Shown one piece after another: positions 1-64,000 of a DNA stretch of 64,000 nt. Source of the DNA: an uncultured Collinsella sp. Its GTDB lineage: Bacteria > Actinomycetota > Coriobacteriia > Coriobacteriales > Coriobacteriaceae. A program made the position numbers and the translations under genes. Where the stretch lies: assembly GCA_902466735.1 (NCBI GenBank), contig CABQSB010000009.1, positions 21,352 through 85,351 on the forward strand, written 5' to 3'. The stretch's first letter is position 1; the number at the start of each line of letters is the position of its first letter. Under the pieces are notes generated by a model. That model was not told the origin of the DNA. It searched no databases and worked only from the letters and a program-made list of their open reading frames with translations.

Positions 1-146
1 CTCAATGCCGAGCTGCAGATGCTGAACCTCGACAATGCCCGCATCATGCTCAACCAAGTCGACACGCTTGCCGATCCAACGATGGCAGATTGCTTCGAGG
101 CAGCCCTCGGCCGCCCCCTCATCGCCACCAGCCTCCAGGGGTAGCA
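1..146 (+). CDS. 3' end of an upstream plus-strand gene (partial, product not assignable)
   Basis: Stop-free frame from the window edge to TAG at about 144-146, convergent with hyuA. The 48-aa tail is too short to classify. Confidence 0.3.
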
Positions 147-159
147 AATTTGGGACGGG

Positions 160-188
160 GCTCTTTTTGCTGCCCCGTCCCAAAAAAT
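160..188. terminator. GC-rich hairpin (GGGACGGGGC / GCCCCGTCCC, 10-bp perfect stem) with A/T tracts on both sides, between convergent genes
   Basis: Perfect inverted repeat read directly. T-run on the minus-strand side, A-run on the plus-strand side. Likely a bidirectional intrinsic terminator. Confidence 0.5.
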
Positions 189-223
189 CATCTCCCAAAT
201 TAGCTACCCCGGCGGTCTTCCCG

Positions 224-1591
224 TTAGCGGGGCACGTAGCGGCCGGGTTGGGCTCCGGTGGGCTCGCCGTCGCGCGCAGCCAGCACGCCGTTCACAAACA
301 CGGCCTTGGCGCGGCCGTGTGCCTCAAAGCCCTCGAGCGGCGTATAGTCCACAGCCTGATGCTGCGTCGCCGCGCGAATGGTCCAGCGCGCCTTGGGATC
401 CCACACGCATACGTCGGCATCGGAGCCCTCGGCAAGACAGCCCTTGCGCGGATACATGCCAAAGACGCGCGCCGGGTTCTCGCTCATCAAGCGGCACAGA
501 TCCTCGGGGCCCAGCTGTCCCTCAAAGCTCGTAGCGATCGCGACGGGGCGATGCTCCACACCGGGCCCGCCGTTGGGAATCGCGCGAAAGTCATCGCGCC
601 CGCGGTCCTTTTGCCCGTGCAGATTAAAGCTGCAGTGGTCGGTGGCAATAGTATCGATCTCGCCAGCCACAAGCGCCTCGCGCAGCGCGGCACGGTCACC
701 GGCATGGCGCAGCGGCGGGCTCATCACGTACTTGGCGCCCGCAAAGCCGTCCTCGCCCTGCTCCAAGTAGCGCGTATCGTCGAGCATCAGATACTGAGGG
801 CAGGTCTCGACATAGATGTTCTTCTGCCCGTGCGCTTTGGCAGCGCGAATGGCCTCGAGCCCCAGCTTGGTCGAAAGGTGCACCACGTTGACCGGAGCGT
901 CCCCGGCCAAGTGCGCCAGATACAGCAGGCGGCTCACGGCCTCGGCCTCACACACGTCCGGACGGCTGAGCGCATGGCCCTCGGGCCCGTGGATACCCTG
1001 CTCAAACACGCGCTTCTGCAGCGCGTTGACCAACGTGCCGTTCTCGCAATGCACGCACAGGATACCGCCCACGTGCTTGAGCTCCTCCAGCACCTCGAGC
1101 GTCTCGGCATCGTCCAGGCGCAGATGGTCGTAGGCAAAGTAGGTCTTAAACGACGACACGCCCGCCTCGCGCATGGCCGAAAGATCGGCGCGGTTGCGCT
1201 CATTCCACTCGGCAAGCGCCATATGGAAGGCATAGTTGGCGGTGCAGGTGCCGTCGGCGCGATGATGCCACTCGACCAAGGCATCGGGCATGGTCACGCC
1301 GCGATCGGCCGTCGCGTAGTCCACAATGGTCGTCGTGCCGCCGCAGGCAGCCGCGCGCGTGCCGGTCTCAAAGCTATCGGCTGTCCAATCCATGCCGGTC
1401 CAGCACTGCATGTGCGTGTGCCCATCGATAAAGCCCGGGAACACCCAGCAGCCCGCAGCATCCTCGACGGTATCGCCCTCGGCCGGCTCAATCGCCGCGG
1501 CAATCCGTACGATCTTATCGCCATCCATGGCAAGATCGGCGCGGCGAAGCCCTTGGGGCGTCACGAGTGCGCCGTTTTTGATGATGATCAT
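224..1591 (-). CDS. hyuA: D-hydantoinase / dihydropyrimidinase-family cyclic amidohydrolase (HyuA-like)
   Basis: 455 aa. N-terminal metal-binding motif GFIDGHTHM in an amidohydrolase fold. Same position as E. coli hyuA in the ygeW-ygeX-ygeY-hyuA cluster. Confidence 0.85.
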   Translation of the reverse strand: MIIIKNGALVTPQGLRRADLAMDGDKIVRIAAAIEPAEGDTVEDAAGCWVFPGFIDGHTHMQCWTGMDWTADSFETGTRAAACGGTTTIVDYATADRGVTMPDALVEWHHRADGTCTANYAFHMALAEWNERNRADLSAMREAGVSSFKTYFAYDHLRLDDAETLEVLEELKHVGGILCVHCENGTLVNALQKRVFEQGIHGPEGHALSRPDVCEAEAVSRLLYLAHLAGDAPVNVVHLSTKLGLEAIRAAKAHGQKNIYVETCPQYLMLDDTRYLEQGEDGFAGAKYVMSPPLRHAGDRAALREALVAGEIDTIATDHCSFNLHGQKDRGRDDFRAIPNGGPGVEHRPVAIATSFEGQLGPEDLCRLMSENPARVFGMYPRKGCLAEGSDADVCVWDPKARWTIRAATQHQAVDYTPLEGFEAHGRAKAVFVNGVLAARDGEPTGAQPGRYVPR

Positions 1592-1600
1592 AATTGCTCC

Positions 1601-2215
1601 TTATTGATTGATGCAGTTGGCCACGCGATCAAAATACGAGCAGGCGGCGATATGCTCCGTTATGCGTCGCTGTCCCTTGACGGTATCGACGTCCCACAGC
1701 TCGTAGGCACGCGCCTCGACCAGCACCACGTCGGTACGGTCCTTGAGGGTCGAACCGCCGCCGTCCTTACCCTCAAGACACATAAGTGCATCGAACAGTT
1801 CCGCCGGAAAGAGCACCGGGCTCGAAGGCTCACCGTTGCACGCAAGACGCACCGGATACTTGCGGCCACGCTCATCAAACGCGCGAACCATGGCCTCAAA
1901 AGAATCCGAACTCACGAGCGGCTGGTCGCCCGGCAAAAAGAGGCAACCTTTCCAGTTACGTTCGACTCCCCACGAAAGGCCCGCACGGACGCTTTCGCTG
2001 CGCAGCTCGCCATCGTGCAGCACGCACGGGCAATGCTTGTCATCGCAAATCTGGGCGACCTCGGGCCAACGCGTCGAAACCACGACGTCAAAGCCCCGGG
2101 GAACCGAATCGATAGTCCGGGCAATCAGCGGCTTGCCATAGATATCGGCAAGCATCTTGTTAGAGCCAAACCGCTTGCCCTCGCCCGAAGCCATAATGAC
2201 GCAACCGAGTTTCAT
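1601..2215 (-). CDS. mocA: MobA-like nucleotidyltransferase, probable molybdenum cofactor cytidylyltransferase (MocA/YgfJ-like)
   Basis: Start trimmed to MKLGCVIMASGEGKRFG, preceded by GGAGG. GxxSxRFG nucleotidyl-transferase motif. About 204 aa. E. coli ygfJ (mocA) lies in the same cluster. Confidence 0.7.
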   Translation of the reverse strand: MKLGCVIMASGEGKRFGSNKMLADIYGKPLIARTIDSVPRGFDVVVSTRWPEVAQICDDKHCPCVLHDGELRSESVRAGLSWGVERNWKGCLFLPGDQPLVSSDSFEAMVRAFDERGRKYPVRLACNGEPSSPVLFPAELFDALMCLEGKDGGGSTLKDRTDVVLVEARAYELWDVDTVKGQRRITEHIAACSYFDRVANCINQ

Positions 2216-2365
2216 GGCGATACCTCCCCTGAAACCATCGTACCCATAACTCGCGTCGCGGGGCATCTACATCGAAAGCGCTTATCCCGCACGCCCACGA
2301 TGCAAAAAGGGGCACCCCGCCGGTTGGCAGAGCGCCCCCTTTACATGGCTTACCTCAGCGCGGCT

Positions 2366-3568
2366 TTAGGCCTGGAACCAACGGGCGGTGTTGCGCTCGT
2401 CGAGGGCCTTGAGGGTAGCGGCGGGATCGGCAACCTTCTGCAGGAACATCATGGCTGCGATGGCGTACGGCTTGTAGCTGGCCTCCTTGTACATGCCCAC
2501 GCGGTGCATGTCAAAGACGTCGGCGTTGACCTCGCCGTGCTCGCAAGAGACACCAGAGATGTCGGCGGGCAGCGGATGCATAAAGATGGTGTCCTGGCCG
2601 TTGGCGGTCTTCTCCATGAGCTCGGTCGTGGAGCACCAATCCTGATGGGTGGCGTTCTGAGCGAGCAGCTCCTTCTCGAGCGCAGCGATGCCGGCGTCGT
2701 CGCCCTCGGCGTACAGGTTGGTGCGCTTCTCCATGGCGGCAAACGGAGCCCAGCTCTTGGGGATCACGATGTCGGCGCCTTCGAAGGCCTCGGCCATGGT
2801 GTTGACCTGCTTAAAGGTGGTGCCGGACTCGGCGGCATAGCCCTTGGCGCGCTCGACGACCTCGGGCATGAGATCGTAGCCCTCGGGGTGGGCCAGGGTG
2901 ACGTCCATGCCAAAACGGGGCAGCAGGCTGATCAGCGACTGCGGGCAGGACAGCGGCTTGCCGTAAGAAGGCGAATAGGCCCAGGTGACGGCAACCTTCT
3001 TGCCCTTGAGGTTCTCGAGGCCGCCAAACTCGTTGATGAGGTAGAGCATGTCGGCAGAGGACTGCGTGGGGTGATCGGAGTCGGACTGCAGGGAGATGAG
3101 CGTGGGACGGTGATCCAGAACGCCGTCCTCGTAGGCCTGCTGGACAGACTCGGAGACCTCGGCCATGTAGGCGTCGCCCTTGCCGATGTACATGTCGTCG
3201 CGGATGCCGATGACGTCGGCCATGAAGGAGATCATGGTAGCGGTCTCGCGGACGGTCTCGCCGTGAGCGATCTGGGACTTCTTCTCGTCCAGGTCCTGCA
3301 GCTCGAGGCCGAGCAGGTTGGCGGCCTTAGAGAAGGAGAAGCGCGTACGGGTGGAGTTGTCGCGGAACAGGGAGACGGCCAGGCCCGAGTCGAAGATCTT
3401 GGACGAAACGTTGTTCTCACGCAGCTCGCGCAGGGCGTCGGCAACGATGTAGAGAGCCTTGAGCTCATCGGTGGTCTTATCCCAGGTGTGCAGGAAGTCG
3501 CTGCCGTACATGCCCTTAAAATTGAGGCCGTTCAGCTGCTCGACGAGCTCGGTAAACTTGGCGTCCAT
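2366..3568 (-). CDS. ygeW: YgeW-type carbamoyltransferase (ornithine/aspartate transcarbamylase superfamily)
   Basis: STRTR carbamoyl-phosphate binding motif. About 400 aa from MDAKFTELVEQ, with AGGA 8 nt upstream. The ORF-track N-terminal extension has no RBS. Confidence 0.85.
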   Translation of the reverse strand: MDAKFTELVEQLNGLNFKGMYGSDFLHTWDKTTDELKALYIVADALRELRENNVSSKIFDSGLAVSLFRDNSTRTRFSFSKAANLLGLELQDLDEKKSQIAHGETVRETATMISFMADVIGIRDDMYIGKGDAYMAEVSESVQQAYEDGVLDHRPTLISLQSDSDHPTQSSADMLYLINEFGGLENLKGKKVAVTWAYSPSYGKPLSCPQSLISLLPRFGMDVTLAHPEGYDLMPEVVERAKGYAAESGTTFKQVNTMAEAFEGADIVIPKSWAPFAAMEKRTNLYAEGDDAGIAALEKELLAQNATHQDWCSTTELMEKTANGQDTIFMHPLPADISGVSCEHGEVNADVFDMHRVGMYKEASYKPYAIAAMMFLQKVADPAATLKALDERNTARWFQA

Positions 3569-3769
3569 GTAAATATCCTTTCCATAGATGAAACGATCGC
3601 AATGAGTAGATGTGCTCCGGCATGCGCGTGTGGCTAGAACATGCAGAGCGCTATGACGAGGACCCGCTACCGTTGAGGAAGCATGGGAGATAACGACCGC
3701 GGGCCCCAAGTCAACAGGGGGTGCCGGGGACACGAGCGGCCCCCGGCTCAACAAGATCAAGGAATGGGA

Positions 3770-5155
3770 CTAGTCGATCTTGTTGTTGGTCAGACCGGCG
3801 CGGAACACGGTAGCGTCGCCATCGGCCTGGCTCGGATCGTAGAGGTTCAGGGCAGCCACATACATGGCGGCAGCGGTGACCAGGTCGTCCTTGTAGGTGA
3901 CCTCGTTGGGAGCGTGAGCCTGAGACTCGGCACCCGGGCCAAAGCCGACGCAGGGGATGCCATAGCGACCCTGGATGGAAACGCAGTTCGTGGAGAAGGT
4001 CCACTTGTCGCACAGCGGACGACCGGTGCGCTTGTCCATGCTGGGCTCGCAGCCGATGCGCTCGTCACCGAACATGGCCTTGTGGGCGTCGACGAGGGCC
4101 TTGACGTGCGGAGCGGTCTCCTTGTTGATCCACGTGGGGAAGTAAGCCTCGGTCTCGTAGACCTCGCCGGTCCAGGACGGACGGTCGTACATGTACATGG
4201 AGACCTTCACGTCGTCGCCGTACTTCTTGGCGGCCGGCAGGTTACGGATCTCGTCCAGGCAGGACTCCCAGGTCTCACCGGCGGTCATGCGACGGTCGAT
4301 GGAGATGGCGCAGGAGTCAGCGACAGCGCAGCGGCTGGGGCTGGTGTAGAAGATCTGGCTGACGGTGCAGGTGCCGCGGCCCAGGAAGCGGGCGTCCTCG
4401 AAGTGCTCGGGGTTGTACTTGGGGTCGAGCATCTTGACGAGGCCCTTGATGTCGGTCGACTCGTCACAGCCGTTGTTGTTGAGGGCGCGGACGTCGGCGA
4501 TGATGTCGGCCATCTTGTAGATGGCGTTGTCGCCGCGGTCGGGAGCGGAGCCGTGGCAGGAGGTGCCGTGAACGTCGACGCGGATCTCCATGCGGCCGCG
4601 GTGACCGCGATAGATGCCGCCGTCGGTGGGCTCGGTGGAAATGACGAACTCGGGCTTAATGCCGTCCTTGTTGTAGATGTACTGCCAGCACATGCCGTCG
4701 CAGTCCTCTTCCTGGACGGTGCCGACGACCATGATCTTGTAGCCCTCGGGGATGAGGCCCATGTCCTTCATCATCTTGGCAGCATAGGTAGCAGAAGCCA
4801 TGCCGCCCTCCTGGTCGGAGCCGCCGCGGCCGTAGATGATCTCGTCGGTTTCGTAGCCCTCATAGGGATCGGCATCCCAGTTCTCGATGTTGCCGATACC
4901 GACGGTGTCGATGTGGGAGTCGATGGCGATGATCTTGTCGCCCTCGCCCATAAAGCCCATAACGTTGCCCAGGCCGTCAACCTTGACCTCGTCATAGCCA
5001 AGGCTCTCCATCTCGGCCTTGATGCAAGCGACGACCTCGCCCTCCTCGCAAGACTCAGAGGGGTGAGAGATCATGGCGCGCAGGAAGCGAGTCATATCAG
5101 CGCGGTGAGACTCAGCAGCAGCCTTGATAGCGTCGAAATCGAGTTCTTTAGCCAT
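3770..5155 (-). CDS. ygeY: M20-family metallopeptidase / amidohydrolase, YgeY-like
   Basis: 461 aa. M20 peptidase pattern ([15 protein letters not shown], dimerisation-domain architecture). Adjacent to ygeW and ygeX as in E. coli. Confidence 0.85.
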
Positions 5156-5195
5156 TGTTCATAACCTTTCAAACGAAGGAATCTACCTGTGAGGT

Positions 5196-5313
5196 GGCGG
5201 AGCGATACCTATTTGCTCCGCTGCTCGGACAGTCCTGCGCAAGACGGAAAGCACATTAAGTGCTTTCCTTTGCGTGCGGAACTCGCGACGGAGCAAATAG
5301 GTATCGCTCCGCC
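5196..5313 (+). repeat. Copy 1 of a three-copy structured element: 68-nt conserved core flanked by a perfect 25-bp inverted repeat
   Basis: GGCGGAGCGATACCTATTTGCTCCG, then core CTGCTCGGACAGTCCTGCGCAAGACGGAAAGCACATTAAGTGCTTTCCTTTGCGTGCGGAACTCGCGA, then the exact reverse complement of the flank. Lies about 40 nt upstream of the ygeY start. Confidence 0.8.
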
Positions 5314-5387
5314 TCCCGGGTTCATGCATCTGCAGGACATAGGGGGTCTAATAGGAATTTGGCGCGGCGCGTTGCGCCGCCCAACGA

Positions 5388-6602
5388 TTAGCAGGTCGGA
5401 TATTCGCCTTCCCAAACAATGCGGCGATACTGGTCGGGGTCCGTGTCGCCTTCCGTGGAGAAGCAGAGCACGGAGCTCGTCTTGTCCAGGCCGATGAGCT
5501 CCTTGAGCTCGGCGTACTCGGGATCGAGCATGAGGGTCTCGACCAGGCCGGTGGTCACCGCGCCGGACTCGCCGGAGATGACGCGCGGGTCGCCCTTCTC
5601 GGGAGCACCCAGGGTACGCATACCGCGAGCGGTGACCCAGTCGGGGCAGGACACGAACGCGGTGGTGTGGTTGCGCAGGATATCCCAGCCCAAGATGTTG
5701 GGCTCGCCGCAGCACAGGCCGGCCATGATGGAGGGCATGTCGCCGTCCACAATGCGCGGATCGCCGTCGCCGGCGGCAGCGCCCTTGTACAGGCAGGCGG
5801 CAGGCGCGCACTCGACCACGACGAAGGTGGGCGGGTTATCGGGATACAGGTTGGTGAAGTAGCCCACCACGGCGCCGGCGAGCGAGCCTACGCCAGCCTG
5901 GACAAAGACGTGCGTCGGGCGGTTGATGGCCATCTCGCGCAGCTGCTCGGCAGCCTCGGAAGCCATGGTGCCGTAGCCCTCCATGATCCAGGACGGGATC
6001 TTCTCGTAGCCCTCCCAAGCGGTGTCCTGAACGATAACGCCGCGCTCGCAAGCGTCGGCCTCGGCGGCGGCCATGCGCACGCACTCGTCGTAGTTGACCT
6101 CTTCGATGGTCACCGTGGCGCCCTCGGCGGCGATGTTATCAAAGCGGGGCTTGGTGGAACCCTTGGGCATGTGCACGACGGCCTTCTGGCCCAGCTTGTT
6201 GGCAGCCCATGCCACGCCGCGGCCATGGTTGCCGTCGGTGGCGGTAAAGAAGGTGGCCTGGCCAAAGTCCTTGGCCAGCTGATCGGAGGTCAGGTAATCG
6301 AAGGTGCAGTCGGCAACGTCCTTGCCGGTCTCGTCGGCAATGTAGTTGGCCATGGCAAACGAGCCGCCCAGAACCTTAAAGGCGTTGAGGCCAAAGCGAT
6401 AGCTCTCGTCCTTAACGCACAGGTTGGACAGGCCCAGGCGCGCAGCCTGACCGTCCAGGCGGGCAAGCGGAGTGACGGTATATTGAGGGAACGACTGGTG
6501 GAAGGCGCGGGCCTTCTTCACGTGGTCGAGGCTCATGATTCCCAAGTGCTTATCATCGCTCTTGGGCATCGTGTTGCCCGCCCACTGGATCTTATCGGCC
6601 AT
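5388..6602 (-). CDS. ygeX: diaminopropionate ammonia-lyase (PLP-dependent, fold type II), YgeX/DpaL-like
   Basis: 404 aa. Tryptophan-synthase-beta-like PLP enzyme with characteristic DAPAL N-terminus (LGIMSLDHVKKARAFH..., KDESYRFGLNAFK with the PLP lysine). Confidence 0.85.
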   Translation of the reverse strand: MADKIQWAGNTMPKSDDKHLGIMSLDHVKKARAFHQSFPQYTVTPLARLDGQAARLGLSNLCVKDESYRFGLNAFKVLGGSFAMANYIADETGKDVADCTFDYLTSDQLAKDFGQATFFTATDGNHGRGVAWAANKLGQKAVVHMPKGSTKPRFDNIAAEGATVTIEEVNYDECVRMAAAEADACERGVIVQDTAWEGYEKIPSWIMEGYGTMASEAAEQLREMAINRPTHVFVQAGVGSLAGAVVGYFTNLYPDNPPTFVVVECAPAACLYKGAAAGDGDPRIVDGDMPSIMAGLCCGEPNILGWDILRNHTTAFVSCPDWVTARGMRTLGAPEKGDPRVISGESGAVTTGLVETLMLDPEYAELKELIGLDKTSSVLCFSTEGDTDPDQYRRIVWEGEYPTC

Positions 6603-6693
6603 ACGGTGAACTCCTTAAGTCCTCTCTTGCCGGCCCCCGCATACGCGTTTCAGCCCATTCCCATTCATGCGGCTGAACTTTTATGTGGATGCC

Positions 6694-6759
6694 AAACAAA
6701 AAGTTTGTTAGCACTGTTCTATCACACTTTTTCATTGCTAAACCTAACAAATTGTTTGT
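6694..6759. promoter_or_regulatory. Two palindromes AACAAA-N3-TTTGTT in an AT-rich divergent intergenic region between ygeX and the yheO-like gene: candidate operator(s) or promoter
   Basis: AACAAAAAGTTTGTT at about 6694-6708 and AACAAATTGTTTGTT at about 6745-6759. The region is strikingly AT-rich compared with the genome. Confidence 0.4.
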
Positions 6760-6879
6760 TGCCGCAATCGGTACCTTTTCGCCGCCGAACGGTCACATAA
6801 CGCAGCAACGCTTTCGTTATTTGCGAACAAGTGTGGTTTATGGCAAAGTGAGCCCAAACTAATTTTTAGGAAGGCACCC

Positions 6880-7533
6880 ATGACCCACGCACAGATTGAG
6901 TTTTACAAGCGCCTTGCACACGGTCTGGCGCTCCAATTTGGCCCCAACTGCGAAGTCGTCGTCCACGATCTGGAGACCGAGGACGTGGACCACTCCATCG
7001 TAGTGATCGAAAATGGCCACGTCAGCGGGCGCAAACTGGGTGACGGCCCCAGCCATATCGTGTTTGAGTCCATGCACGAGGGCACCACCGACGTACACGA
7101 CCGCGAGCCGTACCTCACTAAAACCACCGATGGCAAGCTGCTCAAGTCCTCGACCATCTTTATCCGCAACGACGAAGGCAAGCCCGTCGGCATTTTGGGC
7201 ATCAACTTTGACATTACGCTTATGAAGGCTTTTGAGCGTTCGCTCGACGCCTTTACCGGCACCGGCGGCACGGGCTATACCGAGCCCGAGCCCATTACCA
7301 AGAACATCGGCGACCTGCTCGAGGACCTGCTGCACGAGTGCGAGCAGTTTGTGGGCAAGCCCGCGGCACTCATGACCAAAGACGAGCGTATTCGTGCCAT
7401 TGGCTACCTCGACCGTCGCGGCGCCTTCCTCATTTCAAAGTCGAGCGAGCGCGCCTGCGAGTTCTTTGGCATCTCCAAATACAGCTTCTATAGCTACCTC
7501 AACGAGGCCAAGGCGGCGGCCGGCGACAAGTAG
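6880..7533 (+). CDS. YheO-like PAS-domain transcriptional regulator (PAS-like N-terminus plus C-terminal HTH)
   Basis: 217 aa. Conserved YheO-family N-terminal block (FYKRLAHGLALQFGPNCEVVVHDLE...VIENGHVSGRKLGDGPSHIV). Divergent from the ygeX operon. Confidence 0.7.
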   Translation: MTHAQIEFYKRLAHGLALQFGPNCEVVVHDLETEDVDHSIVVIENGHVSGRKLGDGPSHIVFESMHEGTTDVHDREPYLTKTTDGKLLKSSTIFIRNDEGKPVGILGINFDITLMKAFERSLDAFTGTGGTGYTEPEPITKNIGDLLEDLLHECEQFVGKPAALMTKDERIRAIGYLDRRGAFLISKSSERACEFFGISKYSFYSYLNEAKAAAGDK

Positions 7534-7656
7534 GTACTCGCCTGGATTGCCCCTCCCCTTTTGGGCGCGAGTTCTGGAAAGCACGAATCCAAGACCGAGT
7601 CGCTTGGGAAGTTCCATATAATCGATGTCATTGGTATTTCGAAAGGGTGGAACAGA

Positions 7657-8643
7657 ATGGCGCTGAGCAAGGCATCATGCACCGGTCGCGGATTGATTCC
7701 AGCAATTGGTGGACATGTGCACCGCATGTTCGATGAGGGTGAAGACGACCTGTTTTCGCTGAGCCTTGACGACGTGATGGATGATCGCCCGTGGACCGCC
7801 GACGAACTCATGGGCGGTGGGGCTCGCCCGTCAAGCCCCAATCCCGCACTTGCGCCTAAGTCCGCATCTGCGCCGACTCCTGCGCAGCCGCCTGTTTCGA
7901 CGCCCGCGTCTGCGCCCGCACCCATTTCGGCGCCCACGCCCACTCCCCGCCCCGCAAGCGACCCGTCCGAGACGGCGGCATTTCTCGCTGCGGCGACGCA
8001 GGGCAAATCGGCCGACAGCACCGTTATGTACAGCGCCCAGCAGTTGCCTGTTCCTGCGGCACGCAAGCCTCCGGTCACAAGGCTCGATGAGCCCGTTGCC
8101 CATCAGGTTGCCTACGATTTCTGGGCTGCAGCCGATCTGGATGAGACCTCTACCGGCATGCCGGCGCTCGACGTTCCAGTTAACCCGCTTTTTGCCGCCA
8201 ACACGAGCGCCGCGGACTATGAGGGCGGTGCGGCATATTCCGATTATTCCGATGGCTATGCTGACGCCGGTCGCATCGAGACCGAGGATTATGGCACCGC
8301 ATCGAGCGATTATCTCAACGATCCGTACGCTGCCACGCCTGCACCGGAATATGACCCGGAGGCCGCGTCCGCACCGGCGTATACCAAAAGCACGGGCGAA
8401 GAGCGCTTCGCCGATTATTACGCCAAGGAAAAGGCGCTGCGTTTCTCGGAATTTCCGCAGGCAGTCAAGGCTGCCTTTATCGCCATTGTCATTGCCCTGC
8501 TCGGCGTCATTGCATTTGAGGGATTCCAGCTGTTCTCCGGCCCCACCCAAGCGGAGTCGGAGACCCAGCAAAAAGAGGACGATAACCAGTACCTGGACAT
8601 CAACACCCTCAAGGGCGACCCCAACGACGGGGACGATGAGTAG
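7657..8643 (+). CDS. hypothetical Pro/Ala/Ser-rich low-complexity protein with a single C-terminal transmembrane helix
   Basis: Start trimmed to MALSKAS (AAGGGTGG upstream). Long PAPTPA-type low-complexity region. Hydrophobic stretch AAFIAIVIALLGVIAF near the C-terminus. Confidence 0.4.
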   Translation: MALSKASCTGRGLIPAIGGHVHRMFDEGEDDLFSLSLDDVMDDRPWTADELMGGGARPSSPNPALAPKSASAPTPAQPPVSTPASAPAPISAPTPTPRPASDPSETAAFLAAATQGKSADSTVMYSAQQLPVPAARKPPVTRLDEPVAHQVAYDFWAAADLDETSTGMPALDVPVNPLFAANTSAADYEGGAAYSDYSDGYADAGRIETEDYGTASSDYLNDPYAATPAPEYDPEAASAPAYTKSTGEERFADYYAKEKALRFSEFPQAVKAAFIAIVIALLGVIAFEGFQLFSGPTQAESETQQKEDDNQYLDINTLKGDPNDGDDE

Positions 8644-9008
8644 CGAGAGCTGAAGGCGGCCGCAGGATCCCGCATCCAGCACCGGCTTCTAAGTGCTGTT
8701 TTGTCATCCAGCTACACTTTTCCGAAGTTTTAAGGTGCCTATTTCGACACTTTTCCGTACTTTTACACGGCTGATTTCGACACTTTTCCGGATGAAAGCC
8801 GAATAATCACTTGGGAAACCAACGCCGTTCACGCGTCATTTCGCAGGCGGCGCTTGATTTCTGTCCGTACACGTTGATAGACTTCCTCTTGCCCGCAAGG
8901 AGCGGGCGCATTTTATCCAGAGTCGGGGTAGAGAGTTGGCTCCACGATCCCGACGCCAACCGGCCAAGAGGCACGGTGGCCCTGCCAACATCGATGAAAG
9001 GAGTCCGT

Positions 9009-9374
9009 ATGGACAATTTCTCCGTGCGCAGCGAGCGTAACTTCCACAACCTGATCGTCAAACCGAATCACATGCATCTTCTGGATAAGCCAAATGGCTA
9101 CGCCTCGGCCATGATCAAGAGCAGCCTCTCCCACCAGATGCGCTTTACGGTGCAGGTGCTCTAGGAAGAACTCTGCGCCGCCGGCAGCCCGCACGTGCTG
9201 CAGATCAAGCTGCTTGGAGACGACTCTCGCGAGCCGTCTAGCTGGAAGCTCTTTGCTGACGGCATATGCGTTGCGGACGGATCCGGCGCCTTTGCCCGAG
9301 AGTGCTTCTGCGAGGGAGCCGAGGCATTCCTGGACCTGTGCCGCGACGCCGTACGCACGGCCGAGCTGTACTAG
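9009..9374 (+). pseudogene. small hypothetical ORF (ATG after AAAGGAG) interrupted by one in-frame TAG at 9162-9164, and open for 69 more codons
   Basis: Read directly: MDNFSVRSERNFHNLIV...RFTVQVL, then TAG, then EELCAAGSPHVLQIKLLGDD...AELY. Either a 51-aa peptide or a disrupted 121-aa gene. Confidence 0.25.
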
Positions 9375-9452
9375 TGGAGCCAGAGGGAGTATGAGCTGTT
9401 GAGTGCGGCCCGCGGGATTGCGGGGGCGTAGGCAGACAGGCCAGACAGCTCG

Positions 9453-10274
9453 TCATACTGGTTGACGCTTCGATTCAAACAGCAGGGCGGGCTCGCGCTT
9501 ACAGCCCCGCCATGCCAAACCGAATGGCGTTCTCAAAAGGCCTACCCCCTCCGCCTTCAGCTTTAGCAGCAGGTCGCCCAGCTCGGAGCACTTGCTGGAA
9601 AGGCGCGTCTGAGCTCGCTCGCCCATCCCCCACCGTTGACGGACCTCCTGGGCGCGCGGGCTCACGCGGTAGTCCCCGTCCATCATCTGCTTGAGCAGCT
9701 TGGCGGTTACGCGCGCATCGGCAAGGGCGCTGTGGGCGTGGCCCGTCGACTCGTCGAACTCGATGCCAAACCACGCTGCCGCGTCACTCAAAGAGACGCA
9801 CCCGTGGCTGCCCACGTCCATGATCGAGGTGTAAAACGCCTGCAGATCGGCCCAGTCCGTAGGAAATGCGGCAAGATCGATGTGCTTTGCCTGACACTCG
9901 GTCAAAAGCTGCCGACGATCCGTCCCGCTCCAGCAAACTATCTGGGCGGAGTAGCGACCGATCCAATCGTTGAGCCTTTTGATCACCACGTAGAGCGAAT
10001 CGGCCATCGCGGTGTCCACAGCCGATATCCCTGTGAGCTCGCGGACGGGAAACGCAACGCCTTCGGTAAATTCCGTCTGCACAAACTGCGAGAACTCGCC
10101 CATAACGTTGCCGTGGTAATCGAGCTTGACGGCGCCGACCTCGATAATCTCATTGCGCAGTCCACGGCGCTGGCGCTGCTTTGGCACCGGCGCAAACTCA
10201 AAGTCCAGCACAATCTGGCGCGCAAAGTTCGTCGTATCGATAGCCGAAATACCCGGCGTCTTTTCAGCTGACAC
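9453..10274 (-). CDS. DEDDh-family 3'-5' exonuclease (DnaQ-like) domain protein with C-terminal extension
   Basis: Exo I motif LDFEF. HSALADA motif (H-x4-D). GTG start chosen after a GGAGAAAGG-like RBS. The upstream 100 aa of the ORF are Ser-rich low complexity without an RBS. Confidence 0.6.
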   Translation of the reverse strand: MSAEKTPGISAIDTTNFARQIVLDFEFAPVPKQRQRRGLRNEIIEVGAVKLDYHGNVMGEFSQFVQTEFTEGVAFPVRELTGISAVDTAMADSLYVVIKRLNDWIGRYSAQIVCWSGTDRRQLLTECQAKHIDLAAFPTDWADLQAFYTSIMDVGSHGCVSLSDAAAWFGIEFDESTGHAHSALADARVTAKLLKQMMDGDYRVSPRAQEVRQRWGMGERAQTRLSSKCSELGDLLLKLKAEGVGLLRTPFGLAWRGCKREPALLFESKRQPV

Positions 10275-10738
10275 GGTTAGGGCCTTTCTCCGTTGCCTGC
10301 CGCCTGCTACATAGCTACATAGGCGGCTACATTGCCGTAAGGATAGGCGCCCGTGCGGACATGAAAGCGGGACGCAATGCCATGCGCCGGGCGCGCGTAT
10401 GCAGACGGCCCCAAGAGAGTCGCCCGCTCTATTCAAATGCATGAAAAAGATTGAGGCCCGGTGACTTGAATCAAAGGTCATCCCGGGCCCATCAGAGCTC
10501 GTAGAGCTCTTGGTTGCTTTGGTCTCGCTCTTCACGGCGCTTATCGAACTTTCCGAGGCACTCAAGCAGCATTCGAAGCATAACAAGTCGCTGCCATTAA
10601 GGCACTGACCTCTTGACCAAGCAACGGCGCTGCCCAGCTCTTCACCACTTGGGCCGCCGTCGACTTTATTCTATCCGCGAGCATCTGGTTTACCAAATGG
10701 ATTTTCGGTAAAGGAAGCACGGCACGCCCGCAAAACCA

Positions 10739-11392
10739 CTACGCCCCAAGTGCCGCCATGGGGATCACCGCCACGCCGTCGTCGCGTGTGTAGGCAATGC
10801 TCCCCTTTCCAACCACGACCGCCAAAAACGCCGGCGCGGCATTCTGGGCGGCAGGATTGGAGAGCACTTTCCTCTCCAGCGCCTTGAGATTTCTCGCTCC
10901 ATCGTCTGCTTTCGCATCACTCAGCTTGACCTCAATGGCTCCCCAGCGCCCGTCGTGCTCAACGATCAGATCGACCTCAAGGCCCTTCTCATCTCGGAAA
11001 TAATGGACACTGTTGTCGACACCGCCGTAGGTGGAAAGGAACACGCGCACATCGCGCAGAACGAGGTTCTCAAAGAGCATCCCCAACGTTTGCATATCGC
11101 CAAGCAGCCGCTCAGGGGTAGCCCCCAGCAACGCCGCCGCAAGTGACGGGTCGCAGAAGTAGCGCTTGGGGCGCACGCGAACGCGGGCCTTCGAGCGCAT
11201 GGGCGGCTCCCATCCGCACGGGTCCTCGGTCAGTTTGAGCCTGTTGAAGAGGTCCAAGTACGCAGCGATGGTCCTCTCGTCGGGACCCGCCTCACCGTAC
11301 GAGGCGTCCTTTATGAGCGTCTTGTACGTGACGGCCTGGCTCTCGTTCATGGCAAGAGCTCGCAAAAGGCCGTGTGCAAGCTCGGGCGACAT
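10739..11392 (-). pseudogene. N-terminally truncated AAA-family ATPase: only the DUF4143-type C-terminal domain remains
   Basis: 217 aa match the C-terminal (DUF4143) half of the common 400-aa ATP-binding protein family. No Walker A/B region upstream. Tandem repeats start 15 nt upstream of the ATG. Confidence 0.5.
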
Positions 11393-11410
11393 GCGATATA
11401 CGAAATTACG

Positions 11411-11502
11411 CCATTCTCAATGCTGTTTTTACGCTACTTTCAATGTAGTTTTTACGCCATGACAGATGCAGTTTTTACGCTATTTTCATTGAAGGTTTTA
11501 CG
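11411..11502. repeat. 4 x 23-bp tandem direct repeat (consensus YYAYTNTCAWTGNNGTTTTTACG)
   Basis: Units read directly: cattctcaatgctgtttttacg / ctactttcaatgtagtttttacg / ccatgacagatgcagtttttacg / ctattttcattgaaggttttacg. Confidence 0.8.
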
Positions 11503-11539
11503 CTTGGCATCCTTAGCGCAACGCTCGCTCAACCCCTGA

Positions 11540-11900
11540 CCACCGGATTGCCCGAATTCCGGGATGCTGCCTCCGCTCCAAACAAAAGGCCCAGCTCGCG
11601 ATGAGCTGCCTCCCATTTCTTGAACATTAGAAATGGGAGACTTTCCACCCCATGCCTCTATCGGAAACGGAATCCCGTCCTGAACATCGAATCCGGGACG
11701 TAGTTTCCGCATGCGGCCTCGTTAGGAAAGCATGTCCCACTCTGAGCGCTCATTCCGGGGTGCAATTTCCGCCAGAAACGCCGCCGGGAAAGCACATCCC
11801 GATTTGGAGCCGAAATCTGGGATGTAGTTTCCACTTGAAGGGCGATCCGGAAAGCACGTCCCATTCCGAGTGGCAATTCCGGGTCACAGTTTCCGCAGAT
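11540..11900. repeat. Array 1 of a roughly 62-bp repeat made of alternating inverted ~31-bp half-units (GGAAAGNRYRTCCC... / GGGNYGNANTTTCC...). About 4.5 units with a terminator-like module near the left end.
   Basis: Units read directly, e.g. ggaaagcatgtccc...ggggtgcaatttcc and ggaaagcacgtccc...gggtcacagtttcc. Same family and same orientation as array 2. Confidence 0.8.
11579..11610 (-). terminator. terminator-like module H1 (CTCCAAACAAAAGG + GC hairpin), paralogous to the xdhD terminator. A second perfect 10-bp hairpin (TCCCATTTCT/AGAAATGGGA) lies at about 11611-11638.
   Basis: On the minus strand it reads as a hairpin followed by UUUUGUUUGG. No minus-strand gene upstream, so it is an orphan copy. 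Confidence 0.4.
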
Positions 11901-12190
11901 ACAAGACGACGATCCGCAGCCCTTATCACATGCCTTCAAACATGCGATCCAGAAACGCAAAACAGCGGATAGAATGCTCTTTTTCAAAAAAGTACACGTC
12001 CCGAAACTTACCCAGTCTTCATAACTCGCTACCGTTCACGGTCGCCGATTACCGTCCACCGATTCGGATGTAAAAATGTCGCCGAAAACAGGCCATCTAC
12101 CTGCATGGTTAGATTTTGGTCAGCTTTTGGTCAGTTGAGCGGCAAGTTCCGGCTGATACGTTTTTGCTACCCAAAAGGAGGCGGTAGCTC

Positions 12191-13189
12191 ATGACCCATT
12201 GCAATGACCAACTCATCGACCAACTGCTCACTCAGGCCGAGCAGGAGGGACGATGCCTTATTCCCCCGAGCACGGCGGTCCGAAAAGCGCTCCTTCAGCG
12301 CATGGGCGTCACGGTCGCCTCGCCCATGCCGGGGTTGTTTGCGCGAAAAACGCGCTGGGACGAACTCAACCGAGCGCAACGCCATTGCGAGATTATCCGC
12401 GCCCTTGCAATCATCCACCCCGATTGGACGTTCTGCTCGTTTTCGGCAGCATGCCTCCTGGGACTCGAAGTCTCGTGGCGGCACCTGAACGTCGCACACG
12501 TCTGCAGCTCGACAAAACCATCGGCTCGCCCGGGCGCGCATATTCAGCGGCATCAGATCGAGCCGGCCGGAGCAATCCGTCTATCCAGCACATCGGTAAC
12601 GCCGCCCATCAAAACGGTAACGGATTGCCTGCTGCAGACCGGTTTTGCCGATGGCATGCCTATTGCCGATTCGGCGATCTCAAAGCTTGGCCTAACGCGA
12701 GAGCAGCTGATGGGAGCAGTCGAAAAACGAGCGGGCGCTCGCAACGGCCGCGCGGTGCGCACGGCCCTCACCACGCTCCAATATGCTGACGCGCGCGCCG
12801 AGAGCGGCGGGGAATCGGTCGCCCGCGCTGTCATGATCGAGACCGGCTTTGCACCCGACCAACTTCAATACGAGCTAACGGATCCCTTCGATTCGACCGA
12901 AAGCATGCGAACGGATTTTGCCTGGGAGCGTCAAGCCAGGGAGCTCACGCTGGGCGAACTCGACGGGCTCATCAAATATACCGACCAGACCATGCTGGCC
13001 GGACGCACCACCGCCGAGGCGCTCGTTGCCGAACGACAGCGCGAGGCGCATCTATCGCTCTACGGTCACCCTCTGCTGCGCTTTACCATGAACGAGGTCC
13101 GCTCGGCAGGAATGCTCGCCAAAAAGCTGCAGACGGCAGGCATCCGGCAGACCGCGCTGCCGACATGGCTCAACGACGTGGAGCTGTAG
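12191..13189 (+). CDS. DUF559 (Vsr/restriction-endonuclease-like) domain protein with N-terminal AbiEi-antitoxin-like domain
   Basis: 332 aa. AAAAGGAGG RBS. N-terminus GLFARKTRWDELNRAQRHCEIIRALAIIHPDWTFCSFSAACLLGL is the typical AbiEi_4-like block. C-terminus RTDFAWERQARELTLGELDGLIKYTD...GHPLLRFTMNEV matches the DUF559 pattern. Confidence 0.7.
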   Translation: MTHCNDQLIDQLLTQAEQEGRCLIPPSTAVRKALLQRMGVTVASPMPGLFARKTRWDELNRAQRHCEIIRALAIIHPDWTFCSFSAACLLGLEVSWRHLNVAHVCSSTKPSARPGAHIQRHQIEPAGAIRLSSTSVTPPIKTVTDCLLQTGFADGMPIADSAISKLGLTREQLMGAVEKRAGARNGRAVRTALTTLQYADARAESGGESVARAVMIETGFAPDQLQYELTDPFDSTESMRTDFAWERQARELTLGELDGLIKYTDQTMLAGRTTAEALVAERQREAHLSLYGHPLLRFTMNEVRSAGMLAKKLQTAGIRQTALPTWLNDVEL

Positions 13190-13264
13190 GAGCCGCTAGG
13201 CCGCGCATCGCCGAATCGCATCCCCCCCCTATCTGGGCCGCGTTTTCCCAACGGCCACGCCAAC

Positions 13265-13808
13265 GGAAAGCGCGTCCCAGTCTGGACGCTCAAAACGGGA
13301 TGTACATTCCGGATGGCGGGCCTAGCGGAAAACGTGTCCCGGAATAGACGCTCAAACTGGGATGCAGTTTCCAAGTGAATGACAACCGGAAAGTGCGTCC
13401 CGGAATAGGAGCTCGGAACGGGATGCGCTTTCCTGACGAAGCTCCTTGCGGAAAGCGTGTCCCAGAATGAAGACTCAGAATGGGATGCAATTTCCGCCTG
13501 AAGGCGATTCGGAAAGCATATCCCGTTCTGGCATCGAATTCCGGGTCGCAGTTTCCGGTTGAGGGCTGTTCCGGAAAGTGTGTCCCATTCCAGGCGCGGA
13601 TTCCGGGACGCACTTTCCGTTTGAAGCTCCAACCGGAAAGCGCGTCCCACTCTGGAGCCGAATTCCGGGACACGCTTTCCGCCAGAGGCTCTACCGGAAA
13701 GCGCATCCCATTCTGAGCATCGATTCCGGGTCGCAGTTTCCGCCTGAGAGCCGATCCAGAAACTGCATCCCATTCTGAGCGCCAATTCCGGGTCGCAGTT
13801 TCCGCTCC
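13265..13808. repeat. Array 2 of the same ~62-bp alternating inverted-unit repeat, about 9 units, ending in terminator module H2
   Basis: Nine consecutive units begin GGAAAG(C/T)G(C/T)(G/A)TCCC, each followed about 18 nt later by GGG(A/T)(T/C)GCANTTTCC, the reverse complement of the first half. The two minus-strand ORFs in the track are artefacts of the repeat. Confidence 0.85.
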
Positions 13809-13844
13809 AAACAAAAGGCTCCGGCTCGCGATGGAGCCGGAGCC
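13809..13844 (-). terminator. intrinsic terminator of the xdhD operon (GGCTCCGGCTC / GAGCCGGAGCC 11-bp stem followed by UUUUGUUUGG on the minus strand)
   Basis: Perfect stem plus U-rich tail read on the minus strand, 70 nt downstream of the xdhD stop. Confidence 0.75.
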
Positions 13845-13913
13845 AAAGGCACAGCTTATGCAGTTGATGTTGAGCGCGAACGGCCCGTCAGCAATGACCG
13901 TCCGCGCTCTACC

Positions 13914-16691
13914 CTACCCGCGGTGACGGGCGCGGCTGTACGGCGTATCCACCATGGGCAGATCGGGGCGTAGCTTGCCGTCAAACGCGCGGTAGGCGTT
14001 CTGCACGGCGGGCGCCGTGGGGATCGTTGCGATCTCGCCGATGCCCTTGCCGCCATATGCCACAGGCAGCAGCTCGTCCTTCTCCACGTAGATGGCGTGG
14101 ATATCCGGAATCTCGGGCGCACGGAACAGCCCGAGCGTGCCGTACCTTGCCTGGGGCACGCAGTCCTTGAGCGGCCAGTCCTCGGTAAGCGCATAGCCCA
14201 TACCCATGAGCACGCCGCCTTCAATCTGACCCTGGATGGAGATGGGGTTGACCACCTTGCCGGAATCGTGCGCAGCATAGATCTCGCTCACGTGACCGTC
14301 ATCGTCCAAAATGACCACATGCGTGGCAAAGCCGTAGCAGATGTGGCTCTTGGGGTTGGGGACGTCGGCGCCCAGCTTGTCGGTCGGCTCCAGGTACACG
14401 TAGCCAAACTCGCATCCCTCGAGCGCCTTGATGGCGGCCGCGGGATCCTGAGGATGCATGCCCTGGCCGGCGACGAGCTCCTGTGTGCGCAGCTGATAGG
14501 CGCGACCGTCGTCGTACTCGATCTTGACGCCGTCGCCATGCGCACTCACGGGAGCATCGGGTGCAGGCTTGCCGGCCTCGATGCCAACCATAGCATCGCG
14601 CAGCAGGAAGGCGGCGCCGCGCACGGCCTCGCCGGTCACGACCGTTTGACGCGAGCCAGACGTGGTGCCGGAGTCGGGAGCGTTCTCGGTAGAGCACTCG
14701 CCGTTGGCGATGCAGCTCAGCGGCAGACCGCAGGCCTCGGCAACGTCCTGCAAAAAGACCGTGTTGCAGCCCTGGCCGATGTCGGACGTGGCGGCGTAGA
14801 CCACGGCGCGGCCATCCTCGACGCGAATCTTGCAGCGACCGGCATCGGGCAGACCCACGCCCACGCCGGCGTTCTTCATGGCGCAGGCAATGCCGGCGTG
14901 GCCGGGATGCGCGTAGTAGGCATCCTTGACCTCGAGCAGCGTCTCCTTAAGCGCCGTGGAGCAGTCGGCAATCTGGCCGTTGGGCAAAACCTCACCCGGC
15001 TCGATGGCGTTGCGGTAGCGAATCTCCCACGGATCCAAACCGACCTTCTCGGCCAGCAGGTCGATCAGGCTCTCGAGCGCAAACTCGGATTGGCAAACGC
15101 CAAAGCCGCGGTACGCACCGGCGGGCGGGTTGTTGGTGTAGTAGCCAAAACCGCGAATGTCGGTGTTCTGGTACTTGTAGGGACCGACGGCATGCGTGCA
15201 GGCACGCTCGAGCACCGGGCCGCACAGCGAAGCGTAGGCGCCGGTATCAAAGTTGATCTCGCAATCCAGGCCGGTAAAGTTGCCTTCGGCATCGCAGCCC
15301 AGTGTAAAGGTGCCGTCCATGGCATGACGCTTGGGATGGAACGCGAGCGACTCAGCGCGCGTGAGCTTGCACTTCACAGGACGCTGGAGCTTATAGGCAG
15401 CAAGCGCGGCCAGGTGCTGGATGGATACGTCCTCCTTACCGCCAAAGCCGCCACCCACGAGCATGGTCTCGACGACCACACGCTCGGGTTCGTTATCCCA
15501 GCCAAACATGTGGGCGCACTCTTTGCGCGTGTCGTAGGCTCCCTGGTCGGTCGACTGCACCTTGACGCCGTTCTTGTACGGGAAGGCAACGGCGCACTCG
15601 GGCTCCAAGAAGGCATGCTCGGTAAAGGGCGTGGTAAAGCGCTGCGTCACGGTGAACGCGCTCTCTGCCAGCGCCTTGGCGGCGTCGCCGCGCGTCACAT
15701 GGCGGCTCTGGCACACGTTGTCCTTGAGCTCCACCGTGTTGCCAAAGGCAAAGAAGCTGTCATGCAGGCGTGGGGCGTCGGCGGCCTTGGCCTCGACAAT
15801 GTTGCGCACGGGCTCCAGCGGCTCGTAATCGATCTTTACGAGCTTCTTGGCCTTCTCGAGCGTCGCCTCGTCCTCGGCAACCACCAGCACGATGGCATCG
15901 CCCACGCAGCGGGTGATATCGCCCGCCGCGATCATGACGTCCCAGTCCTGGATAAGGTGGCCGACTTGGTTGACCGGCACGTCCTCGGCGCGCAGGATGC
16001 CCACCACGCCGGGCAGGGCCTCGGCCTTGGAAGTGTCGATGGAGAGCACGCGGGCGCGCGGATACTTGGAGCGCACGGCGCTGGCGTAGGTCAGACCTGG
16101 CTGATCGAGCTCGTCGATGTCGTCGGGATACTTGCCCTCGCCGAGCACCTTCTTGCGCACGTCGATACGGAAGGCGCGCTTGCCTACGCCGTAGTTGTCG
16201 CCGCGCTCCAGATCCTCGTCGATCTGCTTTTCGCCGCGGAGCACCGCAGCGGCCAGCGAAATGCCCTCGATAATCTTCTTGTAGCCGGTGCAGCGGCAGA
16301 CGTTGCCGCGGATGGCGTACTTGATCTGCTCCTCGGTGGGCTCGGGGTCCTCGGCGATGAGCGCTGCACCCGCCATGACCATGCCGGGGATGCAAAAACC
16401 GCACTGCACGGCGCCCACGGCGCCAAAGGCGTACACAAAGGCCTCGCGCACGTCCTCGGGCAGGCCCTCGACGGTCACGATGTTACGGCCGGCGGCAAGA
16501 GCGGTGGTCAGCACGCACGCCTTGACGGCCGCGCCGTCTACATGGATGGTGCAGGTACCGCAGGCGCCCTCGGAGCAGCCGTCCTTAGCGGAATGGATAT
16601 GCAGGTCGTCGCGCAAGTAGCGGAGCAGCGGCTTGTTCTGAGTCGTCGTGCGCTCGACGCCGTTAACGGTAAAAGTGAATTCCTGTGCCAT
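13914..16691 (-). CDS. xdhD: molybdenum hydroxylase, XdhD/aldehyde-oxidoreductase type (two N-terminal [2Fe-2S] domains fused to the molybdopterin-binding subunit)
   Basis: 925 aa. Ferredoxin-type and second 2Fe-2S cysteine motifs (CSEGACGTCTIHVDG ... QCGFCIPGMVMAG ... CRCTGY), then the MoCo-binding large-subunit fold. No FAD domain, as in E. coli XdhD. Confidence 0.85.
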   Translation of the reverse strand: MAQEFTFTVNGVERTTTQNKPLLRYLRDDLHIHSAKDGCSEGACGTCTIHVDGAAVKACVLTTALAAGRNIVTVEGLPEDVREAFVYAFGAVGAVQCGFCIPGMVMAGAALIAEDPEPTEEQIKYAIRGNVCRCTGYKKIIEGISLAAAVLRGEKQIDEDLERGDNYGVGKRAFRIDVRKKVLGEGKYPDDIDELDQPGLTYASAVRSKYPRARVLSIDTSKAEALPGVVGILRAEDVPVNQVGHLIQDWDVMIAAGDITRCVGDAIVLVVAEDEATLEKAKKLVKIDYEPLEPVRNIVEAKAADAPRLHDSFFAFGNTVELKDNVCQSRHVTRGDAAKALAESAFTVTQRFTTPFTEHAFLEPECAVAFPYKNGVKVQSTDQGAYDTRKECAHMFGWDNEPERVVVETMLVGGGFGGKEDVSIQHLAALAAYKLQRPVKCKLTRAESLAFHPKRHAMDGTFTLGCDAEGNFTGLDCEINFDTGAYASLCGPVLERACTHAVGPYKYQNTDIRGFGYYTNNPPAGAYRGFGVCQSEFALESLIDLLAEKVGLDPWEIRYRNAIEPGEVLPNGQIADCSTALKETLLEVKDAYYAHPGHAGIACAMKNAGVGVGLPDAGRCKIRVEDGRAVVYAATSDIGQGCNTVFLQDVAEACGLPLSCIANGECSTENAPDSGTTSGSRQTVVTGEAVRGAAFLLRDAMVGIEAGKPAPDAPVSAHGDGVKIEYDDGRAYQLRTQELVAGQGMHPQDPAAAIKALEGCEFGYVYLEPTDKLGADVPNPKSHICYGFATHVVILDDDGHVSEIYAAHDSGKVVNPISIQGQIEGGVLMGMGYALTEDWPLKDCVPQARYGTLGLFRAPEIPDIHAIYVEKDELLPVAYGGKGIGEIATIPTAPAVQNAYRAFDGKLRPDLPMVDTPYSRARHRG

Positions 16692-16703
16692 GGTGATTCC
16701 CTT

Positions 16704-17183
16704 CTACACGCCGGCGGCGATGCCGGTGCGGTCGTGGATGGCGCCATGCGGGCAGACGACGGCGCACATGCCGCACGACAGGCAGTCCGCGCCGTCGATA
16801 TGGGCGCAGTTGTCCTCGATGCGGATAGCGCTGGCAGGGCACTTTTTGGCGCACATGCCGCAACCGATGCAGCTCGTGTCGCAGATCTTGCGCGCAATGG
16901 CGCCCTTGTCGGTGTTGTTGCAGCGCACCAGGATGTTCTGGTAGCCGGGAACGAAGGCAATCACGCGCTGTGGACACGCCATGCCGCACAGGCCACAGCC
17001 CGTGCACTTGGAGCGATCCACGCGGGCGATGCCATCGACCAGCGCAATGGCACCGTGGGGGCAGGCCGTGACGCAGGCGCCACAGCCAATGCAGCCTTCG
17101 CTGCAGCGGGCGTCGCCGCCTGCGGAGGCACAGCCGCTTCCGCAGGCAACGTAGGCCACGTTATGTTGAATGGATTTGGCCAT
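16704..17183 (-). CDS. multi-cluster 4Fe-4S ferredoxin-domain protein
   Basis: 159 aa with four CxxCxxCxxxCP motifs. Confidence 0.8.
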   Translation of the reverse strand: MAKSIQHNVAYVACGSGCASAGGDARCSEGCIGCGACVTACPHGAIALVDGIARVDRSKCTGCGLCGMACPQRVIAFVPGYQNILVRCNNTDKGAIARKICDTSCIGCGMCAKKCPASAIRIEDNCAHIDGADCLSCGMCAVVCPHGAIHDRTGIAAGV

Positions 17184-17194
17184 AAGAGACTCGC

Positions 17195-20194
17195 CTATTT
17201 CTTAAGGAGATACGGATAGCTGTCGCGCACGGCCTTGATGGTCAGGCGGACGGCCTCGGGCAGACCGGTGTTGACGGCATCGACCGAGACGGTGCGGACC
17301 GTGCCGGCGACGCGGACCTTAAAGTGGTCCTCGTCCACGGCCAGGAAGCCCTCGTTCTCGGAGTTCTCCATGTCCTGATCGCTCCAGAACAGGGTGAGCT
17401 TGTCCTTGTAGGGACGACCCTCCTGGTAGGGGCAGAACACGGCGCAGTTGCCGCACTCGTTGCACATGCCGTCGATGTGGACGACCTGATGCTTGGCCAG
17501 GCCCGGCACCTTAATTGCCACGTTGGCGCGGTTGGGGCACACATCGCAGCAGACCTCGCACACCGAGCCGCAGCCCAGGCAGCGGGTCTTGGTGCAGTTG
17601 CGCTTGTCGCGGCACAGCGATCCCTTGCGCTCGTAGCAGGTGTCCTCGCGGCCGGCCTGCTCGTTGCAGTCGGCGTACTTGTTAAAGTCCACGCCGGCAA
17701 TGGCACGGGCGACCTCGGCGGCGTCGGCGATAGCCTCGACCACGGTAGCGGGACCGCGGCGGCAGTCACCGGCAGCCCAGACGCCCTCGACGCCGGTGGA
17801 GGTGGCGGCAAGGCGGCCGCGACGGTCGTGCTCGACGCCCGCGGCGTCGTACAGGCTGGCATCGATGCCCTCGCCCACGGCGCAGATCACCGTGGTGGCG
17901 GAAAGCTCGACGGTCTCGCCCGTGGCGACGGGGCTGCGACGGCCGCTTGCATCCGGCTCGCCAAGTTCCATGACGTCGCAGGTCAGCACGGCGCCGTTGA
18001 GCGCCTTGGGCGCCAGCAGCTCGCAGAACTCAACGCCGTCGGCAAGAGCAAGATCGAGCTCTTCCTCGTCGGCGGGCATCTGCTTCTTGGTGCGGCGATA
18101 CACCAGGCGCACGTTCTTCACGCCAGCAAGGCGCTTGGCCACGCGGGCCGCGTCCATGGCGGTGTTGCCGGCGCCGATGACCACGACGTCCTCGCCCAGC
18201 TCGAGCTTCTCGCCCTTCTTGGCGGCCTCGAGGAACTCCAGCACGTCGAGCTCGGCACCCTCGCCCAGGCCCGCAGAGCCGGGCATCCAGGCACCAGTGG
18301 CCACGACTACGTCGGTAAAGCCCTGGGCCTTGAGCTCGTCAATGGACTCCACGCGGGCGTTGAGCTGCACCTTGGCGCCAAAGGCCAGACAGAGCTCGGC
18401 ATCGTGGGAGATATCGTCGCTCGCGATACGGAACTCGGGGATCACGTGACGGACCACGCCGCCGAGAGAGTCGCGGGCCTCGAAGATAGTGACGGGCACG
18501 CCGGCGCGCGTCAGGAAGAACGCCGTCGCCAGACCGGCCGGGCCGCCGCCGATAACGGCAACGTTGCGCTCGGCGTCGTTGGCAATGGCCTGGGCGCGCA
18601 GCTTGGGCAGCACGGCGGTCATGGCCTCGCGGGCGGCCTTGAGCTTGCTGGCGCGAATCTGGGCACCCTCGGGCTCGTAGAATGCACGCTCGCAGGCACG
18701 GCCGCAGGGATGCGGGCAGATGGTACCGGTAATGAACGGCAGGGCGTTGCGCTCGATGATGATGTTGAGCGCGTCCTCGTAGCGGCCCTCGTCAACAGCC
18801 GCCAGATAGGCAGGGATATCCTGCTGGATGGGGCAGCTCGTACGGCACGGCGTGGTAAAGCAGTCGGAAAGCGGGCTCTTGCCAGCGACCTTGCGGTCGG
18901 GCAGCGGACGCAGCGGCTTCTTGTAGAGCGGGTTGGTGAGTGAGTCGGTCTGGATCGCGGTCACGGCCTCGAGAGAGACGCCCGCGAACGGCTTGCCGTC
19001 CAGATCGGTAAACTCGCCGGCCATCTGGCTAAAGCGCTCGTAGCCACCGGGCTTGAGCACGTCGGTCGCCAGGGTGACGGGCCAAATGCCGGCGTCATAC
19101 AGGGCACGGATGTTGTAGACCGTGGCACCGCCGGAGTAGCTGATGCGCAGCTTGCCATCGAACTGCTCGGTAATGCGGCGGGCGGCCTCGATGGTCAGCG
19201 AGAACAGCGAACGGCCGGACATGTACATCTCGGTGGAAGGCAGCTCGTTCCTCGTCACGTCGACGGGGAACGTGTTGGTCAGCTTGACGCCAAACTCCAG
19301 ACCGCGCTCGGCGCACAGGGCAATCAGGCGCTCGAACATGGGCACGGCATCGGCCCACTGCAGATCCTCGCGGAAGTGCGTGTCATCAAAGACGATGTAA
19401 TCAAAGCCCAGCTCGTTGAGGCGCTGGCGGGCAAACTCATAGCCCAACAGCGTGGGGTTACACTTGATGTAGGTGTTAAGGCCCTTCTCGGTGATGAGGT
19501 AGGTCGCGATGCGCTCGATCTCGGCAGGCGGGCAGCCGTGCAGGGTAGACTCGGTGATGGAGTTGGAGACGCGCGCCGGGATGGACTCGACAAACGCAGC
19601 GTCGACATGCTCAAACTTGTCCAGGTTGGCGAGTGCCCATGCGCGGCACTCGTTCCAGACGTCGGAGCCGCTGGCGTCCTTCATGCCCTCGATGTAGGCG
19701 TCGACCTTGGGGCTCTTGATGCCCTCGAGGTCATAGCCCACGGACATGTTGAAGACAAAGCCGTCCGGGCTACCCAGGCCGTACTCGCGAGCGATCAGGT
19801 GGCAGGCGAACCATGCCTTCACGTACTCGGCAAAGGCCTGCGGAACCTCGAGTTCGGTCGACCACTCGCAGTTGTAGCACTCATCCTGCGCCACAATGCA
19901 GGGTTTGTTCACACACTTGGAGAGCTCCTCGCCGTCCATAACCTGGACGGTCTTGAGCTCAAAGAAGCGGGAACCAGCAACATAGGATGCCACGATGTTC
20001 TGGGCCAGCTGCGTATTGGGGCCGGCGGCCGGGCCAAACGGGGTCTCGATGCGCTCATCAAAAATGGGAAGCGCACCCTCCTGGTTGGTCGTGACCATCT
20101 TGCGCACGCCAAAGATGGCGTCCTGGGTCTTGTGCTCCTCGATGATCCAGTTCATCAGCTGCGAAAACGGGATCGGCCTCATGATGTCGCTCAT
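17195..20194 (-). CDS. ygfK: YgfK-like large Fe-S flavoprotein (DPD/DHOD-like TIM barrel, glutamate-synthase-small-subunit-like FAD/NAD(P) domain, C-terminal 4Fe-4S); putative selenate reductase subunit YgfK family
   Basis: About 1000 aa from MSDIMRPIPF (GAGGAG RBS). GxGxxG dinucleotide motifs (VIGGGPAGLATA, VVVIGAGNTAMD). C-terminal CxxCxxCxxxCP. Position matches E. coli ygfK. Confidence 0.8.
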   Translation of the reverse strand: MSDIMRPIPFSQLMNWIIEEHKTQDAIFGVRKMVTTNQEGALPIFDERIETPFGPAAGPNTQLAQNIVASYVAGSRFFELKTVQVMDGEELSKCVNKPCIVAQDECYNCEWSTELEVPQAFAEYVKAWFACHLIAREYGLGSPDGFVFNMSVGYDLEGIKSPKVDAYIEGMKDASGSDVWNECRAWALANLDKFEHVDAAFVESIPARVSNSITESTLHGCPPAEIERIATYLITEKGLNTYIKCNPTLLGYEFARQRLNELGFDYIVFDDTHFREDLQWADAVPMFERLIALCAERGLEFGVKLTNTFPVDVTRNELPSTEMYMSGRSLFSLTIEAARRITEQFDGKLRISYSGGATVYNIRALYDAGIWPVTLATDVLKPGGYERFSQMAGEFTDLDGKPFAGVSLEAVTAIQTDSLTNPLYKKPLRPLPDRKVAGKSPLSDCFTTPCRTSCPIQQDIPAYLAAVDEGRYEDALNIIIERNALPFITGTICPHPCGRACERAFYEPEGAQIRASKLKAAREAMTAVLPKLRAQAIANDAERNVAVIGGGPAGLATAFFLTRAGVPVTIFEARDSLGGVVRHVIPEFRIASDDISHDAELCLAFGAKVQLNARVESIDELKAQGFTDVVVATGAWMPGSAGLGEGAELDVLEFLEAAKKGEKLELGEDVVVIGAGNTAMDAARVAKRLAGVKNVRLVYRRTKKQMPADEEELDLALADGVEFCELLAPKALNGAVLTCDVMELGEPDASGRRSPVATGETVELSATTVICAVGEGIDASLYDAAGVEHDRRGRLAATSTGVEGVWAAGDCRRGPATVVEAIADAAEVARAIAGVDFNKYADCNEQAGREDTCYERKGSLCRDKRNCTKTRCLGCGSVCEVCCDVCPNRANVAIKVPGLAKHQVVHIDGMCNECGNCAVFCPYQEGRPYKDKLTLFWSDQDMENSENEGFLAVDEDHFKVRVAGTVRTVSVDAVNTGLPEAVRLTIKAVRDSYPYLLKK

Positions 20195-20343
20195 AGTGAG
20201 CTCCTCTCTGTAACGCCCGGCGAGACCGCGCGGCGGGCGCAAATACGGTGTAGCGCTAGCACAGCGCCGGCGACCCCGCGGAGGTCGCCTATGCGCGCGT
20301 CGTATGCGGCGAAACATCCGACGCGCGCGAATCTACTTGTGAA

Positions 20344-21699
20344 TTAGTAGGTGCGACCGTTGAGCGTGCTCCAGAGCTTCTTGGACTCAGCCATGGTCCA
20401 CGCGTTGATCTTGTCCTCATCGATGCCAACGAACTCGCGATCCTTGTACAGGACGCGGCCGTTGATGATGGTGGTGCGGCAGTTTTTGCCCATCATGCCA
20501 AAGAGCATGTGGCCGTCGATATTCTCCTCGCTCAGCGGCGTAAAGGGCTTGTAGTCCATGACGATGACGTCGGCGGCAGCGCCGGCCTCGAGCACACCGA
20601 GCTTGCGATCGAAGTACTTGCTCGCCATCTTGGCGTTGTTCTCGAACAGCATGGTCATGGCCTCGCACCAGCCCACGTTGGGCATGGCGGCGTTGTGGCG
20701 CTGAATGATCAGGAAGACCTTAAGGCTCTCGAGCATATCGTGGGTGTAGGCGTCGGTGCCCATGCACACGGGGATGCCGCGGCGGAAGAACTCGAGCACG
20801 GGGGCACAGCCCACGGCGTTGCCCATATTGGATTCGGGGTTGTTGACGAGCCAGGTACCGGACTCCTTGACGATATCCATCTCGGCAGGCGTCACGTGGA
20901 TGCAGTGGCCCAGCATGGTATCGGGACCCAGCAGGTTGTGCTGCAGCAGGCGCTCGACGGGGCTGATGCCGCCGCGGTTGAGACGGGAGTCCCACACGTC
21001 ATTCATGCCCTCGCACACATGGATGTGGAAGCCGGTCAGGCCGTTGTTGGCCTCGGCCATCTTGTCCATGGTCTCGTCCGAAAGCGTGAAGGTGGCATGC
21101 CCGCCAAACATGGCGGCGATCATGTGGTTGTCGTTATCGCGACGCTCCTTGGCGGCCCACTGGGCAAACTCGGCGTTCTCGGCAATGGCCTGGTCGCACT
21201 TTTCCTGGCCGCGGCGGTCGGAGACCTCGTAGCACAGGCACGAACGCATGCCCAACTCCTGAGCGGCGTCCTTAATGGTAAAGAGGCTCCCCGGAATCTC
21301 GCAGAAGCTCGCGTGGTGATCGAAGATCGTGGTGACGCCATCGCGGATGGAGTCAAGAATCGTGGCATAGGCGCTGGCCTTGGTGCCGTCGAGCGTCAGG
21401 TTGTCGTCGATCTTCCACCACTGCTGCTCAAGATTCTCCAGGAAGTTGGTGGGGTTGCAGCCCTTAATGGCAAGGCCGCGGGCCAGACCCGAGTAGATGT
21501 GGGTGTGGCAGTTAATGAGTCCGGGCATGATGAGGTTGCCCTGGGCGTCGACGTACTCGGCATCCGGGTACTTGACCTTGAGCTCGCACTCGGGGCCCAC
21601 TTCGACGATCGTATCTCCGTCAATGGCGACCGCACCGTTGGGGATGAACGGGGTCTGAGCGTTGCGAGTAAAGACGGAACCGTTAGCGACCAGAAGCAT
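20344..21699 (-). CDS. ssnA: SsnA-like amidohydrolase (chlorohydrolase / aminohydrolase family)
   Basis: Start trimmed to MLLVANGSV (AAGGGAG RBS). HxH metal motif (LINCHTHIY). About 451 aa. Lies next to ygfK as in E. coli. Confidence 0.8.
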   Translation of the reverse strand: MLLVANGSVFTRNAQTPFIPNGAVAIDGDTIVEVGPECELKVKYPDAEYVDAQGNLIMPGLINCHTHIYSGLARGLAIKGCNPTNFLENLEQQWWKIDDNLTLDGTKASAYATILDSIRDGVTTIFDHHASFCEIPGSLFTIKDAAQELGMRSCLCYEVSDRRGQEKCDQAIAENAEFAQWAAKERRDNDNHMIAAMFGGHATFTLSDETMDKMAEANNGLTGFHIHVCEGMNDVWDSRLNRGGISPVERLLQHNLLGPDTMLGHCIHVTPAEMDIVKESGTWLVNNPESNMGNAVGCAPVLEFFRRGIPVCMGTDAYTHDMLESLKVFLIIQRHNAAMPNVGWCEAMTMLFENNAKMASKYFDRKLGVLEAGAAADVIVMDYKPFTPLSEENIDGHMLFGMMGKNCRTTIINGRVLYKDREFVGIDEDKINAWTMAESKKLWSTLNGRTY

Positions 21700-21895
21700 G
21701 AATGCTCCCTTCAACATCAGGGGCGGGGTTTGACACCTCTGACATAGCGGAAGTGCGAAGCGCCGGCCTACACCGGAAACGGGCCCTCTCCCGTCAACGC
21801 TTCACCAAAGGGACGAACCCTTTGAAGTGCGGCTTGGCGCCGCATGACGTCGGCGGACGAGGCGATGCGTCCGCCGACGAATAGCACCGAATTGG

Positions 21896-23290
21896 TTACT
21901 TCTTGCTCTCGGGCAAGACCAGATCAACGGCAGCGTCCTTGGCAGCATCGATGTGCTGAGCCACGACCGGCGTCTGCGGAAGGATCAGGTTAAGGACAAT
22001 GGCCATGATGGCGGTGGGGGTTACGGCATTGGAGCCGATGACGGTGGACACCCAGGCGGGCATACCCTCGCCGGCAAGGCAACCGCTGGCCATCCAGATA
22101 CCCAGGCCAAAGACGACGGAGGTACCGACGATGGTGGTAGTGCGCTGCGTGAGGCCCTCGCGGGTGAACATGCGCACGCCGTTCATGGTGATGGTGCCAA
22201 AGACGCCGACGGTCGCGCCGCCGATGACGGGCTGCGGGATAGCGGAAAGGACGGCAGAGAGCTGCGGGAACAGACCGGCGATGGCAAAGACGGCCGCAAT
22301 GATCACAAAGACCCACTTGTTGACGACCTTGTTGGAGCAGATGATGCCCACGTTCTGGCCAAGGGCGCTGGTGGGAAGACCGCCCAGCAGGCCGCCGACC
22401 ATAGAGGTGAGGCCCTGGGACACGATAGCGCCGGAGAGCTCGCGCTCGGTGGGCATACGGTCGATGGAGCCCAGGCAGGCGGCGGAGACGTCGCCGATAA
22501 CCTGGATGGCAACCATGGGGAACACGACGGCGAGGGTAATGCAGACCTCGGGATCAAACTCAAGCGCGTAGGGCATGAGCTTGGGAAGGGCGAAGACCTG
22601 AGCGGTGGCGACGCTGGAGAAGTCGATCATGCCAAAGGGGATCGAAACGATCATGCCAACGATCATGCCAAAGAACACGGAGCCCAGCTTGAGCGTGCCC
22701 TTGCCAAAGTTGGCGAGCGCAAAGACCACGGCGAAGGTGATAAGAGCGACGCACCAGGCCTGCGGGGTGCCCCACAGCGGCGTGCCCATGCCACCGGCCA
22801 TGTACTTGACGGCCGTGGGATAGAGAGAGACGCCAATGGAGAAGATGACCGTACCGGTCACGACGGGCGGGAACAGCCACTTAATCTTGCTGTAGGCCAG
22901 ACCAAAGAGGACCGCAACGGCGCCGCCGACGATCTCGCCGCCCAGCAGCGCACCAAAGCTAAAGCCCGAGGCGCCCATGGCCTGCAGGGCCGGCAGGAAC
23001 GCGAACGAAACGCCCATGACGATGGGCAGGCCGCCGCCGATGCGACGGAAGGGAGCGAAGGCCTGAAGGGCCGTGTCGATCGCCGAAAGAATGAGCGCGA
23101 CCTGGATGATGTCGGTGCTCTGCTGGCTATTAAAGCCGTAGACGCCGGCCATGATGACAGCCGGGGTGATGATGCCGGCAAACGATGCCAGTACGTGCTG
23201 AAGGGCACACGGGATCATTTCCTTAACGGGAGGCATGCCTTCACGAGTGAACAGGGCTTCAGTGCCGTTCTTAACCGTCTCCTGGGTCAT
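21896..23290 (-). CDS. nucleobase:cation symporter-2 (NCS2) family permease (xanthine/uric acid permease type)
   Basis: About 464 aa and highly hydrophobic. NCS2 signature region (...GGATVGVFG...). First gene of the ssnA-ygfK-xdhD operon. Confidence 0.8.
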   Translation of the reverse strand: MTQETVKNGTEALFTREGMPPVKEMIPCALQHVLASFAGIITPAVIMAGVYGFNSQQSTDIIQVALILSAIDTALQAFAPFRRIGGGLPIVMGVSFAFLPALQAMGASGFSFGALLGGEIVGGAVAVLFGLAYSKIKWLFPPVVTGTVIFSIGVSLYPTAVKYMAGGMGTPLWGTPQAWCVALITFAVVFALANFGKGTLKLGSVFFGMIVGMIVSIPFGMIDFSSVATAQVFALPKLMPYALEFDPEVCITLAVVFPMVAIQVIGDVSAACLGSIDRMPTERELSGAIVSQGLTSMVGGLLGGLPTSALGQNVGIICSNKVVNKWVFVIIAAVFAIAGLFPQLSAVLSAIPQPVIGGATVGVFGTITMNGVRMFTREGLTQRTTTIVGTSVVFGLGIWMASGCLAGEGMPAWVSTVIGSNAVTPTAIMAIVLNLILPQTPVVAQHIDAAKDAAVDLVLPESKK

Positions 23291-23642
23291 TTGACCACCA
23301 ATCCTCGAAATAGTTGTTTTCGCATCTAACGCTCTATTGTGACGCAGTGCGGGGTTGAGGTTGTGCCTTCGTTGCATATCGTATTAAAGATTTTTCTCAT
23401 TCTCAATAATAATTTTTTGTTATCAGACTGTTCTTGAGCTGGGATTATGCATTTCCGCAGGTCAGGAAAGTGCCTGGTCAAAATAACATCTAACTTTTCT
23501 TTTGGTCGACCGTTTACCGCCAAATTCCTACCGCTCGTCCGTATTACGCAATGTACCTGCGAATATGCGAGGCAATAGACACCGTGTTACCATGAGAAAA
23601 AATTGTTATGAACATTTCCGATTTCACCCCAAGGAGTTGCCT

Positions 23643-24299
23643 GTGAACGAGACCGTACGTCGCTTTTTGCCGATGGTCGATTTCCTTGAGCAGATACTCG
23701 GCAAAAACAGCGAAATCGTGCTGCACGATTTCTCGGATCCCGACCATGCCATCGTCGATATTCGCAACGGCATCGTGAGCGGCCGCAAGGTCGGCGGTCC
23801 CGCCACCGATCTGGCGCTCAAGATCATGCACGACGCCAAGTATCGCGACCTGCCGTTTATTACGGGCTACGAGGGGCGCGGCGCCGGTGGCAAGACGCTG
23901 GAGTCAGCGACGTACTTTATCCGCGAGGATGACGAGATCGTCGGTATGCTCTGCGTCAACACCGACCTCTCGACCGTACGCTCCATCAACGCCATGGCGC
24001 AGCAGCTCATGGCGTGCTTCGACGCAGCGCCGACGCGCACGGAGCCCGCCCCTATCGAGGTCGAAAGCCTTTCGGAGTCCACCCAGGAGCTCATCGACCG
24101 CAGCATTGCCGAGTTGCTGAGCGCGCGCGGGCTGGATGTAGCGTCGCTTGGTCAGAGCGACCGCGTGGACGTCATTCGCCACCTCAACGGCAACGGGGTG
24201 TTCATGCTCAAGGGCGCCGTGGCCTGCGCCGCCACCGCGCTGGGCATCTCGGAGCCCAGCGTGTACCGCTACCTGCAAAAAGTCCGCAAGGAGGGCTAA
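23643..24299 (+). CDS. YheO-like PAS-domain transcriptional regulator, second paralog
   Basis: GTG start after AAGGAG. 218 aa. Same conserved blocks as the 6880 gene (EIVLHDFSD...IRNGIVSGRKVGGPATD). Divergent from the permease operon. Confidence 0.7.
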   Translation: MNETVRRFLPMVDFLEQILGKNSEIVLHDFSDPDHAIVDIRNGIVSGRKVGGPATDLALKIMHDAKYRDLPFITGYEGRGAGGKTLESATYFIREDDEIVGMLCVNTDLSTVRSINAMAQQLMACFDAAPTRTEPAPIEVESLSESTQELIDRSIAELLSARGLDVASLGQSDRVDVIRHLNGNGVFMLKGAVACAATALGISEPSVYRYLQKVRKEG

Positions 24300-24337
24300 C
24301 GAGCAAAATGGAGCGCGGCTCCACAAGCGATTCGTCA

Positions 24338-24378
24338 CCTGACAAAAGACCCTGCAGCTCGCACTGCAGGGTCTTTTT
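24338..24378. terminator. bidirectional intrinsic terminator (GACCCTGCAG / CTGCAGGGTC stem, A-run upstream, T-run downstream) between convergent yheO-like and ridA
   Basis: Perfect 10-bp stem flanked by CAAAA and TTTTTGC, read directly. Confidence 0.7.
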
Positions 24379-24407
24379 GCATGTCATGTTTAGTTGTGGC
24401 CAACGCC

Positions 24408-24785
24408 TTAGAGAGCGGCGACGACCTCGATCTCGACCAGACCGCCAGCCGGAAGAGCGGCAACCTGGAAAGCGCTGCGCGCGGGGAACGGGGCCTCGAA
24501 CTTGGAGGCGTAGATCTCGTTCACGGCGGCAAAGTCGGCGATGTCGGCCAGGTAGACCGTGGTCTTGACGACATCGGCAAACGTGGCGCCGGCAGCGGTC
24601 AGCAGAGCCTCGACGTTGGCGAGGGACTGCTTGGCCTGGGCCTCGACACCCTCGGGCAGCTTGCCGGTCGCGGGATCGATGCCCAGCTGGCCGGACAGGA
24701 ACACCATGTTGCCAGTCTGGATACCGGGGGAATACGGGCCGATGGCTGCGGGTGCGTTATCGGAAGACACGACGGTCTTGCTCAT
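24408..24785 (-). CDS. ridA: RidA (YjgF/TdcF) family reactive-enamine/imine deaminase
   Basis: Start trimmed to MSKTVVSSDNAPAAIGPYS (AAGGAG RBS). 125 aa. RidA pattern (PAAIGPYS...LGIDPATG...PARSAFQVAALP). Confidence 0.85.
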   Translation of the reverse strand: MSKTVVSSDNAPAAIGPYSPGIQTGNMVFLSGQLGIDPATGKLPEGVEAQAKQSLANVEALLTAAGATFADVVKTTVYLADIADFAAVNEIYASKFEAPFPARSAFQVAALPAGGLVEIEVVAAL

Positions 24786-25083
24786 GTTTTTCTCCTTACA
24801 AGTAAAAGGGAACGGGAGCGCGGCGTTCACACCGGGAGGCACAGTTCGGTCTGAACACCGCGCTTGATTGGGATAGTACTCAAGGTTTCCGCGCGATGCA
24901 AGATTATTATCACGCTGCGAGAATATTTTATCGCCCAACGGTTTCCCCGGACCGCTGAACGGTTCTCATGTGGAGCAGCCAGTCCAAGCTGCTGAAGACT
25001 TTATCCCGCTTAGAGCACGGGCATCGCCTGCCGCGACGGCACCACTATACTTTTGAGTATCTGAGCATTTTGAAAGGCAGGAT

Positions 25084-27579
25084 ATGACCGCAACCGCCAG
25101 TCGAACCACCAACCGCAGACCCGAGCTTTTGGCGCCCGCCGGAGGGCCCGAGCCCTTTGCTGCCGCACTCGCCGCCGGGGCAGACGCCATCTACTGCGGC
25201 ATGGGCAGCTTCAACGCACGCCGCAAGGCCACCAACTTTACCGACGAGGCCTTTGAGCAGGCCTGCCGCGCCGCGCATCTAGCCGGCTCGCGCGTCTACG
25301 TCACGGTCAACATCGTCATCAAGCAGTCCGAGATGAGCGATGCGCTGCAGCTCATCCACCGCTGCTCCACGCTGGGCGCCGACGCCTTCATCATCCAGGA
25401 CTGGGGCCTGTTCTTTGAGGTCAAGCGCACCATGCCCGGCATCGAGACGCATATCTCGACCCAGGCGAACATCCACGACGACCGCGGAACCCTTTGGTGC
25501 CGCGAGCAGGGCGCCGACCGCGTGACCCTCTCGCGCGAGCTTTCCATCGACGAGATTGCCGCCATTCACGATGCCGCGCCCGATGTGGACCTTGAGGTCT
25601 TTAGCCATGGCGCCATCTGCTTTTGCTACTCTGGCCTGTGTCTGCTTTCGAGCTTTGCCATGGCGGGCCGCTCGGCCAACCGCGGCATGTGCGCTCAACC
25701 CTGTCGCCTGCCTTACGAGCTGATCGACGAGAACGGCCGCTCGCTCTCCCCTGCCGGTCGCGAGCGCGCGCTGTGCCCACGTGACACCAACACCTCACAA
25801 CTTGTTCGCCGCCTGTATGACGCCGGCGCTGCGTCGCTCAAGCTCGAGGGCCGCATGAAGGCGCCCGATTACGTGTATTCCATCGTCGACGTGTATCGTC
25901 ATCAGATTGATGACATGCTGGCCGGAACCACCGTTGCCAAGGACGAGAAAGCCGCCCGCCAGCGCCAGCTCAAGCGCTGCTTTAACCGCGACTTTACGCA
26001 CGCCTATCAGGACGGCACCTCGGGCGACGAGATGATGAGCTATGAGCGTTCCAACAACCGCGGCCAGATCGTGGGCACGGTGCTGGGCAGCCGCCCGGCC
26101 AACCGCGATGTGCGCGGCCTCAAGCCCGACGACCGCCGTCGCCGCGCCGCCATCGCCCGCATTGAGCTGTTTGAGCCCGTGGGCAAGGGCGATCTGTTGG
26201 AGCTTCGCCACGATGATGAGTTCGATCAGTTCCTAACCACTATCGCTGCCGATGATGCCGCCGCCGGTGACATCATCGAGTGCCGCGTGCCCCGTAGCAT
26301 GCCCGAGGGCTGCCGCGTCCGCGTGATTCGCAGCCAGCGTGCCATCGACGCCGCCGGCGCCGCGCTCAAGCGCGATGTGCTGCGCCGCCGCGCTGTTGAT
26401 GTGTCCGTCGTGGCGCGCCTGGGCAAGCCGTTTACTGTCACACTCACCTGCTGTGACAACCCCGCGCTCACCGCCACCGCCACGGACTTCACCGTCGAGG
26501 CCGCCAAGACCCGCGCCGTCGAGGCAGCAGACCTGGTTGAGCATGTGGGCCGCATGGGCTCCTCGCCCTTTGAGGCAGCGAGCTTTGACGTGGCCCTCGA
26601 CGAGAGTTGCGGCATGGGCTTTTCCGCCGTGCACAAGGTGCGCGCCGCCGCTTGTAAGGCGCTGGAAGAGGCCATTCTGGCACCGTACGAGGAGCGCGCC
26701 CGCACGCTCGAGCTACCGGCGATTGTCACCAATGATTCCCGCCCCGCGCCCGAGCACTACCGCGATGAGCCGCAGATCTGCGCTACCGTCACCTCGCTCG
26801 AGGCCGCCGAGGCCGCTCGCGCGGAGGGTGCAACGCGCATCTACATGACCACTGACGCGCTCGATGCGGCCAAGCTCTCCCCCGCCGATACGTTTGAGCA
26901 GGGCATCGTACCCGTGCTCGATGAGGTCTGCCGCGCCGTTGACCACGTCCGCGTTGACCCATGGGTTGTTGCCGGCGCCACGGTCGCTATTGGCAACATC
27001 TCTGAGCTTGCCCTGGCCGCCCAGGTTGGCGCCACGGCCGAGATTCGATCCTGCCTGCCCGTGCACAATGCGCCCTGCATGGAGGCACTCGCCGAACGCG
27101 GAGCCGGCGCGTTTTGGCTCTCGCCCGAGATCACGCTCGACGAGATTGTCTCGCTCGGCGCCGCCGCGCCCGCGGCTCTGGGCATCACCGTCTTTGGCCG
27201 CCCGCGCGTCATGACAAGCGAGCATTGCATTCTGCAGGTTGCCAACGGCTGCATCCACGATTGCGCCAACTGCCGCCTGCGTGCCCGCAAGCTCTCGCTC
27301 AAGAATATCGACGGAAAGGTCATGCCCGTCCGCACCGACATCCACGGCCGCTCTCGCCTGTACGACGCCTACCCCATCGACCTCACACCGCAGGTTCCAC
27401 AGCTGCTCGACGTCGGCGTGCGCCGTCTCATGGTGGACGGAACGCTGCTCGAGACGGATGAGGTGGGCCGTGCCGTCGCCCGCGTCCGTCGCGCCGTCGA
27501 GGCCGCGCAGGCCGGTCGCAAGCCCGCCGCCCGCCTACGCGGGGCGACCTCGGGCTGCATGTTTGTCGGAATCAGCTAA
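25084..27579 (+). CDS. peptidase U32 family protein (collagenase-like) with long C-terminal extension
   Basis: 831 aa. N-terminus PELLAPAGGPEPFAAALAAGADAIYCG and the cysteine-rich region (CYSGLCLLS...CAQPCR) are typical of U32/RlhA-type proteins. Confidence 0.75.
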   Translation: MTATASRTTNRRPELLAPAGGPEPFAAALAAGADAIYCGMGSFNARRKATNFTDEAFEQACRAAHLAGSRVYVTVNIVIKQSEMSDALQLIHRCSTLGADAFIIQDWGLFFEVKRTMPGIETHISTQANIHDDRGTLWCREQGADRVTLSRELSIDEIAAIHDAAPDVDLEVFSHGAICFCYSGLCLLSSFAMAGRSANRGMCAQPCRLPYELIDENGRSLSPAGRERALCPRDTNTSQLVRRLYDAGAASLKLEGRMKAPDYVYSIVDVYRHQIDDMLAGTTVAKDEKAARQRQLKRCFNRDFTHAYQDGTSGDEMMSYERSNNRGQIVGTVLGSRPANRDVRGLKPDDRRRRAAIARIELFEPVGKGDLLELRHDDEFDQFLTTIAADDAAAGDIIECRVPRSMPEGCRVRVIRSQRAIDAAGAALKRDVLRRRAVDVSVVARLGKPFTVTLTCCDNPALTATATDFTVEAAKTRAVEAADLVEHVGRMGSSPFEAASFDVALDESCGMGFSAVHKVRAAACKALEEAILAPYEERARTLELPAIVTNDSRPAPEHYRDEPQICATVTSLEAAEAARAEGATRIYMTTDALDAAKLSPADTFEQGIVPVLDEVCRAVDHVRVDPWVVAGATVAIGNISELALAAQVGATAEIRSCLPVHNAPCMEALAERGAGAFWLSPEITLDEIVSLGAAAPAALGITVFGRPRVMTSEHCILQVANGCIHDCANCRLRARKLSLKNIDGKVMPVRTDIHGRSRLYDAYPIDLTPQVPQLLDVGVRRLMVDGTLLETDEVGRAVARVRRAVEAAQAGRKPAARLRGATSGCMFVGIS

Positions 27580-27594
27580 CTGAAAGGCTTACAC

Positions 27595-28254
27595 GTGAAC
27601 GAAGAACCTCAAGTCCTCTACTGCGACGCCTGGCTCATGGCCATCGACAAGCCTGCCGGCATGATCATCCACGGCGATGGCACCGGCGAGCGTACACTCA
27701 CCGACTACGCCAGCGACCTGCTGCTGGCGATGGGCGACGGCTTTGCCGCGACCGACATGCAGCCGCTCAACCGCTTGGACCGTGACACCACCGGCGTGGT
27801 GCTGTTCTCACTCGACAAGCAGACGCAGCCCGCCTTTGACCAGATGATCATCGACCACGCGTTCGAAAAGCACTACCTGGCGCTGGCCGAGGGCAAGATC
27901 GACTGGAACGAAAAGCTCATCGACAAGCCCATCGCCCGCGACCGTCACGACAGTCGAAAGATGCGCGTCGGCGCCAGCGGCAAGCCGTCTCAAACACGCG
28001 TAAAGGTGCTCAAGCGTCTTAAGAGCCGTCGAGGCCTGCCCACGCGCTCGTATATTGATGTCGAGCTGCTCACCGGCCGCAAGCACCAGATCCGCGTACA
28101 TCTGGCCAGCGAGCGCCATCCCCTGGTGGGCGATGACCTGTACGGAACGCCGCGTCCCTGCGGCCTGATGCTCCACGCCCACAGCGTGTCCTTCACGCAT
28201 CCCGTAACCGGCGAGCACATTCACATCGAAGCCCCTTGCCCCTGGGAGCCCTAA
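27595..28254 (+). CDS. RluA-family pseudouridine synthase
   Basis: 219 aa. Catalytic Asp motif NRLDRDTTGVVLF. HQIRVH motif. Confidence 0.85.
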   Translation: MNEEPQVLYCDAWLMAIDKPAGMIIHGDGTGERTLTDYASDLLLAMGDGFAATDMQPLNRLDRDTTGVVLFSLDKQTQPAFDQMIIDHAFEKHYLALAEGKIDWNEKLIDKPIARDRHDSRKMRVGASGKPSQTRVKVLKRLKSRRGLPTRSYIDVELLTGRKHQIRVHLASERHPLVGDDLYGTPRPCGLMLHAHSVSFTHPVTGEHIHIEAPCPWEP

Positions 28255-28302
28255 AACCTGCCGAAAAGGGACAGGTTTATTTTGGCAGGTTTTATCTGGG
28301 CA
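28254..28302 (+). repeat. solo copy of a ~48-bp hairpin-forming repeat (ACCTGCCRAAAAGGGACAGGTTTATTTTGGYMGGTTTTATCTGGG), followed by a second terminator-like hairpin
   Basis: Same sequence recurs at 55648 (+) and 57457 (-). Here it sits between convergent rluA-like and deoR genes. Confidence 0.7.
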
Positions 28303-28371
28303 AACGTCAAAACCACCACAAAGGTTCCTGCCCCTTCGCGGTGGTTTTGGCCCTTAGCCGGTCCCCTGTTG

Positions 28372-29118
28372 CTAGACCGTGACGACGTTGTCCATTGCCC
28401 GGTACTTGGCGGGGACCTCGCCTGCGGTAATAATCGTTGCATCGCGGAAGTCCGCGAACTTGACGGGCGCCACCATGCCAAATTTACTGGCGTCCGAGAT
28501 TACGAAGCGCTTGGCCGTATGGCGCATCGAGATACGCTTGACCTGTGCCTCCTCGATATCGGGCGTCGTAAAGCCCTGCTCGGCGGCAATGCCGTTGGAA
28601 CCCCAAAAGCCGCAGTTGAAGTTATATCGGTCTAGAGTTGCCAAGGCATCGGGGCCAACGAGCGCCTCGGTCTCGGGTTTGAGCTCGCCGCCCAGCACCA
28701 CGGTACGCATGCCGCGCAAAGCGAGATGCTGAGCATGGAGCACGGAATCAGTCACATAGGTGACCCCTTCGAGATGCGGAAGATGCTCGATGAGCCTGAG
28801 CGTCGTCGAACCCGAATCGATGTACACAAAGCTCTCGGGCTCTACCAGCGCCGCCGCACGGGCGCAGATACGTTCCTTGTCGTCGTTATGGAGATCGCTG
28901 CGCTCATTAAGCGTTAGGTCGCGCGTCACGTGCGCGCGCTCAAGGCTCGTCGCCCCACCGTGCACCTTGGCGACACGGTGTACTCGGTCGAGCGTCTGCA
29001 GGTCGCGCCGAATGGTAGACGCCGTCACGCCCAGGGCTTCGGCAAGCTCCGGCACGGTAACCGAGCCGGCCTGCTGAACCATCGACACGATCGCGTTGAG
29101 CCTATCTTCCGCAAGCAT
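28372..29118 (-). CDS. DeoR-family transcriptional regulator
   Basis: 248 aa. N-terminal HTH (VTVPELAEALGVTASTIRRDLQTLD) and DeoR C-terminal sugar-phosphate-binding domain pattern. Confidence 0.8.
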   Translation of the reverse strand: MLAEDRLNAIVSMVQQAGSVTVPELAEALGVTASTIRRDLQTLDRVHRVAKVHGGATSLERAHVTRDLTLNERSDLHNDDKERICARAAALVEPESFVYIDSGSTTLRLIEHLPHLEGVTYVTDSVLHAQHLALRGMRTVVLGGELKPETEALVGPDALATLDRYNFNCGFWGSNGIAAEQGFTTPDIEEAQVKRISMRHTAKRFVISDASKFGMVAPVKFADFRDATIITAGEVPAKYRAMDNVVTV

Positions 29119-29121
29119 CGC

Positions 29122-30201
29122 TTACTCCTCCTCGGGGTACACGACTCCCCAATCGGCGCGAAGCATGGTCATAAGCTCCATAACATCAGAAGCATAATCC
29201 AGAAGCTCGCGCTTGGAGTCGTCGCCGGCAACGGCCTTCTCAAGATCGGCCATCTCATAACACAGGGCGTAAGCCTCGGTGCCTGCGTGGACCTCCTCGC
29301 GGTGGCCGTCCGCAGTCCACACGATGGTCGCGTGATCGGCACGCGGATATTCGTTGACCTCGATGTAGCACTTGTCAAAGCTGATGACCGAGCGCTTGGG
29401 CTGCTTGGAGTGAAGCGTAAGGCTCACGACGCCCAGCTGCTGCTCGGCATTGCGGCAGACGATGCCGCCCGCAACATCGACGCCAGTCTCGCAGGTGTTG
29501 CCTAGAGACACAACCTCGGCGGGCTGGCTCGCCATAAACAGGCGCATGACGGACAGGGCATACACACCAATATCGAGCATGGCACCGCCGGCAAGGTTGC
29601 GATTGTAGAAACGGTTGGTCAGGTCGCCGTACTCCTTGTAGCTACCAAAGTTGAGCTGAGCGAGGTTCATGCGGCCGAACTCGCCGGCATCCATGCGACG
29701 ACGCAGCTCCTGATACAAGGGCATATGAAGCACCGTGGTAGCGTCCATAAGGACAACGTTGTGCTCGGCGGCAATGGCACGGGCCTCATCGAGTTCAGCG
29801 GAATTGAGGGTAATGGCCTTCTCGCAGAGCACGTGCTTGCCGGCTGCCAGGGCAGCGCGCAGATAGGTGATATGAGTGTTGTGCGGGGTAGTGATGTAGA
29901 CGGCGTCGATGCCAGGATCGGCGTAGAGGTCCTCAACCGTGTCGTAGACCTTCTCGATGCCATACTGCTCGGCAAAAGCCTGAGCCTTGGACAGCGTACG
30001 GTTGGCGACGCCCGCAAGCTTGCGACCGGCAAGAGCAAGGGACTGAGCCATCTGGTTGGCGATAACGCCGCAACCGATGACGGCCCAATGGAGCTCGGGA
30101 GCCGTAAAAATATCGTCGGGGAACGGCTTGTCCTGGACCGAAGCGAACGCTGCCTTAGCGGCTGCCGCAGCGTCGAGCGGAGCCTGTTTGGAATCTGCCA
30201 T
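29122..30201 (-). CDS. Gfo/Idh/MocA-family NAD(P)-dependent oxidoreductase
   Basis: Start trimmed to MADSKQAPL (AGGAGG RBS). Rossmann motif VIGCGVIANQ. EKP-like motif CEKA. Stop 4 nt from the deoR start, so probably one operon. Confidence 0.8.
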   Translation of the reverse strand: MADSKQAPLDAAAAAKAAFASVQDKPFPDDIFTAPELHWAVIGCGVIANQMAQSLALAGRKLAGVANRTLSKAQAFAEQYGIEKVYDTVEDLYADPGIDAVYITTPHNTHITYLRAALAAGKHVLCEKAITLNSAELDEARAIAAEHNVVLMDATTVLHMPLYQELRRRMDAGEFGRMNLAQLNFGSYKEYGDLTNRFYNRNLAGGAMLDIGVYALSVMRLFMASQPAEVVSLGNTCETGVDVAGGIVCRNAEQQLGVVSLTLHSKQPKRSVISFDKCYIEVNEYPRADHATIVWTADGHREEVHAGTEAYALCYEMADLEKAVAGDDSKRELLDYASDVMELMTMLRADWGVVYPEEE

Positions 30202-30649
30202 ATGTGCCTCCTGAATCATGGAGCGTCTTGCATTTCTGACGGCTCTATAATCGCACGGATGCGCGTGTATGTGCGTGCTTCTGCGTGTATTACCGCTAAA
30301 TGGTCATTATTTAGCCATAGTTGGCAGATGTTTGCGCGGCTATGCGCATTATCGCGCAAGGCTATGCGCGTAAATGCGCGTGCGACGATCCTTGTGAAAC
30401 ATAAAGGGGCGGAACACCAAAGCCCTAAAAGACAGAGCCAGCTGTATTACTTCACCCCTCTGGGGGCACCAGACATCAAAGGACCGTCCCAAACTGCCGG
30501 CACATAGGGACTGTCCCCCAACGACTGGTCATTTAAGTCTGTCCCCAATAAATGGTCCCCAATGAATACCAAGCGACAGCCACTCATTTGAACTGCATCC
30601 CATTTCTTGGACTTTGAAATTAAGGTTCGAGAAAAGGGAGGCATCGGAA

Positions 30650-31159
30650 ATGCCCCGCAGGAAGAAGGCAAGATACGGTCGCGAGATGAGGGCACGCGCC
30701 GCCGACCTGTTCGAGGCCGGCCTCGGCTTCGAACTCGCGGCCAAGAGGCTCGACGTTCCCGCCCCGGCGGTGAGAAAATGGCTCTACGCGTACCGGGCAA
30801 CCGGGAGGAAGGGGCTGATCGGGATGGGCGAGAGCCGCAGGACCTACGACATGGAGACCAAGCTCGCCGTCGCGAGGGCCGTCGTGGACGAGGGGATGCC
30901 GCGGTCGGCGGCGATGGCCCGCTTCGGCATCGCCGCCGCCACATCGCTCGACCGCTGGTGCAGGCTGTACCGCGAGGGCGGGCCGGAGGCGCTCGAGCCG
31001 GGACGCCGCGGCAGGCCGGAGGGCCCCGGGGGGCGGACGCGCGAGCGGGAGCTCGAGGAGCGCGTGCGCAAACTCGAGGCCCAGGTGGCGTATCTAAAAA
31101 AATCGATAGCCCTGAAAGCGGAGAAGAGCTCTCAAACTGGGAGAAAGCCCAGGTCGTAG
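30650..31159 (+). CDS. IS3-family transposase OrfA (HTH plus leucine zipper)
   Basis: MPRRKKARYGREMRARAADLFEAGLGFELAAKRLDVPAPAVRKWL... AGGGAGG RBS. Ends shortly after the A7 slippery site. Confidence 0.85.
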   Translation: MPRRKKARYGREMRARAADLFEAGLGFELAAKRLDVPAPAVRKWLYAYRATGRKGLIGMGESRRTYDMETKLAVARAVVDEGMPRSAAMARFGIAAATSLDRWCRLYREGGPEALEPGRRGRPEGPGGRTRERELEERVRKLEAQVAYLKKSIALKAEKSSQTGRKPRS

Positions 31160-32007
31160 CCTCCCTTTCAGGGCACCACCGCCTATGCGACCTGCTCGCG
31201 GCCGCGCGGCTCGCGCCGTCGAGCTACCACTATGCCGTGGCGCACCCGCCGAGAGCGACCCGGCCAGAGCTCCGGGGGGCCGTGCGCGAGATCTTCTCGA
31301 GGACGGCGAACGGGTGCGGCCACCGCCAGATAGCGATGTGCCTGAGGGCCGAGCTGGGCGCGAGGATAGCGGACAAGACGGTCCTCAAGATGATGCGGGA
31401 GCTCGGCATCCGCTGCGGCATCCGCCGGGAGACCGACTACCATCGCTACAACTCCTACCGCGGCCCGGTCGGCGAGAGATTCGACAACCTGATAGCGCGT
31501 GACTTTCGCGCGGGCGCCCCGTGGGAGAAGCTCGGGACCGACGTCACGGAATTCAGGCAGCCCTGGGGCAAGGCGTACTTCGCCCCGGTCTACGACTTCT
31601 GCACGAAGGAGATCGTCTCCTGGTCGGTGTCGACGAGCCCGGACATGGCCCAGCAGGAGGAGGTGCTCAGGCGCCTGTTCGCGAGGATGCCGGCCGGGGC
31701 CTCGCCGATCGTCCACAGCGACATGGGCCGGCAGTACCAGCACCCCAGGTGGACCGGCGAGCTCAGGAGGCACGGCGCCAGGCAGAGCATGTCGAGAAAG
31801 GGCAACTGCCTAGACAACGGGGCGACGGAGCAGGTGTTCGGGCATCTCAAGGACGAGTTCTTCAGGGGCGTCGAGTGGGCCGACTTCGAGTCCTTCAAGA
31901 GGGACCTCGACGCCTACGTCGTGCATTGGAACACGAGGCGTCGCCAGGTGGCGCTCGGCGGCCTCACCCCGGTGGAGTTTCGGAAACGGCTATTGAAAGC
32001 GTCCTAG
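31096..32007 (+). CDS. IS3-family transposase OrfB (DDE integrase core), expressed by -1 frameshift from orfA at A_AAA_AAA (about 31096-31102)
   Basis: rve-type catalytic region (...HSDMGRQYQ...SRKGNCLDNGATEQVFGHLKDE...). Frame is -1 relative to orfA and overlaps it. Confidence 0.8.
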   Translation, partial: KKIDSPESGEELSNWEKAQVVASLSGHHRLCDLLAAARLAPSSYHYAVAHPPRATRPELRGAVREIFSRTANGCGHRQIAMCLRAELGARIADKTVLKMMRELGIRCGIRRETDYHRYNSYRGPVGERFDNLIARDFRAGAPWEKLGTDVTEFRQPWGKAYFAPVYDFCTKEIVSWSVSTSPDMAQQEEVLRRLFARMPAGASPIVHSDMGRQYQHPRWTGELRRHGARQSMSRKGNCLDNGATEQVFGHLKDEFFRGVEWADFESFKRDLDAYVVHWNTRRRQVALGGLTPVEFRKRLLKAS

Positions 32008-32093
32008 TGTTCGCTTCTAATAAAGAAGGCCAAGATTCGGGACGCAGTTCAATTTAAGTCTGTCCCCAATGAGTACCCAAAGAGTTAGGATAG

Positions 32094-32130
32094 AAAAAGG
32101 CCCGGGTGCCGTGGGGCATCCGGGCCTTTG
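32094..32130 (-). terminator. intrinsic terminator downstream of rplX (GGCCCGG...CCGGGCC stem followed by UUUUUCUAUC on the minus strand)
   Basis: Hairpin and U-tract read on the minus strand, directly after the rplX stop and next to the IS3 right end. Confidence 0.7.
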
Positions 32131-32155
32131 CTAGCAACTTGATGTTGCGGGCAGC

Positions 32156-32461
32156 TTAGAACTTGTGGCCGCACTTCTTGCAGACGCGCAGCTTGTTCTT
32201 GCCGTCCTTCTCGTGACCGACGCGGGTAACCTTACCGCACTCGGGGCAGACGAGATTGACGTTGGAGGCATCGATGGGAGCCTCCTGCGAAACGATGCCG
32301 CCCTGCTGGTTGGCAGCGTTGGGCTTGACGGCCTTCTTGACGACCGAAACGCCCTCGACAACGACCTTGTTCTCGGCGGGGAAAGCACGCAGGATAACGC
32401 CCTGCTTGCCGCGATCCTTACCAGAGAGAACCTGGACCTTATCGCCCTTCTTGATATACAT
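32156..32461 (-). CDS. rplX: 50S ribosomal protein L24, with cysteine-containing (CxxC...CxxC) C-terminal tail
   Basis: [21 protein letters not shown]... is the L24 KOW N-terminus. C-terminus [30 protein letters not shown] carries four Cys. Confidence 0.9.
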
Positions 32462-32474
32462 ATATCTCCCCTAA

Positions 32475-32843
32475 CTACAGGGTCTCGGGAGCGAGCGAGA
32501 CGATCTTCATGTACTTCTTGTCACGAAGCTCGCGAGCGACGGGCCCGAAGATACGGGTGCCGACGGGCGAACCATCGTTGTTGATGACAACGCAGGCGTT
32601 CTCATCAAAGCGAATGTAGGAGCCATCCTTGCGGCGGATCTCCTTAACGGTGCGAACGACGACGCAACGGACAACGTCCTTCTTCTTGACGTTGGCGCCA
32701 GGGGTAGCCTCCTGGACAGCACCGATGAACACATCGCCGATGCCTGCATAACGACGCTTGGAACCGCCAAGCACCTTGATGCAGCGAATCTTGCGAGCGC
32801 CGGAGTTGTCGGCGACGTTCAGCATGGTTTGCATCTGAATCAT
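32475..32843 (-). CDS. rplN: 50S ribosomal protein L14
   Basis: [31 protein letters not shown]... canonical L14. Confidence 0.95.
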
Positions 32844-32961
32844 GGTAGATGTTCCTCCGAACTAAGAACCGAAGAGAGGTGCGCAGCCTTTATACGGCCT
32901 GTGGTATGCAAGCCAGGCATACGCACATCTTCGGAAACGTACAAGTCGTAAGAGCGACTGC

Positions 32962-33222
32962 TTATTTAGCGCGCTCGACGACCTCGATGAGGCGCCAACG
33001 CTTCATCTTGGACATAGGACGGGTCTCCATAACGCGGACGGTATCGCCCACGCCAGCCGTGCACTCCTCGTCGTGAGCGTGCAGCTTCTTGGAGCTGGTC
33101 ATCATCTTGCCGTACTTGGCGTGACGCTTGCGCTCGGTGACGGTGACAACGATGGTCTTGGCACCGGAGACGGAGGTAACGACACCCGTACGGACCTTAC
33201 GCGTGTTACGCGAATCAGTCAT
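32962..33222 (-). CDS. rpsQ: 30S ribosomal protein S17
   Basis: 86 aa. RKVRTGVVTSVSGAKTIVVTVERKRHAKYGK... S17 pattern. Confidence 0.9.
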   Translation of the reverse strand: MTDSRNTRKVRTGVVTSVSGAKTIVVTVTERKRHAKYGKMMTSSKKLHAHDEECTAGVGDTVRVMETRPMSKMKRWRLIEVVERAK

Positions 33223-33238
33223 GTTCTCTCCTTAGGTC

Positions 33239-33454
33239 CTACTCGGCGACAGCGGACTTCTCCGCTGCGATCTCGCGGGCGCGCTGCTCCGTGAGGACGC
33301 GAGCGATGTCCTTCTTCACGGTGTTGACGCGAGCGGTGTTGTCCAGCTGGCTAGTGGCCATCTGGAAACGAAGGTTAAAGAGCTCGGCGCGCATTTCCTT
33401 CAGCTTCTCAACGAGCTGAGCGTCCGAGAGCTCACGAATCTCTGCGGGCTTCAT
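33239..33454 (-). CDS. rpmC: 50S ribosomal protein L29
   Basis: 71 aa. [31 protein letters not shown]... L29 pattern. Confidence 0.9.
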   Translation of the reverse strand: MKPAEIRELSDAQLVEKLKEMRAELFNLRFQMATSQLDNTARVNTVKKDIARVLTEQRAREIAAEKSAVAE

Positions 33455-33957
33455 TAGTTCTCCTCCTTGGCGGCGGCGGCGTCCTCAGCAGCCCACTTGG
33501 CCTCGAGAGCGGCCTCCTCAGCCATTTCCTTCTCGATGCGCTGCTCAGCGTTCTTGGCAACCACAATCTTGGTCTTGATGGGGAGCTTGTGCTGAGCAAG
33601 ACGCAGAGCCTCGCGAGCGACCTCCTCGGGCACGCCCTTGACCTCGAACATGATGCGGCCGGGCTTGACGACGGCCACCCACTCCTCGGGGTTACCCTTA
33701 CCAGAACCCATGCGAGTCTCGGCAGGCTTCTTGGTGATGGGCTTATCGGGGAAGATCGTGATGTAGACACGACCGCCACGCTTCATGTAGCGGGTCATGG
33801 CAATACGAGCGGCCTCGATCTGACGGTTGGTGATCCAATGGGCCTCGAGAGCCTGGATACCAAACTCGCCGAAATGCAGCTCGGTATTACCCTTGGCCTG
33901 GCCCTTCATGGAGCCACGCTGCACCTTGCGGTGAAGAATACGCTTAGGGGCAAGCAC
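33454..33957 (-). CDS. rplP: 50S ribosomal protein L16, with about 30-aa Ala/Glu-rich C-terminal extension
   Basis: [19 protein letters not shown]... canonical L16. Confidence 0.93.
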
Positions 33958-34667
33958 TACTGACCCCTCCTCTCGGAGTTACGACGACGAGGACGGGAAG
34001 AGCCCTCGAGTGCAGGGTTGGGAACAGGCTGGCCCGGGAGCTTCTCGCCCAGGTAGATCCAGACCTTCACGCCGCAAGCGCCCATGGTGGTGCTGGCGAC
34101 AGCCGTGCCGTAGTCGATCTTGGCACGGAGGGTGTGCAGAGGCACGCGACCCTCACGGTACCACTCACGACGGCCCATCTCGGCACCGCCGAGACGACCG
34201 GAGCACTGGATACGGATGCCCTTAGCGCCGGCCTTGCGGGCAGACTGGACAGCCTTACGCATAGCGCGACGGAAGGCAACGCGGCCCTCGAGCTGCTCGG
34301 CGATAGACTGAGCAACGAGGTTGGCGTCGAGCTCGGGGCGCTTGATCTCGACAACGTCGACGGAGAGCTGGCCCTTGGAGACGCCAGCGACCTTCTCGAG
34401 CTCGGTGCGGAGGGTATCGATCTCGGCACCCTTCTTACCGATGACAACGCCGGGGCGAGCGGTGAGGATGATGACCTTCACCTTGTCGCCAGCGCGCTCG
34501 ATCTCGACGCGGGAGACAGCTGCGCGGGAAAGACGCTTCTCGAGGTACTTGCGGATCTCGAGATCGTTACCGAGGGTCTTAGCGTAATCCTTCTCTGCGA
34601 ACCAGCGGGAGCGCCAGTTCTCGGTGATGCCAAGACGGAAGCCGGTGGGGTAGACTTTCTGACCCAT
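33957..34667 (-). CDS. rpsC: 30S ribosomal protein S3, with Arg-rich C-terminal extension
   Basis: [24 protein letters not shown]... canonical S3. Confidence 0.95.
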
Positions 34668-34673
34668 ACAGCT

Positions 34674-35045
34674 TTACGCCTCCTTTCGAGGAGCAACGAC
34701 GACGGTGATGTGGGAAGTACGCTTCAGAATGCGAGAAGCGGAACCCTTGGCGCGGGGACGGATGCGCTTAAGCGTCGGACCCTCGTCAACATAGGCAGCG
34801 GCGACAACCAGGTTGTCGGCACGCAGACCGTTGTTGTTCTCGGCGTTCGCAACGGCGGAACGGAGAACCTTCTCGACATCCACGGCGACGGCGCGGTCGC
34901 AGAAGTGGAGGATGTCGAAGGCCTGAGCGACAGGCTTGCGGCGGATCAGATCGACCACCAGGCGGGCCTTGCTGGGGGAAACACGCACGTACTTAGCGAC
35001 GGCGCGAACCTCGGTGGCCTCAGTTTCAATAGACTTAGTTGCCAT
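34674..35045 (-). CDS. rplV: 50S ribosomal protein L22
   Basis: 123 aa. L22 pattern ([28 protein letters not shown]). Confidence 0.93.
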
Positions 35046-35059
35046 TTACGGTTAACCCC

Positions 35060-35320
35060 CTATTTGGCCTTGTGGCCACGGAACGTACGAGTCGGCGCGA
35101 ACTCGCCGAGCTTGTGACCAACCATGGACTCGGTAACATACACGGGCACATGCTTGCGGCCGTCGTGGACGGCGATGGTGTGACCAACCATCTCGGGGAA
35201 GATGGTGGACGCGCGGGACCAGGTCTTCACGACGTCCTTCTTGCCAGCCTCGTTCATCGCGGTGATACGCGAGAGAAGGCGAGTCTCCACGAACGGGCCC
35301 TTTTTGAGACTTCTGCTCAT
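35060..35320 (-). CDS. rpsS: 30S ribosomal protein S19
   Basis: [19 protein letters not shown]... canonical S19. Confidence 0.95.
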
Positions 35321-35352
35321 AAGTGCTTTCTCCTAAAACTCGGTATCCGAAA

Positions 35353-36183
35353 TTACTTCTTACGGCGACGAATGATGTGCTGGTTCGAGACCTTCTTCTT
35401 CTTGCGCGTACGAAGGCCCTTCGTCGGCTTACCCCAGGGGGTAACAGAGGGACGACCAGAGGTGTGGTTCTTGCCCTCGCCACCGCCGTGCGGGTGGTCG
35501 ACAGGGTTCATGACGGTACCGCGGACGGTCGGGCGCACATTCATGTGACGCTTACGGCCGGCCTTGCCGATGACGATGTTGGCGTGATCGGCGTTGCCGA
35601 CCTCACCGACGGTGGCGCGGCAGGTAACGAGGATGCGGCGCATCTCGGAGGAAGGCATACGGACGATAGCGTACTTGCCCTCCTTACCCATCAGCTGGCA
35701 GGAGTTACCGGCGGAACGGGCGATAGCAGCGCCCTTGCCCGGCTGGAACTCGACGGCGTGAATGAGCGTACCGACGGGGATGTCGGCGAGGGGCAGAGCG
35801 TTGCCCGGCTTGATGTCGGCGTCAGAACCGGACATGATGGTCTGACCGACCTCGAGGCCCTTGGGGGCCAGGATGTAGCGCTTCTCACCGTCAGCGTAGT
35901 GCAGCAGAGCAATGCGAGCGGAACGGTTCGGATCGTACTCGATCGTGGCAACCTTGGCGGGCACGCCGTCCTTGTTGCGCTTGAAGTCGATCACGCGGTA
36001 ACGACGCTTCACGCCGCCGCCCTGGTGGCGGGTGGTGATGCGGCCGTTGTTGTTACGACCGGCCTTCTTGGGCAGGGGCTCGAGAAGAGACTTCTCGGGC
36101 TTGGTGCAGGTGATCTCGGAGAAATCGGAGATCGTCTGCCAACGCCTACCAGCGGAGGTCGGCTTAAGGTGCTTTACAGCCAT
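35353..36183 (-). CDS. rplB: 50S ribosomal protein L2
   Basis: Start trimmed to [14 protein letters not shown] (AAAGGGA RBS). 276 aa. Canonical L2. Confidence 0.93.
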
Positions 36184-36362
36184 TACAATCCCTTTCAATA
36201 GGAATCCGTTAGCCATCGCAGACAGGGATTCGAGGTTCTGCCTCGGGTGCGATGACACCGGACGTATACACGGTTCCGGGCGTGTCCATTTTATACGCCC
36301 AAAACCTTGAGCTCTCGCCTCCCCTATTTGGGAGGCATGAGCTCACTCAACAGCAGCGAGTC

Positions 36363-36650
36363 TTAGGCCTGGTTGCCAAAGACCTCGATGGTGTCGCCCT
36401 CGGCCAGCGTGACGATGGCCTTCTTCCAAGAACGGGTCTTGCCGGCGACATAGCGCACGCGCTTGGTCTTGGGCTTGACCGTCAGGGTGTTCACGCGAAC
36501 GACCTTGACGCCGAAGATCTCCTCGACAGCGTCCTTGATCTGATACTTGTTAGCATCCTTGGCGACCTCGAACGTGTACTTGTTCAGCTCCATGCCGGAG
36601 AAGGAACGCTCGGACACGATCGGACGGATGATGATCTCGTGGGCGGTCAT
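36363..36650 (-). CDS. rplW: 50S ribosomal protein L23
   Basis: 95 aa. L23 pattern (IIRPIVSERSF...). Confidence 0.9.
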   Translation of the reverse strand: MTAHEIIIRPIVSERSFSGMELNKYTFEVAKDANKYQIKDAVEEIFGVKVVRVNTLTVKPKTKRVRYVAGKTRSWKKAIVTLAEGDTIEVFGNQA

Positions 36651-37277
36651 TTATGCAAGCACCTCCCCGAAGTGAGCGGCGATGTCGGCGGGCATCAGCA
36701 CAGCGTTGTTGTTGACGAGATCGTAGGTGTTGGCCTCGTCGGCAGTGATGATGAACGTCTTGGGAATGTTGCGGAACGACAGGTAGGCGTTGACGTCCTC
36801 ATCGCGAACGATGATGGTCAGACGCTTGCCCTCAAGGCCGAGAGCCTTGAGCATGGCGACGGCAGCCTTGGTGGAAGGCTTCTCGAAGCCGTAGTCGTCG
36901 ACGAGCACAAGCTCGCCATCGGCCAGCTTGGCGGACAGCGCGGAGCGCATAGCCAGCTTGACCTCCTTGTTGTTCATACGCTTAGCGTAGGAACGGGGCT
37001 TGGGGGCGAAGACAACGCCACCGTGACGCCACTGGGCAGCACGGATGGAACCCTGGCGGGCACGGCCGGTGCCCTTCTGACGCCAAGGCTTCTTGCCGCC
37101 ACCGGAAACCTCAGAGCGGCCCTTAGCGGACTGGGTGCCCTGACGCCAAGAGGCCATCTGGCACTTGACGATGTGGTGCATAACGTGGATGTTCGGCTCG
37201 ATGCCGTACACCTCAGCGGCGAGCTCGGCCTCGGCGACCTTCTTGCCCTCGCTGTTCTTTACTTCAAACTTTGCCAT
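36651..37277 (-). CDS. rplD: 50S ribosomal protein L4
   Basis: 208 aa. L4 pattern. Stop abuts the rplW start. Confidence 0.93.
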   Translation of the reverse strand: MAKFEVKNSEGKKVAEAELAAEVYGIEPNIHVMHHIVKCQMASWRQGTQSAKGRSEVSGGGKKPWRQKGTGRARQGSIRAAQWRHGGVVFAPKPRSYAKRMNNKEVKLAMRSALSAKLADGELVLVDDYGFEKPSTKAAVAMLKALGLEGKRLTIIVRDEDVNAYLSFRNIPKTFIITADEANTYDLVNNNAVLMPADIAAHFGEVLA

Positions 37278-37323
37278 TTAAGTGTTCTCCTTGGTATGAC
37301 GCTGGGCTAAATGGGCTGGGCCC

Positions 37324-37935
37324 TTAGGCCATACGGATGGCGACGAGACCATTCTTGGCACCCGGGACAGCGCCCTTGACCAAGATGAGGTTCTGCTCGG
37401 CATCGATGCGGACAACGGAAAGGTTCTTGACGGTAACGCGCTCGTTACCCATGTGACCGGCCATCTTGACGCCCTTGAGGACGCGCGCAGGATAGGCGCA
37501 CTGACCGATAGAACCGGGGTGACGCTGGAAGTGAGAACCATGCGTCATAGGACCGCGGCGCTGACCCCAGCGCTTGATGCGACCCTGGAAGCCCTTACCC
37601 TTGGAGGTACCGATGACGTCGACCTTCTCGACATCAGCGAAATCAGCGACGGTGACGACCTCGCCGACCTTGTGCTCCTCGCCGTTCTCGACGCGGACCT
37701 CACGAAGGAAGCGGACAGGCTCGACGCCAGCCTTGGCGAAGTGACCAGCCATGGGCTTGTTCACGTTCTTGGCCTTGATGTCGCCGAAACCGATCTGGAC
37801 GGCGTCATAGCCGTCGGTTGCCTGAGTTTTAACCTGCGAGACAGCGCAGGGGCCAGCCTGGATGACCGTGACGGGAACGACGTTATCGTTCTCGTCCCAA
37901 ACTTGGGTCATGCCAATCTTGCGGCCGAGAATCAT
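37324..37935 (-). CDS. rplC: 50S ribosomal protein L3
   Basis: [37 protein letters not shown]... canonical L3. ATG chosen over the upstream TTG of the ORF track (start +/- 9 nt). Confidence 0.92.
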
Positions 37936-38205
37936 GCTGATCAAGATATGATCCCAACTCTCGCGTGGTCTTGGGACAATGCGTACACCACCGAGCGTAC
38001 GCCCCTAGAGGACCACTACTTACACGACGTGCTCCCCAGCCTTGTATTTCGCCCGGACTACCTGACAACCCTATTAAGCAGGCATTTTGTCCAGCCAGAA
38101 TACTCCCCTGGTTACACACAGCTGTTTAGTATACACGGCTGCGGGCGTATCCATCGAGATTCATATTTCACTCACATTGTTTACGCAGGTAAAGTGCGTG
38201 GATGG

Positions 38206-38356
38206 CTCCCGAGCACGGCGGAGGGCCGGAGAAATATATTAAGGTCCCTGCTCTACAGTCCTGCGCAAGACGGAGAGCACATTAAGTGCTCTCCTTTGCG
38301 TGCGGAACTCGCGATGACCTTAATATATTTCTCCGGCCCTCCGCCGTGCTCGGGAG
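38206..38356 (+). repeat. Copy 2 of the structured element: 68-nt conserved core flanked by a perfect 41-bp inverted repeat
   Basis: CTCCCGAGCACGGCGGAGGGCCGGAGAAATATATTAAGGTC, then core with GGAGAGCAC ATTAA GTGCTCTCC, then the exact reverse complement of the flank. About 270 nt upstream of rplC. rpsJ is absent at this position. Confidence 0.85.
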
Positions 38357-38393
38357 ACGACACGTTGATGTCTGCTTAACTCTGCTCGCTCAG

Positions 38394-39020
38394 CTAATTA
38401 CTTTGTTGAGGATCGATGATTTGCTGCAAGATAAACTTGGATTGGGGCGCGTCGCCTTCTTCTCCCGACTTTTCCTCTTCGAAATCGAAAATCATGATGG
38501 CGCAATTGGGGAGTTTTGCTGGGAGTTCGAAACCCTCTGGGGCTGCAGCCTTGATGAATTGGCGGCTGGCGCTGCCGTGGCTTACTGCTAGGAGGGTTTC
38601 GATGCCCTCGGCGCCCATGAGATTGGTGAGGGTACCTACCATGCGTTCTTGCAGTGCGCGGCTTCCTTCTCCTCCGAAGGGGACCAGGTCCTCGCCCGGG
38701 TCCCAGACATCGGTGGGCAGGGCGTCGTGGGGGCCTTCTTCGAAGGCGCCGTAGCAGCGCTCGATGATGCCTTCGCAGGGGTCGACGGCAGCGTCCGGGC
38801 CGAGGAGTTCGGTAGCGACGAGCTGAGCTGTATCCATGGCCCGGCCTAAGGGTGATGAGACCACTTTGTCGGGGACGACGCCGTGGGCTTTGAGCCACGC
38901 GGCTGCCATTCCCGCTTGTTTACGGCCCAGGTCGGTTAACGGTGAATCGCAGCGGCCCTGGACCAGCTTTTTGACGTTGAATTCTGTCTGGCCGTGGCGG
39001 AGTAGATATAGACGCTTCAT
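38394..39020 (-). CDS. histidine phosphatase family protein (phosphoglycerate-mutase-like)
   Basis: RHG catalytic motif at the N-terminus (LLRHGQTEFN). 208 aa. Confidence 0.8.
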   Translation of the reverse strand: MKRLYLLRHGQTEFNVKKLVQGRCDSPLTDLGRKQAGMAAAWLKAHGVVPDKVVSSPLGRAMDTAQLVATELLGPDAAVDPCEGIIERCYGAFEEGPHDALPTDVWDPGEDLVPFGGEGSRALQERMVGTLTNLMGAEGIETLLAVSHGSASRQFIKAAAPEGFELPAKLPNCAIMIFDFEEEKSGEEGDAPQSKFILQQIIDPQQSN

Positions 39021-39059
39021 GCTCTCCCCTTCTGTATAACTTGCTTTACCGGCTCAGCC

Positions 39060-40214
39060 CTACTCGTGGGTATGGTCTACGTAGTCTTCGTCGATCGTGA
39101 TCTTGGCAATCGACTTGGGATATTCGGATTCGACACGTTTCGCCAACGCGCGCTTTAGGTCCTCGGCGCTCATCGCCAAATCCGAGGGACGTACGCAGTC
39201 AAAGATCACGTTAGTATGCGTGGGACCCGGAACACAGCGCAGGTCGTGAATCGAAAGGCGGCTATCGATCTCTTGAACCATAGCGTTGATGCGCAGACGC
39301 ATGCTCGCCACTTTGGGGTCGTCGGTCACGATGGGATCGTAATGGAGCGTGACGATCATTCCGTCTTCGTTTCTAAACGACTGCTCGATGTTATCGAGCG
39401 TGTCGTGACTTTCCAGCGGGCTGGCCTCGGCTGCCATCTCGGCGTGAGCGCTTGCGAACTTCCTGCCCGGGCCGTAGTCGTGAACCATCAGATCGTGGAC
39501 GCCCAAAACGCCGGGGTAGCTCATGATCTTGTCTCGAATGTGCTTAACCAGCTTAGGATCGGGCGCCTGGCCCAAAAGCGGGCTCACCGTATCCTGGATG
39601 AGTTCAAAGCCGCTCCAGCCAATATAGGCGCCAACGGCAAGGCCGACCCATGCATCAAGATTGATGTGCGTCACCTGCGAAACAATTGCGCACGCCAGCA
39701 CAGCACCCGTGGCTAGGACATCGTTCTTTGAGTCCTGAGCGGTCGCATGCAGCGTCTCGGACTCAATACGATCGCCGAGCTTTTGGTTGAGGGCCGCCAT
39801 CCACAGCTTAACGACCATCGAAAGCGCAAGGACTGCCACCAGGGCAAGCGAGAACTCGACAGGTTCGGGGTGGATGATGCGCTCCACCGAGGACTTTACC
39901 AGTTCGAGGCCAATGAGCAGCACGAGCGCCGCCACGACTAGACCCGAGAGGTACTCGTAGCGACCGTGGCCGTAAGGATGCTCGGGGTCGGCCGGCTTGG
40001 TCGCCAGCTTAAAGCCCAGCACGCTCACGATATTCGAGCTGGCATCGGACAGGTTGTTCATGGCATCTGCCACGATCGAAACCGAACCCGACAGCACGCC
40101 AATTGCACCCTTCGCAGCGCATAGTGCCACATTGGCGAGAATACACACCATGCCCGTCAACGTACCCACGCGTGCACGGTCGCCCTGCGCACGCTTAACA
40201 ATCCACTCGACCAT
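39060..40214 (-). CDS. cation diffusion facilitator (CDF) family divalent-metal efflux transporter
   Basis: 384 aa. Six predicted TM helices and a cytoplasmic C-terminal domain. Conserved CDF HxxxD-type motifs in TM2/TM5. Confidence 0.8.
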   Translation of the reverse strand: MVEWIVKRAQGDRARVGTLTGMVCILANVALCAAKGAIGVLSGSVSIVADAMNNLSDASSNIVSVLGFKLATKPADPEHPYGHGRYEYLSGLVVAALVLLIGLELVKSSVERIIHPEPVEFSLALVAVLALSMVVKLWMAALNQKLGDRIESETLHATAQDSKNDVLATGAVLACAIVSQVTHINLDAWVGLAVGAYIGWSGFELIQDTVSPLLGQAPDPKLVKHIRDKIMSYPGVLGVHDLMVHDYGPGRKFASAHAEMAAEASPLESHDTLDNIEQSFRNEDGMIVTLHYDPIVTDDPKVASMRLRINAMVQEIDSRLSIHDLRCVPGPTHTNVIFDCVRPSDLAMSAEDLKRALAKRVESEYPKSIAKITIDEDYVDHTHE

Positions 40215-40364
40215 CTATATCCGCCCCCACGGTACTACCTATATATCTATTGCTCAAACGGATTGTAGTGTAGCCACTTTGCCCCACAGATACAAAAAGG
40301 CCGCAACCCACACGGGCCACGACCTTGGAACATGACAAAGGAATCGTCCTTTTGTCGCACAGGT

Positions 40365-41582
40365 TTATACGCTTGCTTCAGCAGCGCTCGCCACTGTTTC
40401 GGGCGAATCGACTTCGTCTTCTGCCGCCCGCCCCCTCGCCGACACCACGCCAAAGCAGTAGCTCAGCGCCGCAGACACCGCAAATGCCACACCGCCGGCA
40501 GCGCAGCACCACAGCAGGTTCGAGATACCGCCCGTGGCAAAGCCAATGACCATGAGGACATTCGTCATGCCGATGGTATAGGCCGTAACGTGGCCCACGG
40601 CCGCAACAAGGCCTCCGACGGCGCCGCCGATGGCCATGCACGTCAGGCACCTGCCATATTTGAAGCCGCAACCGTACAGCGCCGGCTCGCTTACGCCGCC
40701 AAGAACGCCCGAGATTGAATAGCCCAGCATGAGCGCCTTCTCGTCCTTATCCGCAACGCGGAGCGACGCGCCAAAGGGCATGCCCCAAACGGCGAACGTT
40801 GCCATCGTCGCGGCGATCAGGATGCACGAATCCGTTCCCACACTCATAAACTGCGCATAGGCGAGCGATAGGACAACGTTGCTGACGCCCGCGATCTTAA
40901 GAAACTCCCAGCCCGCGGCAAGCCCCATGAGCGTGAGCAGCGACACGATGCCACCGGAATTGCCAAGCATAAACATAAGCTGGCCCAACAGCATGCCCAG
41001 ATAGCTGCCCGCCGGCGCCGTAATACACAGCGAAACCGGAACCATAACGAGCATGGTTGCAAACGGAACGAACGAAAACGCCACGGCCTGAGGGATAACG
41101 CGCCGAAAGAAACACTCCACTCGCCATAGCACGGGCACCGAGATGAGAACCGGGATAACAGTTGTCGTGTAATCGTTGACCGGCGCGGGAAGCAGGCCAT
41201 ACACGGAAGTCATCGATGCCCCCGTCGTCGATGCGGCATCGACGAGCTTAAGCAGATCGGGCGCAATCAATACGCCGCCCAGCATCATGCCCAGCTGCTC
41301 CGAGCAACCGAGCTGGCGGGCAGCCGCCCAACCAAGATAAATGGGCAAAAAGTAGTAGCCGGCGTTATAGAGCCAACTGTAGAACAGGCGATAGATTTCG
41401 GAATCGGCAGACCACAGGCCCAGCATGCCTTCGCCCATAATGACGGCGACGGTACGGAGCAACGCCGCGCAGACAATAAACGGCAGCGCCGACATCATGC
41501 TTTTGGACAGATAGTCCACCACGGCCATGGCGTTTGATGAGACCGTCGTTGTAAACGAGGTGTTAGAAACTTGTGACATGGA
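40365..41582 (-). CDS. PTS EIIC-domain membrane protein (glucose-superfamily IIC-like), without fused IIB or IIA
   Basis: Start trimmed to MSQVSNTS (GGAAAGG RBS). Polytopic. GVSEPALYG resembles the EIIC GITEP motif. Family-level call only. Confidence 0.45.
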   Translation of the reverse strand, partial: SMSQVSNTSFTTTVSSNAMAVVDYLSKSMMSALPFIVCAALLRTVAVIMGEGMLGLWSADSEIYRLFYSWLYNAGYYFLPIYLGWAAARQLGCSEQLGMMLGGVLIAPDLLKLVDAASTTGASMTSVYGLLPAPVNDYTTTVIPVLISVPVLWRVECFFRRVIPQAVAFSFVPFATMLVMVPVSLCITAPAGSYLGMLLGQLMFMLGNSGGIVSLLTLMGLAAGWEFLKIAGVSNVVLSLAYAQFMSVGTDSCILIAATMATFAVWGMPFGASLRVADKDEKALMLGYSISGVLGGVSEPALYGCGFKYGRCLTCMAIGGAVGGLVAAVGHVTAYTIGMTNVLMVIGFATGGISNLLWCCAAGGVAFAVSAALSYCFGVVSARGRAAEDEVDSPETVASAAEASV

Positions 41583-41619
41583 ACGCCTTTCCCAATGTGA
41601 CATGCGGACTGTCCCTTTG

Positions 41620-43344
41620 TCACATCGTGCGGTACTGACCGATTGCGCGGTACTTTTCGTAGCGGAGGTTTGTGAGGGTCGCGTCGTCGAGCTGCCCAAG
41701 CGTATAGAAGGCATCAAATGCCGAGGACATGACGGCACCGGCGATCTCCTCATGCGACAGGCCCCTATCGTCAACAATGCCGTCGATGATGCCGAGCGCC
41801 AACAGATCGGGGGCCGTGAGCTTAAGCGCCTCGGCGGCCTCATTCGCGCGCTCGGTATCCTTCCACAGGATCGATGCACAGGCCTCGGGGCTCACGACCG
41901 AATAGGCCGAGCTCGAGAGCATCAGGATGCGGTCGGCCACGGACAGCGCCAGCGCGCCACCAGAGCCGCCCTCGCCTGTCACCACCGAGACGATCGGCGT
42001 CTTAAGGCCGCTCATCTCCATAAGATTCTGGGCAATCGCCTCGCCCTGGCCGCGCTCCTCGGCACCGATGCCGCAAAACGCGCCCGAAGTATCAACCAGG
42101 CACAGAACCGGTCGACCAAACTTTTCGGCCTGGCGCATAAGGCGACGCGCTTTGCGGTAGCCCTCGGGATGCGCCATGCCAAAGTTGCGGCGCATACGCT
42201 CTTTGGTCGTGGTGCCGCGCTCGATGGCGATAACCGTCACGGGACGTCCGTCTTTCCAGCCAATGCCACCCACCACGGCGGCATCGTCACCAAAGTAACG
42301 GTCGCCATGCAGCTCCACAAATCCGTCCAAGCCCAGCGAGATCATCTCGCCCGCCGTGGCACGATCTGCCGAGCGGGTCTGCTTGACAATCTCGAGCGCG
42401 GTTTTTGGCGCGGCCGTGCGCTTAAACAAGTGCCCAAGCTTTTTGCCGCGGCGACCCGTATGCACGATCTCATGCGGTGCCCCCATGCCGGGCGCGTGCC
42501 CTTCGTGCAGCGCCAGCAGCTCGCCTACCGTGAGCGCAATCTCGCCACGCGGAACAACGGCATCGCAAAAGCCGTGCTCCAGCAAAAACTCTGAGCGCTG
42601 GAATCCCTTGGGCAGGCGCTTGTGCATGTTCTGCTCGATCACGCGCGGGCCGGCAAATGCCGTCAGGGCATCGGGCTCGGCCAGGATAATGTCGCCCTCC
42701 ATGGCAAAGCTCGCGGTTACACCTCCGGTCGTGGGATCGGTGAGCACCGTGATATACAGGCCGCCCGCCTCGCTGTGGCGCCTAACCGCCGCAGAAATCT
42801 TGGCCATCTGCATGAGCGAGGTCACGCCCTCCTGCATGCGGGCGCCGCCCGATACGGTAAAGCCAACGACCGGCAGCCCCAACTCGGCCGCGCGCTCAAA
42901 GACACGACAGATCTTCTCGCCCACCACGGAGCCCATTGAGCCCATCATAAAGTTGGCATCCATAAAGAAGAGCGCGGTATCGCAGCCGCAGATTTTGCCC
43001 CTGCCGCACACAACGGCATCGCGCTCGCCCGAACGCTCGCTCACGCTCTTAAGCTTGTCGGCATAACCGGGAAACGAGAGGAAGTCCTTCGACGCCAGAT
43101 TGGCATCCCATTCCTCAAAGGTACCCGCGTCGACCGTCATGCGCATGCGCGCGCGACCGCTCACGCGAAAGTGTTTGCCGCAACGAGGGCAGACCTCCAG
43201 GTTGTCGTGCAGGCGCGCCTCATCGATCACACGGCGGCACTCCGGGCACTTGATAAACACGTGGCGCGCGGGAAACTCGGCGCACGACTCGGCCATCGGC
43301 CCCTCGAGGACGTTGACCGTCTTCGCTTTTCTATTCATCAGCAT
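41620..43344 (-). CDS. accD: acetyl-CoA carboxylase carboxyltransferase, fused beta (AccD) and alpha (AccA) subunits
   Basis: 574 aa. N-terminal C4 zinc ribbon (CPECRR...CPRCGKH) of AccD, then the AccA-like half. Confidence 0.85.
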   Translation of the reverse strand: MLMNRKAKTVNVLEGPMAESCAEFPARHVFIKCPECRRVIDEARLHDNLEVCPRCGKHFRVSGRARMRMTVDAGTFEEWDANLASKDFLSFPGYADKLKSVSERSGERDAVVCGRGKICGCDTALFFMDANFMMGSMGSVVGEKICRVFERAAELGLPVVGFTVSGGARMQEGVTSLMQMAKISAAVRRHSEAGGLYITVLTDPTTGGVTASFAMEGDIILAEPDALTAFAGPRVIEQNMHKRLPKGFQRSEFLLEHGFCDAVVPRGEIALTVGELLALHEGHAPGMGAPHEIVHTGRRGKKLGHLFKRTAAPKTALEIVKQTRSADRATAGEMISLGLDGFVELHGDRYFGDDAAVVGGIGWKDGRPVTVIAIERGTTTKERMRRNFGMAHPEGYRKARRLMRQAEKFGRPVLCLVDTSGAFCGIGAEERGQGEAIAQNLMEMSGLKTPIVSVVTGEGGSGGALALSVADRILMLSSSAYSVVSPEACASILWKDTERANEAAEALKLTAPDLLALGIIDGIVDDRGLSHEEIAGAVMSSAFDAFYTLGQLDDATLTNLRYEKYRAIGQYRTM

Positions 43345-44674
43345 AGAGATGCCCCATCAGATCGGTGTGGTACATGCCCGACAAGAACTCATCGTTTGCC
43401 AGCACGTCGAGCTGCAGTTCGCTGTTTTCGCTCACGCCCTCAATCACGAGCTCGCCCAGGGCCGTGCGCATCTTGCGAATAGCGCCGTCACGCGTGGGCG
43501 CGCACACGATGAGCTTGCCGAGCATGGAGTCGTAGTACGGCGGAACGTTCGCACCGGTAAACATGGCGGAATCCCAGCGCACGCGCGGACCACCCGGCAC
43601 ACGCAACGCGGTGACCGTTCCGCATGACGGCAGAAAGTCCGGCGTTTCGGCATTGATGCGGCACTCCATGGCGTGGTTGCGAACCGGCATGTCCTCCTGC
43701 TCAAAGGGCAGAGGCTGGCCGGCTGCCACGCGCAGCTGCCACTTGACCAAGTCGGTATCGGTCACAAACTCCGTAACCGGATGCTCCACCTGCAAGCGCG
43801 TGTTCATTTCCATGAAGTAGAAATTGCCGTCGTCCGAATACAGGAACTCGATGGTACCGGCTCCTTCGTAGCCGACGGCACGAGCCAGGTCACGCGCTGC
43901 CTTGTGCATGCGAGCACGAATGTCGTCGCGTCCGTCGAGGCACGGCGCGGGGCTCTCCTCGATCAGCTTTTGGTTGCGACGCTGAACCGAGCACTCGCGC
44001 TCGCCGAGCGAAAACACATGGCCCTGCTTATCGGCCATAATCTGCACCTCAACGTGGTGCGCCGGCGCGACGAACTTCTCCATGTAGCACTCGCCGTCGC
44101 CAAAGACGGCCTCGCCCTCGGCACGTGCCTCGATGAACGCCTTTGCCGCATCTTCCACGCGCTCGACCTTGCGAATGCCGCGACCGCCACCGCCGGCGCG
44201 CGCCTTAATAAGCACGGGGCAGCCAATGCGCTCGGCCTCGGCCGTTGCCTCCTCGGGACTTTTGAGCAAATCGCAGCCCGGCACGATGGGCACGCCCGCC
44301 GCGGCGGCCGTTCGACGCGCGGCGTCCTTGTCGCCCATGCTGTCGATCACCTCGGCCGAAGGACCGACAAACGCCAGGCCATACTTGTCGCAGTCGCGCA
44401 CGAAGCTCGCCTTCTCGGAGAAAAAGCCATAGCCGGGATGAATTGCCTTTGCCCCCGACTTCACGGCACAGGTGAGCACGGCATCGTCGTTGAGGTAGCT
44501 CTCGGCAAGACGCGGGCCGCCGATGCAATACGCCTCGTCGGCAAGCTGCACGTGTAGCGCGTCCGCATCGGCCGTGGAATAAACGGCGACGGTCTTGATG
44601 CCCATATCGCGGCACGCGCGGATAACACGGACCGCGACTTCGCCGCGGTTGGCGATGAGCACTTTGTCGAACAT
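43331..44674 (-). CDS. accC: acetyl-CoA carboxylase biotin carboxylase subunit
   Basis: Start trimmed to MFDKVLIANRGEVAVRVIRA (AAGGAAGG RBS). ATP-grasp motifs. 447 aa. Confidence 0.93.
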   Translation of the reverse strand: MFDKVLIANRGEVAVRVIRACRDMGIKTVAVYSTADADALHVQLADEAYCIGGPRLAESYLNDDAVLTCAVKSGAKAIHPGYGFFSEKASFVRDCDKYGLAFVGPSAEVIDSMGDKDAARRTAAAAGVPIVPGCDLLKSPEEATAEAERIGCPVLIKARAGGGGRGIRKVERVEDAAKAFIEARAEGEAVFGDGECYMEKFVAPAHHVEVQIMADKQGHVFSLGERECSVQRRNQKLIEESPAPCLDGRDDIRARMHKAARDLARAVGYEGAGTIEFLYSDDGNFYFMEMNTRLQVEHPVTEFVTDTDLVKWQLRVAAGQPLPFEQEDMPVRNHAMECRINAETPDFLPSCGTVTALRVPGGPRVRWDSAMFTGANVPPYYDSMLGKLIVCAPTRDGAIRKMRTALGELVIEGVSENSELQLDVLANDEFLSGMYHTDLMGHLYADE

Positions 44675-44684
44675 GGAGCCTTCC

Positions 44685-45116
44685 TTAACTTTCGTGCATG
44701 AGTGCAAAAGACATATCGGCGCGGCAGCAAACCTCACCGTTGACGCTCGCAGTACCCGTCGCAAAGCGGAACGGCCCGCGCGCACGCGTGATGGAGCACA
44801 CCAGATCCACCGTGTCGCCCGGGCGCACCGGACGCTTAAAGCGCACCTTGTCCAGACTCGTGTAGAACGGCGTCGCGCCGCGCGCCTCCTCATCGCCCAT
44901 CAGCAGCACGCAGCAGTTCTGGGCGAGCATCTCGCACTGAATCACGCCGGGAACGACCGGGTTTCCCGGAAAATGTCCCTGCAAAAAGTACTCGTCGCCT
45001 GTAATCGTGATCTTGCCGTGGGCCTCGTCGCCCACCAGCTCGGCTTCGTCGAGCAAAAGCATCGGCTCGCGATGCGGTAACAGCTTCTTGAGCTCTTCTT
45101 TGTTCATGGATATCAC
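44685..45116 (-). CDS. fabZ: 3-hydroxyacyl-ACP dehydratase FabZ
   Basis: LPHREPMLLLD...GHFPGNPVVPGV hot-dog fold signature. Confidence 0.92.
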   Translation of the reverse strand: MISMNKEELKKLLPHREPMLLLDEAELVGDEAHGKITITGDEYFLQGHFPGNPVVPGVIQCEMLAQNCCVLLMGDEEARGATPFYTSLDKVRFKRPVRPGDTVDLVCSITRARGPFRFATGTASVNGEVCCRADMSFALMHES

Positions 45117-45590
45117 CTATCCGATCCTCATGAGGCAGCTGCCAAACTCCACGAGGTCGCCGTCGGCCACGCAGATCTCGAGCACCTCACCGTCTGCCTC
45201 GGCCGTCACCTCGTTGAGAACCTTCATGGCCTCGATGATGCAGAGGGTCTCGCCGGCCTTGACCTTGGAGCCCACGCGCACAAACGGCTCGTCGCCCGGC
45301 GCAGGGGCAGCATAGAAGACGCCCACCATGGGAGCAGTCACCTCGGTGCCCTTGGGCTCCGGCGCGGCGGCAGGTGTCTGCGTGGCGGGTTCCGGTGCGG
45401 CAGGCGCGACTGTGGGAGCTGCAACTTGAGCGGCCATGGCGCTCGGCATAGGCATGGGCACGGCAACCGGCTGCGCCACACTCGCGCGCTCGAGTTCGAC
45501 CGCGGTGCCATCGGGCTCCTCAACGCGTACGCGCGTGAGGCCGCGGTCCTCCATCACATCGGCTATCTCGGCAAGTCTTTTGGAATCCAT
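45117..45590 (-). CDS. accB: acetyl-CoA carboxylase biotin carboxyl carrier protein
   Basis: C-terminal biotinyl domain with EAMKV motif. Pro/Ala-rich linker. Confidence 0.92.
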   Translation of the reverse strand: MDSKRLAEIADVMEDRGLTRVRVEEPDGTAVELERASVAQPVAVPMPMPSAMAAQVAAPTVAPAAPEPATQTPAAAPEPKGTEVTAPMVGVFYAAPAPGDEPFVRVGSKVKAGETLCIIEAMKVLNEVTAEADGEVLEICVADGDLVEFGSCLMRIG

Positions 45591-45593
45591 GCT

Positions 45594-46841
45594 CTAGCTC
45601 CTCGTATATCTACGCAGCGCGATGGCGGCGTTGTGCCCGCCAAAGCCCAGGTTGGTCGAAAGCGCCCAGGTAAGGTCGGCGCGAACCGCGCGATTGGGCG
45701 TGTAATCAAGATCGCAGGCGGGATCGGGCGTGTGGTAGTTAATGGTCGGCGGCACCACGCCCTGCTCGAGTGCCATGGCGCAGGCCATGACCTCAATGGC
45801 CCCCGTGGCACCGATCATGTGCCCCGTCATCGACTTGGTCGACGAGACATGTGCGGCGCGCGCCGCGTCCTCGCCGAGCGCCCGCTTAATGCCTGTCGTC
45901 TCGGACGAATCGTTGAGCTTGGTCGAGGTGCCGTGGGCGTTGATGTAGAGACCCTCGGAAGGCTTGACGTCGCCCTCGGCTACCGCCAGCGATATCGCGC
46001 GGGCAATGCCGGCAGCCTCGGGATCGGGACTCGTGATGTGATAGGCATCATCGGTGTTGCCGTAGCCCACGACCTCGGCATAAATGTGCGCACCGCGCGC
46101 CTGCGCATGTTCCATGCTCTCGAGTACCAGCACGCAAGCGCCCTCGCCCATCACAAAGCCGTCGCGGTCTGCATCGAACGGGCGGCAAGCCGTCGCAGGA
46201 TCGGGGTTGGTGGTCAATGCGCGGCAGGACGTAAAGCCTGCAACGGCATCGGGGATAATGGCCGCCTCGGCGCCGCCCGCGAGGATCGCGTCGGCATAGC
46301 CGTGCTTGATGGCGCGGAACGCCTCGCCCACCGCATGGGCCGAGGTCGCGCAAGCAGTCACGACTGGCAGGGTCGGTCCCTTTGCCTTGTGGCGGATCGC
46401 GATATTGCCCGAAGCCATGTTGGGGATCATCATCGCAATCATATAGGGCGATGCGCGGCGAGGTCCACGATCGGCGATCGTGTGGACGTTGTCGACGAGC
46501 GTCTGCATGCCGCCCACGCCCGAGCCCACGTAGACGCCCAGGCGCTCACGATCGATGGCGCCTTCGACATCAAAGCCCGCATCGTGCATTGCCTCGTCCG
46601 AAGCCACCAGCGCAAACTGAACGCAGGGGTCCAGATGCTTGGCGTCGCGCTTGCCAAAGTACTCGTTGCCGTCAAAGCCCTTGACTTCGGCCGCCACCTT
46701 GACGGTAAACGCATCGGTATCAAAGTGCGTGATCGGGCCGATGCCACAGGTCCCGGCGCACATGGCCGCCCAGGTGGCAAGCGCGGTGTTGCCGAGCGGC
46801 GATACGGCACCGATGCCGGTGATTGCAACTCTCTGTTCCAT
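45594..46841 (-). CDS. fabF: beta-ketoacyl-ACP synthase II
   Basis: Start trimmed to MEQRVAITGIG (GAGGAG RBS). KAS II pattern with active-site Cys region (ACATSAHAVG) and His-His. Confidence 0.92.
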   Translation of the reverse strand: MEQRVAITGIGAVSPLGNTALATWAAMCAGTCGIGPITHFDTDAFTVKVAAEVKGFDGNEYFGKRDAKHLDPCVQFALVASDEAMHDAGFDVEGAIDRERLGVYVGSGVGGMQTLVDNVHTIADRGPRRASPYMIAMMIPNMASGNIAIRHKAKGPTLPVVTACATSAHAVGEAFRAIKHGYADAILAGGAEAAIIPDAVAGFTSCRALTTNPDPATACRPFDADRDGFVMGEGACVLVLESMEHAQARGAHIYAEVVGYGNTDDAYHITSPDPEAAGIARAISLAVAEGDVKPSEGLYINAHGTSTKLNDSSETTGIKRALGEDAARAAHVSSTKSMTGHMIGATGAIEVMACAMALEQGVVPPTINYHTPDPACDLDYTPNRAVRADLTWALSTNLGFGGHNAAIALRRYTRS

Positions 46842-46880
46842 CATGGTCTCCTCATCCAAGCCGTTCTTCGGCCCTGGTTT

Positions 46881-47654
46881 CTACATCGCCATTCCGCCGT
46901 CGACGCGCACGACCTCGCCCGTAATGTAAGCAGCCGCATCGCTCGCTAAAAAGCGCACCACGCCGGCCACTTCCTCGGGACGTGCCATGCGCTTAAGGGG
47001 AATCTGTTCCTCGGTTGCCGCACGCACCTTCTCCGAGAGCTTTGCCGTCATATCTGTCTCGACAAACCCGGGAGCGACCGCGTTCGCTCGTACGCCACGA
47101 GGCGCAAGCTCGCGCGCCACCGCCTTGGTAAGCCCTATCACGCCCGCCTTGGAAGCAGCGTAGTTGGCTTGCCCGGCATTGCCCATCAGGCCCACGACCG
47201 AGCTCATGTTGACGACGCAACCGCCGCGTTGGCGCATAAAGGTCTTGGTGAGCGCGCGCGTCATATTGAATGTTCCCTTGAGATTGACATCGAGCACGCG
47301 ATCGAATGCGTCATCGCCCATGCGCATGAGCAGGCCATCGCGGGTGATGCCGGCGTTGTTGACGAGCGCCCAAATGGAACCAAAGTCGTTGAGGACCGCT
47401 TCCACGCACGCGTTGACAGCAGCGGGATCGGCCACGTCGCATTGATATGCGCGTGCCGTGGCGCCAACCGCCTCACAGGCTTCGCACGTCTTGCGCGCCG
47501 CATCGACGCTGCCGGCATAGACGACGGCGATATCAAAGCCGTCCTCCGCCAGACCGACAGCGCAGGCGCGGCCGATACCCCGCGAGCCGCCCGTGACCAG
47601 TGCCACGCGACGTGAGTCGTTGCGCTCGAGCGCGCCGTTGTTCAAGTTGCCCAT
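46881..47654 (-). CDS. fabG: 3-oxoacyl-ACP reductase
   Basis: SDR fold. TGGSRGIG cofactor motif. YxxxK (YAASK). Confidence 0.9.
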   Translation of the reverse strand: MGNLNNGALERNDSRRVALVTGGSRGIGRACAVGLAEDGFDIAVVYAGSVDAARKTCEACEAVGATARAYQCDVADPAAVNACVEAVLNDFGSIWALVNNAGITRDGLLMRMGDDAFDRVLDVNLKGTFNMTRALTKTFMRQRGGCVVNMSSVVGLMGNAGQANYAASKAGVIGLTKAVARELAPRGVRANAVAPGFVETDMTAKLSEKVRAATEEQIPLKRMARPEEVAGVVRFLASDAAAYITGEVVRVDGGMAM

Positions 47655-47684
47655 GTCATTCCTTTCGGGTTACAGCCCTGTGGA

Positions 47685-48611
47685 CTATGCGAGCTCGTCG
47701 GCAATAGCTGCGACCTGCTCGGCCGTTTCGCACGAATACACGCGAACGTCGCTCAGCGTACGCTTGACCAGGCCCGACAGCGTTTTGCCAGGGCCGACCT
47801 CAATAAACGTGTCGATGCCCTGATTCTGCAGAGTATGCAGCGTGTCGACCCAACGAACGGCATGACTCACCTGATTGGCCAAGACATCCGATGCCGCTCG
47901 CGGGTCCGCCGGATAGGGCGCCGCCGTCATGTTTGCCATGACCGGAATCAGCAGCGGTGACGGCGCGTGGCCGGCTTGGATATACGTCGCCAGCCCCTCA
48001 GTCGCCTCGGCCATATAGGGGTTATGAAATGCGCCCGACACCGCGACTTTCATAGCGCGGCCGCCAGCCTCTTTTACTAGGACGTCGAGCTCCTGCAGCG
48101 CCTCGGGCGCTCCGGCAACAACCGTCTGCTGCGGACTGTTGTAGTTGACCGGCCAGCAGTCCTCGCCGGCCTGTTTTGCCAGGTTCTCGACTTGCGCCGC
48201 ATCGAGCTTGATGACGGCGCGCATGCCGCCCGGATGGCGCTCGGCAGCCGCGGCCATCAGCGCCGCGCGCTCGCACACGAGCTCAAAGCCCGCTCGCGTA
48301 TCGAACGCCCCCGCAAAGGTGAGCGCGGCGACCTCGCCAAGCGAAAAACCCGCACAGGCGGCAGGTACCACGCCGCGCTCACGCAGGGCGGCAGCCGCTG
48401 CCAGATCGTGAACGAACACGCACGGCTGCGTGTTCTCGGTCTGCGAGAGCTCCTCCCTGGAGGCGCTCCGGCACTGCTCGCTGGTCCCCGGGCGCACCTC
48501 GTCGGCAATGGCGAACACCTCGGCGGCCGCCGGCGATGCCTCGATCAGGTCGACGCCCATCGCGGGGTGTTGGGCACCCTGGCCGGCAAACAGAAACGCT
48601 ACGCTACCCAT
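47685..48611 (-). CDS. fabD: malonyl-CoA:ACP transacylase
   Basis: FAGQGAQ N-terminus. GHSLG-type active site (GFSLGE). Confidence 0.92.
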   Translation of the reverse strand: MGSVAFLFAGQGAQHPAMGVDLIEASPAAAEVFAIADEVRPGTSEQCRSASREELSQTENTQPCVFVHDLAAAAALRERGVVPAACAGFSLGEVAALTFAGAFDTRAGFELVCERAALMAAAAERHPGGMRAVIKLDAAQVENLAKQAGEDCWPVNYNSPQQTVVAGAPEALQELDVLVKEAGGRAMKVAVSGAFHNPYMAEATEGLATYIQAGHAPSPLLIPVMANMTAAPYPADPRAASDVLANQVSHAVRWVDTLHTLQNQGIDTFIEVGPGKTLSGLVKRTLSDVRVYSCETAEQVAAIADELA

Positions 48612-49546
48612 GCGGACGCACCCTTCAGGACGCGCACGGCGCCATCGACCAGATCGTCAACGATTTCACGCGCGCTCTGGCGTTCGTTGACCATTCCGGC
48701 AATCTGTCCGCACAAATACGAACCCTCTTCGTAATTACCGTCCTTTGCGGCTTTACGAAGCGCGCCCGTGCCCATGGCCCCGAGCTCCTCGGGGCTTGCG
48801 CCAGCCGCCTCGTTCTTGGCATACGCGTTGGTGAAGGGACTCTTGAGGGCGCGAACCGGATGTCCCGTCGAGCGACCGGTCGCACGCGTCGACGTGTCGC
48901 CTGCCTTGAGCACCAACTCTTTGTACTGTTCGGATACGGTGCACTCGTTTGCGACCAGAAAGCGTGTTCCCACCTGGACTCCGGCAGCGCCGAGCATAAA
49001 GGCGGCCGCTACACCGCGGCCATCGGCGATGCCGCCAGCCGCAACCACGGGAATATCGACCGCATCGACAACCTGCGGCACCAGTGCCATCGTCGAGGTC
49101 TCGCCAATATGGCCGCCTGATTCGGTACCCTCGGCAACCACGGCAGTGGCTCCGCGACGCGCCACGAGACGCGCCAGCGCCACCGAAGCCACGACGGGAA
49201 TAACCTTGATGCCCGCATCGCCCCAGGCCTTCATGTACTTGGTGGGATTGCCGGCGCCGGTCACCACAACGGGCACCTGCTCATCAATCACCACTTGTGC
49301 GACCTCGTCGACAAACGGGCTCATGAGCATAACGTTGACGCCAAAGGGCTTATCCGTCTTGGCGCGCAGCTCGTGAATCTGATCGCGCAGCCAGTTTGCG
49401 TCGGCATTCATGGCCGCGATAATCCCTAAGCCGCCTGCCTCGGACACGGCAGATGCCAGCGAGGCGTCGGCAATCCAGGCCATGCCACCCTGGAACACGG
49501 GTTTTTCGATGCCGAGCAGATCGCAGAGAGGAGACTTGAGCATCAC
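48599..49546 (-). CDS. fabK: enoyl-ACP reductase II (FabK, FMN-dependent, nitronate-monooxygenase fold)
   Basis: NMO/FabK TIM-barrel pattern (GGMAWIADASLASAVSEAGGLGIIA). Sits between acpP and fabD as in streptococcal FASII clusters. Confidence 0.8.
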   Translation of the reverse strand: MMLKSPLCDLLGIEKPVFQGGMAWIADASLASAVSEAGGLGIIAAMNADANWLRDQIHELRAKTDKPFGVNVMLMSPFVDEVAQVVIDEQVPVVVTGAGNPTKYMKAWGDAGIKVIPVVASVALARLVARRGATAVVAEGTESGGHIGETSTMALVPQVVDAVDIPVVAAGGIADGRGVAAAFMLGAAGVQVGTRFLVANECTVSEQYKELVLKAGDTSTRATGRSTGHPVRALKSPFTNAYAKNEAAGASPEELGAMGTGALRKAAKDGNYEEGSYLCGQIAGMVNERQSAREIVDDLVDGAVRVLKGASAWVA

Positions 49547-49782
49547 TACTTCTCCAATGCCGCCTCGACCGTATCGACGAACTCGCCGACCGTCTTGGGA
49601 TTCTCCTCGGTATCGAGCTCAATGCCAAACTCGTCCTCGACGGCGACGAGGATTTCGACAGTGCCAAGGCTGTCGAGACCAATCTCCTCGAGCGTTGACT
49701 CGGGCCTCATCTCGACGTCGTCAAGGCCAGCCGTCTCGCGGATAACGTCGCAAACGCGCTCGAAGGTCTTCTGATCTGCCAT
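49546..49782 (-). CDS. acpP: acyl carrier protein
   Basis: 78 aa. Phosphopantetheine attachment motif GLDSL. Confidence 0.93.
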   Translation of the reverse strand: MADQKTFERVCDVIRETAGLDDVEMRPESTLEEIGLDSLGTVEILVAVEDEFGIELDTEENPKTVGEFVDTVEAALEK

Positions 49783-49834
49783 GGTAGTTCTCCTTTGTTT
49801 GTGCCCTAGGGGCGGTTTTATTTCCTATGTGCGA

Positions 49835-50794
49835 CTACTTCCAACGAAGCAGATAGCCACCTATATCCAGGCCGGCGCCAAATCCAACGAGGGCGATGGT
49901 GTCGCCCACATTCAGTGCGTCGGTGCGTGCCAGTCGGTCAAGCGCAAAGGGAATGCAGGCGCTCGAAATGTTGCCGGTCTCCCGCAGCGTTCGAACCATG
50001 AGCTCGTCTGGCACGCCGAGGCGCTTGACCGCCTGACTCAGGATTCGTTCGTTAGCCTGATGGAATACAAAATGATCGATGTCTTCGACCGAAATGCCCG
50101 CATCGCTCGCAAGCTTATGGACCGTGTCGCAGATGGCGTTGACGCCGAACTTGAACACGCGGCGGCCATTCATGGACAGCACGCTCTCGCTATCTGCGGA
50201 GGCCTTAAACGGCGAGGTACCGACCAGACCGGGAACGCGCAACGTCTCGACGTCGGGCGCCGTCGAAAGCTCAACGGCAAGGGGGTTGTCTCCCCCAGCC
50301 CCAATCACTGCGGCGCCTGCCCCATCGCCAAAGAGCACGCACGTGGCACGGTCGGTCCAATCGAGCGCGCGCGTCATCTGCTCGGCGGCAACGACCAGCA
50401 CGTGCTCGGCGCGACCGCGGGCGATATAGCCCTCGGCGACATCGAGCGCAAATACGAAGCCGGCACAAGCCGCCGAGACATCGAAGGCAGGGCACGTCGC
50501 GCCTAGTCGCTCAGCAACGGCACACGCCTCAGCGGGAACAAGGTGATCACCTGTCGTCGTCGAGCAGACGATCAGATCCAGCTGGCTCGCGTCGATTCCG
50601 GACACCCGGAGTGCCCGCTCGCTCGCCGCTACGGCAAGGTCGTCAAGTGACTCGGTGGTGCAGACGTGGCGGCTCTTGATACCTGTGCGGGTAAAAATCC
50701 ACTCATCCGAGGTGTCCAGGAACTCGGACAGCTCGTCGTTGGAAACGCTGCGCTCAGGAAGTGCCGAGCCCGTTCCCAGTATCGTGAAACCCAT
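49835..50794 (-). CDS. fabH: beta-ketoacyl-ACP synthase III
   Basis: 319 aa. KAS III pattern with active-site Cys (AACAGF), His, Asn. Confidence 0.92.
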   Translation of the reverse strand: MGFTILGTGSALPERSVSNDELSEFLDTSDEWIFTRTGIKSRHVCTTESLDDLAVAASERALRVSGIDASQLDLIVCSTTTGDHLVPAEACAVAERLGATCPAFDVSAACAGFVFALDVAEGYIARGRAEHVLVVAAEQMTRALDWTDRATCVLFGDGAGAAVIGAGGDNPLAVELSTAPDVETLRVPGLVGTSPFKASADSESVLSMNGRRVFKFGVNAICDTVHKLASDAGISVEDIDHFVFHQANERILSQAVKRLGVPDELMVRTLRETGNISSACIPFALDRLARTDALNVGDTIALVGFGAGLDIGGYLLRWK

Positions 50795-50810
50795 CGCTCA
50801 CCTCCTTTGA

Positions 50811-50880
50811 GTTGTTGATGTGTTTACATCGACCAAGAGAGGATAGCGCATTCTGCGCTTTGTTGACGTGTTAACATCAA
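50811..50880. promoter_or_regulatory. two direct copies of a 19-nt partly palindromic motif TTGTTGAYGTGTTWACATC in the fabH/birA divergent promoter region: candidate operator
   Basis: gttgttgatgtgtttacatcg (about 50811-50831) and tttgttgacgtgttaacatcaa (about 50858-50880). Confidence 0.35.
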
Positions 50881-50970
50881 ATTGTCCAAATGCGACAAAG
50901 GCTTCACATTGTGTCTATCTCTCGACACCATTGCGTCATTCACTTATTCATTAAGGAGGTAGCAGCCGCT

Positions 50971-51747
50971 ATGGATGCCCAATTAACGATAGTCGACGTA
51001 ACCGGATCGACCAACGATGACCTGCTCGAGGCTGGAAAACAGGGTGCGCCGCACGGCACGGGACTTGCCGCCTGGGCTCAGACGGCAGGACGCGGCCGAC
51101 GCGGCCACAAGTGGGACTCAACCGCCGGCAACCTGTTGCTTTCGATTGTCCTACGTCCACATGTTAATGCCGCCAAGTACTCTGGTCTTGCTGCCGTCAG
51201 CGGCCTAGCGGTGCTCGGGACGCTCGGGGCGCAAGGCCTTGCGAACGAGATCGGCCTCAAATGGCCCAACGACCTCGTCGCGCGGGGACATAAGCTCGGC
51301 GGCATTCTGGTCGAAGCGACGCGCGACAACGAGGGCGAGCCCTTCGCCGTCTGCGGCATTGGCGTCAATGTAAACTACACGCCCCAAGAGGTGCCCGATG
51401 GCGGCTTGGCGGCAATTGGCCTCTCAGACCTCAACGAGAATGTTCCCGCCGTCGATGTGCTACTCAAGGAGGTCTATCACGCCGTTATAGACGCTGTAGA
51501 TGCGTGGGCAGAGCGCCTCAACGCCATGGAAGAAAATGCCGGACCGTTAGCACCCGTCCACGACGAATATATCGCTCACCTCAATTGGATTGGGGAGCAC
51601 GTTATCGCCCGCTCCCCCGCTGGAGACGAACTGGCGCGAGGCATCTTTCAAACCGTCGATGACTGTGGTCGCGCGCGCATCAAGACAGAAGACGGCTTTC
51701 GATCCTTCCATTTTGAGGAGGCATCGCTGCGTCCCATGGGCACATAA
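50971..51747 (+). CDS. birA: biotin--[acetyl-CoA-carboxylase] ligase, catalytic-only form (no N-terminal DNA-binding domain)
   Basis: Start trimmed to MDAQLTIV (AAGGAGG RBS). GRGRRG biotin-binding motif. 258 aa. Confidence 0.85.
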   Translation: MDAQLTIVDVTGSTNDDLLEAGKQGAPHGTGLAAWAQTAGRGRRGHKWDSTAGNLLLSIVLRPHVNAAKYSGLAAVSGLAVLGTLGAQGLANEIGLKWPNDLVARGHKLGGILVEATRDNEGEPFAVCGIGVNVNYTPQEVPDGGLAAIGLSDLNENVPAVDVLLKEVYHAVIDAVDAWAERLNAMEENAGPLAPVHDEYIAHLNWIGEHVIARSPAGDELARGIFQTVDDCGRARIKTEDGFRSFHFEEASLRPMGT

Positions 51748-51807
51748 GGCACCACAACCACTCATTCGGCTGCATCGCCCGGACCCCCAAGGCCATCATG
51801 CAAAACA

Positions 51808-51842
51808 AAAGAGCCCCGCTACCGTAATGGCAGCGGGGCTCT
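51808..51842 (-). terminator. intrinsic terminator after rpsJ (AGAGCCCCGCT / AGCGGGGCTCT 11-bp stem followed by UUUUGUUUUG on the minus strand)
   Basis: Perfect stem and U-tract, read directly between convergent rpsJ and birA. Confidence 0.75.
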
Positions 51843-51863
51843 GTAAGCTATGAGCGGTATCGC

Positions 51864-52172
51864 TTAGAGCTTGATGTCGATGTCGACGCCAGCGGGGAGG
51901 TCGAGACGCATGAGCGAATCAACGGTGCCCGAGGTGGGGTCGAGAATGTCGATGAGGCGCTTGTGGGTGCGCATCTCGAACTGCTCACGGGAGTCCTTAT
52001 TCACGTGCGGCGAGCGGATAACCGTGTACAGGTTACGCTCGGTGGGCAGGGGGACAGGGCCGGAAACGCGAGCACCGGTCTTCTGAGCGGTCTCGACGAT
52101 GAGCTTCGCGGACTGATCGACGACCTCGTGATCATAGCCCTTGAGGCGAATGCGGATCTTCTGGGTAGCCAA
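51864..52172 (-). CDS. rpsJ: 30S ribosomal protein S10
   Basis: [44 protein letters not shown]... canonical S10. Confidence 0.95.
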
Positions 52173-52233
52173 CTTAAACCTCCAAAGAGTGCGAGAGATG
52201 TTCTCGCAGGATTACGTAACAGGGAGCTCGAAC

Positions 52234-54333
52234 TTAGGCGTTCTTGCTCATGACCTCGTCCACGATGGACTTGGGCGCGGGCTCATAAGAGTCGAACTGC
52301 ATCGTGTAGGATGCACGGCCCTGGGTCTGGGAGCGAAGGTCGGTAGCGTAACCGAACATCTCGCCCAGCGGCACCTTGGCACGGATGAGCTTGCTGTTCT
52401 TGCGATCCTCCATGCCCTCGATCTTACCGCGGCGACCGGAGAGGTTGCCCATAACGTCGCCCATGTACTGCTCGGGGGTCTCGACCTCGACAGCCATGAT
52501 CGGCTCGAGCAGCTGCGGGTCGGACTTCTTGAGAGCGTCCTTGATAGCCATGGAACCGGCGATCTTAAAGGCGGCCTCGGAGGAGTCGACCTCGTGGTAA
52601 GAACCGTCGAACAGGGTGACCTTGACGTCGAGGACCGGGAAGCCGGCGATAACACCGGTGTTCAGGGCCTCCTGGATGCCCTTGTCGATGGACGGGATGT
52701 ACTCCTTGGGCACGACGCCGCCGACGATAGCGTTGACGAACTCGTAGCCGAAGCCCTCCTCCATCTTCTCGAGCTTGATGACGGCGTGGCCGTACTGACC
52801 GCGACCACCGGACTGACGGACGAACTTGCCCTCAGCCTTCTCGACGTCGTGACCAGCGGTCTCGCGGTAGGCAACCTGGGGCTTACCGACGTTAGCGTCA
52901 ACCTTGAACTCGCGGAGCAGACGGTCGACGATGATCTCGAGGTGCAGCTCGCCCATGCCGGCGATGATGGTCTGGCCGGTCTCGTGGTTGGTGGACACCT
53001 GGAAGGTCGGGTCCTCCTCGGCGAGCTTGGTCAGAGCCAGGGACATCTTGTCCTGCTCGGCCTTGGTCTTGGGCTCGATGGCAACGTCAATAACGGGCTT
53101 AGCGAACTCGATCTTCTCGAGGACGATCTCCTTGCCCTCGGCGCACAGGGTGTCACCGGTGGTGGAGTTCTTGAAGCCGACGCAAGCGACGATGTCGCCG
53201 GCGGCAGCGTCGTCACGGTCGATACGCTCGGCGGCGTTCATCTCGAGGATGCGGCCGAGGCGCTCGCGCTGACCGTTGGAAGCGTTGACAACGTAGGAGC
53301 CGGACTCGGCGCGGCCGGAGTAAACGCGGACGTAGGTGAGCTTACCGACGAACGGGTCGGTCATGATCTTGAAGACCAGGCCGGAGAAGGGCTCGTCGAA
53401 GGAAGGATGACGCTGAATCTCCTCGCCGGTGTCCGGATCGGTACCGGTGACGGCCTCGACGTCAAGCGGGCTGGGCAGGTAGTCGACGACAGCGTCGAGC
53501 AGCTCCTGAACGCCCTTGTTCTTGTAGGCGGAACCCACGAAGACGAGGTTGAGCTCGTTGGCCAGAACGCCCTTGCGCAGAGCAGCCTTGAGCTCCTCGA
53601 CGGTGAAGTCCTCCTCCATGAGGATCTTCTCCATGAGCTCGTCGTCAAAGCTGGCAGCAGCGTCGAGGAGCTCCTCGCGCTTGGTGGCAGCGATGTCGGC
53701 AAACTCAGCCGGGATCTCGTCCATCGGCTCGGGGTAGGTCATACCCTTCTCGTCGGCCTTGAAGTCCCATGCAGTCATGGTGACCAGGTCGATGACGCCC
53801 CAGAAGTTGTCCTCGGCGCCCATCGGGACCTGAGCGGCCACGGCGTTGGCGTCGAGACGATCCTTCATGGTCTCGATAGCGTTGAAGAAGTCAGCGCCCA
53901 CGCGGTCATACTTGTTGATGAAGGCGATGCGGGGGACGTTGAAGGTAGAAGCCTGACGCCAAACGGTCTCAGACTGGGGCTGAACGCCGGCAACGGCGTC
54001 GAAGACGGCGACAGCGCCATCGAGGACGCGCAGGCAGCGCTCGACCTCGGCGGTGAAGTCAACGTGGCCCGGGGTGTCGATGATCTGGATGCGGTAGTCC
54101 TTACCGTCCTTGTTCCAGAAGCAGGTGGTAGCAGCGGAGGTAATGGTTACGCCGCGCTCCTGCTCCTGAACCATCCAGTCCATGGTGGCAGCGCCCTCAT
54201 GGACCTCACCGATCTTGTGGGTCTTACCGGTGTAGTAAAGAATACGCTCGGTCGTGGTGGTCTTACCAGCATCGATGTGGGCCATGATGCCGATGTTACG
54301 GGTATCGGAAAGCTTGTACTTAGGCTTAGCCAT
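52234..54333 (-). CDS. fusA: translation elongation factor G
   Basis: 699 aa. G-domain motifs [24 protein letters not shown] domains II-V. Confidence 0.97.
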
Positions 54334-54352
54334 GTTAGTTCCTTACCTTAAC

Positions 54353-54826
54353 TTACCAACGATAGTGAGAGAACGCGCGGTTGGCCTCGGCCATCTTGAA
54401 GACGTCCTCACGCTTCTTGACGGAAGCGCCCAGGCCGTTGGAAGCGTCGAGGATCTCGTTGGCGAGACGCTCGGCCATGGTCTTCTCCTTGCGAGCGCGG
54501 GAGAAGTTGACGATCCAGCGAATGCCCAGAGCGGTGGAACGACGGGAGTTGACCTCCATCGGGACCTGATAGGTAGCGCCACCGACACGCTTGGGCTTAA
54601 CCTCGAGCGTGGGCTTGACGTTGTCCATAGCCTTCTTGAAGGTAGCGAGAGCGTCGCCACCCTCGGACTTCTCGGCAACGATCTCGAAAGCGGTGTAAAC
54701 GATGCGCTCAGCGGTGGCCTTCTTGCCGTCAAGAAGGACCTTGTTGATGAGCTGAGTCACCAGGCGGTTGTTGTAAACGGCGTCAGGCTGAACCTCACGA
54801 CGATTAGCTGCTGCACGACGCGGCAT
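54353..54826 (-). CDS. rpsG: 30S ribosomal protein S7
   Basis: [30 protein letters not shown]... canonical S7. Confidence 0.95.
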
Positions 54827-54900
54827 GTGAAATCTCCTTAAGTGTCTACCGTGCGGCGCTCAAGACGGCACACGGCGAAAGTATCAAAACGTTATCTGGC

Positions 54901-55278
54901 TTATTTAGCCTTGGGGCGCTTAGCACCGTACTTGGAACGGGCCTGCATACGGTTCTGGACCGGAGCAGCGTCGTAGGCGCCACGGATGACGTGATAACGG
55001 ACACCAGGGAGGTCACGGACACGACCGCCGCGGACGAGCACGATGGAGTGCTCCTGCAGGTTGTGGCCCTCACCCGGGATGTAAGCAGTAACTTCGATGC
55101 CGTTGACGAGGCGAACACGGGCAACCTTACGAAGAGCCGAGTTCGGCTTCTTGGGGCTCGTGGTGAAGACGCGGGTGCACACGCCGCGCTTCTGGGAGTT
55201 GTGCTGCAGAGCAGCGTTCTTGGACTTCTTGGGCACGGAACGACGGCCCTGGCGAACCAGCTGGTTAATAGTAGGCAA
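54901..55278 (-). CDS. rpsL: 30S ribosomal protein S12
   Basis: [20 protein letters not shown]...[16 protein letters not shown] canonical S12. Confidence 0.95.
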
Positions 55279-55483
55279 AGCGTACTCCTTCTCGAATGAT
55301 TCCAGCTTTCTGTAAAGTGCAACGGCTTGAATCGAGGGGTCAGCATCCCCCTACGAAACACGCAGTTCGATAGGATACGTGGCGTTAGCTGTGCCGTCAA
55401 CAGACCACGCCGCCGGGCGTATCCCAAAATTGGCACATTTCCGCAAAGCCTACACAAAAGGAATCCCCTCCTGTGCGCGGGGG

Positions 55484-55624
55484 CGGATCCCCGGGCCGGG
55501 CGGCACAGGGGTTAAGTTTGCTGCTCTACAGTCCTGGCTCGCACGGAGGCCACATTAAGTGGCCTCCGGCTCGTGCGGAACTCGCGACAAACTTAACCCC
55601 TGTGCCGCCCGGGCCGGGGATCCG
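55484..55624 (+). repeat. Copy 3 of the structured element: diverged 67-nt core flanked by a perfect 37-bp inverted repeat
   Basis: CGGATCCCCGGGCCGGGCGGCACAGGGGTTAAGTTTG, then core with GGAGGCCAC ATTAA GTGGCCTCC (compensatory changes relative to copies 1 and 2), then the exact reverse complement of the flank. About 200 nt upstream of rpsL. Confidence 0.8.
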
Positions 55625-55647
55625 ACGTGCTCGTCGGGGCAACGTTA

Positions 55648-55692
55648 CCTGCCAAAAAGGGACAGGTTTATTTTGGTCGGTTTTATCTGGGG
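55648..55692 (+). repeat. left ~45-bp terminal inverted repeat of the sigma/anti-sigma cassette (CCTGCCAAAAAGGGACAGGTTTATTTTGGTCGGTTTTATCTGGGG)
   Basis: Near-identical to the reverse complement of 57457-57507 and to the solo copy at 28254. Confidence 0.75.
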
Positions 55693-55830
55693 AAACGTCG
55701 CGCTCCAACGGTGATCTGCTCTCACCTGTCGCATGGAAATCGGCGGCGTCTTCGGAAGTATATCGCTCGGTCTAACCGTCCATTTAATGCAAAATGGGCC
55801 GCCTCCCCTAATAGGAAGCGGCCCCAAATC

Positions 55831-56907
55831 TTACGAATAGACGATGGTAAAGGGTTCCGACGTTTCGGCGCCCCCTGTTGAAGTGCAGCGTGTGCCCTCA
55901 AGCGTTACTGAGACCACTTGGTCGACATCAATCAACTTCGTTGGCACCCAGATGTTCTCTCCGCTATTGCGCGCATAAGAAAAATATAAGTTGAACGCCC
56001 CTGCGTCGTCATCTTCGATAATCTGCTCCGATCCATCCTTGTAGGTAACCGTCAACTTCTTCGTGACTGCGTCAATGCCCAGATCATCGATGTGCGTCTG
56101 GATGGAAAACGGGCTGATCTCGAGAGGCGTGTCATCGGAGCGGAGTTCCTTAGTATCGACGTACGCTCCAACGCTAAACTCGGGTGTCGATGCCTCGAAC
56201 GGCTTCGCATCCTCTCCTTCGCCCTCGGTCCACGAGATATTCCAGGTGACCGCATGTTGAAAACCTCGCTCGCGATCCATAGAAGCAAAGTACATCGTGC
56301 CATTAATGACAGTATCGCTTGATGTGTCCTTATCAATGGTGCAGCGTGTATCAGCCCATTCCTCGCCGAAGTTCATGCTGGGTGTACCGATGCCTTGTTC
56401 TTCTTCACCATAGAGAACAAGTTCGCCAGTCTCTGCTGCCGGCTTGTAGTAGTTAACACCATTCGGATTGGACAATGTAAACGTCACAGCACCGCAGCCG
56501 TTTTGGTCGATAGCCATATCATGAATGTCGAGCGTATAGCCGTTGCCCTCGACGGACAGATTGACCTTCTGGACTGCACCCTCCAGGCTTTGGGGCGCGA
56601 TACCATCACCAAACTCTCTGGTGTAGGTATATTTCGTCCCCGACGAGCCGCCATTTGTCCAGGTAACGGACTCTCCGTTGCCATGGTTTCCCCAGGCAGA
56701 GGCAAAATAACTGGAATTGACGACGGCGTAGGCGACCCCTCCGGTCGCCAGCACTCCGGCAAGACATCCGATTACGGCAACATACAGAGGCTTCGCGTGG
56801 CCCTTTCGGCGAAGCGGCTCGCCAGCAGCGGCATAAAGAACACGGTCAGCAAGATCGCTATCGGCTTGGACGGACTCGAAGGCCTGCTTGATCTGGTTGG
56901 ATTTCAC
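55831..56907 (-). CDS. membrane-anchored putative anti-sigma factor (DUF4179-like: short cytoplasmic N-terminus, one TM helix, large extracytoplasmic domain)
   Basis: 358 aa. TM segment LYVAVIGCLAGVLATGGVAYAVV after a roughly 40-aa N-terminus. Start overlaps the stop of the upstream ECF sigma gene. Confidence 0.55.
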   Translation of the reverse strand: MKSNQIKQAFESVQADSDLADRVLYAAAGEPLRRKGHAKPLYVAVIGCLAGVLATGGVAYAVVNSSYFASAWGNHGNGESVTWTNGGSSGTKYTYTREFGDGIAPQSLEGAVQKVNLSVEGNGYTLDIHDMAIDQNGCGAVTFTLSNPNGVNYYKPAAETGELVLYGEEEQGIGTPSMNFGEEWADTRCTIDKDTSSDTVINGTMYFASMDRERGFQHAVTWNISWTEGEGEDAKPFEASTPEFSVGAYVDTKELRSDDTPLEISPFSIQTHIDDLGIDAVTKKLTVTYKDGSEQIIEDDDAGAFNLYFSYARNSGENIWVPTKLIDVDQVVSVTLEGTRCTSTGGAETSEPFTIVYS

Positions 56908-57376
56908 GGTCGCCCTCCTCTAGGATGAACTTGAGCTTCAATCTGCCGCGAGCTAAACGCGTTCGAACGGTCGCGGCTGGCACATGCAGTAACTCGGCAA
57001 TTTCTGAAGTCGAGAAGCCCAGATAGTAATAGAGCACGATGGGGATACGGAATCGTTCCGGAAGCCGCATGACATCTGACAGGACGGCCTTGGTCTCATC
57101 CTGCGCTGTCGAAAGCGAATCGGCCAGGTTTTCAATATCCTCCACGCGCCTCCACGGCTTTCGAAAGAGAGATTTACATTCATTGATCGTGACCCGGATA
57201 AGCCATCGACGAAGATGCTCCCAGTTTTCAAATTGCGCGTCGCTTTTGAGTAACTTCAGAAAGACGTCTTGAGCGACATCGTCGGCGTCAGCGCGATCAC
57301 GCAGATACGTCAATGCGATCCGAAACACGACATCCCGGTGGTCTTCGACCGCCTGTCTAAAAGCTTGTTCTTCCAT
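56858..57376 (-). CDS. ECF (sigma-70 family, group 4) RNA polymerase sigma factor
   Basis: Start trimmed to MEEQAFRQAVEDHRDVVFRIALTYLRDRADADDVAQDVFLKLL (GGGAGG RBS). Sigma region 2 and region 4 HTH (YYLGFSTSEIAELLHVPAATVRTRLARGR). 172 aa. Confidence 0.85.
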   Translation of the reverse strand: MEEQAFRQAVEDHRDVVFRIALTYLRDRADADDVAQDVFLKLLKSDAQFENWEHLRRWLIRVTINECKSLFRKPWRRVEDIENLADSLSTAQDETKAVLSDVMRLPERFRIPIVLYYYLGFSTSEIAELLHVPAATVRTRLARGRLKLKFILEEGDREIQPDQAGLRVRPSR

Positions 57377-57456
57377 AATCACCTCCCGGTGACGCTGATG
57401 GTTCTTGATGAGGTCCTCACCATAGATACGCTTTGGCCGAACGAAATGTTTCAAAT

Positions 57457-57507
57457 CCAAGCAGGAAAAACCTACCAAAATAAACCTGTCCCTTTTTGGC
57501 AAGGGAT
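57457..57507 (-). repeat. right ~45-bp terminal inverted repeat of the sigma/anti-sigma cassette
   Basis: Reverse complement reads CTTGCCAAAAAGGGACAGGTTTATTTTGGTAGGTTTTTCCTG. Pairs with 55648-55692 in inverted orientation. Confidence 0.75.
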
Positions 57508-57571
57508 CAACGGAACGCAACAGGTTGAGCATAAGTAAGCGAGCGGCCCCCAGAGCGTACAAGGTGGCATG

Positions 57572-57613
57572 AAAAAGGCAGGGCATTGACCTTTTGGTCT
57601 TGCCCTGCCTTTT
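57572..57613 (-). terminator. intrinsic terminator of rpoC (GGCAGGGCA / TGCCCTGCC stem followed by UUUUUUCAUG on the minus strand, A-run on the other side)
   Basis: Perfect 9-bp stem flanked by A5 and T4, 75 nt downstream of the rpoC stop. Confidence 0.75.
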
Positions 57614-57686
57614 GAATGACAGATTGTAGCTGTGGGGGCCGCGCAGCGACGGAGGTCGCCGCCGTTCGTTAGAACGGCGGAACTAA

Positions 57687-64000
<6,314 letters not shown>

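Follow-up and report, generated by a model that had tools for sequence, protein, structure and literature searches.

Hairpin repeats with a conserved centre and variable, complementary arms: an apparently undescribed, REP-like family in Collinsella

REPINs are mobilized by RAYT tyrosine transposases. They are REP doublets in which the inverted ends are conserved and the spacer in the middle of the hairpin is less so (PMC3116915); REPs carry a terminal GTAG or CGTC tetranucleotide tag and are biased to gene 3′ ends (PMC3733652). REP dimers nested in long palindromes are also known, namely CGTC-1 of H. neapolitanus (41-bp palindromes), GTAG-15 of A. variabilis, and GTAG-23 of T. roseum (PMC3733652). 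A further described system, template-switch (quasipalindrome) mutagenesis, is a mutational process and not an element, with arm homogenization, arm expansion, and spacer inversion as its published signatures (PMC8604942, PMC13100816, PMC8794818).

In the 64,000-nt stretch of Collinsella DNA analyzed here (the window), an earlier note had described three copies of a structured element, and all three are present where it placed them, on the plus strand (Table 1). A 60-nt core pattern has three exact matches in the window vs. none in 100 shuffles, and a covariance model run on the window recovers only these copies (104–107 bits; next match 17 bits). The predicted folds have energies of −83 to −115 kcal/mol and z-scores of −12 to −15 on either strand. 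The arms of the central hairpin covary, as had been claimed, the stems being GGAAAGCAC/GTGCTTTCC, GGAGAGCAC/GTGCTCTCC, and GGAGGCCAC/GTGGCCTCC. Among the exact flanking inverted repeats reported, those of 25 and 41 bp stand, and the one of 37 bp (copy 3) contains a mismatch. The element had been said to match nothing named, and it indeed falls in no Rfam family: at the gathering threshold the window yields just a SAM riboswitch and nothing on the copies, and copy 2, searched with E values up to 10, matches only generic long-hairpin miRNA models. Nor does copy 2 match the Collinsella-1 RNA motif (RF01700), which is likewise small, structured, and intergenic and comes from the same genus.

Table 1. 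Positions of the three hairpin copies and of an adjacent repeat in the window
Feature	Position	Strand	Remarks
Copy 1 left arm	5193..5220	+	exact 25 nt from 5196; 28 nt with one mismatch
Copy 1 core, 68 nt	5221..5288	+	holds CTGCTCGGACAGTCCTG, central hairpin, GTGCGGAACTCGCGA
Copy 1 central hairpin	5246-5254/5260-5268; loop ATTAA 5255-5259	+	
Copy 1 right arm	5289..5316	+	exact part 5289-5313
Copy 2 left arm	38206..38246	+	41 nt, 100% complementary to right arm
Copy 2 core, 69 nt	38247..38315	+	central hairpin 38272-38280/38286-38294
Copy 2 right arm	38316..38356	+	
Copy 3 left arm	55484..55520	+	37 nt, one mismatch
Copy 3 core, 67 nt	55521..55587	+	central hairpin 55545-55553/55559-55567
Copy 3 right arm	55588..55624	+	
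40-nt companion repeat	55650..55689	+	about 25 nt from CGCGA-side arm of copy 3

A scan of species-representative genomes gave at least 120 matches, bearing out the claim of a real repeated element, which is multi-copy in Collinsella. Nearly all of the matches listed are from this genus, together with one Eggerthellaceae MAG, and they group into at least about 33 distinct loci; many of these copies lie at contig ends, as expected of an assembly-breaking repeat. A 0.9-Mb replicon of C. aerofaciens holds 11 copies. The family element is an intergenic hairpin of 120–170 bp, with a core of 67–70 nt and arms of 20–50 bp. Most loci are common to many species and stably inherited. Diverged, truncated, and fused copies are also present, and the data suggest that copies of the family undergo birth and death.

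The core is asymmetric. It has CTGCTC..ACAGTCCTG on one side and GTGCGGAACTCGCGA on the other, with an apical stem-loop between, and neither block is an inverted copy of the other. Across 45 distinct members the central stem is 100% paired; four of its nine pairs change on both sides, with no G·U intermediates. The compensatory pattern thus holds with more copies, and so does the claim that nucleic acid pairing, and not a peptide, is conserved. Sequence is conserved in the asymmetric blocks, and all of the paired regions can vary, although part of the apparent invariance of the core arises because the search pattern fixed 20 core bases.

The arms follow a loose consensus, ..CCCGG..GGGCGGG..TAAGGTTTG beside the core. 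In non-orthologous arms, CCCGG occurs in 16 of 31 (4.7 in shuffles), GGGCGG in 14 of 31 (4.5 in shuffles), and TAAG[GT]T in 11 of 31 (0.1 in shuffles). The earlier note had held the arm sequence to be unique to each copy; these motifs, common to the arms of 31 non-orthologous loci, indicate instead that the whole hairpin is the repeated unit. Its view that the layout is the opposite of a MITE or IS is correct, since the centre is conserved and the arms vary.

Like REP, BIME, and REPIN elements, the Collinsella hairpins are extragenic, multi-copy, located just downstream of genes, and long, and they share with them compensatory hairpin changes, singlet remnants, mosaic variants, and restriction to a lineage (PMC3116915, PMC3733652). 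REPINs, however, have conserved 16-mers at both ends and a variable middle, whereas here conservation lies in the middle and the ends are variable, without conserved inverted REPs. The GTAG tag is absent and CGTC is not general, beginning the arm at just ~3 of ~33 loci (clusters 0, 4, and 34). Nested REP dimers resemble the family in having a longer outer palindrome with a small conserved palindromic unit at its apex, but in each genome their outer palindromes conform to a single consensus around recognizable REP dimers (PMC3733652), whereas the Collinsella arms (20–50 bp) are strongly diverged among loci and enclose a single asymmetric core of 67–70 nt. MITEs and other palindromic repeats (Correia, ERIC, RUP, BOX, RPE) are likewise small, non-coding, dispersed, hairpin-forming, and often cotranscribed with their neighbors; the conserved terminal inverted repeats matching a parent IS and the target-site duplications of MITEs are both absent here.

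No mobilizing enzyme came to light in the DNA searched. There is no RAYT gene in ~1.2 Mb of loci or in the 0.9-Mb C. aerofaciens replicon, whose sole Y1 transposase is that of an ordinary IS200, and an IS200 TnpA query (an approximate sequence) gave nothing significant against the ~1.2 Mb of loci. Neighbor-protein clustering revealed no linked transposase, the recurrent neighbors being housekeeping orthologs. Both ends of the C. aerofaciens IS200 copy are dissimilar to the core, and we rejected IS200/IS605 ends or a PATE. A MITE was rejected as well: arm ends differ among loci, the flanks of the copies contain neither direct repeats nor a common motif, and the ends of the resident IS200 are unrelated.

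The upkeep of arm complementarity is seen among orthologs, which show 238 compensated changes, 49 one-sided changes, and 15 non-complementary ones. Arms differ at 12.8% of positions and adjacent flanks at 16.6%; the arms thus drift at a roughly neutral rate. Among 3372 arm pairs there are 58 mismatches (A·C 24, G·T 17, other 17), and one-sided G·U states make up two of about 470 cells in the arms and none in the central stem. This lack of G·U bias, on either strand, points to upkeep of the arms at the DNA level. It also counts, with the occurrence of both orientations, against a strand-specific structured ncRNA, and the small ncRNA with a long closing stem proposed earlier is not supported in that form.

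Individual alleles record rearrangements of three kinds. One of 17 orthologs at the rplC locus (L167), and none of 13 at the rpsL locus, has a flipped core within unchanged arms; in the ygeX-ygeY spacer, the H2 and H3 alleles also carry the core in opposite orientations. One arm of L105 has been lengthened by 5 bp through an inverted copy of the opposite flank. In L091 the complement of the right half has overwritten the left half of the core, leaving a 24-nt perfect palindrome. Core flips in some strains, arm growth by flank copying, and a palindromized core fit template switching at inverted repeats during replication, whose published outcomes match those seen here (PMC8604942, PMC13100816, PMC8794818). 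Such a process would account for the complementarity of the arms, not for the conservation of the core or the multi-copy state.

We favor, at somewhat better than even confidence, the reading that the three copies belong to a Collinsella-specific family of DNA palindromes dispersed between genes, REP/REPIN-like with a reversed layout, whose arms are kept complementary by template switching. The family appears undescribed and looks more like a relative of the REP-type palindromic repeats than like a new switch or a transposon that makes hairpins. From the substitution pattern and the published mechanism, arm complementarity would be kept by a templated process at the DNA level and not by selection on RNA; intrastrand template switching at inverted repeats during replication would homogenize the arms, lengthen them by copying flanks, and invert the spacer. 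The centre would escape homogenization because it is the part that matters, and it may be recognized by a putative trans-acting protein during spread of the family or conversion between copies.

The position of copies relative to genes bears on the best-placed rival. Each copy in the window lies between the end of a minus-strand gene and the start of the next gene: copy 1 follows a ygeX-like gene by 72 nt and precedes ygeY by 38 nt, copy 2 follows a histidine-phosphatase gene by 38 nt and precedes rplC by ~260 nt, and copy 3 follows a DUF4179 gene by ~200 nt. Copy 2 had been thought to occupy the usual place of rpsJ, but that gene is present at 51864–52172, after fusA. Over the family (~33 loci) copies are close to gene 3′ ends, a bias found in REPs also (PMC3733652), in both orientations relative to the upstream gene, and many are between convergent genes. 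At 13 loci the left arm begins 6–49 nt (mostly 10–22) past the stop codon of a co-oriented gene; at other loci the copy is 38–260 nt beyond a gene on the opposite strand. No promoter or terminator consensus was found in the copies across the ~33 loci, and the promoter or attenuator module of operon starts suggested earlier does not agree with this distribution.

The element could instead be a host-selected transcript-end module, that is, an intrinsic terminator or a stabilizer of RNA peculiar to the lineage, perhaps with an internal loop that binds a protein, acquired by genes and kept by selection on its RNA function. Loci common to many species, a conserved core, and the tight spacing from stop codons could all reflect such a host function, and the Eggerthellaceae copy keeps the internal loop with a different apical loop. 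The 12–20 nt past the right arm at the 13 co-oriented loci are mildly enriched in T (0.31–0.32 vs. 0.23 background). An intrinsic terminator is a GC-rich hairpin close behind a stop codon with a U-tract after it; the position fits at these 13 loci, a U-tract is lacking, and the gene upstream of copy 3 already has a canonical terminator of its own. The copies stand in both orientations and their mismatches show no tolerance of G·U on either strand; perfect stems of 30–50 bp are far longer than termination requires, and a single mismatch would be nearly neutral for the stability of the RNA. Many strains also lack the element in the ygeX-ygeY spacer, there just 74 nt long. We give this reading a small but appreciable chance. 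Under the palindrome-family reading, copies probably persist past gene 3′ ends since insertions are tolerated there; when transcribed they would place a very stable hairpin at the end of the transcript, a terminator or stabilizer as REP sequences can be, and this effect would be a by-product and not the reason for the family's existence.

A second Collinsella family has the same layout, with an 11-nt apex (GGGCTTCGCGA) and variable perfect arms of 31–37 nt, and it too has (C/T)TCGCGA immediately ahead of the 3′ arm. This motif is cited for a more speculative and rather unlikely idea, that the conserved apex is the recognition or cleavage site of a putative enzyme acting on folded single-stranded or cruciform DNA. 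The hairpins would then form a new class of apex-recognized mobile elements, distinct from REP/RAYT systems and MITEs, with arms that are disposable, self-correcting scaffolding, rebuildable from local sequence.

The same motif, and the contrast between conserved asymmetric blocks and variable paired regions, would also suit a chromosomal protein-binding site, in which a nucleoid, topology, or repair protein binds the asymmetric centre on an extruded cruciform or hairpin and the site is kept for host function. REP/BIME elements bind host DNA-binding proteins such as IHF and gyrase, which counts in its favor. We nevertheless judge it improbable: it comes without a candidate protein, the copies are modest in number and confined to one genus, polymorphic loci can do without them, and decayed and fused copies occur.

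The earlier note's own proposal, that the core alone moves and that insertion makes the arms by inverted copying of one target flank, turns on alleles with a single arm, which we found at all three window loci. In most strains the ygeX-ygeY spacer holds a single 27-nt sequence corresponding to the gene-proximal arm, without core or second arm, and at the rpsL locus L152 has just the outer part of one arm left. One such allele (L163), however, retains 7 nt of core, which proves deletion, and the "empty" ygeY allele is the expected product of direct-repeat slippage at GCGG(AG), to within one G of a G-run. The family-like inner motif (C/T)AAATAGG is present in the solo ygeY arm as well, and arms at unrelated loci have an ordered family consensus along their length. 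The three ygeX-ygeY alleles segregate within one population of 96–98% identity, which supplies no outgroup to set the direction of change. One-arm alleles can therefore arise by deletion, and creation of the arms at insertion is not supported; what survives of the proposal is the copying of an opposite flank into one arm, the 5-bp extension in L105. None of the loci compared showed a clean new insertion, with either defined ends or a target-site duplication, and as an insertion mechanism we find the proposal very doubtful.

An invertible promoter switch, in which a recombinase would flip the core between inverted repeats and so toggle neighboring genes, shares with the family a short segment between inverted repeats that occurs either way round (at two loci, within the same arms), but is highly implausible given that flips are rare, nothing in the core matches a sigma-70-type promoter (TACAGT and TAATGT, the candidates for a −10 hexamer, are missing in many members or in L023), the repeats vary by locus whereas invertase sites are shared, no recombinase-like family recurs in the neighbor-protein clustering (the largest being housekeeping orthologs), and many copies sit between convergent genes.

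For the window, these results remove the suggestion of a novel promoter or attenuator on the ribosomal-protein and ygeY operons. Collinsella is prevalent in the human gut, and the hundreds of species proposed for the genus rest largely on MAGs; a currently unannotated repeat of ~150 bp, with a density of ~12 per Mb in one replicon, interrupts assemblies and can give rise to chimeric joins. The family also offers a natural experiment, in which template switching would keep palindromes of 30–50 bp perfect over species-level divergence, flip spacers, and lengthen arms, with the conserved asymmetric centre surviving throughout this arm turnover. If a partner protein exists, the REP/RAYT picture would extend to Actinomycetota, with a reversed architecture.

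The motif of the 40-nt companion repeat beside copy 3 also adjoins hairpin copies at no fewer than four further loci.

Reading of the window sequence bears out the shared core and the layout described for three regions in the earlier note: the ygeX-ygeY spacer (copy 1), the rplC locus (copy 2) and the rpsL locus (copy 3). A 60-nt core pattern has three exact matches in the window, all on the plus strand, and none in 100 dinucleotide-preserving shuffles. In its account of the element the note errs factually on one point only: the inverted repeat of copy 3 is inexact, its arms holding one mismatch. The predicted fold is one long hairpin on either strand (-83 to -115 kcal/mol; z-scores, -12 to -15), and the covariance-model search that had been proposed separates the three copies, at 104-107 bits, from a next window match of only 17 bits. 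The hairpin element is real and apparently undescribed, and its architecture is unusual.

Positions of the hairpin copies, their neighbours and other repeats and features (window coordinates unless a contig from another genome, L-number, is given; flanking genes named via Pfam labels on syntenic contigs)
Feature	Position	Strand	Details
Copy 1 arms	5193-5220 / 5289-5316	+	28 nt with one mismatch, 25 nt exact (repeat finder)
Copy 1 neighbours	5388-6602; 3770-5155		PALP (ygeX-like) gene; YgeY M20 hydrolase
Copy 2 arms	38206-38246 / 38316-38356	+	41 nt, perfect (repeat finder)
Copy 2 neighbours	38394-39020; 37324-37944		histidine phosphatase; rplC
Copy 3 arms	55484-55520 / 55588-55624	+	37 nt with one mismatch (repeat finder)
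Copy 3 neighbours	55831-56907; 54901-55278		DUF4179 anti-sigma-like gene; rpsL
rpsJ	51864-52172		after fusA
SAM riboswitch (RF00162)	8910-9000	+	45.6 bits, barely over gathering threshold
40-nt repeat TGCCAAAAAGGGACAGGTTTATTTTGGTCGGTTTTATCTG	55650-55689; 28259-28298; 57462-57501	+; +; -	terminator-like stem AAACCTGYCC/GGCAGGTTT
Arrays of ~62-nt units	11654-11895; 13264-13806		flank 332-aa ORF 12191-13189 (+)
23-nt tandem repeat TTACGCTATTTTCAATGCAGTTT	11406-11504		4.3 copies
Second hairpin family	L036 5332-5414, 5526-5600, 6652-6726; L119 7125-7209, 7321-7393; L068 4006-4078; L070 4826-4898		apex: 11-nt asymmetric GGGCTTCGCGA between GAGAAGT and ACTTCTC; arms perfect, 31-37 nt, begin GGGCCGGGG, differ between loci
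Truncated cores fused to 62-nt repeat	L073 7631-7724; L048 5263-5298; L094 3760-3795; L032 4476-4511		joined at GCGGAA to (..TTTGTTTGCGGAAAGTGTGTCCCGGAAT..)
204-nt direct repeat	L149 84-287, 2121-2324		also in L151, L106, L091
Inverted hairpin pair	L098 357-445, 2593-2681		around 2.2-kb two-gene module (ORFs 287 and 342 aa)
Further palindromes	L071 7367-7430; L095 2304-2355; L111 84-135; L002 3510-3556 and orthologs		ATTGGGGACAGACTTAAATG + 12-nt loop + complement; ATATCACCCCAGTGATAGTT + 7-nt loop + complement

A 20-base gapped pattern gave at least 120 matches in 185,579 species-representative genomes. Nearly all of the matches listed are in Collinsella or Coriobacteriaceae; one is in an Eggerthellaceae MAG and has a different apical loop. 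When the listed copies are clustered by their flanks, ~33 well-defined loci emerge, several of them common to 5-17 species or strains. The 0.9-Mb replicon of Collinsella aerofaciens TSDC17.2-1.1, collinear with the window at ~95% identity over 39 kb, has 11 family places. The covariance model adds copies missed by the exact pattern (diverged members at 63-91 bits, one truncated copy fused to another repeat, and three 36-nt core fragments), so the family has a tail of decaying members. Many of the listed matches sit at contig ends, as expected where a repeat exceeds the assembler k-mer length. In several MAG contigs (L099, L111, L113, L116) the left and right arms come from different loci, perhaps through chimeric joining at the repeat. 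In a Methanobrevibacter smithii bin, one 5-kb contig (L028, CAVHBE010000088.1) ends in a Collinsella hairpin core (4918-4975), which is probably bin contamination.

The core alignment comprises 45 of 70 distinct sequences, the omitted members having central stems apparently chimeric between variants. Within this subset every cell of the central 9-bp stem (100%) is paired; four of its pairs change on both sides and none on one side only. Covariation extends to 10 of the 11 inner arm pairs, and the covariation score of 0.48 compares with 0.16 in shuffles and at most 0.15 with slid partners. Overall core conservation is overstated, since 20 core bases are invariant by ascertainment; nearly invariant though free in the search pattern are CTGCTC (as in CTGCTC..ACAGTCCTG), CACATTAAGTG, and the GT before GCGG. 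The two asymmetric core blocks resist the homogenisation acting elsewhere, which argues for constraint on their sequence. A single lower stem under the central hairpin was rejected, only 62% of cells being paired in any one register. The region consists instead of three sequence modules, each pairing in a different register: CGCAAGAC..TTTGCG, (G)CTCGCAC..GGCTCG, and CTCACGAC..TGTTCG. Modules and central-stem variants are freely recombined, such that one locus has different combinations between strains, tied to different inner arms; we infer conversion between copies or allelic replacement.

All complete copies have flanking inverted repeats, usually 20-49 nt long. The arms had been taken as unique to each copy, a view that does not survive comparison of non-orthologous loci: at 31 loci among the matches listed, the arms have common motifs in a common order toward the core, well above shuffles. 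CCCGG/CCGGG occurs at 16 of the 31 (shuffled mean, 4.7), GGGCGG-like motifs at 14 (4.5), and TAAG[GT]T at 11 (0.1); a family consensus of the arms was also derived reading outward from the core. This sharing between unrelated arms indicates that the whole hairpin is the repeated unit, and the arms are its fast-evolving part.

The arms evolve in lock-step. In 65 same-length ortholog comparisons, 238 arm differences changed both sides and remained complementary, 49 were one-sided, and 15 were noncomplementary. Arm positions differ between these orthologs at 12.8%, compared with 16.6% in the adjacent 30-nt flanks; the arms are therefore not hypervariable and undergo near-neutral drift. Selection for an RNA structure accounts poorly for this pattern. 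Were the RNA of either strand functional, G.U but not A.C would be tolerated, and there is no such bias among the arm mismatches (58 in 3372 pairs, or 1.7%, in 113 distinct elements among the matches listed: 24 A.C, 17 G.T, and 17 other). Moreover, a 35-bp stem loses next to no stability through one mismatch, and perfect stems of this kind therefore cannot be maintained by selection for stability. A templated DNA process that keeps the arms complementary is the economical explanation.

We found four direct signatures of such a process: spacer inversion, arm expansion, homogenisation into the core, and hairpin-associated deletion. The core is reversed within the same arms in one of 17 orthologs at the rplC locus (L167), and H3, an allele of the ygeX-ygeY spacer present in L179 and three others, carries it in the opposite orientation to H2, the allele of the window. 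Outside its left arm, L105 now has the 5-nt sequence GTGCG, the reverse complement of the right flank of sister strains (cgcac). In one core (L091, 4822-4910), the complement of the right half has replaced the left half (AGTTCCGCACGCAAAGGAAAGCAC / GTGCTTTCCTTTGCGTGCGGAACT), giving a perfect palindrome with 24-nt arms. At the rplC locus of L163, a deletion between GAGC direct repeats removed the inner part of the left arm and spared only 7 nt of the core. Template switching between inverted-repeat arms is known to cause arm homogenisation, spacer inversion, and repeat expansion, and to create or maintain perfect stems (PMC8604942, PMC13100816, PMC8794818). Perfect yet locus-different arms, the most striking property of the element, would thus be explained by a known mutational process that has acted on an old palindromic repeat passed on vertically.

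The most novel of the earlier suggestions is that insertion itself creates the inverted flank. Solo-arm and empty alleles of the kind it implies do occur. The ygeX-ygeY spacer is 74 nt in 15 of 20 other contigs and holds GGCGGAGTAAATAGGTATCGCTCCGCC, the gene-proximal arm alone; at the rpsL locus, no arm sequence remains in L157, and L152 retains only 22 nt, the outer part of one arm. Against it, L163, with one arm and a core remnant, is a proven deletion, and the ygeY allele fits slippage. In the ygeX-ygeY element a direct repeat, GCGG(AG), marks both the outer left-arm end and the core/right-arm junction, and the solo arm is the expected product of slippage there, to within one G of a G-run. 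The solo arm carries a family-like inner motif, and alleles H1, H2, and H3 occur together in a single population with 96-98% identity and a star-like pattern; YgeY homologues of 86-88% identity have a different gene order around them and are uninformative as spacer outgroups. For these reasons deletion is at least as likely as insertion at this spacer. No target-site duplication or conserved flank motif was found across the family loci compared, and an automated empty-site search of the loci gathered here recovered only the L163 deletion.

Segmental duplication can also give rise to copies, as a 204-nt segment (the hairpin with ~25-30 nt of each flank) is present twice; the pair brackets a sigma/anti-sigma cassette, one beside the rpoC terminator and the other upstream of rpsL. 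In L098, the gene adjoining the two-gene module between inverted hairpin copies is, from its translation, what we take to be a UvrD/PcrA-like helicase.

Among known kinds of repeat, the closest is REP/BIME/REPIN. The likeness includes extragenic position, 3′-end bias, compensatory hairpin changes, singlet remnants, and restriction to one lineage (PMC3116915; PMC3733652). However, REPs have conserved ends and a variable middle, whereas here the middle is conserved; REPs carry a terminal GTAG or CGTC tag, absent from this family, and flank a RAYT gene, of which there is none within the searched loci and one 0.9-Mb replicon. REP dimers nested in long palindromes are reported from three species (PMC3733652), giving the nested layout a precedent. 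All tests for membership among MITEs, invertons, Rfam families, attC-like sites, and IS200 ends failed; an Rfam search of the whole window at the gathering threshold gave a SAM riboswitch only, and copy 2 at E up to 10 gave generic miRNA hairpins.

With orthologs collapsed and ORFs restricted to those of 100 aa or longer that show strong GC3 periodicity, 13 loci have a co-oriented gene whose stop codon precedes the CTGCTC-side arm by 6-49 nt (mostly 10-22). At about a dozen others, all three copies of the window among them, the element follows an opposite-strand gene by 38-260 nt or more (copy 2 is 38 nt from the stop codon of the histidine phosphatase gene), and at no locus do both flanking genes start beside it. 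A raw orientation bias of 81% was caused by over-represented loci and disappears on collapsing orthologous duplicates. REP elements have the same 3′-end habit (PMC3733652). The proposal of a promoter or attenuator module at r-protein or ygeY operons found no supporting evidence, nor did a switch role. Consensus scans detect no promoter or terminator inside the three copies, and TACAGT and TAATGT, considered as -10 hexamers, are not conserved across members; the T fraction 3′ of the right arm is mildly raised (0.31-0.32 vs. 0.23). The DUF4179 gene beside copy 3 has its own canonical terminator. The gap between copy 2 and rplC (37945-38205, ~260 nt) is nearly invariant between strains, which suggests a conserved leader of a truncated S10 operon. 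The rpsJ gene, previously thought missing before rplC, is present after fusA, as in this genus, ~13 kb of fab/acc and other genes separating it from rplC. Peptide coding is dismissed, as variation is palindromic rather than codon-wise and there is no conserved start codon.

No linked transposase emerged from clustering 1620 neighbouring ORFs, which gave housekeeping families only, and tblastn with an approximate IS200 TnpA query found nothing significant in the loci gathered here. An IS200/IS605 tnpA lies just after rpsJ in C. aerofaciens TSDC17.2-1.1 (L189 33734-34192; NZ_OY725717.1 533435-533893) and is absent from the window; the ends of this IS200 are unrelated to the core. The 0.9-Mb replicon has two Y1-transposase places (E up to 1e-3), this copy and a 100%-identical one at 422886-423341. 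The phage collection search gave no family match, and two IMG/VR matches are both host DNA adjoining prophage.

A second, smaller Collinsella hairpin family (4-5 loci; absent from the window) has the same layout. Both families have (C/T)TCGCGA directly before the 3′ arm, which suggests a common apex logic. Two other long perfect palindromes are each present at more than one locus, and Collinsella intergenic DNA seems unusually rich in long palindromes.

The 40-nt repeat lies ~25 nt from a hairpin copy at at least four unrelated loci (L004, L005/L078, L025, rpsL). Its copies at 55650 and 57462 form 93%-complementary inverted repeats around an ECF sigma and DUF4179 gene pair; this cassette is missing in L155, and on the rpsL side L157 has neither the 40-nt motif nor the hairpin.

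The 332-aa ORF between the ~62-nt arrays has no Pfam match, and the 23-nt tandem repeat lies beside the first hairpin array. Each ~62-nt unit is a pair of ~15-nt palindrome halves, CGGAAAGYGYGTCCC / GGGAYRCRCTTTCCG, and both the unit and the central stem of the hairpin core contain CGGAAAGC..GCTTTCCG. The truncated cores fused to the array repeat at GCGGAA indicate that the two repeat families recombine at this shared hexamer.

Follow-up and report, generated by a model that had tools for sequence, protein, structure and literature searches.

Two arrays of a 62-bp repeat lie downstream of xdh in a 64-kb stretch of Collinsella DNA (hereafter the window), on either side of a nuclease-like gene, orf332. 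Our analysis indicates that they are in all likelihood local copies of a genus-wide, interspersed, non-coding tandem repeat that is independent of orf332. The best explanation overall, which draws on sequence comparisons and which we consider probable as a whole, combines this dispersed repeat with a hypervariable hotspot and with an indel at a 54-bp duplication. For the arrays as first described, the main value of the analysis is negative: they do not serve the nuclease-like gene as a dedicated partner. Collinsella, a genus abundant in the human gut, comprises hundreds of species-level clusters, and the repeat is likely a frequent cause of contig breaks, generates spurious ORF calls and provides ready-made VNTR markers for typing strains. 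The arrays also mark junctions in a defence-gene hotspot, and their strict spacing without conserved pairing gives a testable hint of a DNA-binding factor in a phylum that has received little study.

Repeat arrays and neighbouring features in the window

The region between the ATPase remnant and xdh contains the following features, given by window position and strand:

10739–11392, minus: ATPase remnant of 217 aa, the C-terminal half of a 431-aa AAA_14+DUF4143 protein; PADLOC PDC-S01-type defence candidate.
11406–11504, no strand: AT-rich tandem repeats, 4.3 × 23 bp (TTACGC-N6-CAATG-N2-GTTT), found by TRF; native ATPase upstream region.
11553–11606, no strand: left copy of the 54-bp junction duplication, comprising half a repeat unit and the H module together with the 5′ half of the hairpin that terminates xdh.
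11610–11639, no strand: hp2, an 11-bp inverted repeat (CTCCCATTTCT/AGAAATGGGAG) located at the insert's left edge, read from the sequence.
11662–11897, plus: array 1, four units of the 62-bp Collinsella repeat, all of forward polarity.
12191–13189, plus: orf332, 332 aa, with an AbiEi-like N-terminal region and a C-terminal Vsr/DUF559-like PD-(D/E)XK nuclease fold.
13264–13810, no strand: array 2, nine units in two polarity blocks, from pattern counts, TRF and PWM polarity.
13784–13837, no strand: right copy of the 54-bp junction duplication, overlapping the last half unit and the functional terminator.
13807–13844, minus: predicted intrinsic terminator of the xdh operon, an 11-bp GC stem followed by TTTTGTTTGG.
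13914–16691, minus: 925-aa molybdopterin xanthine dehydrogenase (Pfam), whose orthologue is annotated as xdh, selenium-dependent xanthine dehydrogenase.

The 13 units found in register in the window (four in array 1, nine in array 2) are 60–73% identical to each other, and TRF reported periods of 62 and 123. Each unit is composed of two inverted 14-bp cores of the GGAAA-N5-TCCC type, which are 18 nt apart in 13 of 13 units. This core was found 19 times in the 64-kb window, always inside 11663–13709, against an expectation of 0.35, and the full palindrome (GGAAA-N5-TCCC-N18-GGG-N6-TTTCC) gave 18 strand matches where none was expected. Core counts and spacing bear out the alternating inverted cores with 31-bp phasing that had been described in an initial annotation of this DNA. 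Its count of nine units for array 2 also stands, while the approximately 4.5 units ascribed to array 1 were counted as four; the supposed half unit at 11556–11577 is part of the duplicated junction and lies outside the array. As the unit is quasi-symmetric, nhmmer orientation calls were noisy and polarity was assigned by PWM instead. By this measure the units at 13327, 13388 and 13450 of array 2 are inverted and the remaining ones forward, and the claim that both arrays have the same orientation does not hold throughout array 2. A 'palindromic loop' in the consensus was discarded as an artefact of mixed orientations, since the oriented units show polarity. In public assemblies a spurious 235-aa ORF is called over array 2.

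The DUF4143 gene to the left of the arrays is truncated, as had been noted, judging by its partial coverage of both profiles: Pfam DUF4143 matches at profile positions 15–160 of 160 (E = 1.9e-29) and PADLOC PDC-S01 at 225–417 of 422, and a full-length match with the N-terminal AAA domain was not found. The full-length 431-aa ATPase is encoded at loci L144, L148 and L160, and L124 has about 660 extra bp at the position of window ~11392. The four 23-bp repeats had been thought to replace the 5′ end of this gene; they are present, but they also lie upstream of the full-length ATPase gene in L124, L144 and L148, and represent its native upstream region. A literature search on DUF4143 and defence yielded nothing informative.

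Dispersal and spacing of the repeat across Collinsella

A pattern scan of one genome per species matched the repeat in at least 120 stretches, nearly all from Collinsella or Coriobacteriaceae, and a 900-kb C. aerofaciens record matches it in at least 10 places. About 110 of the 120 arrays among the matches listed are intergenic, and their size across loci ranges from 1 to 9 units. The flanking proteins, again among the matches listed, form 66 clusters that include patatin, ArsC, ThiE, SDR, AspRS, RsmI-like, DnaK, acetate kinase and Cas1, and about 30 or more loci are housekeeping contexts. The single Cas1 neighbour of an array (L112) is coincidental. Genes around the arrays are convergent in 48 cases, tandem in 24 and divergent in 7 (n = 79, among the matches listed), numbers that, like the geometry statistics below, are inflated by the non-independence of orthologous loci sampled from many species. 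A phage origin was rejected, as 7 of the 10 viral contigs with the pattern have a single one-strand match and only 2 have more than one unit, and so was a plasmid origin, the only PLSDB match being a 900-kb Collinsella replicon with housekeeping genes. The sole match in an Rfam search was to mir-515 at chance level (24.7 bits vs a gathering threshold of 68, E = 0.11), and neither Rfam nor a limited literature search held a description of a repeat of this kind from Collinsella or Coriobacteriia.

The genus-wide unit has the cores CGGAAA-N5-TCCC and GGGA-N5-TTTCCG, whose strands alternate in steps of 32 and 30 bp. At the loci among the matches listed, one gap measures 18 bp in 290 of 293 cases and the other 16 or 15 bp in 227 of 230, and none of the 289 nhmmer-defined units has an internal insertion. 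Loops are about 53% identical and spacers 36–41%; conservation sits in two short blocks with about one helical turn between them. The central five core positions show no covariation over either gap (z = 0.7 for both), and G-U pairs show no asymmetry by strand (195 vs 179). A selected hairpin argued from stem covariation was rejected, as none was seen across either gap. The near absence of indels, together with the non-covarying arms, favours a putative role in spacing-dependent protein binding over a pure RNA hairpin, and strict spacing without pairing hints at a phased protein-binding role for the repeat.

The xdh hotspot, the 54-bp duplication and orf332

From xdh to the RNase_T gene extends a hypervariable hotspot of accessory genes, with alleles that differ among strains whose xdh genes are at least 97% identical. 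The RefSeq xdh orthologue is 95% identical and has ygfK, ssnA and a permease alongside. Hotspot cassettes, of nuclease or ATPase type, include orf332, a 463-aa ATPase_2+DUF234 gene and the 431-aa AAA_14+DUF4143 gene, and their junctions carry repeat arrays; one isolate has IS3, IS21 and AbiE in its hotspot. The position of array 2 holds 0 to 9 units depending on the strain, and in C. aerofaciens TSDC17.2-1.1 xdh is followed by 2.5 units and then by IS3, with no orf332. Island genes have a lower GC3 than the xdh operon. The arrays make up 9% of the compared length and contain 41% of the homology breakpoints, an enrichment due in part to the way copy-number variation affects alignment; many island breakpoints lie outside arrays.

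The strongest terminator-like site in the region is the hairpin at 13844–13817 of the minus strand and the TTTTGTTTGG that follows it, 3′ of the 925-aa xdh gene, in agreement with the terminator that had been placed behind the xdh operon. The hairpin is seen in the minus-strand RNA fold, and the terminator is kept in all alleles, empty ones included. The terminator module had been reported as duplicated, and indeed the H module (TTTCCGCTCCAAACAAAAGG) occurs twice where no copy is expected, exactly at 13799 and with 2 mismatches at 11570. As a general end-piece of the repeat the H module was rejected, because its 12 loci outside xdh (at most 2 mismatches) are far from and unrelated to arrays. 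Positions 5513–5566 of the empty allele L125 align to both 11553–11606 and 13784–13837 of the window, and the window allele equals the empty allele plus 2,231 bp (hp2, array 1, orf332 and array 2), bounded by the 54-bp direct duplication. Since the 2,231-bp segment is bounded in this way, as at an insertion junction, the 'orphan' copy of the terminator module appears to be the junction of an indel, which may have been an insertion or a deletion. No recombinase gene is encoded in the 2,231-bp insert. A 63-bp segment with hp2 recurs next to a third array in both L138 and L132, and L144 has part of this segment 3′ of its 463-aa gene. The copies of the 54-bp duplication were also picked up as repeat families D5 and D6.

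By sequence and model, orf332 is a swappable accessory cassette gene and a putative nuclease. Its confident structure model matches Vsr/DUF559-type nucleases and AbiEi, so that the AbiEi-like/DUF559 fold call of the initial annotation stands. A Pfam search gave no match for orf332, its C-terminus having no significant DUF559; the AbiEi_4 HMM matched one of 70 family members (E = 0.008), and orf332 does not show an AbiEi_4 HMM match together with a partner AbiEii toxin gene, the combination looked for in AbiEi. A Lys occupies the position that is His in Vsr-type enzymes. We compared orf332 with AbiEi_4 + DUF559 and Vsr-like PD-(D/E)XK proteins, and its relatives by fold are the catalytic domain of the homing endonuclease I-Bth0305I (PDB 3r3p), Vsr (1cw0) and NGO0050 (3hrl).

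Under the explanation that we prefer, the length of arrays would change by slippage or unequal recombination, their inverted cores would permit block inversions, and the arrays would act as homology patches favouring the gain and loss of cassettes. They may survive at 3′ ends where insertions are harmless, or they may be mildly useful there, as read-through RNA hairpins, an insulator or a phased platform to which protein binds.

Alternative readings and known repeat systems

In every strain that carries orf332 at the xdh locus, arrays flank the gene on both sides, and the AbiEi-like region of the modelled protein would presumably bind DNA. The initial annotation had proposed a binding array or a selfish-element scar specific to this gene, but we find it very improbable that the orf332 protein uses the arrays in cis, as binding sites or an operator, or that they are a scar of its selfish element. 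Of the 120 stretches listed, 118 have no orf332 homologue inside ~8 kb, with housekeeping genes as flanks, and the homologues found are at L087 and L117, which are orthologous xdh loci. The 37% paralogue of the same species and three distant homologues are all array-free, gene-free strains such as TSDC17.2-1.1 keep arrays behind xdh, and neighbouring cassettes for unrelated proteins are array-flanked as well. Arrays at many loci with no DUF559 neighbour and no phasing had been named as an outcome that would speak against that proposal; the many gene-free loci are there and largely speak against it, while phasing is kept at all loci. Single-gene cassettes parted by imperfect-palindrome arrays recall recombination sites like attC in a cassette system of integron type. 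The outer box (CGGAAA/TTTCCG), mostly unpaired 5-nt centre and inner box (TCCC/GGGA) resemble the R/L box layout of attC sites, and the indel edges form a direct duplication. Nevertheless, we give this reading hardly any weight, as neither the window nor the examined alleles have an integrase beside the locus, the tandem units have no ORF between them, and most arrays lie between housekeeping genes. The most speculative reading joins several such elements, and as a joint claim it is very unlikely: the repeat would be a new phased recognition or recombination platform read by a host or cassette factor, its arrays would set the points at which single-gene defence or nuclease cassettes are exchanged, the hotspot would be integron-like without an integrase, and orf332 would be a free-standing homing nuclease targeting the xdh terminator, the site of the 54-bp duplication.

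As to what the repeat itself does, two readings are possible though doubtful. The arrays may be phased double-stranded DNA platforms for a host protein (nucleoid-associated, insulator or topology-related), with each core as one site; this is compatible with the preferred explanation and would supply its functional half. With core distances of 32 and 30 bp, close to 3 helical turns, the sites would lie on one face of the helix, and near-invariant spacing despite diverged loops and spacers, the helical-turn distance between conserved blocks and the lack of covariation at the variable core positions of partner arms are all consistent with it. On the other hand, this reading names no candidate protein, copy number is free (1 to 9 units), and the rarity of indels is partly explicable by shared descent of orthologous loci. 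Alternatively, and this too is possible though doubtful, the arrays may act in RNA, as a terminator without a U-tract, an insulator or 3′-end-protecting hairpins for convergent genes. Indeed, they are over-represented in gaps flanked by convergent genes (48 of 79 among the matches listed) and often fill the whole gap (median shorter distance to a stop codon 45 nt), in the folded xdh read-through strand each unit forms a hairpin (z = −6.9), the polarity of the gene-nearest unit is biased about 2:1 relative to gene direction, and 75% of array-facing gene 3′ ends have no canonical terminator. However, 25% of array-facing genes, including xdh, own such a terminator vs 16% in the background, the stems show no compensatory changes and their G-U pairs are symmetric by strand, Rfam contains no matching family, and enrichment at 3′ ends is equally expected from neutral tolerance of insertions. 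Mobility as REP/REPIN-type elements, spread by a RAYT (IS200/IS605-like Y1 transposase) acting on single-stranded hairpins, is improbable. The units are interspersed, extragenic, palindromic and alternating like BIMEs (PMC2817692), and some arms contain GTAG (e.g., GGGACGTAGTTTCC), but their ends are CGGAAA and TTTCCG, with no conserved GTAG/CGTC end tag (PMC3733652). Their palindrome of 46 bp with an 18-nt loop exceeds typical REPs, and the 66 flank clusters, surveyed by eye and with Pfam on 10, include one IS30-like and one IS110-like but no Y1 transposase. An IS200 tnpA lies 3.5 kb from one array, with 0 repeat cores in the 5.5 kb around it.

CRISPR arrays have near-identical direct repeats, unique spacers of similar length and usually cas genes. 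The initial annotation had set the arrays apart from them, which is confirmed by degenerate units, alternating orientation, gaps of only 16–18 bp and dispersal over many housekeeping-gene loci, and a CRISPR array was rejected as a candidate. In integrons, intI integrase and attI adjoin the array and every promoterless cassette has a single attC; here several tandem units occupy each junction, and arrays are found at non-cassette loci as well. Mycobacterial MIRU-type minisatellites (VNTR) have tandem units of 40–100 bp at dozens of intergenic loci with strain copy-number polymorphism; they are direct repeats, lie inside operons and may contain short ORFs that overlap neighbouring genes. The Collinsella repeat is likewise actinobacterial, tandem and intergenic, with copy numbers that vary by strain, but it has palindromic units, found mainly between convergent genes. 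The STAR elements of staphylococci and similar interspersed intergenic repeats are genus-restricted, variable in number and location and have no known transposase; STAR elements are described as direct repeats (PMC3532100). The Collinsella repeat shares the former properties, the lack of a known transposase included, but is built of alternating inverted cores with fixed phasing.

Together with MIRU-type repeats, the closest analogues are BIMEs (bacterial interspersed mosaic elements), which are built from REP sequences and which PMC2817692 describes as clustered, extragenic, regularly spaced palindromic units of alternating orientation. The Collinsella repeat is similarly extragenic, occupies many loci and forms tandem clusters of alternating palindromic units with regular spacing, and, like the BIMEs of Enterobacteria and Pseudomonas, it prefers gene 3′ ends and varies in copy number. 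The differences are that its host belongs to another phylum (Actinomycetota, Coriobacteriia), that it has no GTAG/CGTC tag and no RAYT link was found, that its element is a 14-bp core whereas a REP is a self-palindrome of 20–40 bp, and that its gaps keep to strict lengths (18 and 16 bp) despite diverged sequences. REPs and REPINs are recognised by a conserved GTAG (or CGTC) at one end of the palindrome (PMC3733652); in the Collinsella repeat GTAG was seen only as one variant in the variable arm centre. Strictly speaking the units are not REPs, and the resemblance to BIMEs is one of architecture rather than of shared ancestry.

Repeat arrays in the window and across Collinsella

The initial annotation had described two phased arrays of alternating inverted units at 11.4-13.85 kb, and this description was borne out by core counts, by units in register and by TRF, which gave periods of 62 and 123. 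The elements considered here are:

11406-11504: four 23-bp AT-rich repeats (TTACGC-N6-CAATG-N2-GTTT, 36% GC)
11662-11897: array 1, 4 units of ~62 bp, in register
12191-13189, plus strand: orf332, encoding a 332-aa protein
13264-13810: array 2, 9 units of ~62 bp, in register

We counted 19 copies of the core GGAAA-N5-TCCC across the 64 kb of the window (0.35 expected), every one inside 11663-13709, and the full palindrome GGAAA-N5-TCCC-N18-GGG-N6-TTTCC yielded 18 strand matches where 0 were expected. The inverted cores are 18 nt apart in 13 of 13 window units, and array 2 consists of two blocks of opposed polarity (13327-13500 vs 13511-13810). Long ORFs of 239 and 174 aa cross array 2 at 13066-13814 on the minus strand, and public gene calls give a 235-aa product there; the corresponding stretch in L121 is 10876-11583, minus strand. 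The repeat itself almost certainly gives rise to these ORFs as artefacts.

A 46-bp pattern, scanned in one genome per prokaryotic species, matched at least 120 stretches, nearly all labeled Collinsella or Coriobacteriaceae and almost every one with a tandem array of 1-9 units. Among the matches listed, one was from Acidobacteriota, single and isolated, and one from a 'Ruminococcus' bin with a typical Collinsella locus. A homologue of orf332 was encoded in only two of the at least 120 stretches listed (L087 and L117), both representing the orthologous xdh locus. At the other loci listed, array-adjoining genes formed 66 clusters in ~30 or more distinct contexts (patatin, ArsC-like, ThiE, SDR, AspRS, RsmI-type methylase, DnaK, acetate kinase and a large surface protein among them), and array contexts were convergent in 48 cases, tandem in 24 and divergent in 7. 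On a 900-kb Collinsella aerofaciens replicon the repeat was matched at at least 10 places. Among homologues of the 332-aa protein, three distant ones (38-45% identity) and a 37% paralogue in C. aerofaciens were without such arrays; in the isolate with the paralogue, 2.5 units come after xdh, with IS3, IS21 and an AbiEi/AbiEii pair beyond them. Given this dispersal, the array-free homologues and an xdh array without orf332, the proposed tie between arrays and gene is largely refuted: arrays lacking such a gene occur at many loci, with phasing kept everywhere. The arrays around orf332 are ordinary for the genus.

The 332-aa protein had no match in Pfam, NCBIfam, PADLOC or PDB sequences. Its family is large (3,666 representative clusters), with D160, E208, S209, R212, Q226, D242, E256, G259, K262, R284 and R297 invariant in 69 aligned relatives, and AbiEi_4 matched weakly in one of 70 aligned sequences. 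Elsewhere in Collinsella, the gene for a 943-aa protein paralogous to that of xdh (29% identity) also has an array on its 3′ side (L045 5300-5407, L057 5547-5654). At L112 369-1590, a cas1-cas2 pair lies directly upstream of a chloride-channel gene 3′-end remnant and its array; the 2.7-kb contig holds no CRISPR array, and the proximity looks coincidental.

Strain alleles downstream of xdh

The 925-aa molybdopterin dehydrogenase has a 95% identical orthologue annotated as xdh, selenium-dependent xanthine dehydrogenase, whose operon also holds ygfK, ssnA and a permease. For comparison we used 80 metagenomic sequences related to the 3′ end of xdh. Strains whose xdh genes share 97% identity or more differ in what lies downstream of the gene; xdh loci at 82% identity or less, from more distant relatives, had no arrays.

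Layouts downstream of xdh
L124, L125, L159: xdh, terminator, 0-1 unit, then DUF4143 gene
L133, L136: xdh, 1 unit, then RNase_T
Window layout: xdh, array, orf332, array, and so on
L132, L138, L144, L148: window layout plus a 463-aa ATPase_2+DUF234 cassette, third array present or absent

The locus is a defence-type accessory hotspot. Island genes have a GC3 of 0.71-0.75 vs 0.83-0.86 for the xdh operon, and 41% of homology breakpoints at the locus fall inside arrays, which make up 9% of its length, partly reflecting copy-number change. Mosaicism in the island extends far outside the arrays. Low-GC3 genes span from a PAS_6/HTH_22 regulator to xdh (window ~8600-13200; L121 5467-10999), between flanking operons at 0.83-0.86, and homology breakpoints cluster at 9540-9547, 10303-10369, 10516 and 11199. 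An RNase_T (DEDDh) exonuclease gene adjoining the island (9453-10586, minus strand) matches two PADLOC models, the cas-associated DEDDh and PDC-S48, consistent with a defence-island setting. In the C. aerofaciens isolate mentioned above, TSDC17.2-1.1, the hotspot (L221, NZ_OY725717.1 487497-506480) carries IS3, IS21 (istAB) and an AbiEi/AbiEii pair; it is on the 900-kb 'plasmid 6', which, bearing smpB, gltB and the xdh operon, looks like chromosomal sequence deposited under a plasmid name.

Empty alleles, lacking orf332 and array 1, align colinearly with the window over 10516-11606 and 13784-15000, and 54 bp of the empty site align to both ends of the window insert. The window thus reads as an empty allele with 2,231 bp more, a difference that may be due to an insertion or a deletion. 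This segment encodes no recombinase and is bounded by a direct duplication of the 54 bp (11553-11606 and 13784-13837), which comprises a half unit, the H module (a short sequence beside the xdh terminator hairpin) and the 5′ half of that hairpin; the left breakpoint is in the hairpin loop. The left 'orphan terminator' exists because the junction duplication carries the H module and half the hairpin. The duplicated terminator module noticed initially was confirmed as two H copies in the window. One of them (13844-13817, minus strand) is a strong intrinsic terminator that immediately follows the dehydrogenase gene. At other loci the module accompanies no array.

The 23-bp repeats had been taken to replace the 5′ end of a truncated ATPase gene. 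They are instead the native upstream region of a gene for a 431-aa AAA_14+DUF4143 protein, kept upstream of it in all alleles and retained here after a ~680-bp deletion. What remains is a 217-aa ORF for the C-terminal half of that protein, and it matches PADLOC PDC-S01 over positions 225-417 of the 422 in the profile. Possibly, the 23-bp repeats are an operator or promoter array of this defence-candidate gene. In L087 (1509-1565) the 463-aa ATPase_2+DUF234 gene is immediately preceded by a nearly perfect, AT-rich palindrome of 57 bp (TTACGTTATAGCTAGCTATATTATA...TATAATATAGCTAGCTATAACGTAA).

Geometry and possible function of the repeat

Spacing is almost invariant. Of 293 gaps between cores, 290 have a length of 18 bp; for the other gap, 227 of 230 have 16 or 15 bp. 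None of 289 nhmmer-defined units has an internal insertion. The intervening sequences are poorly conserved (loops ~53% identical, spacers 36-41%), conservation being concentrated in the blocks CGGAAA, TCCC, GGG and TTTCCG and in a few loop positions, which give each unit a polarity. The spacing of the cores seems to be under selection. At gene 3′ ends the nearest unit is 'opposite' to the gene direction in a ratio of 89:45, or 28:14 with orthologous loci collapsed. Mixed arrays (L001-L120 and window array 2) mostly form two opposed blocks, and this two-block polarity points to inversion between inverted cores, or to an orientation set by the genes.

The repeat might alternatively work as an RNA hairpin, and each unit can fold as one in the strand read through from xdh (z = -6.9). 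No covariation with either neighboring arm was seen at the five positions in the middle of the core (z = 0.7 in both comparisons), nor any strand bias of G-U pairs, so arm-centre pairing is not under selection. A canonical terminator of their own is found in 25% of array-facing genes vs 16% of the background. Our reading is that the repeat is a BIME- or minisatellite-like element, which would expand and contract through slippage and recombination, would be tolerated at gene 3′ ends and could provide homology patches at cassette junctions. It may also be a phased protein-binding platform. The initial observation was confirmed and its interpretation supported in part; what still deserves follow-up is only the geometry, with its strict spacing and lack of covariation.

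Comparison with known repeat systems

CRISPR and integron identities were rejected. The repeat belongs to no Rfam family, and a limited literature search found no paper describing it. Unlike REPs, whose hallmark is a GTAG or CGTC tag (PMC3733652), it carries neither; a link to RAYTs was not found, and an IS200 tnpA 3.5 kb from one array has no flanking repeat cores. We file it as an interspersed extragenic palindromic tandem repeat. BIMEs are described as palindromic units with regular spacing and alternating orientation (PMC2817692), and in these respects the Collinsella repeat has the same architecture.
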